64,000 bases of DNA from an uncultured virus (IMG/VR IMGVR_UViG_3300020203_000420) (IMGVR_UViG_3300020203_000420); one strand, 5' to 3'; shown: positions 1 through 64,000, counted from the first letter of the stretch. The notes: generated by a model from the letters alone, not told the origin. Numbers and translations: made by a program.

Positions 1-1041
1 AAAAACCTTATTATCGGTGGAAATTTTGCTACGAACCCATGGCAACGTGGGACTTCATTTACTGCGTTAGCCAGTAATGCTTATTGCGCCGACAGGTGGC
101 AATGCCAAAGAAATGGCTCAGGCGTTGCGACTTACTCTAGAGCCTCTGATGGCCCAACGGTAGCTCAGTCTGGTTTATACGCACCTAACTGCTTGTCGAT
201 TGCAGTAACTACAGCCCAGGCTAGTGTCGCCGCCGGAGAATTCCACACACTCACCCAGTACCTTGAAGGATATAATTTTTCAAGAATAGCTCAAAGGGCT
301 TTTGTTGTTAGTTTTTGGGTAAAATCTACTGTAACTGGGACTTATTGTGTCAGCGCAAGCAATAATGGCCAGGATAGATCTTTTGTCGGAGAATATACGG
401 TTATTGGTAGTAATACGTGGGAATATAAAACTATTCGTATGTTAGCGAGCCCATCGGCGGGTGGATGGAATTACACTAATAGTAAAGGACTACAATTATT
501 TTTTACTCTGGCGGCGGGAACTACTTTTCACACAACTGCCGGAGCTTGGCAGTCAGGAAATTTTATTGCAACCTCTAACCAGGTTAATGCGCTGAATAGT
601 ATTTCAAATGTATTTAGAATTGCTCACATTCAAATTGAAGCCGGAACCGATCCTACGCAATTTGAGGAGAGAGATCACATTACAGAATTGGGCCTTTGCC
701 AGAGATACTACGAAAAATCTTTTACCATTGATACTGCTCCAGCCAATAATGCGGGGGCGCAAGGAGGGGGATTAACAATAAATGCTGCTGCTGCTGGAGT
801 AAATAATAACATAGCTCACGTAGCCTATAAAGAAAGAAAAAGAGCCACCGCAACAGTATTATTATACAACCCTTCAGCCGGAACCGCTGGTCAATTTTGG
901 AACTCAAACAGAAATGCTGATTGTACCGGAACAAGTTCCTTATACAACGGCGATAACGGATTTGCTCTTTTCGCTACCGGAAACGCAACAAATGCTACGG
1001 GAGATCCCTGGGTAATCCACTGGACTGCTGACGCTGAGTAG
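1..1041 (+). CDS. Putative tail fibre/receptor-binding protein, 5' truncated by window edge; paralog of 2966..4051
   Basis: Frame 1 is open from base 1 (KNLIIGGNFATNPWQRG...), upstream of the ORF-track start at 193; has NLIIGGNF..WQRG, QIEAG..PTQFE and ELxLCQRYYEKS motifs typical of phage tail proteins. Confidence 0.7.
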   Translation, partial: KNLIIGGNFATNPWQRGTSFTALASNAYCADRWQCQRNGSGVATYSRASDGPTVAQSGLYAPNCLSIAVTTAQASVAAGEFHTLTQYLEGYNFSRIAQRAFVVSFWVKSTVTGTYCVSASNNGQDRSFVGEYTVIGSNTWEYKTIRMLASPSAGGWNYTNSKGLQLFFTLAAGTTFHTTAGAWQSGNFIATSNQVNALNSISNVFRIAHIQIEAGTDPTQFEERDHITELGLCQRYYEKSFTIDTAPANNAGAQGGGLTINAAAAGVNNNIAHVAYKERKRATATVLLYNPSAGTAGQFWNSNRNADCTGTSSLYNGDNGFALFATGNATNATGDPWVIHWTADAE

Positions 1042-1117
1042 AATGCAAAACCCTCCAATCGGGATCTTCTTATACTATATAGATTTATAATATAAAAGTA
1101 AAGTGAGCCTCGTCTAA

Positions 1118-2617
1118 ATGTCCCTTCCTCCTAGCGGAACCATACTCGTAAACAAGGTTAACGGATCTAACAACTTCGTGGAGGACATTTTAGATGTCAC
1201 GGATTTAGTTCCCCTCTTACAAGGACAATACGTTACCCTTACAGGCGCTCAGACAGTCTCTGGAGTAAAAACTTTTGCAAGTGCACCAGTCTTAACCGGC
1301 TTAACTGCCAGTAGAGTAGTACTTACAAATTCTGGTAATACTTTAACTTCAGCTACCTTTGGTTCTTCCGAAGTAATTCTAAACACTAGTGACCAAGCTA
1401 TTGGTGGAGTAAAGACTTTTTCAAATGCACCAGTCTTATCCGCGTTAATCGGTAGTAGAGTAGTACTTACAAATCCTGGTAATACTTTAAGTTCAGCTAC
1501 CTTTGGTTCTTCCGAAGTAATTCTAAACACTGGAGCCCAAAGTATTGCTGGAGTAAAGACTTTATCTAGTAACCCTATACTATCAGCAGCTGTATTTGGA
1601 TTTGGATCAGATACCTCAGACGGATCAGATTCAAAGAGACTTCTATTAATCGGTGGTGGTTACGACAGTGCTAATCCCGCTCTTAGGGGTGGGTATCTTG
1701 AATTATTTGGAAACGAAGCTGGTGGAGGTACTCCAGGTTGGGCAACTCTAGCAGGTGGAACTGTAGCAAGTTCTAAAACAAGAGTAATGCATTTAGGAAC
1801 TGGAGATATAGAGATAACAACCTTAGGTGCTGGCCCTATTTTATTATCCACAAATAGCGTAGAGAGATTTAGATTGACACCTACTGGCGATGCTTTATTA
1901 GCTTCTATTAATTTTTATTTAACCGCCGCAACTACTATTATCTCTAAAAATACCTCAGACGGATCTGACAATGGAAGACTTTTAATTCAGGGAGGAGGAG
2001 CAGATTCCACCAACTCAGTTGGAAGAGGATCTTGGATTGATCTTTATGGTAATGAAGCTGGAGGGGGTAATGCCGGTTTACTTTGGCTATCAGCAGGTAA
2101 CGTAGCAGGTGGTGGGGTTAGGTTGTATTCATTTGGAACTCAACCAACTGAAATTTGGGTATCGAATCAAAGAAGGTGGAGAATAGACAACTCGGGTTCA
2201 GAGTTTAGAGAGGTTCTTACAACTTATGGAACTAGTTCATACACCACTGGAACTGGACACGTAAGACAAGCTGTCGTTGTTAATACAACTAACGCTACAA
2301 CAACCAACATTTTTAACTTTGCACTTGCAGATAATACTGCCTATAAATTTACCGTAGAGATTGTCGGCAGATTCAATAGTACAACCGCAAGAGGTATTTC
2401 CGGCCAACTAAGGTTCGGAGTTTACAGAAACAATGCAGGCTCGGCTGTCTTAGTAGGAACTAGAATAAAAGAGTTCGATACGTGGGGATCATCAGAGTAT
2501 GATTTTGACGTAGTTGTTGCAGGAAACAACGTACAGATTCAAGTAACTGGAGCTGTTTCCTCTACAGTATCATGGATGGGAGAAATTGAATACATAGGAG
2601 TTTCAACGTCAACATAA
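1118..2617 (+). CDS. Tail fibre protein with internal repeats
   Basis: Q-x-I/V-x-GVKTF fibre repeats, Gly/Ser/Thr-rich, followed directly by a tail assembly chaperone. Confidence 0.75.
   Translation: MSLPPSGTILVNKVNGSNNFVEDILDVTDLVPLLQGQYVTLTGAQTVSGVKTFASAPVLTGLTASRVVLTNSGNTLTSATFGSSEVILNTSDQAIGGVKTFSNAPVLSALIGSRVVLTNPGNTLSSATFGSSEVILNTGAQSIAGVKTLSSNPILSAAVFGFGSDTSDGSDSKRLLLIGGGYDSANPALRGGYLELFGNEAGGGTPGWATLAGGTVASSKTRVMHLGTGDIEITTLGAGPILLSTNSVERFRLTPTGDALLASINFYLTAATTIISKNTSDGSDNGRLLIQGGGADSTNSVGRGSWIDLYGNEAGGGNAGLLWLSAGNVAGGGVRLYSFGTQPTEIWVSNQRRWRIDNSGSEFREVLTTYGTSSYTTGTGHVRQAVVVNTTNATTTNIFNFALADNTAYKFTVEIVGRFNSTTARGISGQLRFGVYRNNAGSAVLVGTRIKEFDTWGSSEYDFDVVVAGNNVQIQVTGAVSSTVSWMGEIEYIGVSTST
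1262..1563 (+). repeat. 144-bp (48-aa) imperfect tandem repeat, about 2.1 copies
   Basis: ggagtaaa(a/g)acttt recurs at 1262, 1406 and 1550; long identical stretches such as ttcagctacctttggttcttccgaagtaattctaaacact. Confidence 0.95.
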
Positions 2618-2623
2618 TTTTTT

Positions 2624-2962
2624 ATGGCATACAAAATAACCAATACCAATAGTATAATTAGACTAGCTGACAGTGCTCTTATTCCGATGGATGAAAATAA
2701 TCGTGACTATAGGGAGTACCTTCTTTGGGTTGCTGATGGAAACATTTCAACCGCAGCCGATCCTGAGTTTAAATATACTTGGGCAGGAATAAGGCAGATA
2801 AGAAATCAACTATTAGTAAACTCAGATTGGACACAAGTGGGAGATGCCCCATTAAACGCATTAAAAAAACAAAACTGGGCCGACTATAGAACTCAATTGA
2901 GAAGTATACCTCAAACTTTTCTAACCGTGAGTGGAGTAGTTTGGCCAACGGAGCCCGCATAA
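2624..2962 (+). CDS. Phage tail fibre assembly chaperone
   Basis: RNQLLxxSDWTQxxDAPL...WxxYRxxLRxIP...WP motif. Confidence 0.85.
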   Translation: MAYKITNTNSIIRLADSALIPMDENNRDYREYLLWVADGNISTAADPEFKYTWAGIRQIRNQLLVNSDWTQVGDAPLNALKKQNWADYRTQLRSIPQTFLTVSGVVWPTEPA

Positions 2963-2965
2963 ATT

Positions 2966-4051
2966 ATGGCAACAATACAAGGTCTAACAAACTTCGACAA
3001 CACCTTCAGGAATTTAATTATTGGTGGAAATTTTTCTACTAACCCATGGCAACGAGGTACAGAGTTTCCTAGTTTACTGAATAACCAATATTCTGCCGAC
3101 CGCTGGAAATGCCAAAGAGAAGGGATTGGGTCTTGCACTTTCAGGAAAAGCCTAGACGTACCTACAGTACTACAGGCAAAAACTTTCATCTATAATTCCC
3201 TAGAGATAGAGGTTGTAGACGCAGATGTCTCGCCTGCACCTTCCCATTATATGAGTGTTACTCAAGTTATTGAAGGCTATAATTTTACAAGAATAGCTCA
3301 AAAACCATTCGTATGTTCTTTTTGGGTTAAAGCTGCAATGTCTGGAACATACTGTATTGCTCTTAAAAATGACGCAAATGATATTACTTTTGTGGGAGCG
3401 TATATAGTAAACAACCGAAATACTTGGGAAAAGAAAACAGTTAAGGTTCCACCTAGTCCAGATACAGGAAGTTGGAACTATGAACAAGGTACAGGTCTAT
3501 CGGTTATTTTTACTCTAATGACGGGATCGGATTACATGACAAACAGCTCACAACAATGGACAAGCGGAAACTTCTTGAGTACACCAGCTCAAGCTAACCT
3601 CATGGATAGTACAGGCCTACGATTTAAACTTGCAAACATTCAGATAGAGGCTGGGGTAGATGCCACACAATTTGAAGACAGAGATTATGGTACAGAATTG
3701 AATCTTTGCCAGAGATACTACGAAAAGTCTTTTGAAGCACTCGTGGCTCCGCAAAACGCGGCAGGAACAATTTCCACAGCCGCATTAAACTGCTCAACAA
3801 AAGACTCAGAGCTGAATCATAGTGGTGTGACCTTTAAACAAAGAAAAAGAACTAGCGTCCCCTCTATCCTATTTTACAACCCCGTTAAAAATAACGATTC
3901 GGCTCACAATATTACAAAAGGAGAAGATTGTGGTAGAACACTACTGGATCAAAATGGTGATACTCAAATTGTTGTAAGCATAGTCTCATCTCCTTCTGCC
4001 ATTGCTGGAGACTTATTAGGATACCATTGGACTGCTGACGCAGACTTCTAG
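2966..4051 (+). CDS. Putative tail fibre/receptor-binding protein; paralog of 1..1041
   Basis: Colinear with the first ORF from RNLIIGGNF to HWTADA. Confidence 0.7.
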   Translation: MATIQGLTNFDNTFRNLIIGGNFSTNPWQRGTEFPSLLNNQYSADRWKCQREGIGSCTFRKSLDVPTVLQAKTFIYNSLEIEVVDADVSPAPSHYMSVTQVIEGYNFTRIAQKPFVCSFWVKAAMSGTYCIALKNDANDITFVGAYIVNNRNTWEKKTVKVPPSPDTGSWNYEQGTGLSVIFTLMTGSDYMTNSSQQWTSGNFLSTPAQANLMDSTGLRFKLANIQIEAGVDATQFEDRDYGTELNLCQRYYEKSFEALVAPQNAAGTISTAALNCSTKDSELNHSGVTFKQRKRTSVPSILFYNPVKNNDSAHNITKGEDCGRTLLDQNGDTQIVVSIVSSPSAIAGDLLGYHWTADADF

Positions 4052-4084
4052 TAAATATATTTAAAGTTATTCTAAAATCGTACT

Positions 4085-5476
4085 ATGGTACATATAATGG
4101 CAAAGGTATTAAAATACATAATTTTAGTAGTTCTATTTGTAACCCTTTTCTCTACATTTGAATTTAATAGTGGTACTCACTACAATGAAGTTTCCTCACC
4201 AATAGAGTTTGCAGACGCAAGTAATAGAGACTCAGTAGTAGGTATGGGGGCCTTTGGAGTTTTACATCCTAAATTCCCAATATCTCAAATGATTAAAATA
4301 TTAAAAAGAGTTAAACATAAGAATGTTGCAATTTCTTTTCCATACGGTACTTTTGGTTCTAGCCCTATTAATTATAATAGAATAGCCCAAGAAATGAAAA
4401 CTCAAGGAAAACAATTACATACAGTAATATACGGAATTTGTGGTCCTTGCAGGAAGCCTAGAAGAAGTGGACAGCTAGAGATATTTTACCCTAAACTAAC
4501 TATTAAGCAATTAAATTCTGCTTTAGTTAGATCAGAAGCTGTAAGAGAGGATTACCGTAACCTAATCAGCAAAATTAAAACAGACTTTATTGACCCCTAC
4601 CCAGATCAGACTTTTGATTTTTTTCCAGAATTAGAGGACAGTCTAACGGACACTACAGCAGGTATTTTATATAATATAGCTAGTGAGGTGTTTGCAGAAA
4701 ACCCAAACGTAAGGATAGTTCAAAATCCACTCGTCGGAGTAAGAAGATTTAATTTAGCGATAGAGTACCATAATACCTCCCCTATAACCCCTTTAAGCTT
4801 GAGACAGTTAGACTCTATAAACTTTGATGGAGACCCTTTTAACTTTAAAAAAGAAAAAAAGTCTGAAGCAGCTAGTTTTGACTCTATTAAAAAATTAGTG
4901 GCACTATCTCATAACCGAAGAGTAGATATATACCTTTGGAGAGGTGAGTGGCAAGGAATACCTAACTCAGCTAAGGTAGTTAACAGTGGAAGAGATAGAC
5001 CCTACAAGATTATAAATGATAGTGAAATAGTAGAACTATTAAATGTCAGGTCAAGAACTAGAGTACCCCTAAAGGCTTCTCCAGTCATACTACCTAATCC
5101 TAGTACCTTTAACTGCAAAATAGTCAATCGAGATTATCCATTTCTATATAAACCCGAATCAGATCATAGTGGCCCACCTAGAGAAGATAGGCCTATGAGT
5201 ATTTTCCCTAAGAGAAAGCCTTCAGGAAGTTTAGTACCAATATTAAATGCATTAGGAGAAGAGATAGGGTTTATGAAAGAGTTTCCAGGAGACGAGTCAC
5301 TGTACGGTAGAAGATTCTACGTAGGTACAGGAAGCGGGCAATCTCCAAGAGCGTTAGCAGAGAAGGCTATAAAAACCTCAGGAATATCTGGAGATATTTA
5401 TCTAAAGGTTGGAAAGGGTATATGCGTAGGTCCAATATCTGCCACAGTTAGAGTTGACGCTAGGACTCCTCGCTAG
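4085..5476 (+). CDS. Hypothetical exported or membrane-anchored protein (start may be 4097)
   Basis: 463-aa ORF, N-terminal basic residues then hydrophobic YIILVVLFVTLFSTF. Confidence 0.6.
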   Translation: MVHIMAKVLKYIILVVLFVTLFSTFEFNSGTHYNEVSSPIEFADASNRDSVVGMGAFGVLHPKFPISQMIKILKRVKHKNVAISFPYGTFGSSPINYNRIAQEMKTQGKQLHTVIYGICGPCRKPRRSGQLEIFYPKLTIKQLNSALVRSEAVREDYRNLISKIKTDFIDPYPDQTFDFFPELEDSLTDTTAGILYNIASEVFAENPNVRIVQNPLVGVRRFNLAIEYHNTSPITPLSLRQLDSINFDGDPFNFKKEKKSEAASFDSIKKLVALSHNRRVDIYLWRGEWQGIPNSAKVVNSGRDRPYKIINDSEIVELLNVRSRTRVPLKASPVILPNPSTFNCKIVNRDYPFLYKPESDHSGPPREDRPMSIFPKRKPSGSLVPILNALGEEIGFMKEFPGDESLYGRRFYVGTGSGQSPRALAEKAIKTSGISGDIYLKVGKGICVGPISATVRVDARTPR

Positions 5477-5482
5477 GATTCC

Positions 5483-5971
5483 TTAAAACACTCTTCTAGG
5501 GGTCCATTGTAATGTTATCTGATTTTCTTTTTCAGAAACTTGAACTTCAGAAGTAACATCCACATCATTTACAGATAGTTTTAAAGTATTCAAGTCTATA
5601 AAAGATGCAGGGAATGGATCTTTTAGTTGTATAAAAACGTCTCTATTTATATCTACCTGTTCGTTATTTCTTGGAGTCATGTCTATTATCATAGGTTGAT
5701 AAACGTCAGATTCTAAAACTCCCCAATCTATCTGAGATGCAATAAAGGTAAGTTCTTTCTGGACCTCTTTTTTAAAATCTTCTTCCGTTAGGGTATTAAC
5801 ATACACAGTATCAATCCTAGTACCATCAGGTTTTCTAGCTCCAGTACTTAAACTGGCTATATATACTAACTCACCATCATTGGTGTTAGTTATATCTATC
5901 TGCTCTAAAGTCAAAGTAACAGGAACTCTCTTTCCGTTAGGATTTTTAGCGTTGAATAGGTTGATTTGCAT
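5483..5971 (-). CDS. Hypothetical protein with possible C-terminal Ig-like domain
   Basis: 162-aa ORF; P.IIDMTP...IDLNTLKLSVNDVDVT...LQWTP resembles an Ig-like beta sandwich. Confidence 0.5.
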   Translation of the reverse strand: MQINLFNAKNPNGKRVPVTLTLEQIDITNTNDGELVYIASLSTGARKPDGTRIDTVYVNTLTEEDFKKEVQKELTFIASQIDWGVLESDVYQPMIIDMTPRNNEQVDINRDVFIQLKDPFPASFIDLNTLKLSVNDVDVTSEVQVSEKENQITLQWTPRRVF

Positions 5972-6192
5972 TAGTAGTTTATGCCTTGAGCTTTAATCAG
6001 TTTACTACAGAAACTACAGGGAGGTATCTTTCCTTCAATAACGTCCTTACTGACGGTCATTATTACGTAAGAGTGGGTATCCTCTAACTTTCTTACGATG
6101 CAGTTGCAGTTATAGCATCTAAATACTGTTGGAACTAAGTTCTCGGGATCTTTTAATCGCACCCCGCCCTGGCTTTTTTCTAATTTTATCAT
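5971..6192 (-). CDS. Small zinc-finger protein
   Basis: CYNC and CSFC pairs; overlaps both neighbours. Confidence 0.55.
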   Translation of the reverse strand: MIKLEKSQGGVRLKDPENLVPTVFRCYNCNCIVRKLEDTHSYVIMTVSKDVIEGKIPPCSFCSKLIKAQGINY

Positions 6193-7316
6193 ACTTGCTG
6201 TAGGCTATTTACAAATCTCTTAGCCATGTTGTCCCAAGTAAATTCAGATTTAATACTCGTATTATCAAACTTATTCAAAACTTCTGCATAGTTATAATAG
6301 CAGTATTTCATTTTCTCGCTAATTTCATTTACATCTGGGAGAGCCCAATTACCTCTATCTCCATGAAAATATTGACCATCTACGGCAGGAACCATAGTTA
6401 GTTTATTTAGTAATAAATCTGGATTATATCCAAACTTAGAGTTTAGATATTCAGTGTGGGCAGAATAGTTCGTAGCAATACACGGAAGACCAGATTGAAT
6501 GGCCTCCATAAGTGGAAGATTCCAGCCTTCAGCTTTAGCCGGAAATACACCCACGTGTGCGTGTCTAAATAATTTAAAAATATCCTCTTCAAACACTCTA
6601 TTAGTAATTACTTGAACTACAGAGGAACCCTTAATTGCACATATATTATTTGGCTGACTTGAAGGAACCACAGAGAGGCCTAACTGTTTTAAAATAGAAA
6701 TTATATTCGCAGTAAAGTTACGGTCAAACGGGTTATGAATGTGACAGATTAACTGAGTATCTTCTTTAGTTTCCGAGAAAGCGTTTATATAAGCTTGAAT
6801 AGTTTCGACTGGGGATTTTCTAGCCTCATACTTACCCATAGCTAGAAAAGTAAAGCTCTTCGCTTTTTTGACCTTTTCAGTATTCTCATTAACTATGACG
6901 TTGGCTGCGGCTGGAACTGAAAATACCTTTTTCTGACTTGGTATATTATCTCGAACTACCTGAGCAGCCCACTCACTTAGAGTAAAAACCGCGTCCATCT
7001 GAGATAGATAACTGATAGCTAAGGGATTAAACTTAGTGGTTTCAAAGATAGGGAAAGCGACTAGTTTACTTCCACTAAAGCGGGCTAAGTCAAACTCGTG
7101 CCAAATTGCCACACCAGGGGCCGATTTATTCCAACGAGAGTTTTGACTAAAAGTAATCAAATCCTGCTGTTCCTGTTTATCTTCTAAATCTGGATTACCT
7201 ATAGGAGAAAGAAAGAAATTACCTGCACCTATAGACTGTAATCCCTTGATCAATCCTCTAGAGAGTCTTCCGTACCCTAAATCATTGAGAGGGACATATA
7301 AATTAAAATTACTCAT
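6189..7316 (-). CDS. GT4-family (GT-B fold) glycosyltransferase
   Basis: GKYEARK and intact E-x7-E motif EGWNLPLMEA followed by GLPCIATNYS. Confidence 0.9.
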   Translation of the reverse strand: MSNFNLYVPLNDLGYGRLSRGLIKGLQSIGAGNFFLSPIGNPDLEDKQEQQDLITFSQNSRWNKSAPGVAIWHEFDLARFSGSKLVAFPIFETTKFNPLAISYLSQMDAVFTLSEWAAQVVRDNIPSQKKVFSVPAAANVIVNENTEKVKKAKSFTFLAMGKYEARKSPVETIQAYINAFSETKEDTQLICHIHNPFDRNFTANIISILKQLGLSVVPSSQPNNICAIKGSSVVQVITNRVFEEDIFKLFRHAHVGVFPAKAEGWNLPLMEAIQSGLPCIATNYSAHTEYLNSKFGYNPDLLLNKLTMVPAVDGQYFHGDRGNWALPDVNEISEKMKYCYYNYAEVLNKFDNTSIKSEFTWDNMAKRFVNSLQQV

Positions 7317-8208
7317 GAATTACATTTCCAATTATTACTTTACTTTCTTTAAAATCTAAGTTAAAACAGTGAGTTATAGTGCCCTGCACGTAACACTCTC
7401 CCGTTTCACAAGATAACACACTAGCGGTAGGAGGATCAACTTGATCTAGTATTATTCCTATCTTACTGTAATTATTAATTATTATAAAATCTACTCCCAA
7501 AGTCAACAAGGCTGAATAGTCAACATACTTAAACCTAGTATGAATACCTTTTTCTGATAAAGCTTCGTATAAATCTTGTCCAAACTCTAAGTTGTTATCT
7601 CGTAGTATTACTAGCATATCGATTCTGTCTTTAAATTCGTTTAAAATAAGACTATAGATTTTTTCTAATCCAACAACTTCTAGCTTCTCCGCCCCCTGAG
7701 TCTCGACTAAGGTGTCTATAAGAAAAATATTCTCATAATGAGCAAAATTAAAACCAATACAATCTCCAGCCTTAACTAAGTCTAACTCTTTTTCCCGCGC
7801 AGGAACCTCCAAAGAGTAGCTTAACTTTTGTAGAACCCTCGGAGTAGGTAACTTAGTTAAAGTCAATCTTCCCTCAAAGCAGGTCCTGATTAAAGAGCAG
7901 TGGCATAGGGTTCTTAGAAGTTCTTCAAATATAGTATCCTCTTCGGCTTTCGTGGAGATAAATTTAACCCATATAGAAAAAGATAAACCATCTAACTTCT
8001 TCTTTAAAGACTTATCTGAGTTTAAATCAATAAAGTCTTTTTTAGACTCCAGAAGGCTTTTAACTCCAGTTTGGTCTACAGTTAGACCCTTCTTTGGTAA
8101 AAAGGACACCTTAACCCTAAAACTCAAATCAAATAAGAATTTAACTAAGTAGATCAAAAGACCTAAAGATATTAAGATAAAGACTGATAGTATTACATGT
8201 AAAGACAT
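7309..8208 (-). CDS. Hypothetical membrane-anchored protein
   Basis: 299-aa ORF with N-terminal transmembrane stretch. Confidence 0.6.
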   Translation of the reverse strand: MSLHVILSVFILISLGLLIYLVKFLFDLSFRVKVSFLPKKGLTVDQTGVKSLLESKKDFIDLNSDKSLKKKLDGLSFSIWVKFISTKAEEDTIFEELLRTLCHCSLIRTCFEGRLTLTKLPTPRVLQKLSYSLEVPAREKELDLVKAGDCIGFNFAHYENIFLIDTLVETQGAEKLEVVGLEKIYSLILNEFKDRIDMLVILRDNNLEFGQDLYEALSEKGIHTRFKYVDYSALLTLGVDFIIINNYSKIGIILDQVDPPTASVLSCETGECYVQGTITHCFNLDFKESKVIIGNVIHE

Positions 8209-8214
8209 TTCTTT

Positions 8215-8243
8215 AGTATATTTAACTTCTATATTTAAGTCAA
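8215..8243 (-). promoter_or_regulatory. Sigma70-type promoter, predicted leaderless
   Basis: TTGACT-17nt-TATACT-6nt-ATG(8208) on the minus strand. Confidence 0.75.
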
Positions 8244-8247
8244 CTAC

Positions 8248-8276
8248 TTGCTATGTTATTTAAAATTGTCTATAGT
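8248..8276 (+). promoter_or_regulatory. Sigma70-type promoter for clpP, predicted leaderless
   Basis: TTGCTA-17nt-TATAGT-6nt-ATG(8283). Confidence 0.7.
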
Positions 8277-8282
8277 TAAAGA

Positions 8283-8876
8283 ATGAAGAAGACCTCACTA
8301 CCTTTTGTAATTGAAACTCGCGGGGATAAGGAAAGAGTTTACGATGTATACTCTCGATTATTAGAAGATAGAATCATATTCTTAACTGGTGAAATCAATG
8401 ATAAAAGTGCAGATGCCGTAGTAGCCCAGCTACTTCTATTGAACCAGAAAGATAAGAAGAAAGATATATACCTTTATATAAACTCAGGAGGGGGATCTGT
8501 AATAGATGGATTAGCTATTTATGATACAATTCAACATATTGATGCAGATGTGGTAACTGTATGTATGGGACAAGCAGCCTCCATGGCAGCAATTCTTTTA
8601 GCATCGGGCGCTCCAGGTAAGAGGCAAGCTCTGCCCAGCTCTAGGGTAATGATACACCAAAGTAGAGTAACTTATCAAAATGTAACGATAACCCATACCG
8701 AACAGAAAATAGACTTAAAAGAGAACGAAAGGCTTGAAGCCGTGTGTAATGCTATTCTAGCCAAGCATACAAAGCAGTCAGATAAAAAGATAAAAAAAGA
8801 CTGTGAAGTAGATAGGTGGTTCGACCCTGAAGCCGCTAAAAAATATGGCTTAATCGACGAAATTATTATTAAGTAA
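8283..8876 (+). CDS. clpP: Clp protease proteolytic subunit
   Basis: DVYSRLLEDRIIFL, YINSGGGSV, AASMAA (Ser), MIHQ (His), DRWF (Asp), YGLID. Confidence 0.97.
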   Translation: MKKTSLPFVIETRGDKERVYDVYSRLLEDRIIFLTGEINDKSADAVVAQLLLLNQKDKKKDIYLYINSGGGSVIDGLAIYDTIQHIDADVVTVCMGQAASMAAILLASGAPGKRQALPSSRVMIHQSRVTYQNVTITHTEQKIDLKENERLEAVCNAILAKHTKQSDKKIKKDCEVDRWFDPEAAKKYGLIDEIIIK

Positions 8877-8914
8877 CTCCCCGCAACTAAGATACTATTT
8901 AAATAATAGAGAAA

Positions 8915-9421
8915 ATGAAAAAGAAATCTTTTAAAATAAAAAAGAGCTTTACTAACCTGCTCGACTTAGCTATATCCTTTTTAGAAGAGATTAAGCTAAA
9001 AATAGCCCCCACCCGAGCTGATAACCCAGACTTAGCAAAATCAATGATTACAGAAAACTTTCCCTACGATTTAGTAGTCCTTGCAGACTTCATCAATAAC
9101 CCCTCAATTCTACCCGTAAATGAGTCCTACTCCTCAGTTGGAACTGTTATAGGAATGAGGGGAGGGTCAGAAGACCCTTCGGCAGAGCTTAAGGTTTGTT
9201 TTTTTAGCATTGCCGACTTGGAGCTGTCTTACTCTAAGTGGTTTAAAAAAGAAGAACTATTCATAATAGATAGACCACTGGCCCAACTCCAAAAGAATTG
9301 GTCACAAGCCGCTGAAATACTAAAATCTCTTGAAACTACCCCAAGAGTCGCACCAGATCCTACTCCAACTAAAAAAGATCCTGAAGGAGGTTCGGGCAAT
9401 GGAGGCCCGACAATACACTAA
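8915..9421 (+). CDS. Hypothetical protein
   Basis: 168-aa ORF, stop overlaps next start (TAATG). Confidence 0.6.
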   Translation: MKKKSFKIKKSFTNLLDLAISFLEEIKLKIAPTRADNPDLAKSMITENFPYDLVVLADFINNPSILPVNESYSSVGTVIGMRGGSEDPSAELKVCFFSIADLELSYSKWFKKEELFIIDRPLAQLQKNWSQAAEILKSLETTPRVAPDPTPTKKDPEGGSGNGGPTIH

Positions 9422-10776
9422 TGATTTATAAAAATAGCCATTTTGTTTTAGATACGTCTGCACTCTTATTTGACCCCTCAGTATTAACTTACTTTGAGGG
9501 CAACAGTGTATACATTCCAGTAAGTGTTCTAGAGGAACTAGACGGCCATAAAGACCGCTTAGATGAAGTAGGATCTAACGCTAGATCTGTTAATAGATCT
9601 TTATATGCCTTCAAAAAAGAGGGAGACTTACTTAAAGGGGTTAAGGATAGAGTCTCTAAAGTATCTATCTATGTTAAGCCAGAAAATCTAGATGATATTC
9701 CTGATTCCTTAAAAAAAGAAAGTAATGATAACAGAATACTAAGTGTTGCTTTAACTCTTAGAAAGAACGATCCTAAAATTAAAGTTTATTTAATTACTAA
9801 TGATTTTAATCTGGCCCTTAAAGCAGAAGCATATGGGGTTTCTAGTTTTTCTTTTGAACCTGAAACTAAATATGTAAAGACCGAGTATAAAGGGCACAGA
9901 GAGTTAGAAGAAGCTACTGACCTTTGTATAAATGAAGTATACAGTGCTGGATTTATTGATACACCTAAGAGATTAAAAGCTCAAGAAAATGAATACTTTC
10001 TTATTAAAAATCCAATAAGTAAAGCAAGTGTTTTTTGCGTCAATAAAGAAAACTTTTTACACCTTAGAAAGTTTCCTAAAGAGTATGAATGTTTTGGTAT
10101 TCAACCATTAAATAATGAACAAAAATTTGCTATAGATTTATTATTAGATCCTAAGATCAAATTAGTTACCTTAACTGGATTGGCTGGCAGTGGAAAGACC
10201 TTAATTTCAGTTGCAGCAGGATTAGCTCAGACTTTAGAGCATCCACAAGAGTATGATAGATTAGTTATAAGTAGATCCTTAGTCCTATTATCTGGAAAAG
10301 ATAAGTTAGGATTTTTAAAAGGGGGAGTACAAGAAAAGCTAGCGCCATATCTTTTGCCCTTGAAAGATGCCATTGATCAATTGATGCCAGATAGTGATGC
10401 ATTTGATTACCTTACTGCTACTAACTTTAATGATCCTGACAGTAATGGATCTTCTAGTAAGTCAAAACCTAAAATAGAAATAGAACCTCTCCAGTACATC
10501 AGAGGTAGAAGCTTGAGAGATGTCTATTTTATAATCGACGAAAGCCAAAATCTCACCTTAAACGAAGTAAAAACCATAGTTTCGAGAGCAGGTGAGGGTA
10601 CTAAAATAATCCTTCTTGGAGATCTTCATCAAATAGATAACCCTTACATCTCAAAGTCTACAAATGGTTTAGCTCAAGTTATTGAAAGATTCAAAGATTC
10701 AAAAATAGCTGGACACATCTCTTTAAGAGAGGGAGTAAGATCTGCCTTAGCTACGGAAGCGGCGGAGAAGCTGTAG
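9421..10776 (+). CDS. phoH: PIN-PhoH family ATPase (PhoH2/YlaK-like)
   Basis: PIN motifs DTSALL, EELD, ITND; Walker A GLAGSGKT; GFLKG, YIRGRS, IDESQN, GDLHQID. Confidence 0.93.
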   Translation: MIYKNSHFVLDTSALLFDPSVLTYFEGNSVYIPVSVLEELDGHKDRLDEVGSNARSVNRSLYAFKKEGDLLKGVKDRVSKVSIYVKPENLDDIPDSLKKESNDNRILSVALTLRKNDPKIKVYLITNDFNLALKAEAYGVSSFSFEPETKYVKTEYKGHRELEEATDLCINEVYSAGFIDTPKRLKAQENEYFLIKNPISKASVFCVNKENFLHLRKFPKEYECFGIQPLNNEQKFAIDLLLDPKIKLVTLTGLAGSGKTLISVAAGLAQTLEHPQEYDRLVISRSLVLLSGKDKLGFLKGGVQEKLAPYLLPLKDAIDQLMPDSDAFDYLTATNFNDPDSNGSSSKSKPKIEIEPLQYIRGRSLRDVYFIIDESQNLTLNEVKTIVSRAGEGTKIILLGDLHQIDNPYISKSTNGLAQVIERFKDSKIAGHISLREGVRSALATEAAEKL

Positions 10777-10813
10777 AGGTTCTCTGCACTTCTAGGAAAA
10801 CATCTATAGCTAT

Positions 10814-10842
10814 TTGACAACATTCATCCAGTGTATTAATAT
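10814..10842 (+). promoter_or_regulatory. Sigma70-type promoter, predicted leaderless
   Basis: TTGACA-17nt-TAATAT-6nt-ATG(10849). Confidence 0.75.
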
Positions 10843-10848
10843 GGTTCT

Positions 10849-11208
10849 ATGCCAATAAGTCATGAAAAAGTAAACATACTGGCTGGTGGATTTTATTGCC
10901 AATTTAAAGATGGTTCAGTTATAACTGAAGAAGAGATGCCTTGGATCGAAGTACCTAACAAAAAAGACATCGTAGTTATGGGCTTAAAAAGGCACTTCAA
11001 ACACTATGAGCTTCAGAATAAAGTATTTGGTCCCCCAGGGGAGACCCACATGAGGGAGCTAGCCCTGGCATCTGGAGAGGGGGAAGTTCAAACTAAACAG
11101 ACCCTAGTAGGGTGGTTTTTAAGCTACTATGAAAACAATCATAAAGTATTTTTTAGGGTAGATGCCATTACTGGTAAATTTTGGGAAGATAAAGTGCTTT
11201 TAAGTTAA
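10849..11208 (+). CDS. Hypothetical protein
   Basis: 119-aa ORF with its own promoter. Confidence 0.65.
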   Translation: MPISHEKVNILAGGFYCQFKDGSVITEEEMPWIEVPNKKDIVVMGLKRHFKHYELQNKVFGPPGETHMRELALASGEGEVQTKQTLVGWFLSYYENNHKVFFRVDAITGKFWEDKVLLS

Positions 11209-11209
11209 A

Positions 11210-11269
11210 TTGTATCAAAATGCTAACCTCTGATATACTATGTCATAGTATAAGCTATTAAAGAGGTTA
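11210..11269 (+). promoter_or_regulatory. Promoter with overlapping palindrome and RBS-sequestering inverted repeat
   Basis: TTGTAT-18nt-TATACT; TATACTATG-T-CATAGTATA at 11234-11252; TAACCTCT(11224-31)/AGAGGTTA(11262-69) covering the SD-like AGAGG. Confidence 0.65.
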
Positions 11270-11276
11270 AGTACTA

Positions 11277-11483
11277 ATGTCAAATGAACCAGTTAATTCC
11301 AATCCAGAATCTCTAGAATATATAACAGTAGCCGAAGCCGCCTCCATCATTAAAGTATCTTCTTTTACTATTAAAAGATACATTAAATCTAATAAGTTAA
11401 TAGCTAAAAGAACTCCTGGAGGCCATTGGAGACTTTTAAAATCTTCCTGTTATGACTGTTTAACAGGAGGAGGTTCAGAATAA
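11277..11483 (+). CDS. Excisionase-like (HTH_17/MerR-type) DNA-binding protein
   Basis: YITVAEAASIIKVS..TIKRYI...L.AKRTPGGHWR signature. Confidence 0.85.
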   Translation: MSNEPVNSNPESLEYITVAEAASIIKVSSFTIKRYIKSNKLIAKRTPGGHWRLLKSSCYDCLTGGGSE

Positions 11484-14400
11484 GTGAGTGCATTTGACGA
11501 TACTACAGAACTACTCTGTAGTGGTATCATCAGCTTTCCAGGGGACAATGGAAAAACGTTTAGGGGATGGGTCACCTTACCCTGTGGATCTTTCACAGAC
11601 GTTAGAACCCCCGATAGTGAATTTCAGTTACCATTTAAACATCAAATCTATAGAGAACGAGCAAGACTAAATACATGCTGTTACTGGTCAGATACTGAAG
11701 TATCAGAAAATGATTTAAAACAGGATCAGTTCAACAGACAGGATAGGACTCAACCGGAAATATTTGAGTTTATACATATAACTACTCCAACTGGAGTTTT
11801 ACCAAATATAGACGTTGATAAAATATTAGAAAATGGATCTTTAGAGAAAATAAACATACCTAATCCTGACTTAGAGCAGGTAGGTGGTTGGGCACATGAA
11901 GCCGTTCCTAGTTTTGTTGTAGCGCCCAGAGAGTATGATACTCTTTTAATTAACGGAGCTACGTCAGTCCCAACTAAGTGCCAGAAGTCTCAGGCAGGAC
12001 AATGGAATCAAGGTAAAGATGGTTCCCCACCCTGTAACGGGGCCAAAACAGAGTGCCCTTTTTACACCGGCCCTAAGTTTATTTACATTCAAGATGAACA
12101 CATGGCTCCTGGACAACCAGTTAAAGGTCAAATGGTTCAAGAACTTCGTCAGTATATAAAAGATTGGACTCTACTCTCAGACTCGCAGGACGCTTGGGAA
12201 AAATCATTCGAAGAGCCTCATATATGGGGCTGGGACAAAGAGGATCAACCTTTAGTTAGAGGTAGTGATGGCGCTGAAACTAACATACAAGATATTCCAG
12301 TTTACATGATCTTAAGTAAAGTATACTGGGATGCAAAGAAAGAAAAAGCATTTATAAAAAAAGCCCCTAGCCAAGAAACAGGAACAGAGTCAGAAGGAGG
12401 AGACAATAATACTACAGACGAGGATAGAAGAGATGCGCCTAAATTTCCAACTTTAATCCCTAATTTAGGTTTTTCAATAAAAGCCCCTATAGAGGTGAGA
12501 TTTCCTAGAGTCGAAAAAAGTTCTTACGATCCATCTTTCAGTATCCCTTTCATTTTTGAAATATTTGAAAAAGACCATAATAAGCTTTATATAGCAGGTA
12601 GTTCTCTACCAGTGTCTAATATCTATGTAATAAATAGAGAATTTTTCCCTACCTTTCCAGATTTAAGAACTATAACTGATATAGATTCTGCTACATCTGC
12701 TACAATAGATTCCATAATTACGGATATAATTACTGAATCTAACACTACGGGTAGCGTTAAGGGGTACAGGTACGTTACTTCTACCGCTCAAAGATTTTGG
12801 GAAGTATCAGGAGGTTTAGACCTTAAAGCTAACAAAGAGAATTTAATATTTTGTCTAGTTAAAAATGGGGATGAATGGTCCTCTGACTATATAACTGTTA
12901 ATTGCATACTTCACCATGTAGATATAATTCAAAGTCTTTTTGAGTCTACTCTCTCTGCCCCAGCCACGGAGTCTTTGATAACCAGACTTGCAAACATTAA
13001 ACCCCTAGGTAATAACATATCTTTTGACATTATAAACTTTCTAGGAAGTGTTAGCATAGACAGCTCCTATCATTTCTACTTGTTAGATAGAGCCCTTACT
13101 AGATTCATAAGAGATTCAGATACACCTAGAGATAGCAGGTTTTGGAAAGTAATAAAAGAGGAAAAAACCGTAGTAGGTACTGGAGGAGATGGCGGAGACC
13201 TTAGGTGGTTCAAACTGGACAACTGCAATAGATATGCCGTAGAGATTAAAGATCCTTTGTTGTCAAGTGCAGTCCCTATGGGACTAGACAGATCCTGGCA
13301 ACCTACTAAAATTCAGTTCAACTTGAATCAAGAGCCTGGAACCAGTTCCCACGGACCACAGCAAAGTACTAGAGTACTAATGAAGGTAGTAGATGGGTTT
13401 GGATTTTTAGGGAGAAGTTACACAGGGTCCCCTATACCAATTAATTACATGGTAGTTGAGCCAGAAGACAATATTGATCTCAGAGTTCCCGCAAAAGAAT
13501 CAGTCTTAGTAGTCAATCTGGAGATCTATAAGGCGGTAGACTCCAAGGATGACGGGGAAGACGTATTAAACGATTTGCTAGCCCTCTACTCAGATCAAAA
13601 CTCTTACTCCTCGGGTGGAGTAACCTTATCTCGTCCAGATGAAGACGATGACTTACATACATCCCCACATCTAATAACTTTTGAAGATGAAAAAATGACA
13701 GTCTCTAACTGTCAAAAATTTGATTTAAGTTATGTCATAGAATTTAAGTCTAATATAACGGGAAGAGTTATCGGGAGAAAGTGGATAGTAGGAGTTGCTG
13801 AGATTTCTAACTCCTGGGCAAGAGATGTAGACATCCTATACTCTTGGCTTTCAACTCAGTCTTTTAATAAAGTAATTCCTGATTACTATAAAAGCATTGT
13901 ATATACTAATGATGGAAGTGAACCGCTAGCAGACGCATTACCTCAGAAATTTTATCAAACTAATTTAGATGATACGTACACCGTATACAGACCTATGTGT
14001 GGAGATCATGATGTATCCTTCGGTAAACCAGGTCCAATGTTTGCACCTTATGAGGATTGTGATTACTCTTATACAAACATAACTGAACTTGGATTAATAA
14101 TCACTCATAGAGTAGATTATGCAGCACCGCTTGACGAGAAGTATAGAGGCCCAGATTTACAACGACCAACAGTCTATAAGCACAATGTCTTTGGTACACT
14201 TTTTCCAAACTGTTTCTTTGAGTACTCAATGGGGACTTATTCCCGTGGGGCGGCTAAGTGGAATGGAGTAGCAAAACTAAGAGGACCTATAAGCCTAAAT
14301 GGTAACCCTTTAAAATGGCTTAGGTATACATCTCTAGGATTTAATTTTCCCGTATTTGGTAACATAGGAAGAGAACACGTAAGAATTTTTAAAACAATGC

Positions 14401-16985
14401 ATTTTAGAGAGTATATATATCAGACCCCAGGATCTAGACCAAGTACGGGTCTAGGTTGGATGCCATCTTTCCCTCACATAAGTGCTGAGTCCTTGTTTAC
14501 AAGCAATAAGCCAAGAACTACGATAGATCAAGAGGTTAGAGATTTACTAGATAACACCCCTATTGATATAGAAGATTTTAGTGATCTTAACTTTTTATTA
14601 CAAAGAGCTACAGAAACATCAGTACCATCATTTTTAGGAGACCCTCTCTCAGAGTCTTTTGCATTTGAGAGGAAAAAGTTTGATGAAGTTTATAAAGTTA
14701 AAAAAATTAGAGATAAAAACGGAAGAGGAACTCAATGGCCTCCTCAGGGGTTTTACTTTAACTTCCGATCCGATAAAGTAGTTTGGGCCTATCCAGAACC
14801 AAAGACAAAAGTGGGTAGAGATTTATCTCTACTTACCTCTGATATTTTAAGTCTCAGTCCCTTAGTAAGGGGAATAGTAGTAACCAAGCCAAAAGATACC
14901 GAAGAATTTACAGATAAGTTTAAAAGAATAGTTAATGAAGAGTTTTTAGAGGGTAAATATGATTTAAAAATAAAAGATATCACTTTAGATTCTATAGGAG
15001 ATATAGTGGAAGAGGCTTATGTTACATCAGACGGTGTTCATAAGGTTTACTTTAATAGATTTACAGGAGAATTACTTACTAAAGCTTATCCAACCAAACC
15101 ACAAAATGAATTGTATACAGTATCTGGTATTTCAAATTTGAATACTTACTTCCAAACACTAAGTCAGGTTCCAGTGATTGAACCCTATTTTGAGTATATA
15201 AATCAGACGGAAGAGAACAATGCACCTACTATTATATCAGAGATAGATGATTTTGATAACTTTGGTAATTTATATTTAAGTACAGATAAAGTATATATCT
15301 ACTCAAAAGAAGGCTTAGATGGACCACTAGATGATGTAGACTCTCTGTGGAACTGTTTTATACCGTCTTTAAATGTAGAACAGATCTCACCCAAGTATTT
15401 ACCAAAAAAACAATTAAACTTTTCTATAGAAGCAGGCGACTTTACGGGAATTAATCCTAGGATTAAGTTTAGTTCTTATCCTACCACAGACCCTGTAGAA
15501 AGGCAGGGTCTATCAAATACTTTTTTAGAAGAAGGGGGTCTGTATGTTACTTTTTTTGCGGATAGTACGGATGAAATGCCTTTTGAATGGAAGCCTTACT
15601 CGGATGCAGATCTAACCGTAACGGGTAACCCAAATCCAGATCCAAGGGAGGGATTTGTCGGTCCAGTAACAATAACCTGTGAATTTAAAAATAAAGTAGA
15701 ATTATCTCACTTAGAGATGTCTTACGAAATTTATGGATTAACCGACAATAACCCTGCCCCAGGCCCCCTCCCAATAGCTACTCCAATAAAAAAAGATCCT
15801 TCATTTAAGATAGAGCTTCAAGACTCGAACTCTAATAATATAATATTGGTAGATAAGCCAGAACAGGTTCAAGTTAAATATAAAAAAACCACATTAAAAA
15901 GAGATTATAAGTTCTCCTTTAAGGAGGCATCTTTTACATCTTCTATAGCCCCCTCTTCTCCTATAGTCCCCTTTAATACTAAAAGAATCATTATTACCAT
16001 TGGAGCCAGAGAAAATAATAATGGATTAAAATTATCTAATTGTTTTGTAAAAGCACTTAAGTTGAATGATGGCTTGACTGAATCTATAATAATAGTAGAG
16101 GCTAAGCATCAAATCACGGTAGGTCATTCAGAAGATATACCTACTAATAGGTATTGGGCACAAGACCCTAGCAGATTAACTGGGATCGTTGGTGCAATAG
16201 ACCAGGAGGACTTACTGGAACAAGCAGGAATTACAGAGTTCTGGAGACCCTTTAATTTCGACAAGAATGATACTGTAACGGTAGGTAAACTAAGAAGACA
16301 CTACGCAGGTAAGTACTTAACCTGGGATACAGACTCCTCAAACGATGATACCAAATTCCTAGACGGGGACGTTAAACAATCCGAAGGTAGACAGGCAGCC
16401 TTGATAAATGAGAGTTTAATCAGGAAAGCTACAGAGACTTTTAAAGAAGTATCTAACTATCAATCTAAGTATTTTATTAATCCCTTTGACAGTTATAATT
16501 TAAGTCAGATAGACCCTAATAGTTCATTGTTAAGTCTTAATAGTTCATTGTTAAGTCTTAAAGCCAATCACGTTATCGAATATAAGCATAATGGTTTTAG
16601 TGCCGATTCTGTAGTTGCCATTTCTATAGGCACTCAATCTCCTGGATGGCAAGATGAGGGCTTTTCTGCCTGCATCAACCCTAAGACTCACGTTACTGGC
16701 TGTATTGGTCCAGGAGGTAGGGGAGCGGTGTCTTATGAGGATGACCAGGGGACTTGTAGGGGAACTCAAGGTCCTGGTACTTTTGGACTAACTAGTAGCC
16801 TATTAGACCTTCCTGGCATAGATCGTCCAGGTGCTTTATTGGGAACAGACCCAGGAGCAGTGCTACTACAGCAGGCTCTAGACCCAAACAGCATTAGTGA
16901 AGCAGCCCTACGAAATGCCCAAAAAGAAAGTATAAGGTCTAGAACAGACGAATACAAACAGAGAAATAAGAGGTATAATAGTTAG
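11484..16985 (+). CDS. Very large putative virion structural protein (1833 aa)
   Basis: Long ORF with GTG start abutting the HTH gene; Cys-rich N-terminus; first of a run of giant beta-rich ORFs. Confidence 0.55.
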   Translation: MSAFDDTTELLCSGIISFPGDNGKTFRGWVTLPCGSFTDVRTPDSEFQLPFKHQIYRERARLNTCCYWSDTEVSENDLKQDQFNRQDRTQPEIFEFIHITTPTGVLPNIDVDKILENGSLEKINIPNPDLEQVGGWAHEAVPSFVVAPREYDTLLINGATSVPTKCQKSQAGQWNQGKDGSPPCNGAKTECPFYTGPKFIYIQDEHMAPGQPVKGQMVQELRQYIKDWTLLSDSQDAWEKSFEEPHIWGWDKEDQPLVRGSDGAETNIQDIPVYMILSKVYWDAKKEKAFIKKAPSQETGTESEGGDNNTTDEDRRDAPKFPTLIPNLGFSIKAPIEVRFPRVEKSSYDPSFSIPFIFEIFEKDHNKLYIAGSSLPVSNIYVINREFFPTFPDLRTITDIDSATSATIDSIITDIITESNTTGSVKGYRYVTSTAQRFWEVSGGLDLKANKENLIFCLVKNGDEWSSDYITVNCILHHVDIIQSLFESTLSAPATESLITRLANIKPLGNNISFDIINFLGSVSIDSSYHFYLLDRALTRFIRDSDTPRDSRFWKVIKEEKTVVGTGGDGGDLRWFKLDNCNRYAVEIKDPLLSSAVPMGLDRSWQPTKIQFNLNQEPGTSSHGPQQSTRVLMKVVDGFGFLGRSYTGSPIPINYMVVEPEDNIDLRVPAKESVLVVNLEIYKAVDSKDDGEDVLNDLLALYSDQNSYSSGGVTLSRPDEDDDLHTSPHLITFEDEKMTVSNCQKFDLSYVIEFKSNITGRVIGRKWIVGVAEISNSWARDVDILYSWLSTQSFNKVIPDYYKSIVYTNDGSEPLADALPQKFYQTNLDDTYTVYRPMCGDHDVSFGKPGPMFAPYEDCDYSYTNITELGLIITHRVDYAAPLDEKYRGPDLQRPTVYKHNVFGTLFPNCFFEYSMGTYSRGAAKWNGVAKLRGPISLNGNPLKWLRYTSLGFNFPVFGNIGREHVRIFKTMHFREYIYQTPGSRPSTGLGWMPSFPHISAESLFTSNKPRTTIDQEVRDLLDNTPIDIEDFSDLNFLLQRATETSVPSFLGDPLSESFAFERKKFDEVYKVKKIRDKNGRGTQWPPQGFYFNFRSDKVVWAYPEPKTKVGRDLSLLTSDILSLSPLVRGIVVTKPKDTEEFTDKFKRIVNEEFLEGKYDLKIKDITLDSIGDIVEEAYVTSDGVHKVYFNRFTGELLTKAYPTKPQNELYTVSGISNLNTYFQTLSQVPVIEPYFEYINQTEENNAPTIISEIDDFDNFGNLYLSTDKVYIYSKEGLDGPLDDVDSLWNCFIPSLNVEQISPKYLPKKQLNFSIEAGDFTGINPRIKFSSYPTTDPVERQGLSNTFLEEGGLYVTFFADSTDEMPFEWKPYSDADLTVTGNPNPDPREGFVGPVTITCEFKNKVELSHLEMSYEIYGLTDNNPAPGPLPIATPIKKDPSFKIELQDSNSNNIILVDKPEQVQVKYKKTTLKRDYKFSFKEASFTSSIAPSSPIVPFNTKRIIITIGARENNNGLKLSNCFVKALKLNDGLTESIIIVEAKHQITVGHSEDIPTNRYWAQDPSRLTGIVGAIDQEDLLEQAGITEFWRPFNFDKNDTVTVGKLRRHYAGKYLTWDTDSSNDDTKFLDGDVKQSEGRQAALINESLIRKATETFKEVSNYQSKYFINPFDSYNLSQIDPNSSLLSLNSSLLSLKANHVIEYKHNGFSADSVVAISIGTQSPGWQDEGFSACINPKTHVTGCIGPGGRGAVSYEDDQGTCRGTQGPGTFGLTSSLLDLPGIDRPGALLGTDPGAVLLQQALDPNSISEAALRNAQKESIRSRTDEYKQRNKRYNS
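16517..16558 (+). repeat. Exact 21-bp in-frame tandem duplication
   Basis: taatagttcattgttaagtct x2, encoding NSSLLSL x2. Confidence 0.95.
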
Positions 16986-16986
16986 T

Positions 16987-17403
16987 ATGTTTATATTTGA
17001 TTTTTGCACTTGCCCTAAATGTAATGGAAAAAGCTGTTTTAGTGCTGATGCAGAGCTTACCTTAAGTGAGTTTGAAAAATACTACGAGGAGGGAGGACTA
17101 CTGGTTTTATCTCCAGATGTTCCTCCAAAGTTTCCAGATTATATAATGTTTACTTGTAACAAGTGTGGGCATATAGAAAAATTTACTGACCAGCAGGCGA
17201 TAAGTTACGTAAGAACCTCCCTAGCTAAAGTAGCCTGGGCTACTTGGCAGAAGCAAGTGTCCGTGGCAAAAGAGTTTGATGGGCACCTGACTAGATATAT
17301 ATATGAAAATGGATTAGGAAAGTTTGTAACAGAGAAAGAGTTGTTAGAAAATCCAATATTAAAAGAATACATGAGGTTAGTGAAGAGAAATGATAAATCG
17401 TAA
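16987..17403 (+). CDS. Zinc-ribbon protein
   Basis: CPKC and CNKC pairs. Confidence 0.6.
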   Translation: MFIFDFCTCPKCNGKSCFSADAELTLSEFEKYYEEGGLLVLSPDVPPKFPDYIMFTCNKCGHIEKFTDQQAISYVRTSLAKVAWATWQKQVSVAKEFDGHLTRYIYENGLGKFVTEKELLENPILKEYMRLVKRNDKS

Positions 17404-20400
17404 TATCTTAAAAGATGCTACTATTAGGAACGCTAAAGCTTGTGTAGAGTCCCAAGGTTCTGGGTTTTTATCTTACTTCTCAGATGAAAGAGACCTTAAG
17501 GGGTGGGACTTTGTTGAAAACGTAAGTTTGTATGGAGTATCAGGAGGAATTTATTTCCTATCGGCAAATGCAAGTTCTCCATCACTGTCTAGGTCTTTTG
17601 GTTTTGCCAACCTAGATGCAAGTCTATATACAGAACTAGTTATACGGTATAAGTATAAAAAAAATAGAACAGACTCAATTGCAACTTTAGGTAAAATACA
17701 GTTTAAAAATCCATCAGATATATCTTTTACAGACAGTAAGTCTATAACTTTTGATGTAATACCTGATGATAAGTGGCATACTTATTATATAGATGTGGGT
17801 CCAGTATCTTCTTGGGTAGGTTTGATTAACAATGTTAAGATATTTTTTACAACTAATGGTCAACCTAATGATGAAATATTTTTAAGTTATGTAAAAATAC
17901 AACAACCTCAGTTTAAATTCTGCTCTGATAGTTGTTATACTGATTCAAGTATTACTAAAGTATCTGATAACTTTGATTCTCAAAGTATAGGATCTCCACC
18001 ACAACAATATGCTATATCCAATACTTCAACTACTAAAACTGTTACAATTAAATCAGATCCCTATAGTAGTAGCAACCTAGTATTAAGTTTAAATAAATCA
18101 ACAGTAGGTAGTATCGGACCAACGGCATCTAAGCAACTTGATCCTACCTTAAAAGGATTTGTTAGTTTTAGGTTTTTATGTACTGCTTATGGATCTGAGG
18201 TTGTATTAAAGAAGGACTTAATAGGTAATATATCTGCCCTCAGGTTAATTATATCTTCTCCAGGAGAGATACAATATCAATCTGGATTACTTTTGCAAGA
18301 CTTACAGGTCCCAAAAACTATCAGCTTAAATACCTGGTATAATGTTTTAATAGCCATAGATGCTGGAAATGGAATAGCCAGTCTATCCATAAATGGAGAC
18401 TTATTAGATAATAATATTCCTTTATTAAATTTAGGTTTGTTTAATGGTATTGTTTTTGACGTACCAACTACTACAATTACTGAGCTTTTAATTGATGACT
18501 TAGTTATTTTAGAAGCTTTAGAGAACCAAGACTGTAGTGGTTTAGGTAAACAAGGTTTTGTAAAAGGACTTCCGTTATTGTGGACCACCCTAAACGTAAT
18601 TAAAGATGTCAACGATAGCTTGTATGTAAATATAAATGACTTTGGGTCTGTGGAGGTTAGATTACCTCCAGGAAATTACAACAGAGAAGAGTTTAGAAGA
18701 GCTTTAGAGAATAAAATTTCAGACATAGATGTTGGTGGGTATTTAGACTGTGAAGTTATTCTGACAACTAACAATGAGTTTGAGATTAGATCTGGAACGT
18801 ATGGATTTGATAGTAAAATAACTGTCTCCCCAACTGTTGGAAATCTATTTAATGAATTAGGGCTTTCTACTGTAGACTCTAGTCTCGGTAGGCCTCACTT
18901 GGCTGGCTTTAAATTCCTCAACACGTCTAGGGCAAGCACTTCCGTGTTAAATAATGTCGTAGAAGACTCTCCTGGATCTTTAAGGATTGTACAGACCCCA
19001 ACAGACTCTAGTGTTTCTATAGGGTCCAAGCTAAGCCCAAAGGCTGGAAGAAAAAACTCAATAGTTGGAAAAGGAAAAACTATAATAGACTACCAGTATA
19101 GAGCTTCCTCAAACGGCACTATAAACCAGATAATCTTTCAGGGAATTTTACCCCAAAAGCCCGCAGTAAAGGTTACAGGGCCTTCTGGACAGATAGCCTC
19201 TAATATTTTTAATACGGGTATAACTGACTTACAAGATTTAGGTGTTACCACGGGTGACCTTATTATAATTAACTCTTCTGGGTATTCTGGAAACGGCAGT
19301 TATGAGATTGAGGCTTATGGAGACGACCTGAGGGGAGGATCTCTTAAAATAAAGTCTGGTTCTCTTTTAGCGGCGGGAAAAAATCTTACCTTCACCATAC
19401 AAAGCATAGCTAAGGTTAAACAATTTCGACCTACTTTAAATGGAACAATAAGGCTAATAAATGAAACATCTATTGGACAAGTAGATAACTCTTTATATAC
19501 TAGAACTGCTGATAGCCATAGAGTCATAGTTTCCTGGGATCTACAGAGAGGAGACTTTATAGGAATCTACAACTCTACCAGGTTATTCTTAGGTAATGAT
19601 CCTAACGGAAACCCAGACGCAGTGTATTTAGAATATGAAGGAGATCTAATAGAAGAAACTTCTATTAAGAACATTAAGGGTCAGGGCGTTAAAGGAATAG
19701 GTCTTTATGGGTACTCAACTGAAAAACAAAAGCTCGCAATCTATGATATAGAGTTTCCTCTTTCTTACAACATCGAGCACTTAGATATAGAGGGATCTAT
19801 AGTTACAGAGGATATAGAATACAACCTACTAGCGGGGATAAACCAAGGTGCCAGTGCCGCGGTAACCATTAGCGGAACTCACACACATGTAACTGAAAAT
19901 AATATTAATGGACTAATTAATGAGTTTACAAAAACTAATACCGCATTTAACGTCTCGTCTTTAACAGATGGAACTCAACTAGCTACTAACGGATTTCTAG
20001 GATCTTTTCGTACCAATAACTCTCAAGCATCTTATTTTTATATTGATGGAGATACGGAGTTTGGACCATACGTAGATTCTGAAGGTAATTCTGTTGCAAG
20101 TCTAGAATATCCCCTACCAGGCCCTAATACTTATTTATTTACTAAAGACTTTGTATCTGATAGTTTTGACATAACATTTTCTTGGAATGCTAAAAAAGAA
20201 ATTTATAAACTAAAAACTTTCTTTAAAGAGTATCCTAACTTTGACGGATTTCTAGTAGAGTACCTCTCCCTTACTGGAGAAGACGTAGACGGAACACGGC
20301 CTAACTTCTCCATCATCGGGGCAGGAGGCGCTACAGAGTATGAGAAAGTAAAATTAGATAATTTAGTTCTTAATAAAACAGCATTGCCTCCAGAAGACTA

Positions 20401-23400
20401 TTACCTAAAGCACTTTGAAAAAGTATTTATTGGTTTTACATCTCCAGCTCAGCTAGATAGCGGATATGCACAGCAAATTTTTAGACAATTCCCTTATACA
20501 GTATTGGAAAAAGAATTTAGTCCTGTTCAGACTTCGGCTTTAAATATAAAATGTTTTAAACATCAATCCACTAAAATATCAGAAATAGAAGTATTAGCTA
20601 AGACTTCTTCAGAATCAACTATATCCGAAGCCATAGAGCTTTATGCGGCCATAGACGAATCTACTTTTCAAAGAATTGCACCTACAGTATTAGAAGACGG
20701 AACTACCAGATACTATTTAAACTTTCCAACTAAAAGGATAAGGGTAATAGTCGATCCTACTAATGAGGCTATTATAAACTCTATTAAAGCGGTAACCAAC
20801 AATGACCTCATTAGGTACAGAGACTCTGGAGATGAGTTTACCTTAGATACGGTTGATGTTGATATAAATAAAGGCTCTTTCTCTGAGGCTAAGCATGTAC
20901 TGATAAAAAATGGTACAGGTGTTGCATCCGACTTGGAGCTTTCAATAGAAGCAGAAGATTTTAATGACTCAGTAGTAGTCAAAACTAGTCTAAACAGTAA
21001 AGAGTCTATTCTTCTACCTGATATAGGGCCTCCAGGAATACTAATACTAGAGGATGATTTTGACTTACCTACAGTAGATAATGTGGCCGTCAACGCAAAA
21101 GCTTTTGGATTAGTCAATCTAGGAGCAAATAAGAAGTACCATGTATCAGACACTTTTGACAATGAATCGGATTACTTTAGTACGCTGATAAACATAAGTA
21201 AATGGGATAAATTCTATACTAACTTTCCTCAGGTCGGTCCTTCCTCCATCGGAGAAAGATTTCCAGGATTTACTTTAGCCCCTCCAGGAAATACGGCAGG
21301 TGCCCCTAATACAGGACAAAACATCTATGCAGAACTAAGATCAAGGTGGCTCACTATTGGAGCATTCAGTGCGTCCATTGTTGGATACTACGATGCTGGG
21401 GCAAGTAATGCAGACTTAATGGGATCAGGACTTGGGGTAGTAGACTCAACTGGAAGAAAACTATTTATTCGAAAGAGGAGAACCTTTTTTACTGGAAGTT
21501 TTACTGGAATAAGGTCTTACAGTAGATACCAAGTAGTAGACAGCCTGTTAGGACAACTAGACGAAAAGCAGTTATACTGTTTGGGGTTTTGTACTCCAAT
21601 ATCTGGAATAGAAGATAATAAACAGGAATACGTTTTAAACATAACCCGCTATACTAAAGATGGACAGGACTTTTTAAAATTTAATTACATAGATGAAGTA
21701 AATGGTAATGGAGTACCTGAATGGGGAGCTAGCGAGAGCTTTGATATAAACCTGTCAACCCTAGCAAACCCCTTAATAGGACCTCTAAAAGTCTTTATTC
21801 ACAATGAATGGAATAGGTCTGCTTTAAATTCTACAGGAACAGCAGGGCTAGAAGGAAGTTTAGTTCGAATTAGTAGATTTAATTTTGGTGGACAATCTTC
21901 TTATATAAAATCTTATTTATTTACTAAACAAGGAACTACCTCCAGTCAAGCCCTAGTTGGAGTAGATAATAAATACATAACCTTGTCTAGTGTTACTGGA
22001 GGAAAATACGTAGCTGTAGACTTAACTAAGAGGTTCAACTTGGACATCTTTAGTATTTATACTAGAACAGGTAAACAACTTTGGAAACAGTTTGACTCTC
22101 AGTTTTCTAACTCTGATGTAAGTGATGTAAACTCTGTTAACTGGGGGAACTCAACCCTCAATGATGCTAGATGGATACTTTACTCAGTCCCAGCTATATC
22201 CTCTACATCAACAAGTGGATTAAAGTATTTAGATTATATTAGAGTATATCCAGATATTACTGCCCAAGCTCCAGAGCAATTTACTAACTCTATTTGGGAA
22301 GATTTAGGAACTTTAGTTTCTGATAATAATAGACAAACTGGAATTAATCAAGTAGATAATCCAGTGTTCTGTGTTAGATTAGAGAATCAATTTGACATCA
22401 GCAATTATCAAATATTAAATGAAAGCTTGCAAGAATATCAACCTATTGGATCGCCAGACCGTCTAGGTTGGACCTCTGGTAGTAAGATAGGCCAACTATC
22501 TACTTCTTATAACATTACTCAAGATCCTAGTCTGGTTACAGACTGGAAAAATTGGCAAGAGTACAACGAGTCTAATAAGCAAGTAGCACCTTATAAATGG
22601 TTTGCCTTTAAGAATGAACTATTTGATCCATCCATTGGTGGAGGTACTAGAAGATCAGTAAAAGAGTTTGTAGTTAGTACTAGAGGTCTATCCTCTGGAA
22701 CAGCTGGACAAGTAAACGATAGGGTAGACTTTACTGAGTACCCTAGCTGGTATAATGTAAACTTTTCTTATGAAAAGAATATTGGTGAAGTTTCTTCTGA
22801 TCAACAATTTTTATATAACTCTCTCTATTCTGCTTCTCCTATTAAAAAAGTTTTAGGAGTAGAGGCTAGTGACGCTTATGAGGTATTCGACAATAAGTCT
22901 GGAACTTACGTAGCTCTTGAAAATAACTCCCCGCAATGTTGGAGGGTATTTGGTGAGGTAGTTACCACTCAAGCATCCGGCAGTGAGATAACTGTAACTG
23001 GTAATAGTGTCTTTATTGTTCCACCGCAAATTTCTGGAAACTTTAGTGTAGCGTATTCTGGGATAGTGGTTGACGGCTTTGAACTGTCAATACCAGACAG
23101 TGCGACTGGAGTACCTGACTCTATAACCATTCAAACTTTCTCTGGAAGTGATCCCACAAACTCCGCGCATTGGTCTGATATATTTACTCAAACGGATTTA
23201 TCTACCAATGTAACTGTAGGTAGCAATACTGAAGTACAGTTTAATGGGGGGCAACCTTTAAAGATAGTTTTAAGTAGTCCCCTGGTAACTAGCGGAATAA
23301 AACTAAAAGTAAACTCTGTTGAATTTTTACGGACACAAGATAACACTTTACAAATTAGCGACTTTAAAATACTACAGATAGTAAATCAAATTGACTCACC

Positions 23401-24718
23401 ATCTGCTCTATTGGAGAAAGATACTTTAATAAGGCAGGAAGGAGGAGGAAGTTTAAAGATAACCTATCCAGCTAATAATACTGTACCTATAAAAATAACT
23501 ACTGGTGGAAACTTTAATATTAAACCAGATGCAAACTGGTCTATCCAAGACTACTTAAGATTTTACGCCAAGATAGAAAATAAAGAAGATCTTGATTTAG
23601 ATAACAGTTTCATTAAACTGGGTAAAGATTCTGAATTTCACTATACGTGGAGCTTTAGACAGTTACCTGACCTGATGAATAATCAAAATTTATCAGTACA
23701 AAAACTTAAATTCTTAGAAGCTATATTTAAGGCCCCAGGAGAGGTAGATGTATTAAACCCAGACAGATCGGAGTTAGAGTCTAAGGTAGACTTCATAAAG
23801 GGACCACTAGGTTTCTTTGAGATAGAGCTTAAGCCCGTGGCAAACGCCCCTAGCGGGATAAAACTTTGGTTAGACAATTTTGACATAGAGAGGGAAAGAT
23901 TTACTCTATCTGGGTTGAATCCAACTCTCTATTTAAATAACAATGAGTCCCTCTATTTCCCTATGTCTGATTTTGATATTAGAAGTGGCTTTTTTGAGGC
24001 CGTGGTTACTCCAGATTGGAACTTAGAAGGACAGACTACCCTTAAGAAGGATCAAATCTTTACAATCTTTACAGCCATAAATAGCGTAAATGAATCGTTT
24101 TGTTGTGTATATGACTCTAGAAAGGGCTTAGTGTTTGTAGCTACAAATGCAGAGGAGAAGGTATACTTAGAGGCAGGATTAGTGGTTGATCTAAGTAAGT
24201 ACAGCCCTATAAAAATTAGTGTGGCTTGGGACTCTAAAGGAAAGAACCTTGATGGGACAGCTGGAAGTACCCTAAAGATTTGGTTAAATGATAAATTTGC
24301 AGGAGAATTCAAAACTACGTGGGAGTTAAGACAGACGAAGGACGTATACTTCTTTATCGGGACAAAAGCCAGTCAAACAGACGTAGCCATAAACACTCTA
24401 TCAAACTACCCAACCACGGTTCCTAGGAAGATACTACCTGAAACTAAAAGTATATCCGCAGGGATAGAAAACTTGATTATTTCCTCAAGACCTAGTAAGA
24501 TATTTTTTGAGGATATTCAAACACTTAAGGATAAAATTTACATATCTATTGATGGAATAAGCTATTATAATGGAAACGACCCTAACCTACCGTTTCTACT
24601 ATATAATATAAGCCCAGGCAATAACATTGGCGTTTGGATAAAAACTAACTTACCGGAGGACACTACTAATCTACCAAGACAAGCCTTTCTAAAAGCTAAA
24701 TGGAGAATTAGACAGTAA
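17390..24718 (+). CDS. Very large putative virion protein (2442 aa) with carbohydrate-binding/LamG-like domains
   Basis: DDKWHTYYID and NTWYNVLIAID...SLSING beta-sandwich motifs; Ser/Thr/Asn-rich. Confidence 0.6.
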   Translation: MINRNILKDATIRNAKACVESQGSGFLSYFSDERDLKGWDFVENVSLYGVSGGIYFLSANASSPSLSRSFGFANLDASLYTELVIRYKYKKNRTDSIATLGKIQFKNPSDISFTDSKSITFDVIPDDKWHTYYIDVGPVSSWVGLINNVKIFFTTNGQPNDEIFLSYVKIQQPQFKFCSDSCYTDSSITKVSDNFDSQSIGSPPQQYAISNTSTTKTVTIKSDPYSSSNLVLSLNKSTVGSIGPTASKQLDPTLKGFVSFRFLCTAYGSEVVLKKDLIGNISALRLIISSPGEIQYQSGLLLQDLQVPKTISLNTWYNVLIAIDAGNGIASLSINGDLLDNNIPLLNLGLFNGIVFDVPTTTITELLIDDLVILEALENQDCSGLGKQGFVKGLPLLWTTLNVIKDVNDSLYVNINDFGSVEVRLPPGNYNREEFRRALENKISDIDVGGYLDCEVILTTNNEFEIRSGTYGFDSKITVSPTVGNLFNELGLSTVDSSLGRPHLAGFKFLNTSRASTSVLNNVVEDSPGSLRIVQTPTDSSVSIGSKLSPKAGRKNSIVGKGKTIIDYQYRASSNGTINQIIFQGILPQKPAVKVTGPSGQIASNIFNTGITDLQDLGVTTGDLIIINSSGYSGNGSYEIEAYGDDLRGGSLKIKSGSLLAAGKNLTFTIQSIAKVKQFRPTLNGTIRLINETSIGQVDNSLYTRTADSHRVIVSWDLQRGDFIGIYNSTRLFLGNDPNGNPDAVYLEYEGDLIEETSIKNIKGQGVKGIGLYGYSTEKQKLAIYDIEFPLSYNIEHLDIEGSIVTEDIEYNLLAGINQGASAAVTISGTHTHVTENNINGLINEFTKTNTAFNVSSLTDGTQLATNGFLGSFRTNNSQASYFYIDGDTEFGPYVDSEGNSVASLEYPLPGPNTYLFTKDFVSDSFDITFSWNAKKEIYKLKTFFKEYPNFDGFLVEYLSLTGEDVDGTRPNFSIIGAGGATEYEKVKLDNLVLNKTALPPEDYYLKHFEKVFIGFTSPAQLDSGYAQQIFRQFPYTVLEKEFSPVQTSALNIKCFKHQSTKISEIEVLAKTSSESTISEAIELYAAIDESTFQRIAPTVLEDGTTRYYLNFPTKRIRVIVDPTNEAIINSIKAVTNNDLIRYRDSGDEFTLDTVDVDINKGSFSEAKHVLIKNGTGVASDLELSIEAEDFNDSVVVKTSLNSKESILLPDIGPPGILILEDDFDLPTVDNVAVNAKAFGLVNLGANKKYHVSDTFDNESDYFSTLINISKWDKFYTNFPQVGPSSIGERFPGFTLAPPGNTAGAPNTGQNIYAELRSRWLTIGAFSASIVGYYDAGASNADLMGSGLGVVDSTGRKLFIRKRRTFFTGSFTGIRSYSRYQVVDSLLGQLDEKQLYCLGFCTPISGIEDNKQEYVLNITRYTKDGQDFLKFNYIDEVNGNGVPEWGASESFDINLSTLANPLIGPLKVFIHNEWNRSALNSTGTAGLEGSLVRISRFNFGGQSSYIKSYLFTKQGTTSSQALVGVDNKYITLSSVTGGKYVAVDLTKRFNLDIFSIYTRTGKQLWKQFDSQFSNSDVSDVNSVNWGNSTLNDARWILYSVPAISSTSTSGLKYLDYIRVYPDITAQAPEQFTNSIWEDLGTLVSDNNRQTGINQVDNPVFCVRLENQFDISNYQILNESLQEYQPIGSPDRLGWTSGSKIGQLSTSYNITQDPSLVTDWKNWQEYNESNKQVAPYKWFAFKNELFDPSIGGGTRRSVKEFVVSTRGLSSGTAGQVNDRVDFTEYPSWYNVNFSYEKNIGEVSSDQQFLYNSLYSASPIKKVLGVEASDAYEVFDNKSGTYVALENNSPQCWRVFGEVVTTQASGSEITVTGNSVFIVPPQISGNFSVAYSGIVVDGFELSIPDSATGVPDSITIQTFSGSDPTNSAHWSDIFTQTDLSTNVTVGSNTEVQFNGGQPLKIVLSSPLVTSGIKLKVNSVEFLRTQDNTLQISDFKILQIVNQIDSPSALLEKDTLIRQEGGGSLKITYPANNTVPIKITTGGNFNIKPDANWSIQDYLRFYAKIENKEDLDLDNSFIKLGKDSEFHYTWSFRQLPDLMNNQNLSVQKLKFLEAIFKAPGEVDVLNPDRSELESKVDFIKGPLGFFEIELKPVANAPSGIKLWLDNFDIERERFTLSGLNPTLYLNNNESLYFPMSDFDIRSGFFEAVVTPDWNLEGQTTLKKDQIFTIFTAINSVNESFCCVYDSRKGLVFVATNAEEKVYLEAGLVVDLSKYSPIKISVAWDSKGKNLDGTAGSTLKIWLNDKFAGEFKTTWELRQTKDVYFFIGTKASQTDVAINTLSNYPTTVPRKILPETKSISAGIENLIISSRPSKIFFEDIQTLKDKIYISIDGISYYNGNDPNLPFLLYNISPGNNIGVWIKTNLPEDTTNLPRQAFLKAKWRIRQ

Positions 24719-24724
24719 TATTTA

Positions 24725-27535
24725 GTGATAAAGTTTAACCTTCTTAATGAAGGGTTTATAACCAATACTAGTGGAATAGCACAAAGAGCTGTTAATCCAC
24801 AGGAAGTTGAAAATCTTTTAGCCCAAAGCGGCTCTGTTCTTACGTTTTCAGGATCTAATGTAAGACTACTTTTAGACTTAAATTATCAAAAATCTGTATA
24901 CGATTTAGAGTACACATTTACTCCTACCTCTTTATCTGGCCTAACAATACGATACGGAAGATCTTTGGACTCTCTAACTACGGCTGGTCCGACTATTACT
25001 GGCAATACTGTTTACGTATTTCCAACTCTATCTGGATTTTCATATCCTAGATATTTTGAAATAACACATTCCGCCTCTCCAGGAACTCCCATCACCTTAA
25101 GTGGATTGACTGTATTAAATAACGATACAGAAGTTGATTTTGGAATCTCAGGTGCAACTACATCCCTCACTGTATTACCCCAGAACGGTCTAGCAGGATA
25201 CAGTAGTGTATCAGAAGTTCCTGTATATAATGATGGTACGATGTTGACAGACATGTTTATTACCGTAGATTCACAGAACCTAACATCAGGAGTTTTTAAT
25301 AGGTTAGAAATATCTCCTACCCCTACGGGAACTTTTCAAACCGTTAATTCTGGATTGTCAGTCCCAACCTCGGTACCATGGGAATGGGGTCTTTTTCAAA
25401 ACAATACCTCTATAACCTCTGACAATGAATTATATATTAAAGATCCTAATTTAAACTTTGTAACATTTACTCCAGGTCAAGAAGTTGATCTATCTACCAA
25501 TACAAGTTCTTTAGGAAATCAATGTATTACCTGTATGAACTCAGCAGGAGAAGAAGTAGTAGCCTTTACTACTACCAATAACGTCATAGTCTTTATTGAC
25601 ATACGAAAGAATACAATCTTTTCTAGCTCTAGCCCTGGAGCAGGACTGCAAGTAGTAGGACAAGGTTTAGCTTGGAATGGGGGAGATAGAGTTTACTTCC
25701 AATTAAATAATGAAGATAGAGTAGTTAGGTATTACAACATTAGTACTAATACTTTTACCAACCTCACCACAATAACAGGAAACTTTTTTAATCGAGCTAG
25801 CCGAGGTGTTGCACTAGTAGGTAGTGACTTGTACTTAATGGGACTTCTAAGCACCTCAGGAAATGGCAATACATCCACTGGAGATATAGCATTAAAGATA
25901 AATATAAATACCCTAGTTCAAACTCAATTAGCCTCCTTACCTTTTCCTAATCCAGCCTTCGGTGCTATACGATTTATAACTGTAGGAACAAAGATTTATG
26001 GAATTTTTTCAAGCAATGGAGTCATAGCTTTATACTCTTACGATACCGTTTTAAATGGCTGGACTTCTTTGGGAAATATTCCAGGGGCAAATGCAGACCA
26101 GGTAGGAGGCCTTGGATATTCATCAACTAGTAATAAGATTTTAATAATGAGAGGGGCAGACTACATTGAATACAATATCATCACTGGAATGTTTTCAACT
26201 TTAATAACTGGAATAAACAGCAAAGCAGGTTCTATAGGAGTTCCAGATTCTACTGGATTTGTGTACAACAACTCCATAATATATTTAAACAACAATCAAG
26301 GGATATCGTCTAACGACTACGGTCATGGATACTATACAATTACTTCACCGCCTGACCTTATATTACCCTTTAGTATAAGTGGAAGCTGGATCTCTCCTGT
26401 ATTTAAGTTTGATAATGGAGTTAATTATCATAGAGCATTATTAAGTTATGAAAAAACAATTTCAGGATTCTTAAAGGCAGATAATAGTATTGGAGTAGAT
26501 AACTTTGAGATTAGAGGATCTGATATATCTCCCGCCGCCGATAATTTTAATGAAAACTTCTCTACCGCATTGGACCCAGACGCTTACTCTACTTTTTCAG
26601 TAAACGGAGAAACAACCATAGCCTCCTCAGGTGGAAACTTGATATTCTCTCACAACTATATAAACAACAATGATACCCCTAATAATCGAGGATATACTTA
26701 CTTTAGCTTACCTTTTGATACTGCCGGAACAATGCAGTATAAATTTTGGTGGAACCCGTCACAATCAAAAACTGTAGGATCAGATAACTGGTCAGCATTC
26801 TACTTAGCACCCTTTTTAGATGTAATCAATTTAGGAGATTTAGCTGATAGAAGCACAACAACTCTTAGAAGAACTAAAGACGATAACATCTATATTAGAT
26901 TTGGACAATCCAGCGATAGCAACGGTTCCTATACTAGTTTAGGTTTTTATAACGGAAGTTCTGTTGCTAATTACCCTATTAAAGCACAGTCAGGTTCTTT
27001 TTATGAAGTAACATTTTTAGTTAACTGGTCCACAGGCTCCTATAGTTTATATTTTGCAGGAGTCCTATTAGGATCTGGAACTATTTCTTTATCTAGGATT
27101 ATTTTATTACAGCCACAACACTCTTTTGAGTTTTATAGTGCAAGTGATGGAGTAGATAGTGAAGAGAGGTTTAAATACTTAACGATTAATAGATTAAATA
27201 CTCAGGCGCTAAATGATAATAATTCGGCAATTCCAGTTCATATAAATGATCCTTTATTTGGGTTAAACGGATCTTTGCCTTGGAATAGGGTTACAGTAAA
27301 TACCGCTTTAATTCCAAAAGCTAAATATATACAGTTTAGACTTACTTTAAGATCAAATGGACTTTTAACTAAACCTAAAGTAACTGGAATTAATTTTCCT
27401 ATAGTTTTAGAGTTAAAGGATGTTAGTCCAGGGACAAGTAAAAGTATATATGTTAGGTATAACTTTCCAACAAGTAATTTTAGTACAACTGACCTTGCTT
27501 ACTTAAGATCCTGGATGGCAACAGATAAAATATAA
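24725..27535 (+). CDS. Putative virion protein with Kelch-like beta-propeller
   Basis: Blade-like repeats (YYNISTNTFT, YDTVLNGWTSL, YNIITGMFST); QFRLTL..P.V C-terminal region. Confidence 0.6.
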   Translation: MIKFNLLNEGFITNTSGIAQRAVNPQEVENLLAQSGSVLTFSGSNVRLLLDLNYQKSVYDLEYTFTPTSLSGLTIRYGRSLDSLTTAGPTITGNTVYVFPTLSGFSYPRYFEITHSASPGTPITLSGLTVLNNDTEVDFGISGATTSLTVLPQNGLAGYSSVSEVPVYNDGTMLTDMFITVDSQNLTSGVFNRLEISPTPTGTFQTVNSGLSVPTSVPWEWGLFQNNTSITSDNELYIKDPNLNFVTFTPGQEVDLSTNTSSLGNQCITCMNSAGEEVVAFTTTNNVIVFIDIRKNTIFSSSSPGAGLQVVGQGLAWNGGDRVYFQLNNEDRVVRYYNISTNTFTNLTTITGNFFNRASRGVALVGSDLYLMGLLSTSGNGNTSTGDIALKININTLVQTQLASLPFPNPAFGAIRFITVGTKIYGIFSSNGVIALYSYDTVLNGWTSLGNIPGANADQVGGLGYSSTSNKILIMRGADYIEYNIITGMFSTLITGINSKAGSIGVPDSTGFVYNNSIIYLNNNQGISSNDYGHGYYTITSPPDLILPFSISGSWISPVFKFDNGVNYHRALLSYEKTISGFLKADNSIGVDNFEIRGSDISPAADNFNENFSTALDPDAYSTFSVNGETTIASSGGNLIFSHNYINNNDTPNNRGYTYFSLPFDTAGTMQYKFWWNPSQSKTVGSDNWSAFYLAPFLDVINLGDLADRSTTTLRRTKDDNIYIRFGQSSDSNGSYTSLGFYNGSSVANYPIKAQSGSFYEVTFLVNWSTGSYSLYFAGVLLGSGTISLSRIILLQPQHSFEFYSASDGVDSEERFKYLTINRLNTQALNDNNSAIPVHINDPLFGLNGSLPWNRVTVNTALIPKAKYIQFRLTLRSNGLLTKPKVTGINFPIVLELKDVSPGTSKSIYVRYNFPTSNFSTTDLAYLRSWMATDKI

Positions 27536-29469
27536 TGAGTAGTTTAGTTCAATTTACAAGTAGTGGTACCTATAGAATTTCTTCTAAGGATGTAGATGCT
27601 TCGGCTATACCGACTCGCTTAGCTATTTTTAATACAGAAACTGGAGGATTAGTTAGCATTACAGGGGGAGTAGGAACCGTTAATTTCACTATACCCGATG
27701 CTCACCCCTCATTAGATACTTACTATTTAGCACCAACCGCTTCTGGGTATTTAGGGGAATGTTCTCTTTATTCTGGACTCTCACCAACTACAGAAGTTTT
27801 TTCTTCCAATTTCATTCCAGTAACTCAGTCTAGTGGGACTCTCCTATTCAGTAGAGACTTTGAAGATGCATTGCCTAGTGGATTCAATTTTACACTAAGT
27901 AATAGTGGAAACATGACTCAATCTGGAGTAGTTAGTGGGGCCAAACAGCTCGAAGGCTCTTACTACCTAGGACTTACTGCAACATTTACAGCCGGTATAT
28001 TTGCAGAGCCTACTAATGCAAGTCTTAGTGGTATTACTAGTGGAAGAGCGTCTTTTGTATCTAAGGTTGGCACAGCTACTACGAGTGGTCACACAACTGC
28101 TTTCGTATTCATGAGACAATCCCCTGGAATAACTGGAAGTGGTTATAAAGTGGCCATTGCCCCAAGCGTACTTGGAACTGATAAAGTGTCTATAGGGATA
28201 TATGCAGGAACAATATCAGACTCTAATGGGCAAGTTAACGGGCAGATAGCAAACTCTAATACTGTGTTTTCTTCTGAATTAGATTGGTCCACTAATGCAT
28301 TAAGAAACGCAGATAACCGTTTATGGACCGTTATAGAGTGGCAAGTACTAGCAAAAGGAACCCTGTTTAAGTTATATACCTGCTCTTACGCAACAGGAGA
28401 TACTTATACATCCATCAGATCGAAATTAAACTTTCTAGGAGAGGCGTTTTGGACTGGGGGAACTAGTGGAATTGCACTGTACTCGACCACAACCGAAAAA
28501 GTAGCCTGGGCTCTTACCAGTAACAGTACGACTCTAGGGCAAGTAGGGGTGGATCTTTTAACAGTAGAATCCTTGACCACACTACCAGACGAAGGTATAA
28601 ATGCGTTAACAATTTTTGACACTAATACAGACGTTTCTGCAAACCAATGCCGACCCGTTATAAGAAGGACAGCCTACAACCCTGTAGGAGCCTTAGAGGG
28701 TCCTGTTTACGCAAATAGACAGGGAGTACCTCTAATAGACGGCTTTGGTCCCTTTGTCACTTTAGCTAACTCTACTTACAATAAAAAAGGCTCTGGACCT
28801 GGTGGACTAGAGATTTTTAGATCTGGAGGCATATCTGGGGATTTTGCTACAGTAGTTTACGGATTTAAACCTCCTACTGCTAGTGGAATAAAGGTCGGTG
28901 TATTCAGGGCTTGTATACAGATGTCTAGTACTAACTCAACTAGCAGACCACAGCAGAGGTTTGGCTTTTCATTTATGAGGCAGTCCAACGCCCTAAACGC
29001 CAGCTCCTACGTTGTAGAGCTAGTTCCTAATGCTACAGCAAATACTTTTAACTTTAGAATAAGAAAAGGCGCAACTACCGCCGCCACTATAAGTGATAAT
29101 ACTGATTTCACTGGAACAATTTTAGCAACTGGAACGGATATATTAGATATTAATAACAGCAACAATAGTGTAAGAAGTGGTTTCGTATGGGTAGAGATTA
29201 GATGGAGAGCACTAACATCAAAGACCCAGATTGAATGCCTATATTGCCCCGTACTCACAACACCTGACAACTCCGAATACCCAATTGACTCTTCTCCTGG
29301 TCCTATGGATTATAGACTAGTTACTCAACTTACTTATGAGGATGTTGTATCTCCCTTATTAACCACAAGCGAATCACCATTAGTATTTAATAGACAAAGC
29401 GATCAGTCAGGAACCGTATTTAACAGAATAGCGTCAATAGAGCTGAGGAGAGCAAAAGATGGTAATTAG
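27535..29469 (+). CDS. Putative virion protein with two lectin-like beta-sandwich repeats
   Basis: Internal duplication FVFMRQS...W.VIEW and FSFMRQS...WVEIRW; Ser/Gly/Thr-rich. Confidence 0.55.
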   Translation: MSSLVQFTSSGTYRISSKDVDASAIPTRLAIFNTETGGLVSITGGVGTVNFTIPDAHPSLDTYYLAPTASGYLGECSLYSGLSPTTEVFSSNFIPVTQSSGTLLFSRDFEDALPSGFNFTLSNSGNMTQSGVVSGAKQLEGSYYLGLTATFTAGIFAEPTNASLSGITSGRASFVSKVGTATTSGHTTAFVFMRQSPGITGSGYKVAIAPSVLGTDKVSIGIYAGTISDSNGQVNGQIANSNTVFSSELDWSTNALRNADNRLWTVIEWQVLAKGTLFKLYTCSYATGDTYTSIRSKLNFLGEAFWTGGTSGIALYSTTTEKVAWALTSNSTTLGQVGVDLLTVESLTTLPDEGINALTIFDTNTDVSANQCRPVIRRTAYNPVGALEGPVYANRQGVPLIDGFGPFVTLANSTYNKKGSGPGGLEIFRSGGISGDFATVVYGFKPPTASGIKVGVFRACIQMSSTNSTSRPQQRFGFSFMRQSNALNASSYVVELVPNATANTFNFRIRKGATTAATISDNTDFTGTILATGTDILDINNSNNSVRSGFVWVEIRWRALTSKTQIECLYCPVLTTPDNSEYPIDSSPGPMDYRLVTQLTYEDVVSPLLTTSESPLVFNRQSDQSGTVFNRIASIELRRAKDGN

Positions 29470-30508
29470 TTCTGGAATCGTATTAGACTCCTACTCTAAC
29501 GTGGGAGTATCAGGAGTCACTATTTCTGTATACTCCGTAACTGGTACAGTAGTTCTAGCCACAGCTATAGGAGACTCTAACGGGTACTTTGAAGTAGACA
29601 TTCCAAACTCTAGTACTGATTTTATTTATACCCCCTATAAGCCAGGCCATAAAGGTTTTTCCAGAGTTTGTAGTCCTAATCTTACTTATTTAAATCTATT
29701 TGTAAATTTAGAGTTTCCTATACAAACTTACTCTGGAACAGAAATATTAAACCTTTTTAATACAGGATTAGTTACCTCTTTAGTTATTAACGATATCGCT
29801 GCCACCCCCTGTAACTACTATATAGCTACCAACAATGGTTTAGATATTATAGACGTAAATACCCTTAATAACGTAGGATACTTTGTAAGGTCCGGTGGCT
29901 ACTCCTCCATAGCACTATCGAGGGACTCTTGCACTAGATCTGGAGTATTCCTCGGTACTACTAACTCTGGAGTTTATAGATTTGCACCGCCCCAAGACTT
30001 TGACTTACAGAGCAGGTCACTATCTGGTAGCCTATTCACCCTAACTAATAGCATAAGTCAAGGAAATTTAAACTCTAATAACATTCAGTGTCTTGACATA
30101 AATAGTAGAGGTGAAAGACTTATAGGAACTGCGTCAGGTATAGAAGTAATTACTTTGTCTGGAAGACGATCTCATAACTACCCAACCGCTATTGGTACAA
30201 CTGCCTGTGTTTTAAGCAATGAAGGGGATGTGTATTACTCCCCAACCAACTCAGGTCTGTATGTTAAGTACTCCCCTATAGCCTCAGATTGGGTTGAACC
30301 TGACTATAAGGTAGTTTTGAGTGGGACTGGGGTTAATCCTTTTCCCCTACTATCAAACTATATCAATAGTGTAAGAGTTACCTCAGTTTCTGGGACCTCT
30401 AACAATAGTGTTTTTCTTGCAACTAGAAGTGGATTTATAGCCTATACAGAGGATGTAAATCTAAACATTTCAGCTTCTGGTTCTTTACTTATAAGGAGTC
30501 TTACGTAA
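29459..30508 (+). CDS. Putative virion protein, Ig-like plus beta-propeller
   Basis: IATNNGL, LGTTNSGV, IGTASGI, LATRSGF blade-like repeats. Confidence 0.55.
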   Translation: MVISSGIVLDSYSNVGVSGVTISVYSVTGTVVLATAIGDSNGYFEVDIPNSSTDFIYTPYKPGHKGFSRVCSPNLTYLNLFVNLEFPIQTYSGTEILNLFNTGLVTSLVINDIAATPCNYYIATNNGLDIIDVNTLNNVGYFVRSGGYSSIALSRDSCTRSGVFLGTTNSGVYRFAPPQDFDLQSRSLSGSLFTLTNSISQGNLNSNNIQCLDINSRGERLIGTASGIEVITLSGRRSHNYPTAIGTTACVLSNEGDVYYSPTNSGLYVKYSPIASDWVEPDYKVVLSGTGVNPFPLLSNYINSVRVTSVSGTSNNSVFLATRSGFIAYTEDVNLNISASGSLLIRSLT

Positions 30509-31455
30509 TGCCTAAAATATGGGAAGTAGATTTTACCAGCTTTAGTGGTGCTACAGATGTGGCCTATGATAACGTAGGGTCACAACATCTTACCGTAAGT
30601 AGCGGCATAGTTAAAGTGGCCCCACTCACTAACTACGCTTTTCGGCCTGGCGTAGCCTTCACCAATAATACTGTAAAACAAGCATACGCTGTTAGAGGAT
30701 CAAACGCACTCAATGGTTGCTTTAGACAGACTTTTAATCAACGCTCTTTCGTAACAGCGGTATATTTTAACGGAGCAGTATTTAGTAACACAGCTTTTTA
30801 TGACAGCTCAGGGGATTCTACAATCTGGGCAGAGGGAGCATCTCAAGCTAGTATTTCGGCTGGATTCGTTATCTCACAAAACGTTGCTCCACAAAGTTTA
30901 GTTTTTAAATACTCCTCAGCATCTTTTCTAGATACAGGACTTACTTCCTTATCAGGGTGGAATATTTTAACTGCAACTATAGATAGAATAGCCATCGAAA
31001 CCCGATTTTATTTAAACAAGACGTTAGTTGGAATGGTAGCTCAGGTTCCAGATACAGTAAATACTGACTGCATAGTAGGAGACTTCGGAGTAAATAATGA
31101 AGGCACTTTTCAGGTGGGATTAGTCAGCACTTATGATACAATCCTGAGTCCAACGGAAATAAATGCCATAGTTGATACTGGGTTAAAAGATACTTTAGTA
31201 GGTAATACCCCCTTTCAAACCTTCTCTGGAACACTGTATGGGAACACAGGAAACGCAGTCAGCGGAGCAAAAATATATGCTATATATGATGGACTGACCA
31301 CCGTGGCTAGTTCTGGGTCTACTACTTCTTCAGGAACTTATGATTTAAATTTACCTTATAGCGGAGCTTATACAGTCGTCTTTACAAGCTCTCCAAGTGC
31401 GGGCAGTCGATCTGTAAATGTAAATGCAGTTGCAAGTGGAGTAAACGTACTCTAA
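30508..31455 (+). CDS. Putative virion protein, LamG-like plus Ig-like domain
   Basis: GWNILTATID...FYLN...YDTILSPTEI LamG pattern. Confidence 0.6.
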   Translation: MPKIWEVDFTSFSGATDVAYDNVGSQHLTVSSGIVKVAPLTNYAFRPGVAFTNNTVKQAYAVRGSNALNGCFRQTFNQRSFVTAVYFNGAVFSNTAFYDSSGDSTIWAEGASQASISAGFVISQNVAPQSLVFKYSSASFLDTGLTSLSGWNILTATIDRIAIETRFYLNKTLVGMVAQVPDTVNTDCIVGDFGVNNEGTFQVGLVSTYDTILSPTEINAIVDTGLKDTLVGNTPFQTFSGTLYGNTGNAVSGAKIYAIYDGLTTVASSGSTTSSGTYDLNLPYSGAYTVVFTSSPSAGSRSVNVNAVASGVNVL

Positions 31456-31769
31456 TGCCTGACTTTGATTTAAGATTTGGGGGAAGGGTTGTAACTTCTA
31501 AAACTTCAGTTGATATTTATTATCAAAGTCCAGTCCCTGTAAGGAATATAACAAGGGTAGATAACCCTTTCCAAGCATTAACATCTAGCGGTTCAATAAT
31601 ACTATCCAGTTATCCTTTAGGGGTAAACATTTTTAATGGAAACTTAGGGGCTGTTATAGATTACGAGTTCAGTACTAGCGGTATAAACAGATTTAAACAA
31701 GAGATTGAAACAAATCTTCATAGAGTAGGAGTTGCTATTTCTGGAGCTATCATTGCTGGTAGGAGTTAG
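31455..31769 (+). CDS. Hypothetical protein in virion operon
   Basis: 104-aa ORF, TAATG coupling. Confidence 0.55.
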   Translation: MPDFDLRFGGRVVTSKTSVDIYYQSPVPVRNITRVDNPFQALTSSGSIILSSYPLGVNIFNGNLGAVIDYEFSTSGINRFKQEIETNLHRVGVAISGAIIAGRS

Positions 31770-31771
31770 AA

Positions 31772-34135
31772 ATGTCAAGTTCGTCTACTGTATTTTTTGA
31801 GCAGATTTATACTGGAATATCTACAGGTGGAGTAGGATTAATAGGTGTTTCTGGAAACTCCCCGTCATTAAGAGCTACCATCTTTGGGCAGAAATACGAT
31901 GTAGATTTCAAGGACTTAGCTGCCTACATATTACCCACTCAATCAGGCCAAACCCTTTCAAATGGACGTGAAACAGTTTACTCAAATCTTTATTTTGGAG
32001 GAATTGGGGTAGTTGGAGTAATTCAAACTCCTGACCTTAGAGCAGCCTACACTTTTGTTGAGCCAGTAAAGTCAGGCTCCTTAGATTTAAAAGTTTATAT
32101 TCAACCTATCCAAAAAGGTCAAAGAGATTTAGGAGCTTATTGGAGGTCAGCAGAATCAGGATCTTTAAATTTAAACGCCACCCTTACTGGAGTTACTCCT
32201 AGCGATTTAATGGCTTACATAAGGCCAGTAATATCCAGCTCTAGAGATCTTTTTACTGAGATAGAACCAGTCCCTGGAGTGGATTTGCAGGGCGCAATTG
32301 ATGGAATTTTTTCATTCGATCTTCCAGCAAGTATTATAGCAGCAGAACCTACGGATTTACCGGCTACAATTTCAGGCCAACCAAGATTAGATTTAACAGG
32401 AAGTTATTACGGTTATGAGATAAAAGACCTATTAGCTAGTCTAACGGGAGTAACCTTTAAAGATCTTAATGCTGAGATTTACCCCAGTGAGAGTGGTATC
32501 TCAGACCTTAATGCGCGAGTCGCAGGATTCTTAGGAATAAACGAACAGGCACTACTGTCTGCTAATATCCGATCACAGTCGGGCACCTCAACTACTATTG
32601 AAGCTACCCTAACGGGAGTATCTCTAAAGGACTTAAGTGCCACGGTATTTGGGTACACCTTTACAGGACTCCCCGCAACGGTTACAGGAGTTTTATTCGA
32701 CGGGGCGCTAGAAGCTACTATAACACCAACAGGTGGATTTACAGACCTTACAGCTTACATTAAACCAAGCATACACTCCATAGCTAACCTGCAAGCACAT
32801 GTAGACGGAACAGACTACTTAGACTTACTAGCAACTCTAAACAATTCTCCACAAAGCCTGCTAAATGCTACTCTAACTGCAACGGGGATTAATTCAGATT
32901 ACTTATTTGCCACAGTCACTCCCACCTATGAGTCTGCTCTTTCTGGAATATACAATTCGATATCTGGTAATCTATTATATGCATCTATTGACACTATACC
33001 ATCTCAAGAATTAAGAGCTACAGTCTATCCAAAAGCGTTTTATATAGATTCTAGTATCTTTATTAACACTTACCCTGTAAGCAATCTTAGAGCTATAATT
33101 AATGCCGACCCGTGTTTAAATAGCAGCGATTTATCAAACCTTATAGTTACCATCAGTGGTGCCACAATTGGAGACCTATCAGCATCTATAATTCCAATAG
33201 TAGGACAACTTGCTATAGCCGAAGATAAAATTAATATAATTCTAAAAGAAAAAATTATAGACCAGGATTGGGTTTTCTTTATTTTCGATCAGAGAGCTAT
33301 AGCAGAGGATAAAATAAGATTGGTATTTGCTAACTCTCCTTTTGGAGATCTAAGAGCTGAGATAGTAGGAGTACAAGCTAACTCAGATCTTACTGCAACT
33401 ATAACCAGTAATTACATACCGTCTATTAGCAAGACAGGAGTTCCTATAGGTCAATGGCAAAACCTCAAAACTGGAGAAACTAAACTACTTAGACTATTTT
33501 TTAGAGGAAATGCTATAAACTATTACTACTCAGCAGAAGCAAATACTTCTTTTTCAGATGGTAGGAATGAGTTTTTAGACATTATAGTAGAGTCTTATAA
33601 AAGACAAAATGCAGATTTTAATTCTCTATTAAATCTTAAGTTAGAGACAAAACAAGCTAGGGTAAGCTTAAATGGCTTTGCAAATCTAGATTCAGCTATT
33701 AAATACGCCATAGCCGCGTCTGTGTCGGAAATACGTGAAGAGCTTAGGGCAGAGATCTTTGGTGTAGGCAGTCCTAAAGATCTATTGGCTTCAGTTTCAG
33801 GCATGGATGATACTTACTTATCAGATTTAAAGGCTTCTTTAAATTCAGTAGCTAATGACCCCTCCCTAAGTGCAACTATAACTCCAACAGGCAGCTTACT
33901 GGATTTATACACTATAATCTCCCCGCAGCAAGTAGGAATGACTTCAACTCCATTTTACGATGCCTTAGGGAACAGGTACTTACCTACGTTAAATATAATA
34001 TCGGATGGAAATTACTCTGTAGTATTGACTCCTATTACCGCATCGGCTATCATCAACGTTACTAACCCCGATCTACAGACAACCATCTGTGGCGTAGGTG
34101 TTTACGACATGGATGCAACTATCTCTGGTATTTAA
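31772..34135 (+). CDS. Repeat-rich putative virion protein (D-L-x-A-x-I repeats)
   Basis: Dozens of 12-16 aa units such as DLAAYI, DLPASI, DLNAEI, DLRAEI, DLTATI. Confidence 0.6.
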   Translation: MSSSSTVFFEQIYTGISTGGVGLIGVSGNSPSLRATIFGQKYDVDFKDLAAYILPTQSGQTLSNGRETVYSNLYFGGIGVVGVIQTPDLRAAYTFVEPVKSGSLDLKVYIQPIQKGQRDLGAYWRSAESGSLNLNATLTGVTPSDLMAYIRPVISSSRDLFTEIEPVPGVDLQGAIDGIFSFDLPASIIAAEPTDLPATISGQPRLDLTGSYYGYEIKDLLASLTGVTFKDLNAEIYPSESGISDLNARVAGFLGINEQALLSANIRSQSGTSTTIEATLTGVSLKDLSATVFGYTFTGLPATVTGVLFDGALEATITPTGGFTDLTAYIKPSIHSIANLQAHVDGTDYLDLLATLNNSPQSLLNATLTATGINSDYLFATVTPTYESALSGIYNSISGNLLYASIDTIPSQELRATVYPKAFYIDSSIFINTYPVSNLRAIINADPCLNSSDLSNLIVTISGATIGDLSASIIPIVGQLAIAEDKINIILKEKIIDQDWVFFIFDQRAIAEDKIRLVFANSPFGDLRAEIVGVQANSDLTATITSNYIPSISKTGVPIGQWQNLKTGETKLLRLFFRGNAINYYYSAEANTSFSDGRNEFLDIIVESYKRQNADFNSLLNLKLETKQARVSLNGFANLDSAIKYAIAASVSEIREELRAEIFGVGSPKDLLASVSGMDDTYLSDLKASLNSVANDPSLSATITPTGSLLDLYTIISPQQVGMTSTPFYDALGNRYLPTLNIISDGNYSVVLTPITASAIINVTNPDLQTTICGVGVYDMDATISGI

Positions 34136-35304
34136 TGAAGTTTTCTTTAGATTCAAAAACATTTAACTCTTTGTTAAAGAGGTTAGTAACACTCACAAGC
34201 TCTGATAAAGAAGCTAAGTTAGTCTTTTTGCTGGAGAAGGGTCAGTTAGAGGTATACTACTCTAGTCGGATAGATAAGATAGATACCCACAGCTTTTTTC
34301 ATGAGAAAGTTCAAGTAGGGTCTTCAGATGGTTCTGGGATCGCAGGACTATCAGCTAGTAATTTACTAACAGTAAAGCTTCCAGAATATACTTTAGATAC
34401 TAAGTTTCCATACTGTAAGTCGATAAACTTTTCTTTTACTCAGTCTATATTAAACATTAATTATGGAATTTTTTGGAATAAAGACTCTAAAGAGAACATA
34501 ACTAAACTTAATTTTGCTCTTTTAAATAAAACTAGTTACGACATGGAGGACTTTAAAAAAGCTTTTGGGGCAGAAACTAAGCCCTTATTTAGTACCAACC
34601 CTTTAGTGATAGCTGAAGCAATTGGACTAGTTAATTTTATAAAATCTGACGCTACATCTAAAGATGCAAATGGCTGTTTATTAACTATAACTGATAAGTC
34701 TTTTATGCTAGTCAATACTGACAGCAATTCAGCAGTAAAGTATGAATTCTCTGCCGAGATTTTAATGACTAAAAAGTCAAACTATAATATTGTTTTAACG
34801 AACAGCGTGTTAAATGCAATTAAAGGATTTCTCCCTGAAGAGGGAAATGTCCAGGTAGGAAAATCTGGAGGAGGTCTATACGTAGAAACTGAATCTAGAA
34901 AGATGTTAGTCCCTATAATGCAAGCAACTTATATCATTGACGATCCTAGGGAGTTTTTTACTGTGGCTTCTCCCCAGATGGGAGTTATAGACTTGAAGCC
35001 TTTTATATCAGTAGCCCTAGCCCTGGTTACTAAGACGACTGATAGTTATAAAAAACTAAAAATTAACTTTAGTAAAGATAACTTAAGTCTAGTTTGTGGA
35101 CCTGATAAAACAGACAATTTACCTCATAGTGGTATAACCCTTGGAGAACTTCAAGTAAATGGAAGTTTACTAATAACATGTTGTCAAAGGCTTCTGAACT
35201 TAGACTTGCAGTCGAAAGTATATTATGATAGTGATTCCAATAGAATAACCCTTTCAAGTCCTGATGATAAGATGGTTTGCCTTGTTCAGGGGTTATCCGT
35301 ATGA
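34135..35304 (+). CDS. dnaN: DNA polymerase III beta subunit-like sliding clamp
   Basis: 389 aa, MKFSLD start, LVNTDS resembling the VATDG motif, ends in a hydrophobic strand; first gene of the replication module. Confidence 0.6.
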   Translation: MKFSLDSKTFNSLLKRLVTLTSSDKEAKLVFLLEKGQLEVYYSSRIDKIDTHSFFHEKVQVGSSDGSGIAGLSASNLLTVKLPEYTLDTKFPYCKSINFSFTQSILNINYGIFWNKDSKENITKLNFALLNKTSYDMEDFKKAFGAETKPLFSTNPLVIAEAIGLVNFIKSDATSKDANGCLLTITDKSFMLVNTDSNSAVKYEFSAEILMTKKSNYNIVLTNSVLNAIKGFLPEEGNVQVGKSGGGLYVETESRKMLVPIMQATYIIDDPREFFTVASPQMGVIDLKPFISVALALVTKTTDSYKKLKINFSKDNLSLVCGPDKTDNLPHSGITLGELQVNGSLLITCCQRLLNLDLQSKVYYDSDSNRITLSSPDDKMVCLVQGLSV

Positions 35305-35864
35305 TAGGTAGGACCTTAATCGATAAAATTAAGCAAAAGGTAACGGAGAAAGAAGCAAGAAAATTCCTAGAAGAGAAGGGATATGTGGTAACATCCCCTG
35401 AGCAGAATCAAAAGCATAAAACGTCATCTAAAGACTTAATAACCCTATATTATAAGTTATTAAATAAGTACCATAAAGATGAAAACTTAGTTCTTAAGTA
35501 TATACCCTCTACCTCCCAAGATAAAGAGGATTTAAACTCCCTAGATAGGTTTTACTTAAAGGGAGAAAAACTAGGACATTCCAGAGATTCCCTCATAGAG
35601 GGATTGCAAAACTCCACAGAGTCCCTGTTTCAACACGCAAAAGAACTTAATATAAACCCACCTCCTACCTTTAGTTTTCTATTAGAGAGGAAGTATTCTT
35701 GGATATTCTCCGCTATAAGCAAGATAGAGAATAAAAAGAAGAGTAGAGAGGTAGAAAAACTATTAGATATAGCGTATAATAACGATGACCCAGTTCTTTT
35801 AAAGTTAAGAGAAGAGCGGGAAAAGATGTTACTAGGAGACTCGAATGGTCAAAAAGAAAACTAA
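35301..35864 (+). CDS. Hypothetical protein
   Basis: ATGA overlap with clamp stop suggests start 35301 rather than 35277. Confidence 0.6.
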   Translation: MIGRTLIDKIKQKVTEKEARKFLEEKGYVVTSPEQNQKHKTSSKDLITLYYKLLNKYHKDENLVLKYIPSTSQDKEDLNSLDRFYLKGEKLGHSRDSLIEGLQNSTESLFQHAKELNINPPPTFSFLLERKYSWIFSAISKIENKKKSREVEKLLDIAYNNDDPVLLKLREEREKMLLGDSNGQKEN

Positions 35865-37038
35865 AGAAGAACCAATAAAATCAGAAAAGAAAGAGAAGAA
35901 GGAAGTCAAAGAGACTAGCCTCTTCAGCAAAGCCATGGCCATGATTGCAACAGATCATGGAGATAGGGCCATGAGAAGCCTAACTGAAATGAAGAAGGAG
36001 AAGATCCTAGGCTGGAGTAGTGGTTCCCTCTTAGTAGATTGGGTAATTAGTCCTAAGTCTGGGGGCATGAATCGTGGTCAGGTTATTGAATTCTGGGGTC
36101 CATATAGTAGTGGAAAGACTACTGTGGCTCTTGGGCTTTGCGCTAACGTCACTGCCAATGGGTTACATGTTTTATATGCAGACTTAGAGGGATCTTTATT
36201 GCCAGAAAGTATAATCAATGCAGGAGTAGATCCTGAGTATTTTCAAGTTACCCAAATTCCCGATGGCAGAGAGCTTACCAAAATTCTTGCCACCCTTATG
36301 AAGACGGGAGATGTAGGGCTATTGGTTATCGATTCTTTGCCGTTCTTTGAGCCCATTATCGAGCCAAAGAAGGGAGAAGACGAAGCAGACCCCACAAAAC
36401 CTAAAATAGCCTTCGCTGCCTCTTTTCAAACTACAGCATTAAAGTATTTGGGGGCAATTGCACGAGAGCATAATATCACAGTAGTGTTAATTAATCAGAT
36501 TAGAAAAAATCTTTCAGGATATGGTGGGGGAAATATACCCTATGGTGGCGCAGCCAAAGATCACTTAGTAAGCGTTCGTCTCAGGTTTAGTGGTAAAGCT
36601 ACTAACTCCACAGATAAAATTACTGACTCCGAAGGCAACCTCATTGGTCAGTATACGACAGTAATAGGAGATAAAAACAAAACCTCGGTCCCTATGCAGG
36701 AAGCTAGAGTACCGCTTATACTAGGCAGAGGGGTTGATCCTTACATGGAGGTAGCTCTCGTGTCTCAGCAAGTGGGTATAGTAGATGGAGGTGGAGGAAG
36801 ATTTAAGTGGTCAGACTCAGGGGAACCTATTGCCCACGGCATCTCAGCGTTTACTAAAAAACTTTACGAAGATAAAGAACTATACATGAGCTTAAGGGCT
36901 AGATGTATAGAAGGATTAAACATCAACTACGACAAGTCCCTTAGGATAGTTAATTCTTTTCATAACGAAAAGGGTGAAATAAATGACTCTATTAAAGTTG
37001 ATCCATCTAAAATACAACTAGTCGAAGATGAAGAGTAA
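35845..37038 (+). CDS. recA: RecA/UvsX recombinase
   Basis: Walker A GPYSSGKTT, DLEG, VIDS, INQIR, YGG.A, KNK. Confidence 0.95.
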   Translation: MVKKKTKEEPIKSEKKEKKEVKETSLFSKAMAMIATDHGDRAMRSLTEMKKEKILGWSSGSLLVDWVISPKSGGMNRGQVIEFWGPYSSGKTTVALGLCANVTANGLHVLYADLEGSLLPESIINAGVDPEYFQVTQIPDGRELTKILATLMKTGDVGLLVIDSLPFFEPIIEPKKGEDEADPTKPKIAFAASFQTTALKYLGAIAREHNITVVLINQIRKNLSGYGGGNIPYGGAAKDHLVSVRLRFSGKATNSTDKITDSEGNLIGQYTTVIGDKNKTSVPMQEARVPLILGRGVDPYMEVALVSQQVGIVDGGGGRFKWSDSGEPIAHGISAFTKKLYEDKELYMSLRARCIEGLNINYDKSLRIVNSFHNEKGEINDSIKVDPSKIQLVEDEE

Positions 37039-37372
37039 AGCAGCAAAAAAAGTTCAATTTCTGTTAAAGGAGACCTTTCCTACGTATAAAGTCTACCCTG
37101 AGAAGAGTATAACGTATTCAAATACTATTCTATTTTTTGACTTTTACTTACCAGAATTAAAACTAGCTATCGAGGTTCAAGGACAACAGCATTACCAGTT
37201 TAATAAATTCTTTCATGATAATCCTATGGACTTTAAAATGCAGAAGTATCGAGACTCATTGAAGACTCAGTGGGCAGATGAAGCTGCCTTTAAGGTTTTA
37301 GCAATGGACGAAGCTCTGTGTAATTCTCTTGACCCTTTAACTTTTAAGAAATTAGTGTTAGACTTCATTTAA
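37028..37372 (+). CDS. DUF559/Vsr-like endonuclease
   Basis: FDFYLPELKLAIEVQGQQH...RD..K motif. Confidence 0.8.
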   Translation: MKSKAAKKVQFLLKETFPTYKVYPEKSITYSNTILFFDFYLPELKLAIEVQGQQHYQFNKFFHDNPMDFKMQKYRDSLKTQWADEAAFKVLAMDEALCNSLDPLTFKKLVLDFI

Positions 37373-37376
37373 ACTT

Positions 37377-37844
37377 ATGGATCAAGAAATTAAAGACACC
37401 ATTATCAGAACGTTAAACGAGACAAAGATTGATCTCATTGAACCTGATAAGACTGAGATTGAGATTGTGCTACAACTTAAAAGCAGTCACCTTGCATCTT
37501 CCTCAGAAGAAGACCTAACTAGGTATATTTATACTCTTAGCCAGTACATTGTTTTTCTACAAGTTCAATCTAATGCTAGAAATATTAGGTTTATTGAGGC
37601 GAAGAGATCCTACGAATTAGCACTTAGTAAGGAGTGCTCTAAAATTCCAGATAAGAAGACGGTTAAAGAGAGAGAACAAACGGCTTTACTAGGAAATGAA
37701 TCCCTCCAAGAGTTAGAAAAAAACTTAAGAGTTAAAGAAGCTGACTATAGAATTTTTGAGAAGGTTCCAGATCATATATCAGAAATTATAAATGCCTTAA
37801 AGAAGGAACTACAGAATAGACAACCCGCTAGAGCTTATAAGTAA
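37377..37844 (+). CDS. Helical protein, possible UvsY-like recombination mediator
   Basis: 155-aa coiled-coil with KTVKERE..A segment, between RecA and helicase. Confidence 0.4.
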   Translation: MDQEIKDTIIRTLNETKIDLIEPDKTEIEIVLQLKSSHLASSSEEDLTRYIYTLSQYIVFLQVQSNARNIRFIEAKRSYELALSKECSKIPDKKTVKEREQTALLGNESLQELEKNLRVKEADYRIFEKVPDHISEIINALKKELQNRQPARAYK

Positions 37845-39365
37845 ATGTTACAGACTAAGAATAATTCAGAGACAAAAGCAGATTATGAGCTTTTTTTAAG
37901 CCCATACGAGCGGGGATTATTATCCCTACTGATAAAAAAACCAGACTTGTTTAGTAGCTTTAAGCAGACTGGGAATGTAGATTTCTTTTTATTCCCACCT
38001 CACAGGATTATATACAACGCTCTAAGTAATCTATATTCCAGTCCTAATATCCATTCGATAGACTTTCAAGTTTTAAGTTCGGAGTGTACGTCTCTTAATT
38101 TAAAGAATTCAGGAGTTGGTCAAGACTACTTAATGATCCTAACAGAGGGCGGATCAGATAAAGAAAACTATGACTATTACTTCTCCAGAGTTCAGAGTTC
38201 ATACTTAAAACATACTTTAGCAGAAAACCTAAGAGAGAATTACTCTAGACTGGTTTCAAACGCTGCTGACGAAGAAAATAATAAATCTGGAGGAGAGTTA
38301 GTCCAGGAAACTAATAACAGCTTAGCATCCCTATTATCCTTTCAGTCAGGAGGGGAAGAGGGTACCCTATTTGCAAGTTTTATAGATGCATACATTGAAG
38401 ATAGAAAAAATAACCCAGTAGAGGTTAGGGGACTTAGAACTGGTTTTGGTCAACTTGATAAAGCGATCAACGGTTTAATGCCAGGAACACTTACCATTTT
38501 TGGTGGAGTTGCTGGGGGTGGAAAAAGTACAGCCCTCTTAAACATAGCTGATTATTTAGCCCATGAGTCTAAAAATCCAATGCCAGTTCTTTATATAAGC
38601 ACTGAGATGAGTAAAGAAGAAGATCTATCTAGACTAATTGCTATAAGGTCCTTGTACCCAGAAAGAGGAATAGCCAACGGAACACTCTTAAATGATCCAA
38701 AGAGAGAAGCAGTTTTCCAGAAAGCATTTGACCAAATCAAGGGTGGTAAGCTAATTCACATCTATGCTCCACAATTTAATGCTGCAACAATTTGTAACTA
38801 TATCTACTATTATAAAATTAAATATAATATAGGAGCTGCCATTTTTGATTATATTAAACTTGAAACAGCTGGTAATTTAAGAGACGCAAGAGAAGATCAA
38901 ATTTTAGGGGATTTAACGGACTCTTTAAAGCAGACTGCTGGCAAGTTAGGAATACCAGTCATTGCTGGCTGCCAAATAAATACAAGGTCTAACAGGGTAG
39001 CTGACAGTGACAGAATTATTAGATACTGTAACAATCTAATAGAGATCTGGGAACAATCTACAGAGGAGATTGAAGATCACGGAGATGTACACAAGTATGG
39101 CACCCACTGGTTTAAGATTAGAAAAGCCAGATCTGGTCCAAAAGACTGGATACCCATTAGGTTTTGGAAACACTGCATCAAGATGGTGGAAGCAGAGCTT
39201 TACAGAGCACCCGATGAGGGAGACTTGCCTAGGGATATGCTAACAACCCCTGAAGAGTACGATGAGATTCAAGCTAAAGCTTTCTCCGTAGGAGTGGTGG
39301 CATCGGTATCGAACACCAGAGATCTTTACGATTTAGAACCTGAGGACCCAAATGGCCTTATCTAA
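37845..39365 (+). CDS. dnaB: Replicative DNA helicase
   Basis: GLRTGFGQLD, Walker A GVAGGGKS, STEM, FDYI, CQIN, KARSG. Confidence 0.93.
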   Translation: MLQTKNNSETKADYELFLSPYERGLLSLLIKKPDLFSSFKQTGNVDFFLFPPHRIIYNALSNLYSSPNIHSIDFQVLSSECTSLNLKNSGVGQDYLMILTEGGSDKENYDYYFSRVQSSYLKHTLAENLRENYSRLVSNAADEENNKSGGELVQETNNSLASLLSFQSGGEEGTLFASFIDAYIEDRKNNPVEVRGLRTGFGQLDKAINGLMPGTLTIFGGVAGGGKSTALLNIADYLAHESKNPMPVLYISTEMSKEEDLSRLIAIRSLYPERGIANGTLLNDPKREAVFQKAFDQIKGGKLIHIYAPQFNAATICNYIYYYKIKYNIGAAIFDYIKLETAGNLRDAREDQILGDLTDSLKQTAGKLGIPVIAGCQINTRSNRVADSDRIIRYCNNLIEIWEQSTEEIEDHGDVHKYGTHWFKIRKARSGPKDWIPIRFWKHCIKMVEAELYRAPDEGDLPRDMLTTPEEYDEIQAKAFSVGVVASVSNTRDLYDLEPEDPNGLI

Positions 39366-39543
39366 AACAGCATTTAACCAGGCACTATTCGCTAATTTAG
39401 TTAATAGACTAGGAGAGTCTGGAATACTCATGCCACCTGAGGTTATGGAAAGCTTTTTAGTTCTCTTGAGGACCAAACTAAGCCTAGCTTTAGAGGACAC
39501 TTTTTCTAACTTTAGCAAAGACTTTGAAAAAGATGAGAGTTAG
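39352..39543 (+). CDS. Small hypothetical protein
   Basis: 63-aa ORF filling the helicase-primase gap, overlapping both. Confidence 0.5.
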   Translation: MALSKTAFNQALFANLVNRLGESGILMPPEVMESFLVLLRTKLSLALEDTFSNFSKDFEKDES

Positions 39544-40642
39544 TCCAGAACAAATTCAAGAATTAAAGCAGATGGTCAATCCTGTAGACATACTTACTGG
39601 GTGCGGAGGCGTTGCTTTGTCCGATATATCCACGTTACATGATGAGATACGAAGTCCATGTCCACTCCACGGAGGAGACAATAAGACTGCATTCTCCTGG
39701 AAAAAATCCTCAGGGTCGTGGGTATGCTTCAGTCATGGCTGTGGGGATGGGTCTAGAGATGTATTTGGATTTGTATCCAAAAAGATGGGGATTTCCTTTT
39801 GGGAATCCGTAAAATATATAGCCCAGCTTTATAACTATAGTTTAGTAGATGTTGGAGATAATGAATCTAACAATAAAAAAGAAGTCTATCTTTACAGGAA
39901 TACAGTAAATGAAATTAATTCAGCGAAGAAGTATAAAGTAGAGAATTTAAAAGAGCTATCTTACCTTCCTGGTTATACTAAGTCTGGATTTGAAACTATT
40001 GTATCTTATTTAGAATCTAGAGATTATGATTATCCTTCCTTGAAGGAGTTTAAGTTATACCCCTCTATAGATACATTTAAAATGCTTAGACTGGGTATTC
40101 CAGTTTACGATGAAGAAGGTAAACTAGTAGGAATTAATGCTAGACTTATGGATACCATAATGGATTATCCAGAAACTGTATCAATAGAGAATAAAAACCT
40201 ACCTGTACCTAAATATAGAATGAGCAAGTTTAACAAAGGCTCTGCTTTATATAATTTAAATAATGCAAAAAAACATTCAATTAGGGAAGGGTTAATAGTA
40301 GTAGAAGGGCAGTTCGACGTAATGAGGTTACATACTTATGGAATTAAGAATTCTGTATGTACAATGGGAACCTCTCTAACCTCCCAACAAACTTCCCTAG
40401 TTTATAAGAATAGCTTTAAAATTTGTTTCTTAGTAGAGGAGGGCGCTGCCGCAGAGAAAGGAGTTATAGCCTCTCTAAAACAACTTAAACTAGGTATGCC
40501 AGTTTCAATAGCTAGACTATCTAAGGGGGATGCCGATAATAATCCAGAGTTTATAGTCAAAGACGTATTAAAGAACTCAATCAAACTATCTGATGGAGAT
40601 TTAAAGCGGATAATAAACGAGGAGAAGTCGTTACCTTGGTAG
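39533..40642 (+). CDS. dnaG: DnaG-type primase
   Basis: CHC2 zinc finger CPLH...CFSHGC, PKY, TOPRIM VVEGQFDV, MGT; likely start ATG 39533 (ORF track 39524). Confidence 0.9.
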   Translation: MRVSPEQIQELKQMVNPVDILTGCGGVALSDISTLHDEIRSPCPLHGGDNKTAFSWKKSSGSWVCFSHGCGDGSRDVFGFVSKKMGISFWESVKYIAQLYNYSLVDVGDNESNNKKEVYLYRNTVNEINSAKKYKVENLKELSYLPGYTKSGFETIVSYLESRDYDYPSLKEFKLYPSIDTFKMLRLGIPVYDEEGKLVGINARLMDTIMDYPETVSIENKNLPVPKYRMSKFNKGSALYNLNNAKKHSIREGLIVVEGQFDVMRLHTYGIKNSVCTMGTSLTSQQTSLVYKNSFKICFLVEEGAAAEKGVIASLKQLKLGMPVSIARLSKGDADNNPEFIVKDVLKNSIKLSDGDLKRIINEEKSLPW

Positions 40643-40935
40643 AGCCCGAAAATTACTGTAGATTTACTGGAGTACTATCAGGACTCCAGATTACTGAAGC
40701 TCCAGACAAGTCTTGGATTCTTGGAAAAGGATCTCTGTGGTTACGAGATAAGAAGGTCATTACTGCTGGCCAAACAATAAAGTTTTCAGCGTGGGGAAAT
40801 CAAGTAGAACGACTAGCTGATTTAAGAGAGGGGTCCTGTATAACAATTATTTGCAGTTACTCTCTAGACAAGTCTAAAGATAAATACTATCCTAACTTTA
40901 CGTTAGACTCTTTTACTAGAAGAGATGATAATTAA
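40636..40935 (+). CDS. Possible OB-fold single-stranded DNA-binding protein
   Basis: N...FTG.L, FSAWGNQVERL..LREGS.I.I resembles SSB. Confidence 0.55.
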   Translation: MVEPENYCRFTGVLSGLQITEAPDKSWILGKGSLWLRDKKVITAGQTIKFSAWGNQVERLADLREGSCITIICSYSLDKSKDKYYPNFTLDSFTRRDDN

Positions 40936-41754
40936 ATGAATCGTAACAAAGCTTTCAAAGTATTAGGTTTAAATCCTACTTCTTCAGATGAAGAGGTTAA
41001 GAAGGCCTATCGGGATTTAGCTAAGAAATATCATCCTGATAAAAATCAAGGAGATAAAGAGGCAGAAGAGAAGTTTAAAGAGCTTCAGTCTGCCAATAGC
41101 TTTTTAACTAAACCTAAGACCAAAAACACATCGGAAGACTTCTTCAATGCTACTGATGAGTTCATGACTAATATGGAGTCCTACTTTAGACATTACGTTA
41201 AGCAACCTCCCAAGCCAGCTCCTCCACAAAAAGCCCCCTCACCCTCGGAAAGAGTTATTGACTTCGGCCCTCTAAACCTAGGAACTATAAGAGCAGGACT
41301 AAAAGAGTTATGGTTCGGAGATCCAATTAAATTAACTTATACCATAAAATCAGCATGTATCGCTTGCTTAACAGATAAGCAGTCTTGGGTACCTTGCGAT
41401 GTGTGTGCTCAAACCGGAGTTTTAGTTAAAAATATGTCAGGTCCTGGAATTACCAGAACCTTTACATCAGAGTGTTCTATATGCAACGGAAAAGGGTGGA
41501 ATAGAAAACACCACTGTAAGGTGTGTAAAGATCAAGTATTTATTTTAGAAACAAAAACATTAGATGTCGTTGTTCCAAAAAACGTCAATCAGAATAACAG
41601 GATTCGAATACATGGACAGGGAAATTCCAACTGGAATGCTCACCCCTCTGATCTGTATTTTGATTTATTCTTAGATATACCCATCAACGTTGATATGTTA
41701 TCTCAGGAAGATAAAGGCCTGTTACGCCCCCTCATTGATAAGATATCTAAGTAG
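40936..41754 (+). CDS. dnaJ: DnaJ-like co-chaperone
   Basis: J-domain with HPD; four CxxC (CIAC, CDVC, CSIC, CKVC); IRIHGQGN. Confidence 0.92.
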
Positions 41755-41793
41755 TTAGCCCTGTCTATGGGACATATGTACTTTATAGTATGT

Positions 41794-42267
41794 ATGCGTT
41801 CTTTAGGGTTAGATCTTAGTACGAAGAGTGGAATAGCCCTAATAGACAATGGGAAGCTCGTAGCTTACGAATTATTGAAAGTCCCAACTAAGAAGTATCC
41901 AGATAGAAAGATGCAATTTAAAGCCTTCAGAGAGGGTATAATCAAGGCATATGAGGTTCATAAACCTGACGTTATAGTTTTGGAGGCGGTATACAGCGGT
42001 CCCAATCCAGTAATTACAGCTCTTTTGAACCAATTACGGGGAATAGCAATAGAATGTGCTCCAGAAGGTACAGAGGTTAGGACAATAGTAGCAAGTAAGG
42101 CTAGAAAGTCCATTCTAGGAAAGGGCAATATTAAGAAACCCGAAGTCTTTAAATTAATGGTTAAGAAGTTTAAATTAAAAGATTTTAAATTTTCTTCTCA
42201 TAATGATATGACAGACGCAATGCTTTTAGCCTTATGCGGTCCTATACCTATTGACAACTTAACTTGA
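41794..42267 (+). CDS. ruvC: RuvC-like Holliday junction resolvase
   Basis: LGLDLS, VIVLEA, GKGN.KK, DMTDA; likely start ATG 41794 (ORF track 41767). Confidence 0.9.
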   Translation: MRSLGLDLSTKSGIALIDNGKLVAYELLKVPTKKYPDRKMQFKAFREGIIKAYEVHKPDVIVLEAVYSGPNPVITALLNQLRGIAIECAPEGTEVRTIVASKARKSILGKGNIKKPEVFKLMVKKFKLKDFKFSSHNDMTDAMLLALCGPIPIDNLT

Positions 42268-42312
42268 TAATAATACACTAGGCCTTGAGATTATTAATAA
42301 CTCTGTTATACT
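42251..42312 (+). promoter_or_regulatory. Tandem sigma70-type promoters
   Basis: TTGACA-17nt-TACACT (42251-42279) and TTGAGA-16nt-TATACT with TGn extension (42285-42312), 9 nt before ATG. Confidence 0.6.
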
Positions 42313-42321
42313 TGTTATCAA

Positions 42322-43617
42322 ATGCCCAGACCAAAAAAAATAAAACTACCCAAAGTCGAAGACCTAGTTAAGTACTCAGATGACGAGGTGCTTCCTCCAA
42401 CCCCACCCCCATCAGGGTCTATAGCTCCAAAAAAGTTTGAGTACAAGAGAATCTCAGCTACAATGCTAAAGACTTGGAATAAATGTAAAAGGCAATTTCA
42501 CAAGCAATATGTGGAGGGTATCAAATCATCGGCTAACACTTCCTTTACTTTAGGGACAGCAGTTCACTTTGCACTGGAACAAGCTAACTTGTCCTTACAG
42601 GGCAAGCCTAGACAGTTTAATCCGTTTGAGATAGAAGATTATGTAAAAACCTTTGTGGACATGGCTGCATCTCTTCACGTAATGGAGTTGGGACTTTTTG
42701 AGGTGGGACAAAGAATACTAAGAGACGAACTAGAAAACTGCAATAAAACTGAAAAGATTTTAGGAGTTGAGCAGGAGTTTAATATCTTAACACCAGAGGG
42801 CGTTAGAATTTACGGATTCATGGATTTAATTACAGAAGTAGATAGCACTACTATAAGAGTAGTAGACTATAAAACATCTAACATGCCTTTAACTTATGAG
42901 GATGCAAGAATTGACGAACAGTTAAGCATGTACGATTTAGCTGTTAGATTAATGTATCCTCAATATGAAAAAAGAATTTTAGAACTTAGATATCTAAAAA
43001 GCGGAGAACCAGTCAGATCTTATAGATCTGATATAGAATCTTCTAACTTCAGAAAGGTATTGCTCGGAGTTCACGAAGGTATAATTAAGTATCTTGCAGA
43101 ACTGAAGGACGATTCTCCTCTCCCTAATGGAGATTTGAACTCCTTCTGTAATTGGTGCAGTTATAAACAAAGTTGCCCTCAGTACGTCGAAGCGGTAAAC
43201 ACTCAATTGCCAGATGCGCCTTCAACCTTAGAGTTGACTGATGAAAACTTTATTGAAACCTATGAGCGGGTAAGTTTAATTCTAAAATCTGCTGAGATGT
43301 GGAAGGATTCCCTTAAGATCTTCGCCATTGCTAGGTTAGAGGCTGATCCAGAGACTCCAATATCTTCAGGTAAAAGAGAAGTTTCCATGTCTTCAGGAAG
43401 TAGAAGAGATTATGATCTGGATAAGTTTTTAAAGCTAGGACTTAGTAATGACGTTTTGATGGGTAAGATTACTGGAAAGCCTTTGGTTAAACCTGTAGGA
43501 ACGGCTATAGAGGAATATGCTAAGTCAGTAGGAGATCCTAAACTATCAAAGAAGGTAGATGAGTTAATTTCTATAAAATATAATAGTCCAACTCTGAGAG
43601 TGAGAAATACTAAATAA
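42322..43617 (+). CDS. PD-(D/E)XK exonuclease (RecB/AddB/Cas4-like) with predicted Fe-S cluster
   Basis: ISATML...C, GTAVH, E, GFMDL, VVDYKT, QLSMY, CNWCSYKQSC. Confidence 0.9.
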   Translation: MPRPKKIKLPKVEDLVKYSDDEVLPPTPPPSGSIAPKKFEYKRISATMLKTWNKCKRQFHKQYVEGIKSSANTSFTLGTAVHFALEQANLSLQGKPRQFNPFEIEDYVKTFVDMAASLHVMELGLFEVGQRILRDELENCNKTEKILGVEQEFNILTPEGVRIYGFMDLITEVDSTTIRVVDYKTSNMPLTYEDARIDEQLSMYDLAVRLMYPQYEKRILELRYLKSGEPVRSYRSDIESSNFRKVLLGVHEGIIKYLAELKDDSPLPNGDLNSFCNWCSYKQSCPQYVEAVNTQLPDAPSTLELTDENFIETYERVSLILKSAEMWKDSLKIFAIARLEADPETPISSGKREVSMSSGSRRDYDLDKFLKLGLSNDVLMGKITGKPLVKPVGTAIEEYAKSVGDPKLSKKVDELISIKYNSPTLRVRNTK

Positions 43618-43638
43618 AAAAGGCGGTTTTAATACCAG

Positions 43639-45198
43639 ATGAGTAATAAGAAAAAAAATAGAGATAATAAAAAGTACGTTCAAAAGGCAATACAAGTTAC
43701 AAACCCAGTACTACAGTCCGTATTAGCAGCTACAGGCTCCGGCCCAAAAGAGACCCTAAATATTGCAGTTTGGGGGGCTACTCCGTATGTAATTACGGGA
43801 TTTGGAATAGTAATGAAGGAACTTCTTAAGGGTTTATATAAAACTTTTCCTGGGGTTTACAATATCTTTCAAACAGCTATTAACTTTCATGGAGACTTCT
43901 TTGAGGAGAACGAAATTACTGGAGGACCTCAGAATGGAAGATTTCGTCAGTGGCCAGCCAAGGTTCTATTTCCAAATGGACAGATTAATCTTTACGGACA
44001 AACTAAGTTTTTAGAAATGTTAAAAACTCTTCAAGATGTAGATTTAGATGCCGTATTCCTATTTGAAGATCCTTTTTGTGTGGGGGGCGGAACTCCTGGT
44101 GCTCAACAAGAGGTGGCTTTTTTACAAGCAGTCAAGCAAGAACTAGCGAGACAAGGAAAAGGCATAGTCCCCGTAGTTGCATATTTTCCGATAGATGGAA
44201 TCCCAAAACCTCAATGGATCGATACCATATCCAAATTCGTAGAGATACCTATCACTTACCTACCTTTTGCACATCAATCTTGTGTAAAGGTAAATCCGCA
44301 AATCGGACAAAGATTAAGAGTTATTCCTCACGGAGTTAATACTAAAGACTTTTTTCCCATACCTCAAAACGAGTTAAGGGCATTCAAGCGGGCAATGTTT
44401 GGAGATGCATCTGTTGATAAGTTCATGCTTCTAAACGTAAATAGAAATCAAATTAGAAAACTAATTCCTGCTAACCTAATTGCATTTAAAGAGTTTAAGA
44501 AAATTGTTCCAGACTCTTTTATCTATCTAAATATGCAACCAGTTGATGTCGGTTGGAATTTAATAGAAGTTTGCAACTCCTTAGACCTTAAGATTGGGGT
44601 AGATGTATTTTTTCCACCAGACTTCAACGTTCAAAAAGGACTATCAGTATCAGACTTAAATAAAGTTTTTAATTGCGCTGATGTTCTTACTTCTACGGCA
44701 ACTGGTGGAGGCTGGGAACTATCAGTATCTCAGGCTTTCGCTACAAAGACTTCGGTTCTTATGCCGAACAATACAAGCCATACAGATCTATGTGGAGATC
44801 AATCCGACATACAAAAACAAAGAGGGTTGCTCTATAATTCAGGCTCTAAACTAGCACAGATAACTATATTTCCTGGTGACAATGAAGTTCCAAGACCTCT
44901 TCCAGATTTAGATGATATGGTAAGCAAGTTAGTATTTATGCACCAAAATCCAGCATTTTGTAGAAAGATAGAAGATAATGCTTTTAGTTGGGCTCACTCT
45001 GCTTTAAGTTGGGAAAAGAATATTGTTCCTCAGTTTCATAAGGCATTCTTGGATGCTAAAAGTATAAAGCAGTCTAGATTGAACCAAATACAACAGCAGC
45101 AAGCTCCAGTCGCTGCCCCAGTAGAGGCCCCGAAAACAGGAGCATTGCAGAAAGCTTTAGAGGCATTGAAAGAGAAAGCTCAACCAGATGCAAGTTAA
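43639..45198 (+). CDS. GT4-like glycosyltransferase with variant motif
   Basis: TGFG, YFPIDG, IPHGV, NRNQIRK, ADVL; E-x7-E region reads GGWELSVSQ. Confidence 0.85.
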   Translation: MSNKKKNRDNKKYVQKAIQVTNPVLQSVLAATGSGPKETLNIAVWGATPYVITGFGIVMKELLKGLYKTFPGVYNIFQTAINFHGDFFEENEITGGPQNGRFRQWPAKVLFPNGQINLYGQTKFLEMLKTLQDVDLDAVFLFEDPFCVGGGTPGAQQEVAFLQAVKQELARQGKGIVPVVAYFPIDGIPKPQWIDTISKFVEIPITYLPFAHQSCVKVNPQIGQRLRVIPHGVNTKDFFPIPQNELRAFKRAMFGDASVDKFMLLNVNRNQIRKLIPANLIAFKEFKKIVPDSFIYLNMQPVDVGWNLIEVCNSLDLKIGVDVFFPPDFNVQKGLSVSDLNKVFNCADVLTSTATGGGWELSVSQAFATKTSVLMPNNTSHTDLCGDQSDIQKQRGLLYNSGSKLAQITIFPGDNEVPRPLPDLDDMVSKLVFMHQNPAFCRKIEDNAFSWAHSALSWEKNIVPQFHKAFLDAKSIKQSRLNQIQQQQAPVAAPVEAPKTGALQKALEALKEKAQPDAS

Positions 45199-46084
45199 AC
45201 TAGTTGGTCCTCTATACGACCTATCTGAAAGGGGAGAGCTGACCAGGAGGTTGGCTTTCTTGTTTTTAAGAAACGGGTTTAACTTTAGTATTAAAGTGGT
45301 ACCAGAAATTCAAGCAAAAATAAATGCTGATTTGAATACAGATACCCTTTCGGCTTATATAAATGAATATATAGTTATAGAGGATGTGCTTTTGTTTACA
45401 AGTAGGATAACTAACTTAGATATATTTAATCACTTCTCTATGTTTAATAACCCCAAAGCTTGGTTTCAACTTTCAGATAATGAAAAACCTTTCGGTAAAT
45501 ACTTTGATTTAGTTTTATATGATGCAGTCAACACAGAAAAATCTGAGTTTGCAAACTCTCAACCTTTTAGTTTGTTTTCATTAGACTCTGACACACAGAG
45601 CAAGTCAGAATTACAATTAGACGGTATCCCAAAAAACTCAAAGATAGTTTATTCGATAGTTAATTTTAAGGACAAAGATAGACTTGAGAGTACTATTAAA
45701 ACCTTTTTATCGTACGACTCTACATCAAAGGAAAAATCAGTTTTTATATTAAAAACGCACTCTGACTATTACTCTAAAGAGGAAACTGAAGAACTTTGCA
45801 AAGTTATAGATAGATATAAAACAGAGTTCAATACTTTTGACTCTATTGTATACGTTTTACATAATAACTTACCTAGAAATGCTATTTTAGGATTACATAA
45901 AATGGGAGACATCCTCTTAGAGTTAAGGCCTTTTAAAACTTTTAACCTGATAGATGCCTGGACAGCTTCTACGGCAATATCAGCAGACTTAAATTCAGAA
46001 GCTAAGGTACTTTTAATAGCTAGACAGGCAGAGGATACTGCCGCACAAAATCTAAGGGAAGTTTTAAATGGACTTTCTAAATAA
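45188..46084 (+). CDS. Degenerate glycosyltransferase-like protein
   Basis: VYSIVNF...TIKTFL...VFILKT...LHKMGD resembles GT4 C-terminal domain; lacks E-x7-E. Confidence 0.5.
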   Translation: MQVKLVGPLYDLSERGELTRRLAFLFLRNGFNFSIKVVPEIQAKINADLNTDTLSAYINEYIVIEDVLLFTSRITNLDIFNHFSMFNNPKAWFQLSDNEKPFGKYFDLVLYDAVNTEKSEFANSQPFSLFSLDSDTQSKSELQLDGIPKNSKIVYSIVNFKDKDRLESTIKTFLSYDSTSKEKSVFILKTHSDYYSKEETEELCKVIDRYKTEFNTFDSIVYVLHNNLPRNAILGLHKMGDILLELRPFKTFNLIDAWTASTAISADLNSEAKVLLIARQAEDTAAQNLREVLNGLSK

Positions 46085-46916
46085 CCTAATTCACGGAAAG
46101 AAAGAGTGTAATCTAGTATTATCGGCTGGAGGCATGAGATGCCTTGCCCATATAGGAGCTATACAGGCACTAGAGGAAGAGGGATGGGTGATAAAAAGCA
46201 TTTGCGCTATATCGGGCGGATCTATAGTGGCTGCTTTGTATTCCCATGGGGTCTCTTCAAAAGACCTACAAAGCTTAGCAGAGAATACAGACTTCAACTT
46301 ATTTAAAAAATCCAACTTTCCTAGGTTTAATAGGGGGCTTTTAAGGTTTAATGGATTAGGCAAGTGGGTAATTGATATGTGTAAGATACACGGTAATCCC
46401 AGCAAATCTATTGAGCTTTTTATTGCTGCCTGCTCTTTAACCACAGGAAATAAGATAGTCTTTAATAACCCTACTGACGCTAAGTTAGCCTTAGCGGTTG
46501 AAGCTACCTGTTCCATCCCTCTTATATTTGAGCCCGTCCAGATAGAATCGGAGAGGTACGTGGACGGAGCCCTATGGAGTTCTGCCCCTGTACATTTCTA
46601 CATCGACAGTAAGTTACCTACTATAGTCATAAACGCCCAAAACTCTCACGTTCTACCCTTTACCTTTTTTGATCAACCCTTAAAGGTTCTATACAGGGTT
46701 TTTGAGGTGTTTCAGATTAACAGATTGAAAAGTCTCAAAAAAAGAATAGACAATAAGCCTGTTTACATATTTGAACCTACAGCAGAAAATGTATCAGCTT
46801 TAGCTTTTAAGGCTAGTAAGCTAGTAAAGAAGAAGATAATAGAAAGCTCTAAGTTAGAAATGATAGAGTTTTTAAACCATACGGACGTTCATGGCAAGCG
46901 ATTTTCGATCTTTTAG
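46068..46916 (+). CDS. Patatin-like phospholipase
   Basis: LVLSAGGMRCLAHIG, AISGG nucleophile elbow, ATCSIP.IF.P, YVDGA. Confidence 0.9.
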   Translation: MDFLNNLIHGKKECNLVLSAGGMRCLAHIGAIQALEEEGWVIKSICAISGGSIVAALYSHGVSSKDLQSLAENTDFNLFKKSNFPRFNRGLLRFNGLGKWVIDMCKIHGNPSKSIELFIAACSLTTGNKIVFNNPTDAKLALAVEATCSIPLIFEPVQIESERYVDGALWSSAPVHFYIDSKLPTIVINAQNSHVLPFTFFDQPLKVLYRVFEVFQINRLKSLKKRIDNKPVYIFEPTAENVSALAFKASKLVKKKIIESSKLEMIEFLNHTDVHGKRFSIF

Positions 46917-47115
46917 GTGTCCCTCTTGCTCTACCCTAACTAGCCTCAACCTAAGGACTATTTCTAAGCCTGAGTCTAACACTGTTATATGCAGTAATTG
47001 TAAAAAAGAATTTGTTGGAACTTTGCAATCTAGTTGCTGTTCTGTTACAATTTTATTTGTAGAGCTAAACTCTCAAGGCTGGACTAGAAAATCAATACAA
47101 ACTTTTAAAAAGTAG
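46891..47115 (+). CDS. Small zinc-ribbon protein
   Basis: CPSC and CSNC pairs. Confidence 0.6.
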   Translation: MASDFRSFRCPSCSTLTSLNLRTISKPESNTVICSNCKKEFVGTLQSSCCSVTILFVELNSQGWTRKSIQTFKK

Positions 47116-47116
47116 T

Positions 47117-47380
47117 ATGAATAGAAATATAGAAAGAGCAAAAAAGATTATTAAAACTATATCTACCCTCCTCCAAGAGTTTGAGGGGGCTAAGACCGTT
47201 CCTAATGTAGTTTTTATGACCTCAGAAGACTTTGAGATAGTTAAAGAGTTATTCCCGTACTTGATAGAGGATAATTATTTAACCTATGAGAAGAGAAAAA
47301 TGCAGGTTATATTCACGGCTCAAAAGGCTACCGTGGGGTTAGCATTTTCTTTTCATACTGATTATGTGGAACACTACTAG
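47117..47380 (+). CDS. Hypothetical protein
   Basis: 87-aa ORF within operon. Confidence 0.55.
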   Translation: MNRNIERAKKIIKTISTLLQEFEGAKTVPNVVFMTSEDFEIVKELFPYLIEDNYLTYEKRKMQVIFTAQKATVGLAFSFHTDYVEHY

Positions 47381-47388
47381 ACTAGACT

Positions 47389-48771
47389 ATGAGATCTCAC
47401 AACTTAAGAAATTCTATTCAAATAGCCATTGTTGGGGGCAATGGGTTCTTAGGCCGTGGAGTTATACACAGGCTAAGTTCCTATAAAAATCTTAGAATCT
47501 TCTCGTTAGATAAAAAAACGCATAACCTCTCCATCAATACTAAAGGTTACAAAGCTATCGTACAGCAGATAAACATGGATGTTGCTAATGAGACCGCTAT
47601 AAACTCATTTTTAATGACGCATCCAGTAGATGTTATCTTGTTCATGGCGGGGTACGAAAATCCTACGGACGGTTTAGGCTATACTTATAGAGAAGATACC
47701 AGAGCCCTACTTGCTTTAGAAAATACCTTAGTTGCCATTAACAATATGAACCTGGAGTCCGAGGAACAGAAGCCCTACTTTATGTATATATCTTCTTGGT
47801 CAGTCTACGGTCCAAGCAAGAAGCCAGCACTTGAATCAGCAAAAGAATACCCAGGTAATTATACTGGCATGTTGAGGATTACAGGAGAGGACTTAGTAAA
47901 GAGGATTTGTAATAAGTATGATGCCCCCTGTTGCATAGTGAGACCTACGGAAGTTTATGGAAAAAAACATCATATGGAGTTGGCTGAGGTAAAGTTTTGG
48001 CCAGGATACTTAAGTTACTACACTGATAAGGTCGTTAAAAGGGAAAAAGAGATTACAGTATTCTCTCCAGAGACCGAAGTAGATTTAGTAAATATAAATC
48101 ACTTTACTAAAGTAGTTGTGGACCTTTTAGAGAGGGGGGCAGTAGGGACTTACAACATAGCCTCTGGCTCAAAAACTAAAATTAAAGATTTAGTATCTAA
48201 GATAATAGACGGCTATGGTGGTGACTTTAAGCCTAGTTTAATTTACAAGGATAGCCCTAACATTGAAGATATGAATATCGATAGCAGTAAAACTCTATCC
48301 TTGATTCCTTATGATACTGTTAATTATAACTTAGATAACTTTATTAGGGACAATTTAAAAATAAGAAAGTATGAGATATCAAAACAAATGGCTATAGAGT
48401 CTGTAATGGCTGAACCAGTAATCCTAGACCCAAGCCCATTTGAAGCCCCTGCGAGTTACAGGCAAAGACAGGTAGTAAGAAAGATTAACTATGCGAATAT
48501 AAAGCAAATCGCTGGAGACGAGTTCTTTAAGCTAGGGGTGGGCAATGTAGTTAGAAGAGCTAAAGAACTGGAAACTTTGGAAATTACGTCAGAGGATATA
48601 AAGAATCTAGAGGGTAAGGACAAGATCCCTAAAGAACTACTATCGAGAGTAAAAGACTTAGGAATAACCATTACTCTAGTAGAATCAAAAAAGATTTCAA
48701 TGATAGACCCTAAGACAAAAGCTAAAGTAATAAAAGAGAAAAAACCAAAGAAGAGGAAAACTAAGAAGTAA
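47389..48771 (+). CDS. NAD-dependent epimerase/dehydratase-like (extended SDR) with C-terminal extension
   Basis: GGNGFLG, YISSWSVYG, RPTEVYG, YNIASG; Lys-rich tail. Confidence 0.85.
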   Translation: MRSHNLRNSIQIAIVGGNGFLGRGVIHRLSSYKNLRIFSLDKKTHNLSINTKGYKAIVQQINMDVANETAINSFLMTHPVDVILFMAGYENPTDGLGYTYREDTRALLALENTLVAINNMNLESEEQKPYFMYISSWSVYGPSKKPALESAKEYPGNYTGMLRITGEDLVKRICNKYDAPCCIVRPTEVYGKKHHMELAEVKFWPGYLSYYTDKVVKREKEITVFSPETEVDLVNINHFTKVVVDLLERGAVGTYNIASGSKTKIKDLVSKIIDGYGGDFKPSLIYKDSPNIEDMNIDSSKTLSLIPYDTVNYNLDNFIRDNLKIRKYEISKQMAIESVMAEPVILDPSPFEAPASYRQRQVVRKINYANIKQIAGDEFFKLGVGNVVRRAKELETLEITSEDIKNLEGKDKIPKELLSRVKDLGITITLVESKKISMIDPKTKAKVIKEKKPKKRKTKK

Positions 48772-51018
48772 ATGTTTAAGACCGCTAAATTAGTTAAGGA
48801 TGTGGTGAGTGCTCCCTTAAAGAATGGAGATATTCTACACTTGCCTTGTCCAGTCAGTTACTATTACATTACTACAAATGAAGATGCAGAGATTGCAGCC
48901 AAACATTTATTGCCGATAACTACAGACAAGAAAAAAAGAATAGCAGTCGATATTGAAACTACTGGCTTTGATCCATACATTAATAAGATTCAGTTATTGC
49001 AAATAGGAACAGAAGAAGATGTTCAATACATTTTTGATGGTAGAACTGTAGACCTTAAAATATTAAAAGAAACTCTGGAGGGTGATTGCTGGAAGATAGG
49101 ACATAACTTAAAATTTGATGCCAAATTTATTAAACACCAGTTAGGCGCAAACTTCCACAGACTCTTCGATACTCTCCTAGCCGAGCAAGTGATAAGAGGT
49201 GGTTCTTTTGATGGCGGGGAGAGGTATGGATTAGACGCAGTTTTACTTAGAAGATTGAATATGCAGATGAGAATTGAAGTCTCCAGCATAGTTGCATCTA
49301 ACGAAGATGCCCAATATGATAAGGTAAAGAAGTCTATGCAGATGTCTTTTATCCAAATGGACCCCGCCGAAAGATTTTCTGGGGCTCAGTTAATTTATGC
49401 TGCCTTGGACACTAGCTATCAAACGATATTCAAACTCTCAAGTTGGCAAGAGTCAGAGCTAAAGATATATGGGACTAACACCCTCTCTGATCCTGCAATA
49501 CAAAATATAAACAATAAAGAAGTAAAAGATAACTATCTAAGTATGTTTCCCTCTCAGTTAAGGTTATGGGAAACAGCCTTATTAGAGTTTAAATTTTTAG
49601 AAGTAGTCATTGATATGGAACTGGCAGGGTTTGGTTTCTCTAAAGAAACTCACGCAGATGTTCTAAAAAATATAATGGTAGATTACCTACAGTATAGAAA
49701 GCAGTTTCTAAAACTTCTTGCACCTAAAAGTAAGCAGAAGACTCTGTTCGGGGGCGCGGGGATTAATCCAGACTCTCCAGATCAAGTTCTAAAGTCTTTG
49801 AATGAGTTGGGTCTAGACTTAGAGGATACAAACTCTGATACACTAGATGAAAGACTTAGAAGTTTAGAAGAGGGCACAGAAAACTACTGCATCGTTGATA
49901 GTCTTTTAAGTTATAGAGTTATGTCTAAGCTGATTACGGCATTTGGTGACAAACTATCTGGACATACCCACCCAGTTACTGGAAGAATTCACTTTAGTGT
50001 AAAGCAGATTTTAGATACTGGAAGAATAAGTAATAAAGACCCTAACTTGCAACAAATCCCTAGCAAGATTAAATGGATGTTAACTGGGGAACTCGATCTA
50101 GATCAAGTAATTTCCAAAAGATTTGGAATTAGAGAATGCTTTCAGGCGGCACCAGGAAATAAATTAGTAATAGAGGATTATTCTCAACAGGAACTTAGGG
50201 TTGCGGCATCCATTTCTTTAGATAATAAAATGATTGAAGCTTTTAAGCAGGGAAAAGAGTTACACTCTTACTCTGCTACTCTAATGTATGACGAAGATTA
50301 TGAGTCCTTTCTCACAAGAGTAAAGGCAAAGGACCCAGATGCTATTGAAAAGAGAGGCTACGCTAAAGTAGTATCTTTCGGTGCTCTATACGGATCAGGT
50401 CCACCAAACTTAGCAAAGACCTTGCACATCACGTTCGATAAGGCTAAGGAGATTCTTAGTAAATTCTGGGCAAGTTATCCAGCCCTAGAGAAGGCCATGA
50501 AAAGGTATGGAACTTTAGCTAATAAGGTCGGATACAGTAATACAATTCTAGGCAGAAGAAGGTACTACACTGATTATATTCAAAAGATGAAGTGGGTAAA
50601 TCTAGCTAATGATCCTTATACCATTCAAAAGTATATAGATGACTTGGGTATGAAGTGGTTTACTAAGGAGTACGGTCCAGTAACTTATGATAACTTAGAC
50701 TTTGCCAAGAAAGGTATTATAAGGAAGTTCTCAGGAGATATATCTCGTCAGGCGGCGAATCACCACATTCAAGGAGCCGCAGCAGACGCTACTAAGTTAG
50801 CCTCTGTCTGGATAAGAAAAGACTTTATTGATACAAAATTAAATGCTAAGATAGTCTGTCTAGTACATGATGAAATTATCTCTGAGTGTAGGGAAGATGA
50901 GGTTCCAGAAGTGACCGCTATCATGAAGACTAGAATGAAAGAGGCATTACTCTACTTCTGCCCGAACGTACCGGCAGAGGTGGACGGACATTCGAGCTTC
51001 CATTGGAAGAAAGGATAG
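48772..51018 (+). CDS. polA: Family A DNA polymerase with 3'-5' exonuclease, no 5' nuclease
   Basis: DIETTG, GHNLKFD, YAALD; TGRIS, PNLQQIP, motif A DYSQQELR, motif B R..AKVVSFGALYG, motif C VHDE. Confidence 0.97.
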   Translation: MFKTAKLVKDVVSAPLKNGDILHLPCPVSYYYITTNEDAEIAAKHLLPITTDKKKRIAVDIETTGFDPYINKIQLLQIGTEEDVQYIFDGRTVDLKILKETLEGDCWKIGHNLKFDAKFIKHQLGANFHRLFDTLLAEQVIRGGSFDGGERYGLDAVLLRRLNMQMRIEVSSIVASNEDAQYDKVKKSMQMSFIQMDPAERFSGAQLIYAALDTSYQTIFKLSSWQESELKIYGTNTLSDPAIQNINNKEVKDNYLSMFPSQLRLWETALLEFKFLEVVIDMELAGFGFSKETHADVLKNIMVDYLQYRKQFLKLLAPKSKQKTLFGGAGINPDSPDQVLKSLNELGLDLEDTNSDTLDERLRSLEEGTENYCIVDSLLSYRVMSKLITAFGDKLSGHTHPVTGRIHFSVKQILDTGRISNKDPNLQQIPSKIKWMLTGELDLDQVISKRFGIRECFQAAPGNKLVIEDYSQQELRVAASISLDNKMIEAFKQGKELHSYSATLMYDEDYESFLTRVKAKDPDAIEKRGYAKVVSFGALYGSGPPNLAKTLHITFDKAKEILSKFWASYPALEKAMKRYGTLANKVGYSNTILGRRRYYTDYIQKMKWVNLANDPYTIQKYIDDLGMKWFTKEYGPVTYDNLDFAKKGIIRKFSGDISRQAANHHIQGAAADATKLASVWIRKDFIDTKLNAKIVCLVHDEIISECREDEVPEVTAIMKTRMKEALLYFCPNVPAEVDGHSSFHWKKG

Positions 51019-51026
51019 TCGTTCTG

Positions 51027-51054
51027 TTGTTATAAATAAGCGTTAGTATATAAT
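51027..51054 (+). promoter_or_regulatory. Sigma70-type promoter
   Basis: TTGTTA-16nt-TATAAT, 9 nt before ATG 51064. Confidence 0.5.
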
Positions 51055-51063
51055 GAGATCAAT

Positions 51064-51396
51064 ATGATTAAAGCACAGACTAATTTTACTGTATTTGGGG
51101 AGTTTTCAATAACTAAAGCTACTGTAGACCGGATCAATCATTTGCTGCACCTTACAGTAGATCCCGCAGCTTCATTCCAAGCTGATATAAGATTGAATGC
51201 ATTTAAGGAAAAGGACGGTACTGTAACCTTTGAATTATTTGACGTGGAGGTAGGTGAGTTACAGGATACAGATATTCTTCAAAAGCGTGGAGGCGTAACC
51301 TTTCTCTGTTCCCCGACAGTTATTCCATTACTGCAAGGAATAACATTAGACTATAACCTAGAAAAAGATATATTCTTATTCTCTAAGACACTATAA
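51064..51396 (+). CDS. Degenerate HesB/IscA-like protein lacking the Fe-S cysteine motifs
   Basis: ITKATV.RI, IRL, D......GVTFL....IPLLQGITLDY aligns by eye with 52532..52876; no GGCSG or CGCG. Confidence 0.55.
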   Translation: MIKAQTNFTVFGEFSITKATVDRINHLLHLTVDPAASFQADIRLNAFKEKDGTVTFELFDVEVGELQDTDILQKRGGVTFLCSPTVIPLLQGITLDYNLEKDIFLFSKTL

Positions 51397-52562
51397 TGAT
51401 TGAACTTCAAAATACTACTATAGGAACATCAGACAGGCCCGACATCGCTAAGACTTTGGGCCATAAGCATATTACTTTTAAAGAAGTTAAAGATAGCTTT
51501 TTTAAGTTCTTATACCTTGCAGATATTCCATTCAAAAACGGAACTAAACTTTACATAGTTAAAGAGTTTGAAGACAAAAATGAAGGTACAGTTTACAATA
51601 TTAATGCCGCTTATTATACGGCTACTTGTCAATTAGAGGGTATTACAGTCGGAGGTAAGCCCGTTTATATAATCCTATTAAACTCAAACTATGCCGACTT
51701 AGAGTTTAGACAAAGAAATAAAATTAAAACTATAAAAAATAGTCATAACTTAATAGTCTTTGATAAGAAGGATTGGGAATCTTTTAACTTAGATGACCCA
51801 GACAGATCCTTTTTAAGACCCCTAACTAAGTTACTACTTAAGAGGTGGTCTAAGTCTTTGTTTGAAAGAATTGTTGAATTAAACTCAATAGTTAAATCTA
51901 CTTTTACCTTAAATGATGTATACTCTAACATAGAATCTAACACGGCTAAGGATCAAGATAAAGAGCAAATTAACTATCTATCCATCAAGAACAAATTCTT
52001 AGAGAATCAACTAAGATTAAGTTTATTTTCTAAAACATTTGACGTGACTAAGGATCACTACCCAATAATTGAGTCCTTAACTGCTCTGAATGACCATGAC
52101 GCTGAGTATATTGAATCAGCCATTAAGCACACCATTAAATCTACTAGGTCTTTAAAGAAGAGATTAACGGACCTACTGGTTATCCCAGATCAATTTGATA
52201 AGGTTATTTTACCAAAAGCTTTTTCTACTTTAAAGGACTGTGAGTTTAAAAGACTATCTAAAAATATATTTGAAGTATCAAACCCTAAGACCTTTCAAAG
52301 GTTTACCTTGGCTCTGTTGACCTCTGATAAGTCTTTAGATTTAGATAATACAGCCCTAAGTAAATTAACCAGTCCGTTAATTTTTGGAATTAAAATTAAA
52401 CCCAATCGTAATATATCTACTTTTATAACCTTAAAGTCTCTTAAAAATAGTGAGAATAAGCTCTCTTGCTCTTTTCATGTAAAAAAGCTATTATTTAATT
52501 ACGAAGCAGGGATTGATAAGGAGTATAGTTTATGTCTATCGACACCAGAGAAAAAGAAGTAG
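51396..52562 (+). CDS. Hypothetical protein
   Basis: 388-aa Lys/Leu-rich ORF. Confidence 0.6.
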   Translation: MIELQNTTIGTSDRPDIAKTLGHKHITFKEVKDSFFKFLYLADIPFKNGTKLYIVKEFEDKNEGTVYNINAAYYTATCQLEGITVGGKPVYIILLNSNYADLEFRQRNKIKTIKNSHNLIVFDKKDWESFNLDDPDRSFLRPLTKLLLKRWSKSLFERIVELNSIVKSTFTLNDVYSNIESNTAKDQDKEQINYLSIKNKFLENQLRLSLFSKTFDVTKDHYPIIESLTALNDHDAEYIESAIKHTIKSTRSLKKRLTDLLVIPDQFDKVILPKAFSTLKDCEFKRLSKNIFEVSNPKTFQRFTLALLTSDKSLDLDNTALSKLTSPLIFGIKIKPNRNISTFITLKSLKNSENKLSCSFHVKKLLFNYEAGIDKEYSLCLSTPEKKK

Positions 52563-52876
52563 AGTTTACCCCAGAGGCGGTAGCGGCAGTTAAAGCTAAT
52601 TTTACCGAGAATGGAATCAACCATTTAAATTTAAGACTATCGGTTCGCGGTGGAGGTTGCTCAGGGTTGGAATACGGGATGGACGCTGACGAAGTAATAA
52701 GGGACTTAGACACTGTTTTGGAATTTGACGGAGTAAAAGTTATTATAGACATGGCAAGTATTAACTTCCTTAAAGGGACAACTGTAGACTATAAAAAAAC
52801 CCTAACTAATTCAGGATTTGTGTTTACCAATCCTAATGCAAAAAAAACCTGTGGTTGCGGAAGTTCGTTTTCATAA
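52532..52876 (+). CDS. iscA: A-type Fe-S cluster carrier (IscA/ErpA/HesB family)
   Basis: GGGCSGLEY, GTTVDY, GFVFTNPNA..TCGCGSSF. Confidence 0.96.
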   Translation: MSIDTREKEVEFTPEAVAAVKANFTENGINHLNLRLSVRGGGCSGLEYGMDADEVIRDLDTVLEFDGVKVIIDMASINFLKGTTVDYKKTLTNSGFVFTNPNAKKTCGCGSSFS

Positions 52877-52882
52877 AGTAAT

Positions 52883-53293
52883 ATGCCTAGAAAAGTTTCA
52901 ATAAAATCTAAACTAATTAAAACGGAGAGGTACAAGATCTTATCTAAGTCCTTTGAAGAGCCTGGATTAAAACATTATTTAAATAAATGGAAAAAGACTA
53001 ATAAGATAATACTTATTCCCCAAGCAAGTAACGGACTAAGTGTTGTAGTTAAAACTTATAAAACTGTACAAAAAAATCCAGCCCTTCATAGGTCATTGTA
53101 TATATCATGCCTATGCTGTTCTACTGGAAAAGAGTCAGAGATGCTCTCTATACACCTTTTAGGTTATGGCGGAAAAGACTCCCCACAAAGTAACATTCTA
53201 GAGGTTGGAGGTAAGACCTGCACCCTAGATGCCTGGCAAAAAGTCTTGGGGCCATTATTAGGATTTGAAGTAAAAGACGGAATAAAATTATAA
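52883..53293 (+). CDS. Hypothetical protein
   Basis: 136-aa basic ORF. Confidence 0.6.
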   Translation: MPRKVSIKSKLIKTERYKILSKSFEEPGLKHYLNKWKKTNKIILIPQASNGLSVVVKTYKTVQKNPALHRSLYISCLCCSTGKESEMLSIHLLGYGGKDSPQSNILEVGGKTCTLDAWQKVLGPLLGFEVKDGIKL

Positions 53294-53305
53294 GGAATTA
53301 GAGTT

Positions 53306-53764
53306 ATGTCAAGTGAGTTTTCAGAATCAAATGAGGGATGGGCAGTGGACCAGGAATTAGAACAGGCTAAGGTAGAGAGGGAGGAAGCTCTTGCAGCTTA
53401 CGAGTCCGAGTTTCCTCATGGGTTTGCCCCAGAGCAGGAGCAGCAAAAGACAGCTCCTCAACCAGAGCTACCTAAAGAACAGATAATCTTAAACTACGTA
53501 ATCAATCTATTAACTGCTGCCTCAAAAAGGACGGAGGAGTCTGAATTTTCTCCAATAGCCTTTAACTATGCAGATTTAGAAACTCTGAAGGGGTTGATAG
53601 AGATTCTAGTAAATAGGAATAATAATCTAACTAGAGATCTCATTAATTATACTAATATAGTTAATAAAGATAAGGATAGAATTGAAAAGTCAATTAAGAG
53701 TCTTAAGCTAAGCCTAGACGGAGCATTTAACTCTTTTATAGGTCAGGTAAATGAAGAGGATTAA
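53306..53764 (+). CDS. Hypothetical acidic coiled-coil protein
   Basis: 152-aa ORF with AAGGA SD-like sequence upstream. Confidence 0.6.
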   Translation: MSSEFSESNEGWAVDQELEQAKVEREEALAAYESEFPHGFAPEQEQQKTAPQPELPKEQIILNYVINLLTAASKRTEESEFSPIAFNYADLETLKGLIEILVNRNNNLTRDLINYTNIVNKDKDRIEKSIKSLKLSLDGAFNSFIGQVNEED

Positions 53765-54128
53765 AGGAAGTATTGATAGTATACCCGTGGTCATAGACTT
53801 ACCTCAAACCCTTCTTGAGTTCAAAGAGGGGGCTAGACTGTTTCAAGGTAAATTAGATTACAACCAGGGATTACTATTTAACTTTAGGTCTCCTCAGTAC
53901 TTGGTGACAGAGAACTCTGGTGTAGAACACGACTTAACTTTATTATACTTTAATGCATTAGGTAAACAGAGTGTAGTAACTGAGATGTCTACTATGGCTT
54001 TAAATAGTAATAAAACTACCTCATCTAAGGGTTGCTACTCCTACCTACTAGAGCTAAGAAGTGATTTTTGTAAGGCCTACCACATAAGGGTAGGTTCTAT
54101 TTTAAGTATTCCTATTGTTAAATTATAA
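53751..54128 (+). CDS. DUF192-like protein
   Basis: GLLFNF...N......L.LLYFN...YLLEL......I.VG pattern. Confidence 0.65.
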   Translation: MKRIKGSIDSIPVVIDLPQTLLEFKEGARLFQGKLDYNQGLLFNFRSPQYLVTENSGVEHDLTLLYFNALGKQSVVTEMSTMALNSNKTTSSKGCYSYLLELRSDFCKAYHIRVGSILSIPIVKL

Positions 54129-54131
54129 TTT

Positions 54132-54581
54132 ATGCCACCACTAATTTTAAACTCAGTAACAGTAAAGTATTTTGATAAGAATGCCCCTAGACTTAATTTA
54201 CCTAATAAGGGGGATTTTGGAATAGATCTATTTGCTAATGAGGATAAAGAAGTTTTTCCAGGGGAATCTTATCTAATTAAAACTGGAATTTGTTTACAGA
54301 TAGAAGATGAAGCATATGGATTTCAAATAAGAGATAGAAGTTCTAAGTCTAAATACTACGAAGTGTTGGCTGGAATTATAGACCCCAGCTATACGGGGGA
54401 ATGGCTTGTAAGAATAAACCTAGTAACAGACCTTCATTATATGATTAGAAAGGGAGATAAAATAGCTCAAGCTATTCCTATGCTAAATTGTTTAGCTTAC
54501 ACCAAAGACCTGATAGAAGTAGAAGAGCTATTAGTAAAGGGAGATAGGTTAGATAAAGGATTCGGGAGCACAGGCTCATAA
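54132..54581 (+). CDS. dut: Trimeric dUTPase
   Basis: GIDL, IKTGI, RSS, GIIDPSYTGE, KGDKIAQ, R.DKGFGSTG. Confidence 0.95.
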   Translation: MPPLILNSVTVKYFDKNAPRLNLPNKGDFGIDLFANEDKEVFPGESYLIKTGICLQIEDEAYGFQIRDRSSKSKYYEVLAGIIDPSYTGEWLVRINLVTDLHYMIRKGDKIAQAIPMLNCLAYTKDLIEVEELLVKGDRLDKGFGSTGS

Positions 54582-54586
54582 TATAC

Positions 54587-54615
54587 TTGATTAGTGTTAA
54601 AAATTATAATACAAT
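54587..54615 (+). promoter_or_regulatory. Sigma70-type promoter, predicted leaderless
   Basis: TTGATT-17nt-TACAAT-6nt-ATG(54622). Confidence 0.75.
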
Positions 54616-54621
54616 GGGGTT

Positions 54622-55242
54622 ATGGACCACTCTCAAATTATAGAAAAATTAGCTCAACTTAAAGAACCCTTTGCTGAGGATCAGGTTAGATCCAGAACAG
54701 GGGCAGATAATAAAGAATTTAAGTATATACCCACCATCTTAGTTACTGAAAGGTTAGATCAGGTGTTTCCTCTAGCCTGGTCTTGGGAGATTCTAGATAA
54801 TAGAGTAGACAAGTCTGTAAGAAATAAAAGAACTGGATATAACAAAGATACCCAACCTTGGACTCCTATTATGGAAGACGTTACCGTAGAGGTAGTCTCT
54901 GTACTGGGTAGATTGAGTTTTCAACTTTCTGAAACCAAAGTAGTATTCAGAGATGCCTGGGGTGGAGCTGATGCTGGCAAGGGAAGCGCGTCTGGGGATG
55001 ACTTCAAAATTGCAGCAACAAACGCTATGAAGAAGGCAGCATACATGTTTGGCGTAGGCGGGCATATAGGCCTAGACGTTCTAGAGCATTTGGACGATGT
55101 TAAACCAGACAAGCCTAAAAAGCAGTATAATAATTCTGGTAAAAATAACTGGTACAACAACAGTGGTCAGAGTTCCCAGGATAGTAGCTCACAACAAACT
55201 GCACCAGAGCAACCAAAGAAATCGACTAACCCCCTTAGATAA
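54622..55242 (+). CDS. Rad52/Sak-like ssDNA annealing protein
   Basis: L.EPF, YI....V.ERL..VF...WSWEI, FKIAATNAMKKAA.MFGVG. Confidence 0.88.
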   Translation: MDHSQIIEKLAQLKEPFAEDQVRSRTGADNKEFKYIPTILVTERLDQVFPLAWSWEILDNRVDKSVRNKRTGYNKDTQPWTPIMEDVTVEVVSVLGRLSFQLSETKVVFRDAWGGADAGKGSASGDDFKIAATNAMKKAAYMFGVGGHIGLDVLEHLDDVKPDKPKKQYNNSGKNNWYNNSGQSSQDSSSQQTAPEQPKKSTNPLR

Positions 55243-55250
55243 GTTCGATA

Positions 55251-57065
55251 ATGCAAATCAAAACGGTTTTCGTAAAAGAGATCTCTAAACGAGTCAAGAT
55301 TCTCTGTTTGGAGAGTACTAAAGAAACGGGAGATGAGTTAACTAACCTATCTAGTGAGGTGAATGAGTTATCCTATCGAAGCTGGGTAATAGAAAGCTTT
55401 ATAGTTGGAATCAATAAACTATTTGGTCACTTGCTAGAATCTACGAATGGTAATATAGAAGATTTAAGTAAATTAAAAAACATCCTATACGAGAAAGTTA
55501 TTGATATAAATCCTCAGTTGGCACCTGAGAATATTTATATGTCTCCATCTAATAACCTAACACTAACCAAGCAGTCAGTAAAACTGATAGACTGTGAGAG
55601 TTGGGGAGTTAAAGAAGAAAACTCCTCTTTAATGTTATTTGATCTGGAAGATTACTATAAGATTACCGAAAACGTCAGAAACCACGAACACTACATAGAA
55701 ATAGTGTCTTGGGATTTATTCCCAGGTGTTTCATTAACAGTTAGACAGTTTAATAAAAACCTTAAAACTAATCTAATGCAGGGGTATACCCCAGTAACTG
55801 AAGACGATGTAAAGTATTTCATAGTTATTACCTGCATAGATAACCTTCAGAACCTAATTAAGTTTATAAGTTATAAGCTGGAAGACGTTTCTTTACCTTT
55901 TGAGAAGGTATTAGACTCTTTGTATCAGATTGCGATAGCAAATAATCCTTTTCTTAAGGTTAAAGTTAAGGATTTTAATAAGTTAAATAAAGCCTTTAGG
56001 TTTCATAAGGCTGCCGCTGATCACGAAGAGAAGCAAATAGAGGCTGGGGCTAGGAAGTCCCTGTTAGAAGTCCCACACAAAGAAATAGCAAACCTATACT
56101 CTTCTCTATCCTCGAAGATATTCGGTCAAGATGAGGCTATAGAGGCGGTCTGTAAGTCAATAAGAAAAGCTCATACGGGCATTAAACAACCCAAAACCCC
56201 TATAGGAGCTTTTTTCTTCTACGGCCCGACTTCGGTAGGTAAAACGGAACTAGCTAAGGTAATAGCTAAAAGCTTGACTAAAAGTACACACGGCCTCGTT
56301 AAGGTAGCCTGTAATACTATGATCTCATCTCACAACGTTCATACTTTGATTGGAGCACCCCCAGGATATGTAGGGTATGAAGAGAAGGGATTACTTACCA
56401 GAGCACTGGAGAATAGCAAGTTTAAGGTTATTCTGTTTGACGAGGTGGAAAAAGCCCACCCCAAATTATTAGATATAGTTTTAGAGGTTCTCGAAGAGGG
56501 AGAACTGATGACGGCTGATGGGGACAGACTAGACCTCTCAGATTGTTTGATTATCTTTACTAGTAATATAGGACAGGGGGAAGCTAATAACGCCTTAAAT
56601 ACGGCTGGTTTTATTTCTCCTAAAACTAATTTAGAAAAAGAAGCAGTATTAAAAAGTGAATTTGAAAAGACAATTAAAAATAAGTTAAAGCCAGAGTTTC
56701 TCGCTAGACTAACTGGAGAGTTTTACTTTTCAAATCTACCTAAAGAGGGTCTTATTAAGGTCGCTGGGCTAAAGCTGAATGAGTATTCTAAGATACTCTC
56801 TAAGAAGAAAATTAAAGTTAGTTTCAGTCGCAACCTACCAGAGTTTATAGTTAATCAGGTTCAAGCTGTAAATGGAAATGCTCACGCAAGAAACATTAGA
56901 AATTATATTGATATGCAAGTCATTGAACAATTAGGTGATTTTGTGTTACAGTTCTTAGAGAAGAATAGTAAGAATGAGAGAATAGTTGAGGTTTCGGTAG
57001 CGAATGATAAATTGTCATTTAATTTGATTGATGTACCTTATGAGCAAAAGCAAAAAAAAGTATAG
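55251..57065 (+). CDS. Clp/Hsp100 ATPase with single D2-type AAA+ domain and unknown N-terminal domain
   Basis: IFGQDEA, GPTSVGKTELAK, LIGAPPGYVGYE, ILFDEVEKAH, FTSNIG, PEFLAR. Confidence 0.9.
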   Translation: MQIKTVFVKEISKRVKILCLESTKETGDELTNLSSEVNELSYRSWVIESFIVGINKLFGHLLESTNGNIEDLSKLKNILYEKVIDINPQLAPENIYMSPSNNLTLTKQSVKLIDCESWGVKEENSSLMLFDLEDYYKITENVRNHEHYIEIVSWDLFPGVSLTVRQFNKNLKTNLMQGYTPVTEDDVKYFIVITCIDNLQNLIKFISYKLEDVSLPFEKVLDSLYQIAIANNPFLKVKVKDFNKLNKAFRFHKAAADHEEKQIEAGARKSLLEVPHKEIANLYSSLSSKIFGQDEAIEAVCKSIRKAHTGIKQPKTPIGAFFFYGPTSVGKTELAKVIAKSLTKSTHGLVKVACNTMISSHNVHTLIGAPPGYVGYEEKGLLTRALENSKFKVILFDEVEKAHPKLLDIVLEVLEEGELMTADGDRLDLSDCLIIFTSNIGQGEANNALNTAGFISPKTNLEKEAVLKSEFEKTIKNKLKPEFLARLTGEFYFSNLPKEGLIKVAGLKLNEYSKILSKKKIKVSFSRNLPEFIVNQVQAVNGNAHARNIRNYIDMQVIEQLGDFVLQFLEKNSKNERIVEVSVANDKLSFNLIDVPYEQKQKKV

Positions 57066-57591
57066 TGTCTTAATTTTAGATATAGATGGCGCGAGCAATT
57101 ACGAATATCCCCATCTAGTTTTAGACAAGGTTCAAGACCTGGTTAAAAAAGATCCCTATGGAAAAGCAATATGGGATTTATTTAGGGCATCGGCAGAGGA
57201 TTTAAATGTTAGGCCCCAAGCATTGCCCTACCTTTCTTTTAAAAAGATAAGAGAACACTTTGATAAGATTTATATATTAACAGCTAGATTAGAGAGTTGG
57301 AGACCTTCAACCGAGGCTTGGTTAGAGAAATGGAACTTCAAAGTAGATAAAGTTTTTATGAGACCAGACGAGTTGTATAAACTTACTGGGGCCGAAGTAA
57401 AAGAAAAGATAGTAACGGAACAGATATTACCTTTTCACTCCAAAGATTCTTGTGTAGCTTGTGATGATGATGATAAGATCTGTGAGATGTATGACAGGCT
57501 AGGAATTAAATACTTTAAGGCCCCACACGGTTGGGTAGAGTTTTTACTGCACATAGAAGAAGAGTTAAAATCAATAGGCGATACTTTATAG
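57028..57591 (+). CDS. HAD-superfamily phosphatase (PNKP-phosphatase/nucleotidase-like); start may be 57031 or 57040
   Basis: LDIDG, LTAR, FMRP, K, DDDD motifs. Confidence 0.8.
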   Translation: MMYLMSKSKKKYSVLILDIDGASNYEYPHLVLDKVQDLVKKDPYGKAIWDLFRASAEDLNVRPQALPYLSFKKIREHFDKIYILTARLESWRPSTEAWLEKWNFKVDKVFMRPDELYKLTGAEVKEKIVTEQILPFHSKDSCVACDDDDKICEMYDRLGIKYFKAPHGWVEFLLHIEEELKSIGDTL

Positions 57592-57598
57592 GACATAT

Positions 57599-57913
57599 AT
57601 GCCATATATTAAACAACAAAGCAGAGATATTTATAAAAACGAGATAGACTCTTTAGTTAATAAGCTAATTAAAACCTTCTCAGATGAACCTACGATTATT
57701 ACTAGAGAAAGAGCAGGAACTTTAAATTACCTATTTACTACTATTTTAAAACAATTCTATGGTGGTCTAAATAAAAAGTTAGGTGACCTTCCTTTAAGGT
57801 ATGCAGACTATAACGAAATGATAGGAATGCTAGAGTGTTGTAAGCAAGAACTTTATCGCCGCTCTATTAGCGAGTATGAAAATGTCTGCATTAGGGTGAA
57901 TGGAGACGTTTAA
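57599..57913 (+). CDS. Conserved phage protein (resembles DUF6899)
   Basis: MPYIK...R, G.LNY..T, YNEMIGMLEC.KQELYRR...YE...NGDV. Confidence 0.7.
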   Translation: MPYIKQQSRDIYKNEIDSLVNKLIKTFSDEPTIITRERAGTLNYLFTTILKQFYGGLNKKLGDLPLRYADYNEMIGMLECCKQELYRRSISEYENVCIRVNGDV

Positions 57914-58638
57914 TGTTACCATTATATTTCCGTAAACAAGTATATTTTGCTGGAGATCTATTTGATCATAAACATCTAATAGGTAATCACATACTTGCTG
58001 AATTTCTATCTGAAATTAAAGAGGGAGATGATAAAAAATACGATATTATTTTACCTCAAAATTTAGAACAAACAGTCGATAGAGCTATAGATGTTAGAGA
58101 TCAGGACTATAGATTATTGCTAGAAGCTGACTTAGCTCTATTTAATTTTGACGGAACAGATCTTGATTCTGGTACCGTAGCAGAGTTTATGTTTGCTAAA
58201 ATGTTAGATATCCCATGCGTCATCTTACGATCTGACTTTCGGGCGGCGGGAGATGGTCTTAAGGACGGAGAACAATGGAATCTAATGCTAACAGGATTCC
58301 CCAGGTCTGTAGTTTTATACTGGCATAGCATGTCCAACTATCAACAATATAAGAAGAACAATAAAGCTAGCTTTATAAATGATTTATATGGTAGCCTATC
58401 AGAAGAGATAGATAGAGCGTTTGATGAGGCTACAAGAGGGCCTTCTATATTCTTCAATAAAGCTGAAGTTACACAGGCTTATACCTTAGCCACTAGAATT
58501 CTAGGAGATAGTTTTAAAAAACATCTAAAGGTTAAGTGGAATCTTACCGATACTACAGTAGAAGAGGCTTTAATAGGTATTGCCGCTAGGAAAGTAGATA
58601 ATAAAACTTATGAATTTAAAGATGTTGGTAATAGGTAG
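57913..58638 (+). CDS. Nucleoside 2-deoxyribosyltransferase / nucleotide N-glycosidase family protein
   Basis: VYFAGDLF, LPQ, D...L..AD, DG.D.DSGTVAE.MFA. Confidence 0.85.
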   Translation: MLPLYFRKQVYFAGDLFDHKHLIGNHILAEFLSEIKEGDDKKYDIILPQNLEQTVDRAIDVRDQDYRLLLEADLALFNFDGTDLDSGTVAEFMFAKMLDIPCVILRSDFRAAGDGLKDGEQWNLMLTGFPRSVVLYWHSMSNYQQYKKNNKASFINDLYGSLSEEIDRAFDEATRGPSIFFNKAEVTQAYTLATRILGDSFKKHLKVKWNLTDTTVEEALIGIAARKVDNKTYEFKDVGNR

Positions 58639-59641
58639 CTGTGTAGTAGATTTAAGTTACTCTGTTAAAGAGCTTCCAAGGCCTGGCCAAACAACTTTAG
58701 GAACACTCGATATTGGCGCTGGAGGTAAGGGCTTTAACCAAGCATTTGCCGCTGCAAGAGTTTTAGAAGGGTTTACAGCCGATGAAAGAGATAGCACAGT
58801 TACCTTCATCGGACCCGTAGGAGAGGACCCTGAATCAATGCTTGGACCAGGTCCAGACTCTCTGGGCCTAATCTTTGATGAGTTTATAGAGCAACGCAAT
58901 CAAGTTAATCTTGAGGCACACTTATTGACGATGAAAGGTCATAGAACTGGGTCTGCATCTATCGTAACGGATTCTACCTCTCAAAATCAAATAGTGGTTG
59001 ATCTGGGGGCAAACCTGTATTTAACTTATCGAGAGGTAGAAACAACTAAAAACTTAAGAGACTTTAGCTTGCTCCAACTTCAGTTAGAGTTAGCTCCTGA
59101 GTTAACTTTAAACATACTGAAAGAAGCTAAAAGTAATGGCATTAAGGTGGTGATTTTAAATCCCGCCCCCGCCGACACTTTTGAAACTAAGATGTTAGTT
59201 TACGTAGATATACTAACCCCTAATCAGACAGAATTTAAAGCGGTAATGGATAAGACTCTAGAGATTCAACCTTACATGCATTATCTTGTAACTCTTGGAG
59301 ATAAAGGAGTTGCTCATGTCTATCGTCATGATTGGGGACTTCCCCCTGAAGTTAACTTCTCTCCAAGCTATAAAGTAGATGCAGTAGATTCCGCAGGTGC
59401 AGGTGATGCGTTTAATGGGGCATTAGCTGCCACCTTACACAAGCTTTCCTATAATAATCTAGATAGCCAACTCGTACAAGAAGCTGCTGAAATTGCCCAA
59501 GCGTATGCCGCACTCTCAGTAACTAAAGTAGGCACATCTAAATCCTATGCCACTAATTCCGAACTTCAAGAGTTCTTAGGATCTCAAAATAAAGAAGGGT
59601 TTACAAAAATTACTTTACAAGACCTTATGGAGATGATATGA
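58610..59641 (+). CDS. rbsK: Ribokinase (PfkB family)
   Basis: IGS.VVD, GGKGFNQA, GAN, QLE, LNPAPA, PNQTE, TLG.KG, DSAGAGDAFNG. Confidence 0.92.
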   Translation: MNLKMLVIGSCVVDLSYSVKELPRPGQTTLGTLDIGAGGKGFNQAFAAARVLEGFTADERDSTVTFIGPVGEDPESMLGPGPDSLGLIFDEFIEQRNQVNLEAHLLTMKGHRTGSASIVTDSTSQNQIVVDLGANLYLTYREVETTKNLRDFSLLQLQLELAPELTLNILKEAKSNGIKVVILNPAPADTFETKMLVYVDILTPNQTEFKAVMDKTLEIQPYMHYLVTLGDKGVAHVYRHDWGLPPEVNFSPSYKVDAVDSAGAGDAFNGALAATLHKLSYNNLDSQLVQEAAEIAQAYAALSVTKVGTSKSYATNSELQEFLGSQNKEGFTKITLQDLMEMI

Positions 59642-60420
59642 CAAAAACAATGAGTGCCGATCTTAGAAGTTTAGAGGAAGGGGAGCAGTATCAAGTTGTG
59701 GCAGCAGTAACTGCAATACTAGAAGATAACGAAATTAATTTCATCGGTATGCTTGACCAGGGGATACTTGCTAGATTTAAAAATAATCTAATACTAAAAG
59801 AGATTATCAGGGAAAGACTTAACGTGCCAGGAATATTTGTAATAAAGGTGGATAAAGTATGGCCAAAGCTTGAAGACGTAGAGACAGAAAACTGGATAGT
59901 AGAAGCCTCTGTAGTAAACGTCATATACCCCGTCAAAACTACGGATGACGGTGTAAAAACCGAAGAGTCAAGAGTTATTTTAACTTCTGGAAAAGAAATA
60001 AGGTTTGAACAAGACGAGCAGGTAACAATAGATCAAGTAGGTAGTTTTATAAATAGAATCATAGATAAAGTTCAAAAAGAAGATCAAATGGATAAAGCAC
60101 TCCCAGACATGAATTTAGCGTTAGCAGAGTTAGAACTTTCTAACGGTAGGCTTAAAGAGAGTCTTAATCAAACTAGGATTGCAATTCAACACGGAAATAA
60201 TAGTAAAAAAGATTTAATTCTAGAGAGAGTAGATTTCTATGAATCATTGCTTCAAAAGCAGTCAGATTTCATTCGATCAATACAAACGCTTCTTTTAGAT
60301 AAAAATTACACAGAGTATGGTCAGACTATTAAAAAAATAAACTCTATAAGCTCTTTCATTAGACAAGACTGTTCTGAGATAATGGACGGCCATGTAGTTA
60401 ATAAAGACGATTTACAATGA
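59638..60420 (+). CDS. Hypothetical protein with C-terminal coiled coil
   Basis: 260-aa ORF, ATGA overlaps at both ends. Confidence 0.6.
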   Translation: MTKTMSADLRSLEEGEQYQVVAAVTAILEDNEINFIGMLDQGILARFKNNLILKEIIRERLNVPGIFVIKVDKVWPKLEDVETENWIVEASVVNVIYPVKTTDDGVKTEESRVILTSGKEIRFEQDEQVTIDQVGSFINRIIDKVQKEDQMDKALPDMNLALAELELSNGRLKESLNQTRIAIQHGNNSKKDLILERVDFYESLLQKQSDFIRSIQTLLLDKNYTEYGQTIKKINSISSFIRQDCSEIMDGHVVNKDDLQ

Positions 60421-60656
60421 AATTTAAATTAGAGGTGTTAGTATTTTTATTACTTCTATCACTATCAGGCTGTTCTGTGAGTAACAGAGAGTTACAGTTA
60501 GAGGGTGATAGGAAGGTAGCTATTATGCAGGACCTCCTAAGACAAGGCTGGGAATTAAGTGTGCATGACGGTAAAGTATTACTTATAAAGAATACCCCTG
60601 AAGGTTTATTAGTCGAGGATGTGTTTGGTGTAATAGAATCGGAGGATTTGTTTTGA
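60417..60656 (+). CDS. Small lipoprotein
   Basis: MKFK, hydrophobic core, lipobox LSGC. Confidence 0.75.
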   Translation: MKFKLEVLVFLLLLSLSGCSVSNRELQLEGDRKVAIMQDLLRQGWELSVHDGKVLLIKNTPEGLLVEDVFGVIESEDLF

Positions 60657-61300
60657 AAACTGCTTGTATAATCTCTGACACTCACGGACACCATAATAAG
60701 GTAACAACAGTAGATGCTGATTTTTTAATACATTGCGGGGATTTTTCCAGCCACGGAGAACTTAGGCAAACTAAAAGCTTTCTAAATTGGTTTTCCAAAC
60801 AGCCCCAGCAACATAAGATATTTATAAGTGGTAATCACGACTACATGGCGGAAAGAGATAGGTGTTTATTCAATGAAATAGTTAAAGAAAATTCTGGAGT
60901 ACATTATCTACAGAACTCTAGTGTTGTACTAGAGGGTATTAAATTCTATGGTTGTCCACAAACTCCTAGATTCTTAGATTGGGCGTTCAACGTAGATAGA
61001 GGACCTAAGATTAAAAGATTCTGGGACGAAATAGATGAGGAAACTCAAGTACTCATAACCCATGGCCCCCCACTAGGGATACTAGATCAAGTACTCCCTG
61101 ACCTGGAAAGGGTGGGCTGTGCAGATTTACTGGATCGAGTAATGACTCTACCGAGATTGAAATACCACTTCTTTGGTCACCTACACTTCAATGGAATAAT
61201 GGAGTATGTATTTGACGGAAAAACCTGGATTAACGCTGCGATCTGTGACGACAGCTATAAACCAAGGGATCTAGTAATGTTTACGGAGTTAGACGTATGA
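60653..61300 (+). CDS. Calcineurin-like metallophosphoesterase
   Basis: SDTH, HCGD, GNHD, THGPP, GHLH. Confidence 0.93.
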   Translation: MKTACIISDTHGHHNKVTTVDADFLIHCGDFSSHGELRQTKSFLNWFSKQPQQHKIFISGNHDYMAERDRCLFNEIVKENSGVHYLQNSSVVLEGIKFYGCPQTPRFLDWAFNVDRGPKIKRFWDEIDEETQVLITHGPPLGILDQVLPDLERVGCADLLDRVMTLPRLKYHFFGHLHFNGIMEYVFDGKTWINAAICDDSYKPRDLVMFTELDV

Positions 61301-61578
61301 AAGAGATAAAGGATAGAGACGACTTAGACTTAGACTTTGTAGATAGAATTACAAACAAGGACATACTACCGGAGAAGAGATTGATTAGGGCTGTAATGGC
61401 AAAGGCCCTAGATGACATTAACGACTCTGACCAGAACGTTAGGACAGAATCTAGAGATTGGGTTATGGAACCTTACGATATCGAAAAGGAAGAAGTTTAT
61501 AGCTTACAATATATCTGTAACTTTTTAGAACTAACCCATTCAATCGTTCAACTTTATGCAGAAAAACGATTTAAATAG
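61297..61578 (+). CDS. Hypothetical protein
   Basis: 93-aa ORF, E.RL..AV...A.DD...W...YSL..IC..L. Confidence 0.6.
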   Translation: MKEIKDRDDLDLDFVDRITNKDILPEKRLIRAVMAKALDDINDSDQNVRTESRDWVMEPYDIEKEEVYSLQYICNFLELTHSIVQLYAEKRFK

Positions 61579-62313
61579 TTACTTATTGTAAATACTAATG
61601 GCCTTTTTATAAGCCTCTGTAAATTTATCTAGATGGATAGTACCACCGTTTACTATTTTTCTTAACTTAGAGTAATTAGAAGTAGTTATGGCCGTTCTTA
61701 TAGAGGCTTCTCTATCTTCAAAGTATTGAGCTAGTACTGCTGCACTAATTTGAGGGATTAAAGCATAGTCTGGGTTTTTAATCATCTCTCCGTCTAGCTT
61801 GAGCTTTTTATCCATTACAGTATAGTTAGCTCTTCCAGTCAATTGAATCATCCCACGTCCTTTAAATGAAGCTCCGTCTCCCGCCTGAGTATTGCCTAGA
61901 TCCTTTCTTCCATCATACTTACTGAAATCAAAAGGCTTGACTCCGCTTTTAGTAGACCACTTAGATGCTGTTTCTTGAACAGGCTTAAATACGTCACACT
62001 CTACTACTACAGTAGCGAGGACATAACAAATCATGTCTTTATCGCAGATAGACTTCTTCTCTAAGGCATCTAAAATTAGGGGTAAATGTTCTTCAATATT
62101 GGACAGCTGGGTAAAAGGAAATAGGTGCTTTCTCACGGAGGCGGCGCTAAAAAGAACGTTCATCTCGTCTAAGTTAGAGAGCTGGACTGACTCACCCTGC
62201 TTAACCTCATTAGTAAATTCATAGGCTAACTCCTTAGAATCAGACTTGTTTTCTATCTTCTTGCTTATAGCAGCAGTTACTAATTGACCTAAAATTGAAA
62301 AGATACCATTCAT
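61579..62313 (-). CDS. GH19 (chitinase/lysozyme-like) endolysin
   Basis: YVLAT...E, LGN..AGDG..FKGRGMIQLTGRANY, RKIVNGG. Confidence 0.9.
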   Translation of the reverse strand: MNGIFSILGQLVTAAISKKIENKSDSKELAYEFTNEVKQGESVQLSNLDEMNVLFSAASVRKHLFPFTQLSNIEEHLPLILDALEKKSICDKDMICYVLATVVVECDVFKPVQETASKWSTKSGVKPFDFSKYDGRKDLGNTQAGDGASFKGRGMIQLTGRANYTVMDKKLKLDGEMIKNPDYALIPQISAAVLAQYFEDREASIRTAITTSNYSKLRKIVNGGTIHLDKFTEAYKKAISIYNK

Positions 62314-62339
62314 TTACTTTGCACCTAACCTATGATATT

Positions 62340-62368
62340 ATTATACTAGTAGATCTATAGTATTGTAA
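62340..62368 (-). promoter_or_regulatory. Possible sigma70-type promoter for the endolysin
   Basis: TTACAA-17nt-TATAAT on minus strand, AGGT upstream of ATG. Confidence 0.5.
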
Positions 62369-62444
62369 TCATTAAGATTTTATCAGTAAAAGTGAATAAA
62401 GTTTTAGCTAAAAAGCCCCTGAAGTAGTACTTTTAGTCTGACTA

Positions 62445-62477
62445 AAGGGGAAGTAAAGACTATGGTTACTTCCCCTT
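62445..62477. repeat. Perfect 12-bp inverted repeat (hairpin)
   Basis: AAGGGGAAGTAA-9nt-TTACTTCCCCTT; function unknown, no long U tract. Confidence 0.85.
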
Positions 62478-62577
62478 GTCATTATTGCGGGACAGGTATA
62501 AACTATAGAAGGGTGGTATAGAGACTTCTTGAATAAAATAAAAAATATATTTTTAATAGATTGAATGAGATTATATT

Positions 62578-63864
62578 ATGACACTTAAAGACCAGGTTGA
62601 AGACCTAGGAATAATACAATTAGACCACTTAGAGGCAGAGGTCAACCTTGAAAAAAGTCAGGGGCAGTACATCTTTGATGATAAGACTAACAGTTACTTC
62701 TTAGACTGCTTTAGTTATATAGCGAGTAATCCAATTGGACATAACCACCCAAAAATGGACAATCCTGAGTTTGAAAAAACATTACTTAGGGTAGCTAAAA
62801 CTAATCCATCTAACTCTGACTTACTAACCTCGGAATACGTAAGCTTTTTAAAAACCTTTAAAGAGATAGCAATGCCGAAGGAGTTTAAAAAGGCATTCTT
62901 CATTGCAGGGGGGACATTGGCTGTTGAGAATGCCCTTAAAACCGCCTTTGATTGGAAAATAAGAAAGTTACACTCAAGGGATGTTCTTAGCATCCCAGCT
63001 GAGGGGCTTCAGGTTTTACATTTAAAAGGGGCTTTTTCAGGAAGAAGCGGGTATTCTTTATCACTTACTAATACTTCACCGGAGAAGTATAAGTATTTCC
63101 CTAAGTTTCATTGGCCTAAATTTGAGCCTCCTTTGATGTCTGATCGTAATATCGATGTATCAAGAAAGATACAAGATATCGAATCCTATGTGGTATCTAA
63201 TAAAGATAGAATTGCAGCAATCATTATAGAGCCTATTATTGGGGAAGGTGGAGACCAGCATTTCCCTCCTAGTTTCCATTTTGCACTGAGAAGGCTAGCA
63301 GATGATAATGAATGTTTATTAATCTATGATGAGGTTCAAACCGGAGTAGGACTTACGGGATCTCTGTGGGCATATCAAAATTTTAAAATAGTACCTGATA
63401 TTCTCGCTTTTGGTAAAAAAATGCAAGTATGTGGAATTATGGTAGGAGATAGAGTTCTGTCTCAATCAGGTAATGTTTTTGAAGAAAAGTCTAGAATTAA
63501 CTCAACCTTCGGGGGAAATCTAGTAGACATGGTTAGATCTCAAAGATATCTACAAATTATTAAAGAAGAGGGCTATGTTAATAACGCTAAGGTAGTAGGT
63601 CAGTACTTTTTAAAAGAACTATTAAAGGTAGAAAAGAAAAATAAAAAATTAATCTCTAATACTAGAGGTTTGGGTTTAATGATAGCTTTTGATTTACCTT
63701 GCACTGGGGCTAAAGACTTAATACTAAAGAAGTTATTTGAGAATAAAGTAATAGCCTTAGGGTGTGGTACTAAGTCAGTAAGAGTTAGACCATCATTGAA
63801 CTTCTCAAAAGAAGATGTTAATGTATTTATTGAACGGTTAAATAAGTCTATAAAAGAACTTTAA
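62578..63864 (+). CDS. lat: L-lysine 6-transaminase-like class III aminotransferase
   Basis: ASNPIGHNHP, G.LAVENALKTAFDWK, GRSGY.LSLTNT, EPI.GEGGD, DEVQTG, AFGKKMQVCG, SRINSTFGGN. Confidence 0.88.
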   Translation: MTLKDQVEDLGIIQLDHLEAEVNLEKSQGQYIFDDKTNSYFLDCFSYIASNPIGHNHPKMDNPEFEKTLLRVAKTNPSNSDLLTSEYVSFLKTFKEIAMPKEFKKAFFIAGGTLAVENALKTAFDWKIRKLHSRDVLSIPAEGLQVLHLKGAFSGRSGYSLSLTNTSPEKYKYFPKFHWPKFEPPLMSDRNIDVSRKIQDIESYVVSNKDRIAAIIIEPIIGEGGDQHFPPSFHFALRRLADDNECLLIYDEVQTGVGLTGSLWAYQNFKIVPDILAFGKKMQVCGIMVGDRVLSQSGNVFEEKSRINSTFGGNLVDMVRSQRYLQIIKEEGYVNNAKVVGQYFLKELLKVEKKNKKLISNTRGLGLMIAFDLPCTGAKDLILKKLFENKVIALGCGTKSVRVRPSLNFSKEDVNVFIERLNKSIKEL

Positions 63865-63867
63865 AAT

Positions 63868-64000
63868 ATGAATAAGAAGAAAGCACTGATTAGTGGAATT
63901 TCCGGTCAAGACGGGAGTTATCTTGCGGAGATACTATTAGAAAAAGATTATGAGGTTTATGGGATGGTAAGACATTCTGCTAGCCCTAATTACTGGAGAA
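63868..64000 (+). CDS. gmd: GDP-mannose 4,6-dehydratase, 3' truncated by window edge
   Basis: Translated by hand: [35 protein letters not shown]; absent from ORF track. Confidence 0.88.

Follow-up and report, generated by a model that had tools for sequence, protein, structure and literature searches.

A family A DNA polymerase of an uncultured phage carries a predicted beta-clamp-binding peptide at its thumb tip

The family A DNA polymerase (PolA) encoded in a 64,000-nucleotide stretch of DNA from an uncultured virus (IMG/VR IMGVR_UViG_3300020203_000420; hereafter the window) probably rides the phage's own sliding clamp by means of a short peptide, QKTLF, at the tip of its thumb. This reading, drawn from sequence and structure comparisons, has two parts: the peptide very likely binds a beta clamp and, given such binding, the working partner is quite likely to be the clamp of the phage itself. 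The hybrid replisome proposed in the initial annotation, in which PolA is paired with a DnaN-type ring, is supported by a clamp fold, a motif invariant in the polymerase clade and the detection of neither DnaE nor PolB in the source contig and three relatives, with the binding itself predicted. The accompanying statement that beta clamps normally serve family C replicases holds only in part, as they also serve B and Y family enzymes and some of family A.

The polymerase gene (48772..51018, plus strand) encodes 748 amino acids with a 3'-5' exonuclease (PF01612) and a polymerase domain (PF00476, E = 5e-71). Polymerase motifs A, B and C and a Klenow-like fold found by Foldseek place the enzyme in family A. 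Its exonuclease residues D60, E62 and D213 are intact, its polymerase motifs comprise D469, R528/K532/Y540 and H699-D700-E701, and the catalytic residues are invariant in 37 of 37 homologues. No 5'-3' exonuclease domain was found in the protein, and PF02739 had no match in the source contig and three relatives (G000–G003). In a tree built without the published cluster 10 reference set, the enzyme falls outside the canonical Pol I (PolA1) clade and groups with Acidobacteria and WWE3-like sequences (clade support 1.0) as its own long branch. The nearest PolA sequences are Acidobacteria, WWE3-like and Nanoarchaeia records, the nearest structures are the apicoplast polymerase and Aquifex Pol I, and the best NCBIfam model is PRK14975, at a score of 329, below its cut-off of 640. 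The polymerase is related to the Hot Spring 1/2 (Aquificae/apicoplast-like) group, clusters 8 and 10 of Czernecki 2023 (PMC10201439), whose members likewise combine a 3'-5' exonuclease with a polymerase and have no 5'-3' exonuclease; the phage clade differs from them as a separate, longer (740–810 aa) branch at 26–33% identity. By sequence the phage PolA is not T7-like (cluster 5), having a short thumb-tip insertion and no thioredoxin-binding domain.

The peptide QKTLF, residues 322–326 of the polymerase, is encoded by CAGAAGACTCTGTTC (49735..49749, plus strand). After a spacer of four residues (GGAG) comes INPDSPDQV, whose counterparts in the alignment are FNLNSRDQL of Taq and FNPSSRDH of T7 polymerase. 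Translation and alignment thus bear out the initial annotation, which had placed the peptide just before the equivalent of the PolA thumb motif FNxxSxxQ and at the position of the T7 processivity insertion. QKTLF lies within an 11–15-residue thumb-tip insertion, at the same site as the thioredoxin-binding insertion of T7, and canonical Pol I lacks this insertion (35–36 residues versus 46–52). The peptide has the Q-x-x-L-F/L form of the QL[S/D]LF class, and its glutamine, second position open to variation and paired hydrophobic residues match the clamp-motif consensus quoted in bioRxiv 2026.09.19.751633.

We scored the motif strictly, as Q..[LMF][FLM] within the 16 residues preceding the thumb asparagine. 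It was present in all 39 close homologues (37–63% identity) and in 69 of 80 distant ones (26–33%), in none of 63 canonical Pol I ORFs of at least 800 aa, and in 118 of 4805 background windows (2.5%). After dereplication at 55% identity, the counts were 10/10 for close homologues, 11/15 for distant homologues and 0/20 for canonical Pol I. The motif is therefore far above chance. Among close homologues Q322 and T324 are invariant, and the flanking residues 318–321 are conserved at 27–41%. Position 2 is mostly lysine (24/39) rather than the consensus aliphatic residue, and leucine or methionine replaces the phenylalanine in 12 of the 39.

Conservation extends to G327 (95%) and A329 (100%). In the structural model, the motif sits in loop 320–335, a coil between thumb helix 291–319 and helix 336–345 (pLDDT about 83), with beta-bridges at 323 and 329; the two bridges and the invariant A329 are compatible with a partly structural role. 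Taken further, the motif would be a structural or DNA-contacting hairpin of the thumb tip, with its hydrophobic pair packed on the tip helices and its likeness to a clamp motif incidental. Such a reading would suit the fairly confident modelling of the loop, the conserved neighbours and the several relatives that retain only [D/T/S]LF, without the glutamine. We consider it very unlikely, since the glutamine is invariant four residues ahead of the aromatic residue across 26–63% identity, the spacer between motif and asparagine ranges in distant homologues from 5 to about 12 residues, and the whole insertion is lost in whole subclades (23 of 25 sequences in one; also JC39, of the TOSV group). 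These features better fit a dispensable linear docking motif.

Conservation in the PolA of clamp-encoding phages had been put forward as a check on the motif. It is conserved throughout the phage clade, but it is not peculiar to clamp-encoding phages and marks a wide clade of exonuclease-only PolAs, chromosomal bacterial genes among them. Homologues lie amid housekeeping genes in four records (L158, L162, L163 and L165); the chromosomal motifs QGSLF, QFDLF, QMSLL and QLSLL are near QL[S/D]LF, and each of four such bacterial genomes searched had one dnaN match. In G009 and G012 the cellular relatives occur beside a canonical Pol I and are not replicases there. Our addition is that chromosomal bacterial 'Hot Spring 2'-like PolAs share the motif. 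The published listing gives cluster 10 'No known partners' and an unknown role (PMC10201439); a widespread bacterial PolA group listed without a partner thereby gains a testable one.

The predicted partner of the phage polymerase, encoded at 34135..35304 (plus strand), is a divergent, three-domain DnaN-type (beta) sliding clamp of 389 aa, within the ~370–390 aa of a three-domain clamp protomer. Its AF2 monomer model (pLDDT 86, pTM 0.83) matched bacterial DnaN in the PDB by Foldseek (best E = 5.3e-23, TM 0.77) at 9–18% identity, and profile matches were obtained to phrog_947 (E = 7e-9) and to PDB profile 8dt6 (E = 3e-6); an hhalign comparison gave 94.8%. Fold and profiles uphold the beta-clamp assignment of the initial annotation. 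Pfam and NCBIfam gave no clamp match for this ORF, tblastn against 50,697 phage records found nothing, and scans of viral contigs with the single clamp sequence and with a clamp alignment found no relatives. The computed pI of the phage clamp is 6.8 (4.9–8.6 in its family), compared with 5.0–5.2 for four bacterial DnaN proteins.

The canonical DnaN peptide pocket, which we take to be TD[G/S]xRL plus a C-terminal MP, is not preserved in the phage clamp. TDGHRL is replaced by TDSNSA and the C-terminal VVMPM strand by LVQGL, leaving only T, D and S/G; the pocket-lining changes are H175 to N, R176 to S, L177 to A, L155 to A and MP to QG or nearby. Most lining positions differ from those of the canonical pocket, so binding cannot be assumed by homology. 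Of the 19 invariant clamp residues, 8 lie in the segments that align with the DnaN pocket. No other part of the phage clamp is as invariant, and the pocket is remodelled but family-invariant.

These features bear on which ring the polymerase uses. QKTLF could be a real clamp motif used mainly for host DnaN, with the phage clamp serving late transcription in the manner of T4 gp45, recombination or DNA modification. The clade has the motif by ancestry, and chromosomal genes, which can use only host DnaN, carry it too. A clamp role in late transcription has been described for T4 and Mu, and the clamp gene, which lies 13.5 kb from polA, overlaps a virion-like gene upstream at the latter's stop. 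Together with the strong remodelling of the pocket, these points are in keeping with that alternative. We nevertheless regard it as unlikely. Position 3 of the motif is threonine in every one of the 39 clade members, and 59 of the 80 distant homologues have serine or aspartate there, a pattern to be expected had the motif and a private pocket changed together. The pocket segments are also the very part of the clamp that varies least. A delta-like protein of a relative has the same QxTL-hydrophobic pattern, but this was noticed post hoc, and two matches in the 66,431 residues encoded genome-wide by G003 are about chance, with no enrichment. Docking on the phage's own clamp remains the reading that we prefer.

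Clamp and polymerase bracket a replication module, with all the genes named here on the plus strand. It contains a DnaB-like replicative helicase (37845..39365; PF03796, E = 4e-26; PF00772; TIGR00665) and a DnaG-like primase with zinc ribbon and Toprim domains (39524..40642; profile matches), the Pfam and NCBIfam matches agreeing with the earlier identification of both. The SSB-like label given to 40636..40935 was not confirmed: this 99-aa protein, possibly an OB fold and a putative SSB, had no match in four libraries, its sole homologue, in L001, weakly matches the RecJ OB fold (RecJ_OB, E = 0.008), and the interval from dnaG to dnaJ in G003 showed no homologue. The module further encodes a RecA-like recombinase (35845..37038; PF00154, E = 3e-34), a RuvC-like resolvase (41767..42267; PF02075, E = 3e-10) and a PD-(D/E)XK nuclease (42322..43617; PF12705, E = 6e-24). 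The clamp gene is syntenic in three of three close relatives with long records, and the unknown 195-aa protein after it (35277..35864; no Pfam or PHROG match) follows the clamp gene directly in G001–G003 too.

A search of the ORFs on the 72-kb source contig turned up no clamp loader, in agreement with the initial annotation for the window; its suggestion of a loader borrowed from the host fares less well. The contig is 44% complete and ends before the region that holds the loader genes in a 95%-complete, 260-kb relative. That relative shares the module, and searches of it detected neither DnaE nor PolB. It also carries a DnaX-like gene with a delta-like gene after it, and on this ground the loader is probably phage-encoded. 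The DnaX-like ATPase of G002 and G003 matches TIGR02397 (E = 1e-61, below cut-off) and phrog_5846 (E = 2e-56), and in G003 it shows the AAA+ motifs GFGTGKTS, DEAH and SRS (in place of SRC), with no C4 zinc module. The overlapping gene encodes a 295-aa delta-like protein that is closest in the Atlas to Pol III delta clusters (0.96) and whose QSTLIPSKKTL aligns with SLFASRQTL of HolA and echoes the QKTLL motif of the same phage's PolA. Pairwise hhalign (0.1%), Pfam, NCBIfam and PDB searches gave no support for the delta identity, and homology to Ma-LMM01 gp168 was not detected (E = 0.76). The loader genes come from one lineage, G002 and G003 being about 100% identical, and the clamp of this lineage is 23–25% identical to that of 34135..35304.

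Two other loader-related proposals were rejected. The AAA+ gene at 55251..57065 is Clp-like (PF07724, E = 4e-40; PF10431), and the DnaX profile matched it at E = 6e-8, versus 7e-125 for the true DnaX, itself a seed of that profile. In G001 the loader had appeared to be missing from the syntenic position; the record ends more than 50 kb short of it, and its supposed terminase was an intein match.

The expectation that no phage DnaE acts as replicase is supported in the source contig and the three relatives, where neither PF07733 nor PF00136 was detected in a fast first-look search that also missed G003's own clamp with phrog_947. Clamp searches in motif-bearing phages of 92–134 kb gave 0/5 with PF02768 and 0/4 with phrog_947, the latter profile also missing the positive control G003. 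PolA might be a clamp-bound gap-filling or recombination polymerase, with replication carried out by an undetected C- or B-family enzyme or by host Pol III. The partial contig leaves room for such an enzyme, split minimal Pol III alpha proteins of the kind described in jumbo phages (PMC7824862) could be missed, and the cellular relatives beside a canonical Pol I are themselves not replicases. We judge this reading highly improbable, given that the 95%-complete relative has no PF07733 or PF00136 match, that proofreading is intact, that helicase, primase, clamp and loader are the phage's own, and that the enzyme has no 5'-3' exonuclease for a Pol I-like role.

With PolA as the replicase, the clamp would dimerise into a ring, which a phage loader of several DnaX-like subunits and one delta-like subunit would open at primers made by DnaG. 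The invariant QKTLF would plug into the peptide pocket of this predicted DnaN-type ring, and the docking would make the family A polymerase processive enough to serve as replicase. The ring would trail the polymerase on the duplex exiting past the thumb, so that a thumb-tip peptide is placed to hold it, while DnaB would unwind ahead. Removal of primers would probably fall to the host, no 5'-3' exonuclease having been detected. A normally short-range Pol I-type enzyme could in this way copy a large genome. More tentatively, and with less than even confidence, we suggest that the thumb tip serves family A polymerases in general as a processivity socket. A beta clamp would dock there in phage replicases and in orphan chromosomal 'Hot Spring 2' enzymes (Acidobacteria, CPR, cyanobacteria), and the phage clade would use a private, host-orthogonal QxTL-hydrophobic code with a remodelled pocket, common to the polymerase and to the delta subunit of a minimal two-gene loader.

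Replicases of PolA, PolIII-beta and PolIII-gamma were proposed in 2011 for RSL1 and Ma-LMM01, with the clamp as processivity factor of PolA (Kazlauskas and Venclovas, PMC3201878), and the three-part set of PolA, clamp and loader genes in a large phage is shared with the system described here. The RSL1 PolA carries AKSLF at the same thumb site. Ma-LMM01 encodes its PolA in two separate genes; it has a clamp and a loader as well and no such motif, so that the pairing does not require it. In its treatment of these phages the 2011 study names no docking motif, reports only the gamma subunit and leaves the loader composition open, whereas here the motif is mapped and a delta-like gene is found in a relative. 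The same treatment left open the processivity of large PolA-only phages and the assembly partners of the lone DnaX-like subunit. With the residues Q322, L325 and F326, the predicted partner and a candidate delta subunit now named, both questions become a four-protein bench test.

Our literature search found no paper on a clamp-binding site at the PolA thumb tip. Two PolA clamp motifs at other sites are already published, QLSLL of Mycobacteriales Pol I (bioRxiv 2026.09.19.751633) and QxxLF of actinobacterial PolA2/APEX (PMC12926913), and a 2026 survey describes PolA2 as the first A-family enzyme of bacteria in which a clamp motif was identified. The M. tuberculosis Pol I motif was shown by binding assays and structures, together with a second, mobile thumb–clamp contact (bioRxiv 2026.09.19.751633). 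The published motifs are found either between the exonuclease domain and the polymerase domain or on a loop of the exonuclease, and the proofreading domain of their enzymes is vestigial, whereas the phage motif lies at the thumb tip of a proofreading enzyme and is paired with a phage clamp. In T7 gp5 the processivity factor also attaches at this thumb-tip position, immediately ahead of FNxxS (PMC10201439), but through a folded ~76-residue insertion that binds host thioredoxin, where the phage enzyme has its short insertion and a linear motif predicted to bind a ring. A tether of this kind at the thumb tip, short and graftable and combined with an orthogonal clamp, may be of use in engineering processive Pol I-type enzymes, as the T7 thioredoxin domain has been. 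Among the TOSV/OS3173 viruses, whose PolA likewise joins a 3'-5' exonuclease to a polymerase and has no 5'-3' exonuclease, OS3173 and GBS41 also encode a beta clamp without an obvious loader (PMC7689252). T4 likewise has a self-contained polymerase, clamp and two-gene loader (gp43, gp45 and gp44-62), with a B-family polymerase, a C-terminal motif, a two-domain trimeric clamp and an RFC-like loader, in contrast to the A-family polymerase, internal motif, three-domain DnaN-type clamp and DnaX/delta-type loader predicted here.

A family A polymerase (PolA) of 748 amino acids, identified by PF01612 and PF00476, is encoded at 48772–51018 of the virus record (72,016 bases, estimated 44% complete), the first 64,000 bases of which the window covers. 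A Pfam scan of this ORF did not find a 5′–3′ exonuclease domain, and the catalytic residues of exonuclease and polymerase are invariant in an alignment of 37 sequences. As proposed in the initial annotation, QKTLF (49735–49749, residues 322–326) lies just before INPDSPDQV, with GGAG in between. An AlphaFold model (pLDDT 91.5) places it in a loop (residues 320–335) directly after a thumb helix (residues 291–319). Q322 and T324 are among nine invariant positions of residues 286–400 in the 37-sequence alignment, in which the four residues preceding Q322 show 27–41% conservation. Among solved structures, apicoplast Pol and Aquifex Pol I come closest.

We counted the motif in 119 aligned PolA homologues (120 listed of 469; the window's own fragment excluded), with a strict pattern (Q..[LMF][FLM] in the 16 residues ahead of the conserved Asn) and with a relaxed rule adding [DSTNG][LMIF]F. 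Among the matches listed, the strict motif occurs in all 39 close homologues (37–63% identity) and in 69 of 80 distant ones (26–33%), or 77 of 80 under the relaxed rule. None of 63 canonical Pol I ORFs of at least 800 amino acids from 80 genome loci has it (relaxed, 4 of 63), and it occurs in 118 of 4,805 background windows; 7 of 15 shorter genome ORFs carry it, the remainder being mostly Pol I fragments. Dereplication at 55% left 10/10 close, 11/15 distant and 0/20 canonical sequences with the motif. Its third position is T in 39/39 phage-clade members and S or D in 59/80 distant homologues, again among the matches listed. The motif sits in an insertion, with 46–52 residues between two anchors versus 35–36 in Pol I. 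The thumb-tip motif is a real, strongly conserved feature, and the conservation on which the earlier proposal depended is complete in the phage clade. That the motif has a structural role we regard as improbable.

FastTree analysis of 269 PolA sequences (375 columns; motif columns, fragments below 300 aligned residues and duplicates dropped) placed the window PolA apart from Pol I, in a 185-member clade supported at 1.0. The motif is present in most subclades and largely lost in one subclade of 25. At the thumb-tip site, unclassified phages of 55–134 kb (L009, L013, L018, L022, L004 and L012) carry QTSLF, QLSLF, QYDLF, QLDLF, ATLF or QLGLF. The thumb tip of phage RSL1 PolA (ORF256, L239:30391–33543) reads AKSLF, a variant lacking the Q; Ma-LMM01 and JC39 PolA have no motif there. 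Ma-LMM01 PolA is split, with exonuclease and thumb in gp180 and the rest in gp178 (L157:32271–34636).

ORF 34135–35304 found no clamp family match in Pfam or NCBIfam, and has nine relatives in the searches made. Its model (pLDDT 86) aligns along its entire length with bacterial DnaN structures (E 5.3e-23, TM 0.77), and Atlas, PHROGs, hhalign and a profile search of the PDB concur, confirming the DnaN-type clamp of the initial annotation. We placed its pocket against a Photorhabdus DnaN from the residues that line the DnaN pocket. The phage clamp has TDSNSA at DnaN TDGHRL (172–177), DATSKDANG at the DnaN 150–157 loop and, in uncertain register, LVQGL in the last strand where DnaN has VVMPM. The pocket is non-canonical, and 8 of 19 family-invariant clamp residues fall within the pocket-aligned segments. 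By these alignments we read it as remodelled and later fixed, an argument for a conserved ligand; canonical binding must not be assumed. The clamp start codon (34135) overlaps the stop of a large virion-like gene (31772–34135), a junction kept in the long phage records G001–G003.

These records with close PolAs measure 153 kb (G001), 140 kb (G002) and 260 kb (G003, 95% complete); G002 and G003 are nearly identical and hence represent, with G001, two lineages besides the window's phage. The clamp gene is present and syntenic in all three, whose PolA motifs are QNTLF, QKTLL and QKTLL, respectively. A fast first look, which may miss divergent genes, detected no DnaE, the competing replicase considered earlier, and no PolB or 5′–3′ exonuclease in the window's contig or G001–G003; a hidden replicase is very improbable.

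G003 encodes a DnaX-like ATPase of 350 amino acids (204,689–205,741, minus strand), overlapped by a 295-amino-acid gene. The nearest Atlas clusters of the latter are Pol III delta (0.96), 7 of its 10 best family hits agree, and its QSTLIPSKKTL aligns with HolA SLFASRQTL; Pfam, NCBIfam, PDB and pairwise hhalign gave no confirmation of delta identity. The pair (L058:3817–5741, that is, G003 203,817–205,741, minus strand; also in L045) is a candidate two-gene bacterial-type clamp loader, whose DnaX-like protein has no zinc module and has SRS replacing SRC. The left end of the window's contig maps to ~140 kb of G003 and G001 ends at ~152 kb; neither reaches the loader region, so the missing loader is best explained by truncation. 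Of the two sources first suggested, the host or elsewhere, the G003 pair favours the second, and a phage-encoded loader is probable. The G003 Pfam scan covered 75 of 239 ORFs of at least 100 amino acids, picked by size and no window match, from a set without genes split at the edges of 20-kb stretches. G003 also codes for a class 1 peptide release factor, ribosomal protein S2, a volactin-like actin and two histidine kinases (L050:2822–3907, L051:7368–8297, L058:2200–3252 and L051:12686–14982). In Ma-LMM01 too (gp168–169, L157:24618–26395), the loader gene is followed by a further gene, here for a 228-amino-acid protein of unknown function; homology between it and the G003 post-loader protein was not detected.

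The motif, its place and conservation, the clamp fold, the synteny and the candidate loader in a relative together point to a probable mechanism. The clamp would form a ring, loaded by the DnaX/delta-like complex at primers from the phage DnaG, and sit on duplex behind the polymerase, beside the thumb tip; Q322, L325 and F326 are predicted to dock into its pocket, and the tethered, proofreading PolA would be the replicase. The main rival, that the motif serves host DnaN and the phage clamp has another job, is unlikely, if less so than the other alternatives, and cellular homologues bear on it. Exonuclease-only PolAs of Acidobacteria, Saccharibacteria, WWE3, Nostocales and Clostridiales, chromosomal or contig-borne (L158, L163, L165, L162, L159–L161, L166), share the thumb-tip motif: QGSLF in Pyrinomonadaceae, QFDLF in Saccharibacteria, IDLF in WWE3, QMSLL/QLSLL in Nostocales and QQTFF in Clostridiales. 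In the first three groups, polA is surrounded by housekeeping genes (transporters, aspS, gatA/gatB, clpB, rplS), with no clamp match among 34 scanned of 61 neighbouring ORFs. Four cellular-homologue genomes gave one dnaN match each, and in the incomplete assemblies of Saccharibacteria and WWE3 the thumb-motif PolA is the only PolA match. These hosts fit cluster 10, ‘Hot Spring 2’, with ‘No known partners’, as described in the accessible part of PMC10201439.

The PolA–clamp pairing is already known as a proposal, and so is the motif class. In the accessible portions of these sources, PolA + beta + gamma was proposed for RSL1 and Ma-LMM01, with loader composition left open (PMC3201878); TOSV-type viruses have clamps without a loader (PMC7689252); QxxLF in a PolA2 exonuclease loop was presented as the first of its kind for bacterial A-family enzymes (PMC12926913); and the M. 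tuberculosis Pol I clamp motif lies between domains (bioRxiv 2026.09.19.751633). Related work, likewise partly accessible, includes PMC10201439, PMC7824862, PMC4889955 and PMC11188092. A literature search, covering subscription journals thinly, found no publication describing a clamp motif at the PolA thumb tip, although supplements may mention one; the motif site and its spread through the clade appear undescribed, as do the remodelled pocket and the delta-like subunit.

Genes for RecA and a 155-amino-acid helical protein of unknown function (35845–37844), RuvC and a PD-(D/E)XK nuclease (41767–43617) and a Rad52/22-like protein (54622–55242) suggest recombination-dependent replication. A 388-amino-acid gene of no family (51396–52562) follows polA in close relatives whose loci extend that far. 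Interleaved with the replication genes are DnaJ, glycosyltransferase, patatin, NAD-dependent epimerase, Fe–S biogenesis and Clp-type AAA+ genes (40936–41754, 43639–48771, 52532–52876 and 55251–57065), most of them kept in relatives. A metagenome contig of 86,702 bases (L069) carries an identical polA (10 kb viewed on each side) and reaches ~18 kb beyond the right end of the window's record.
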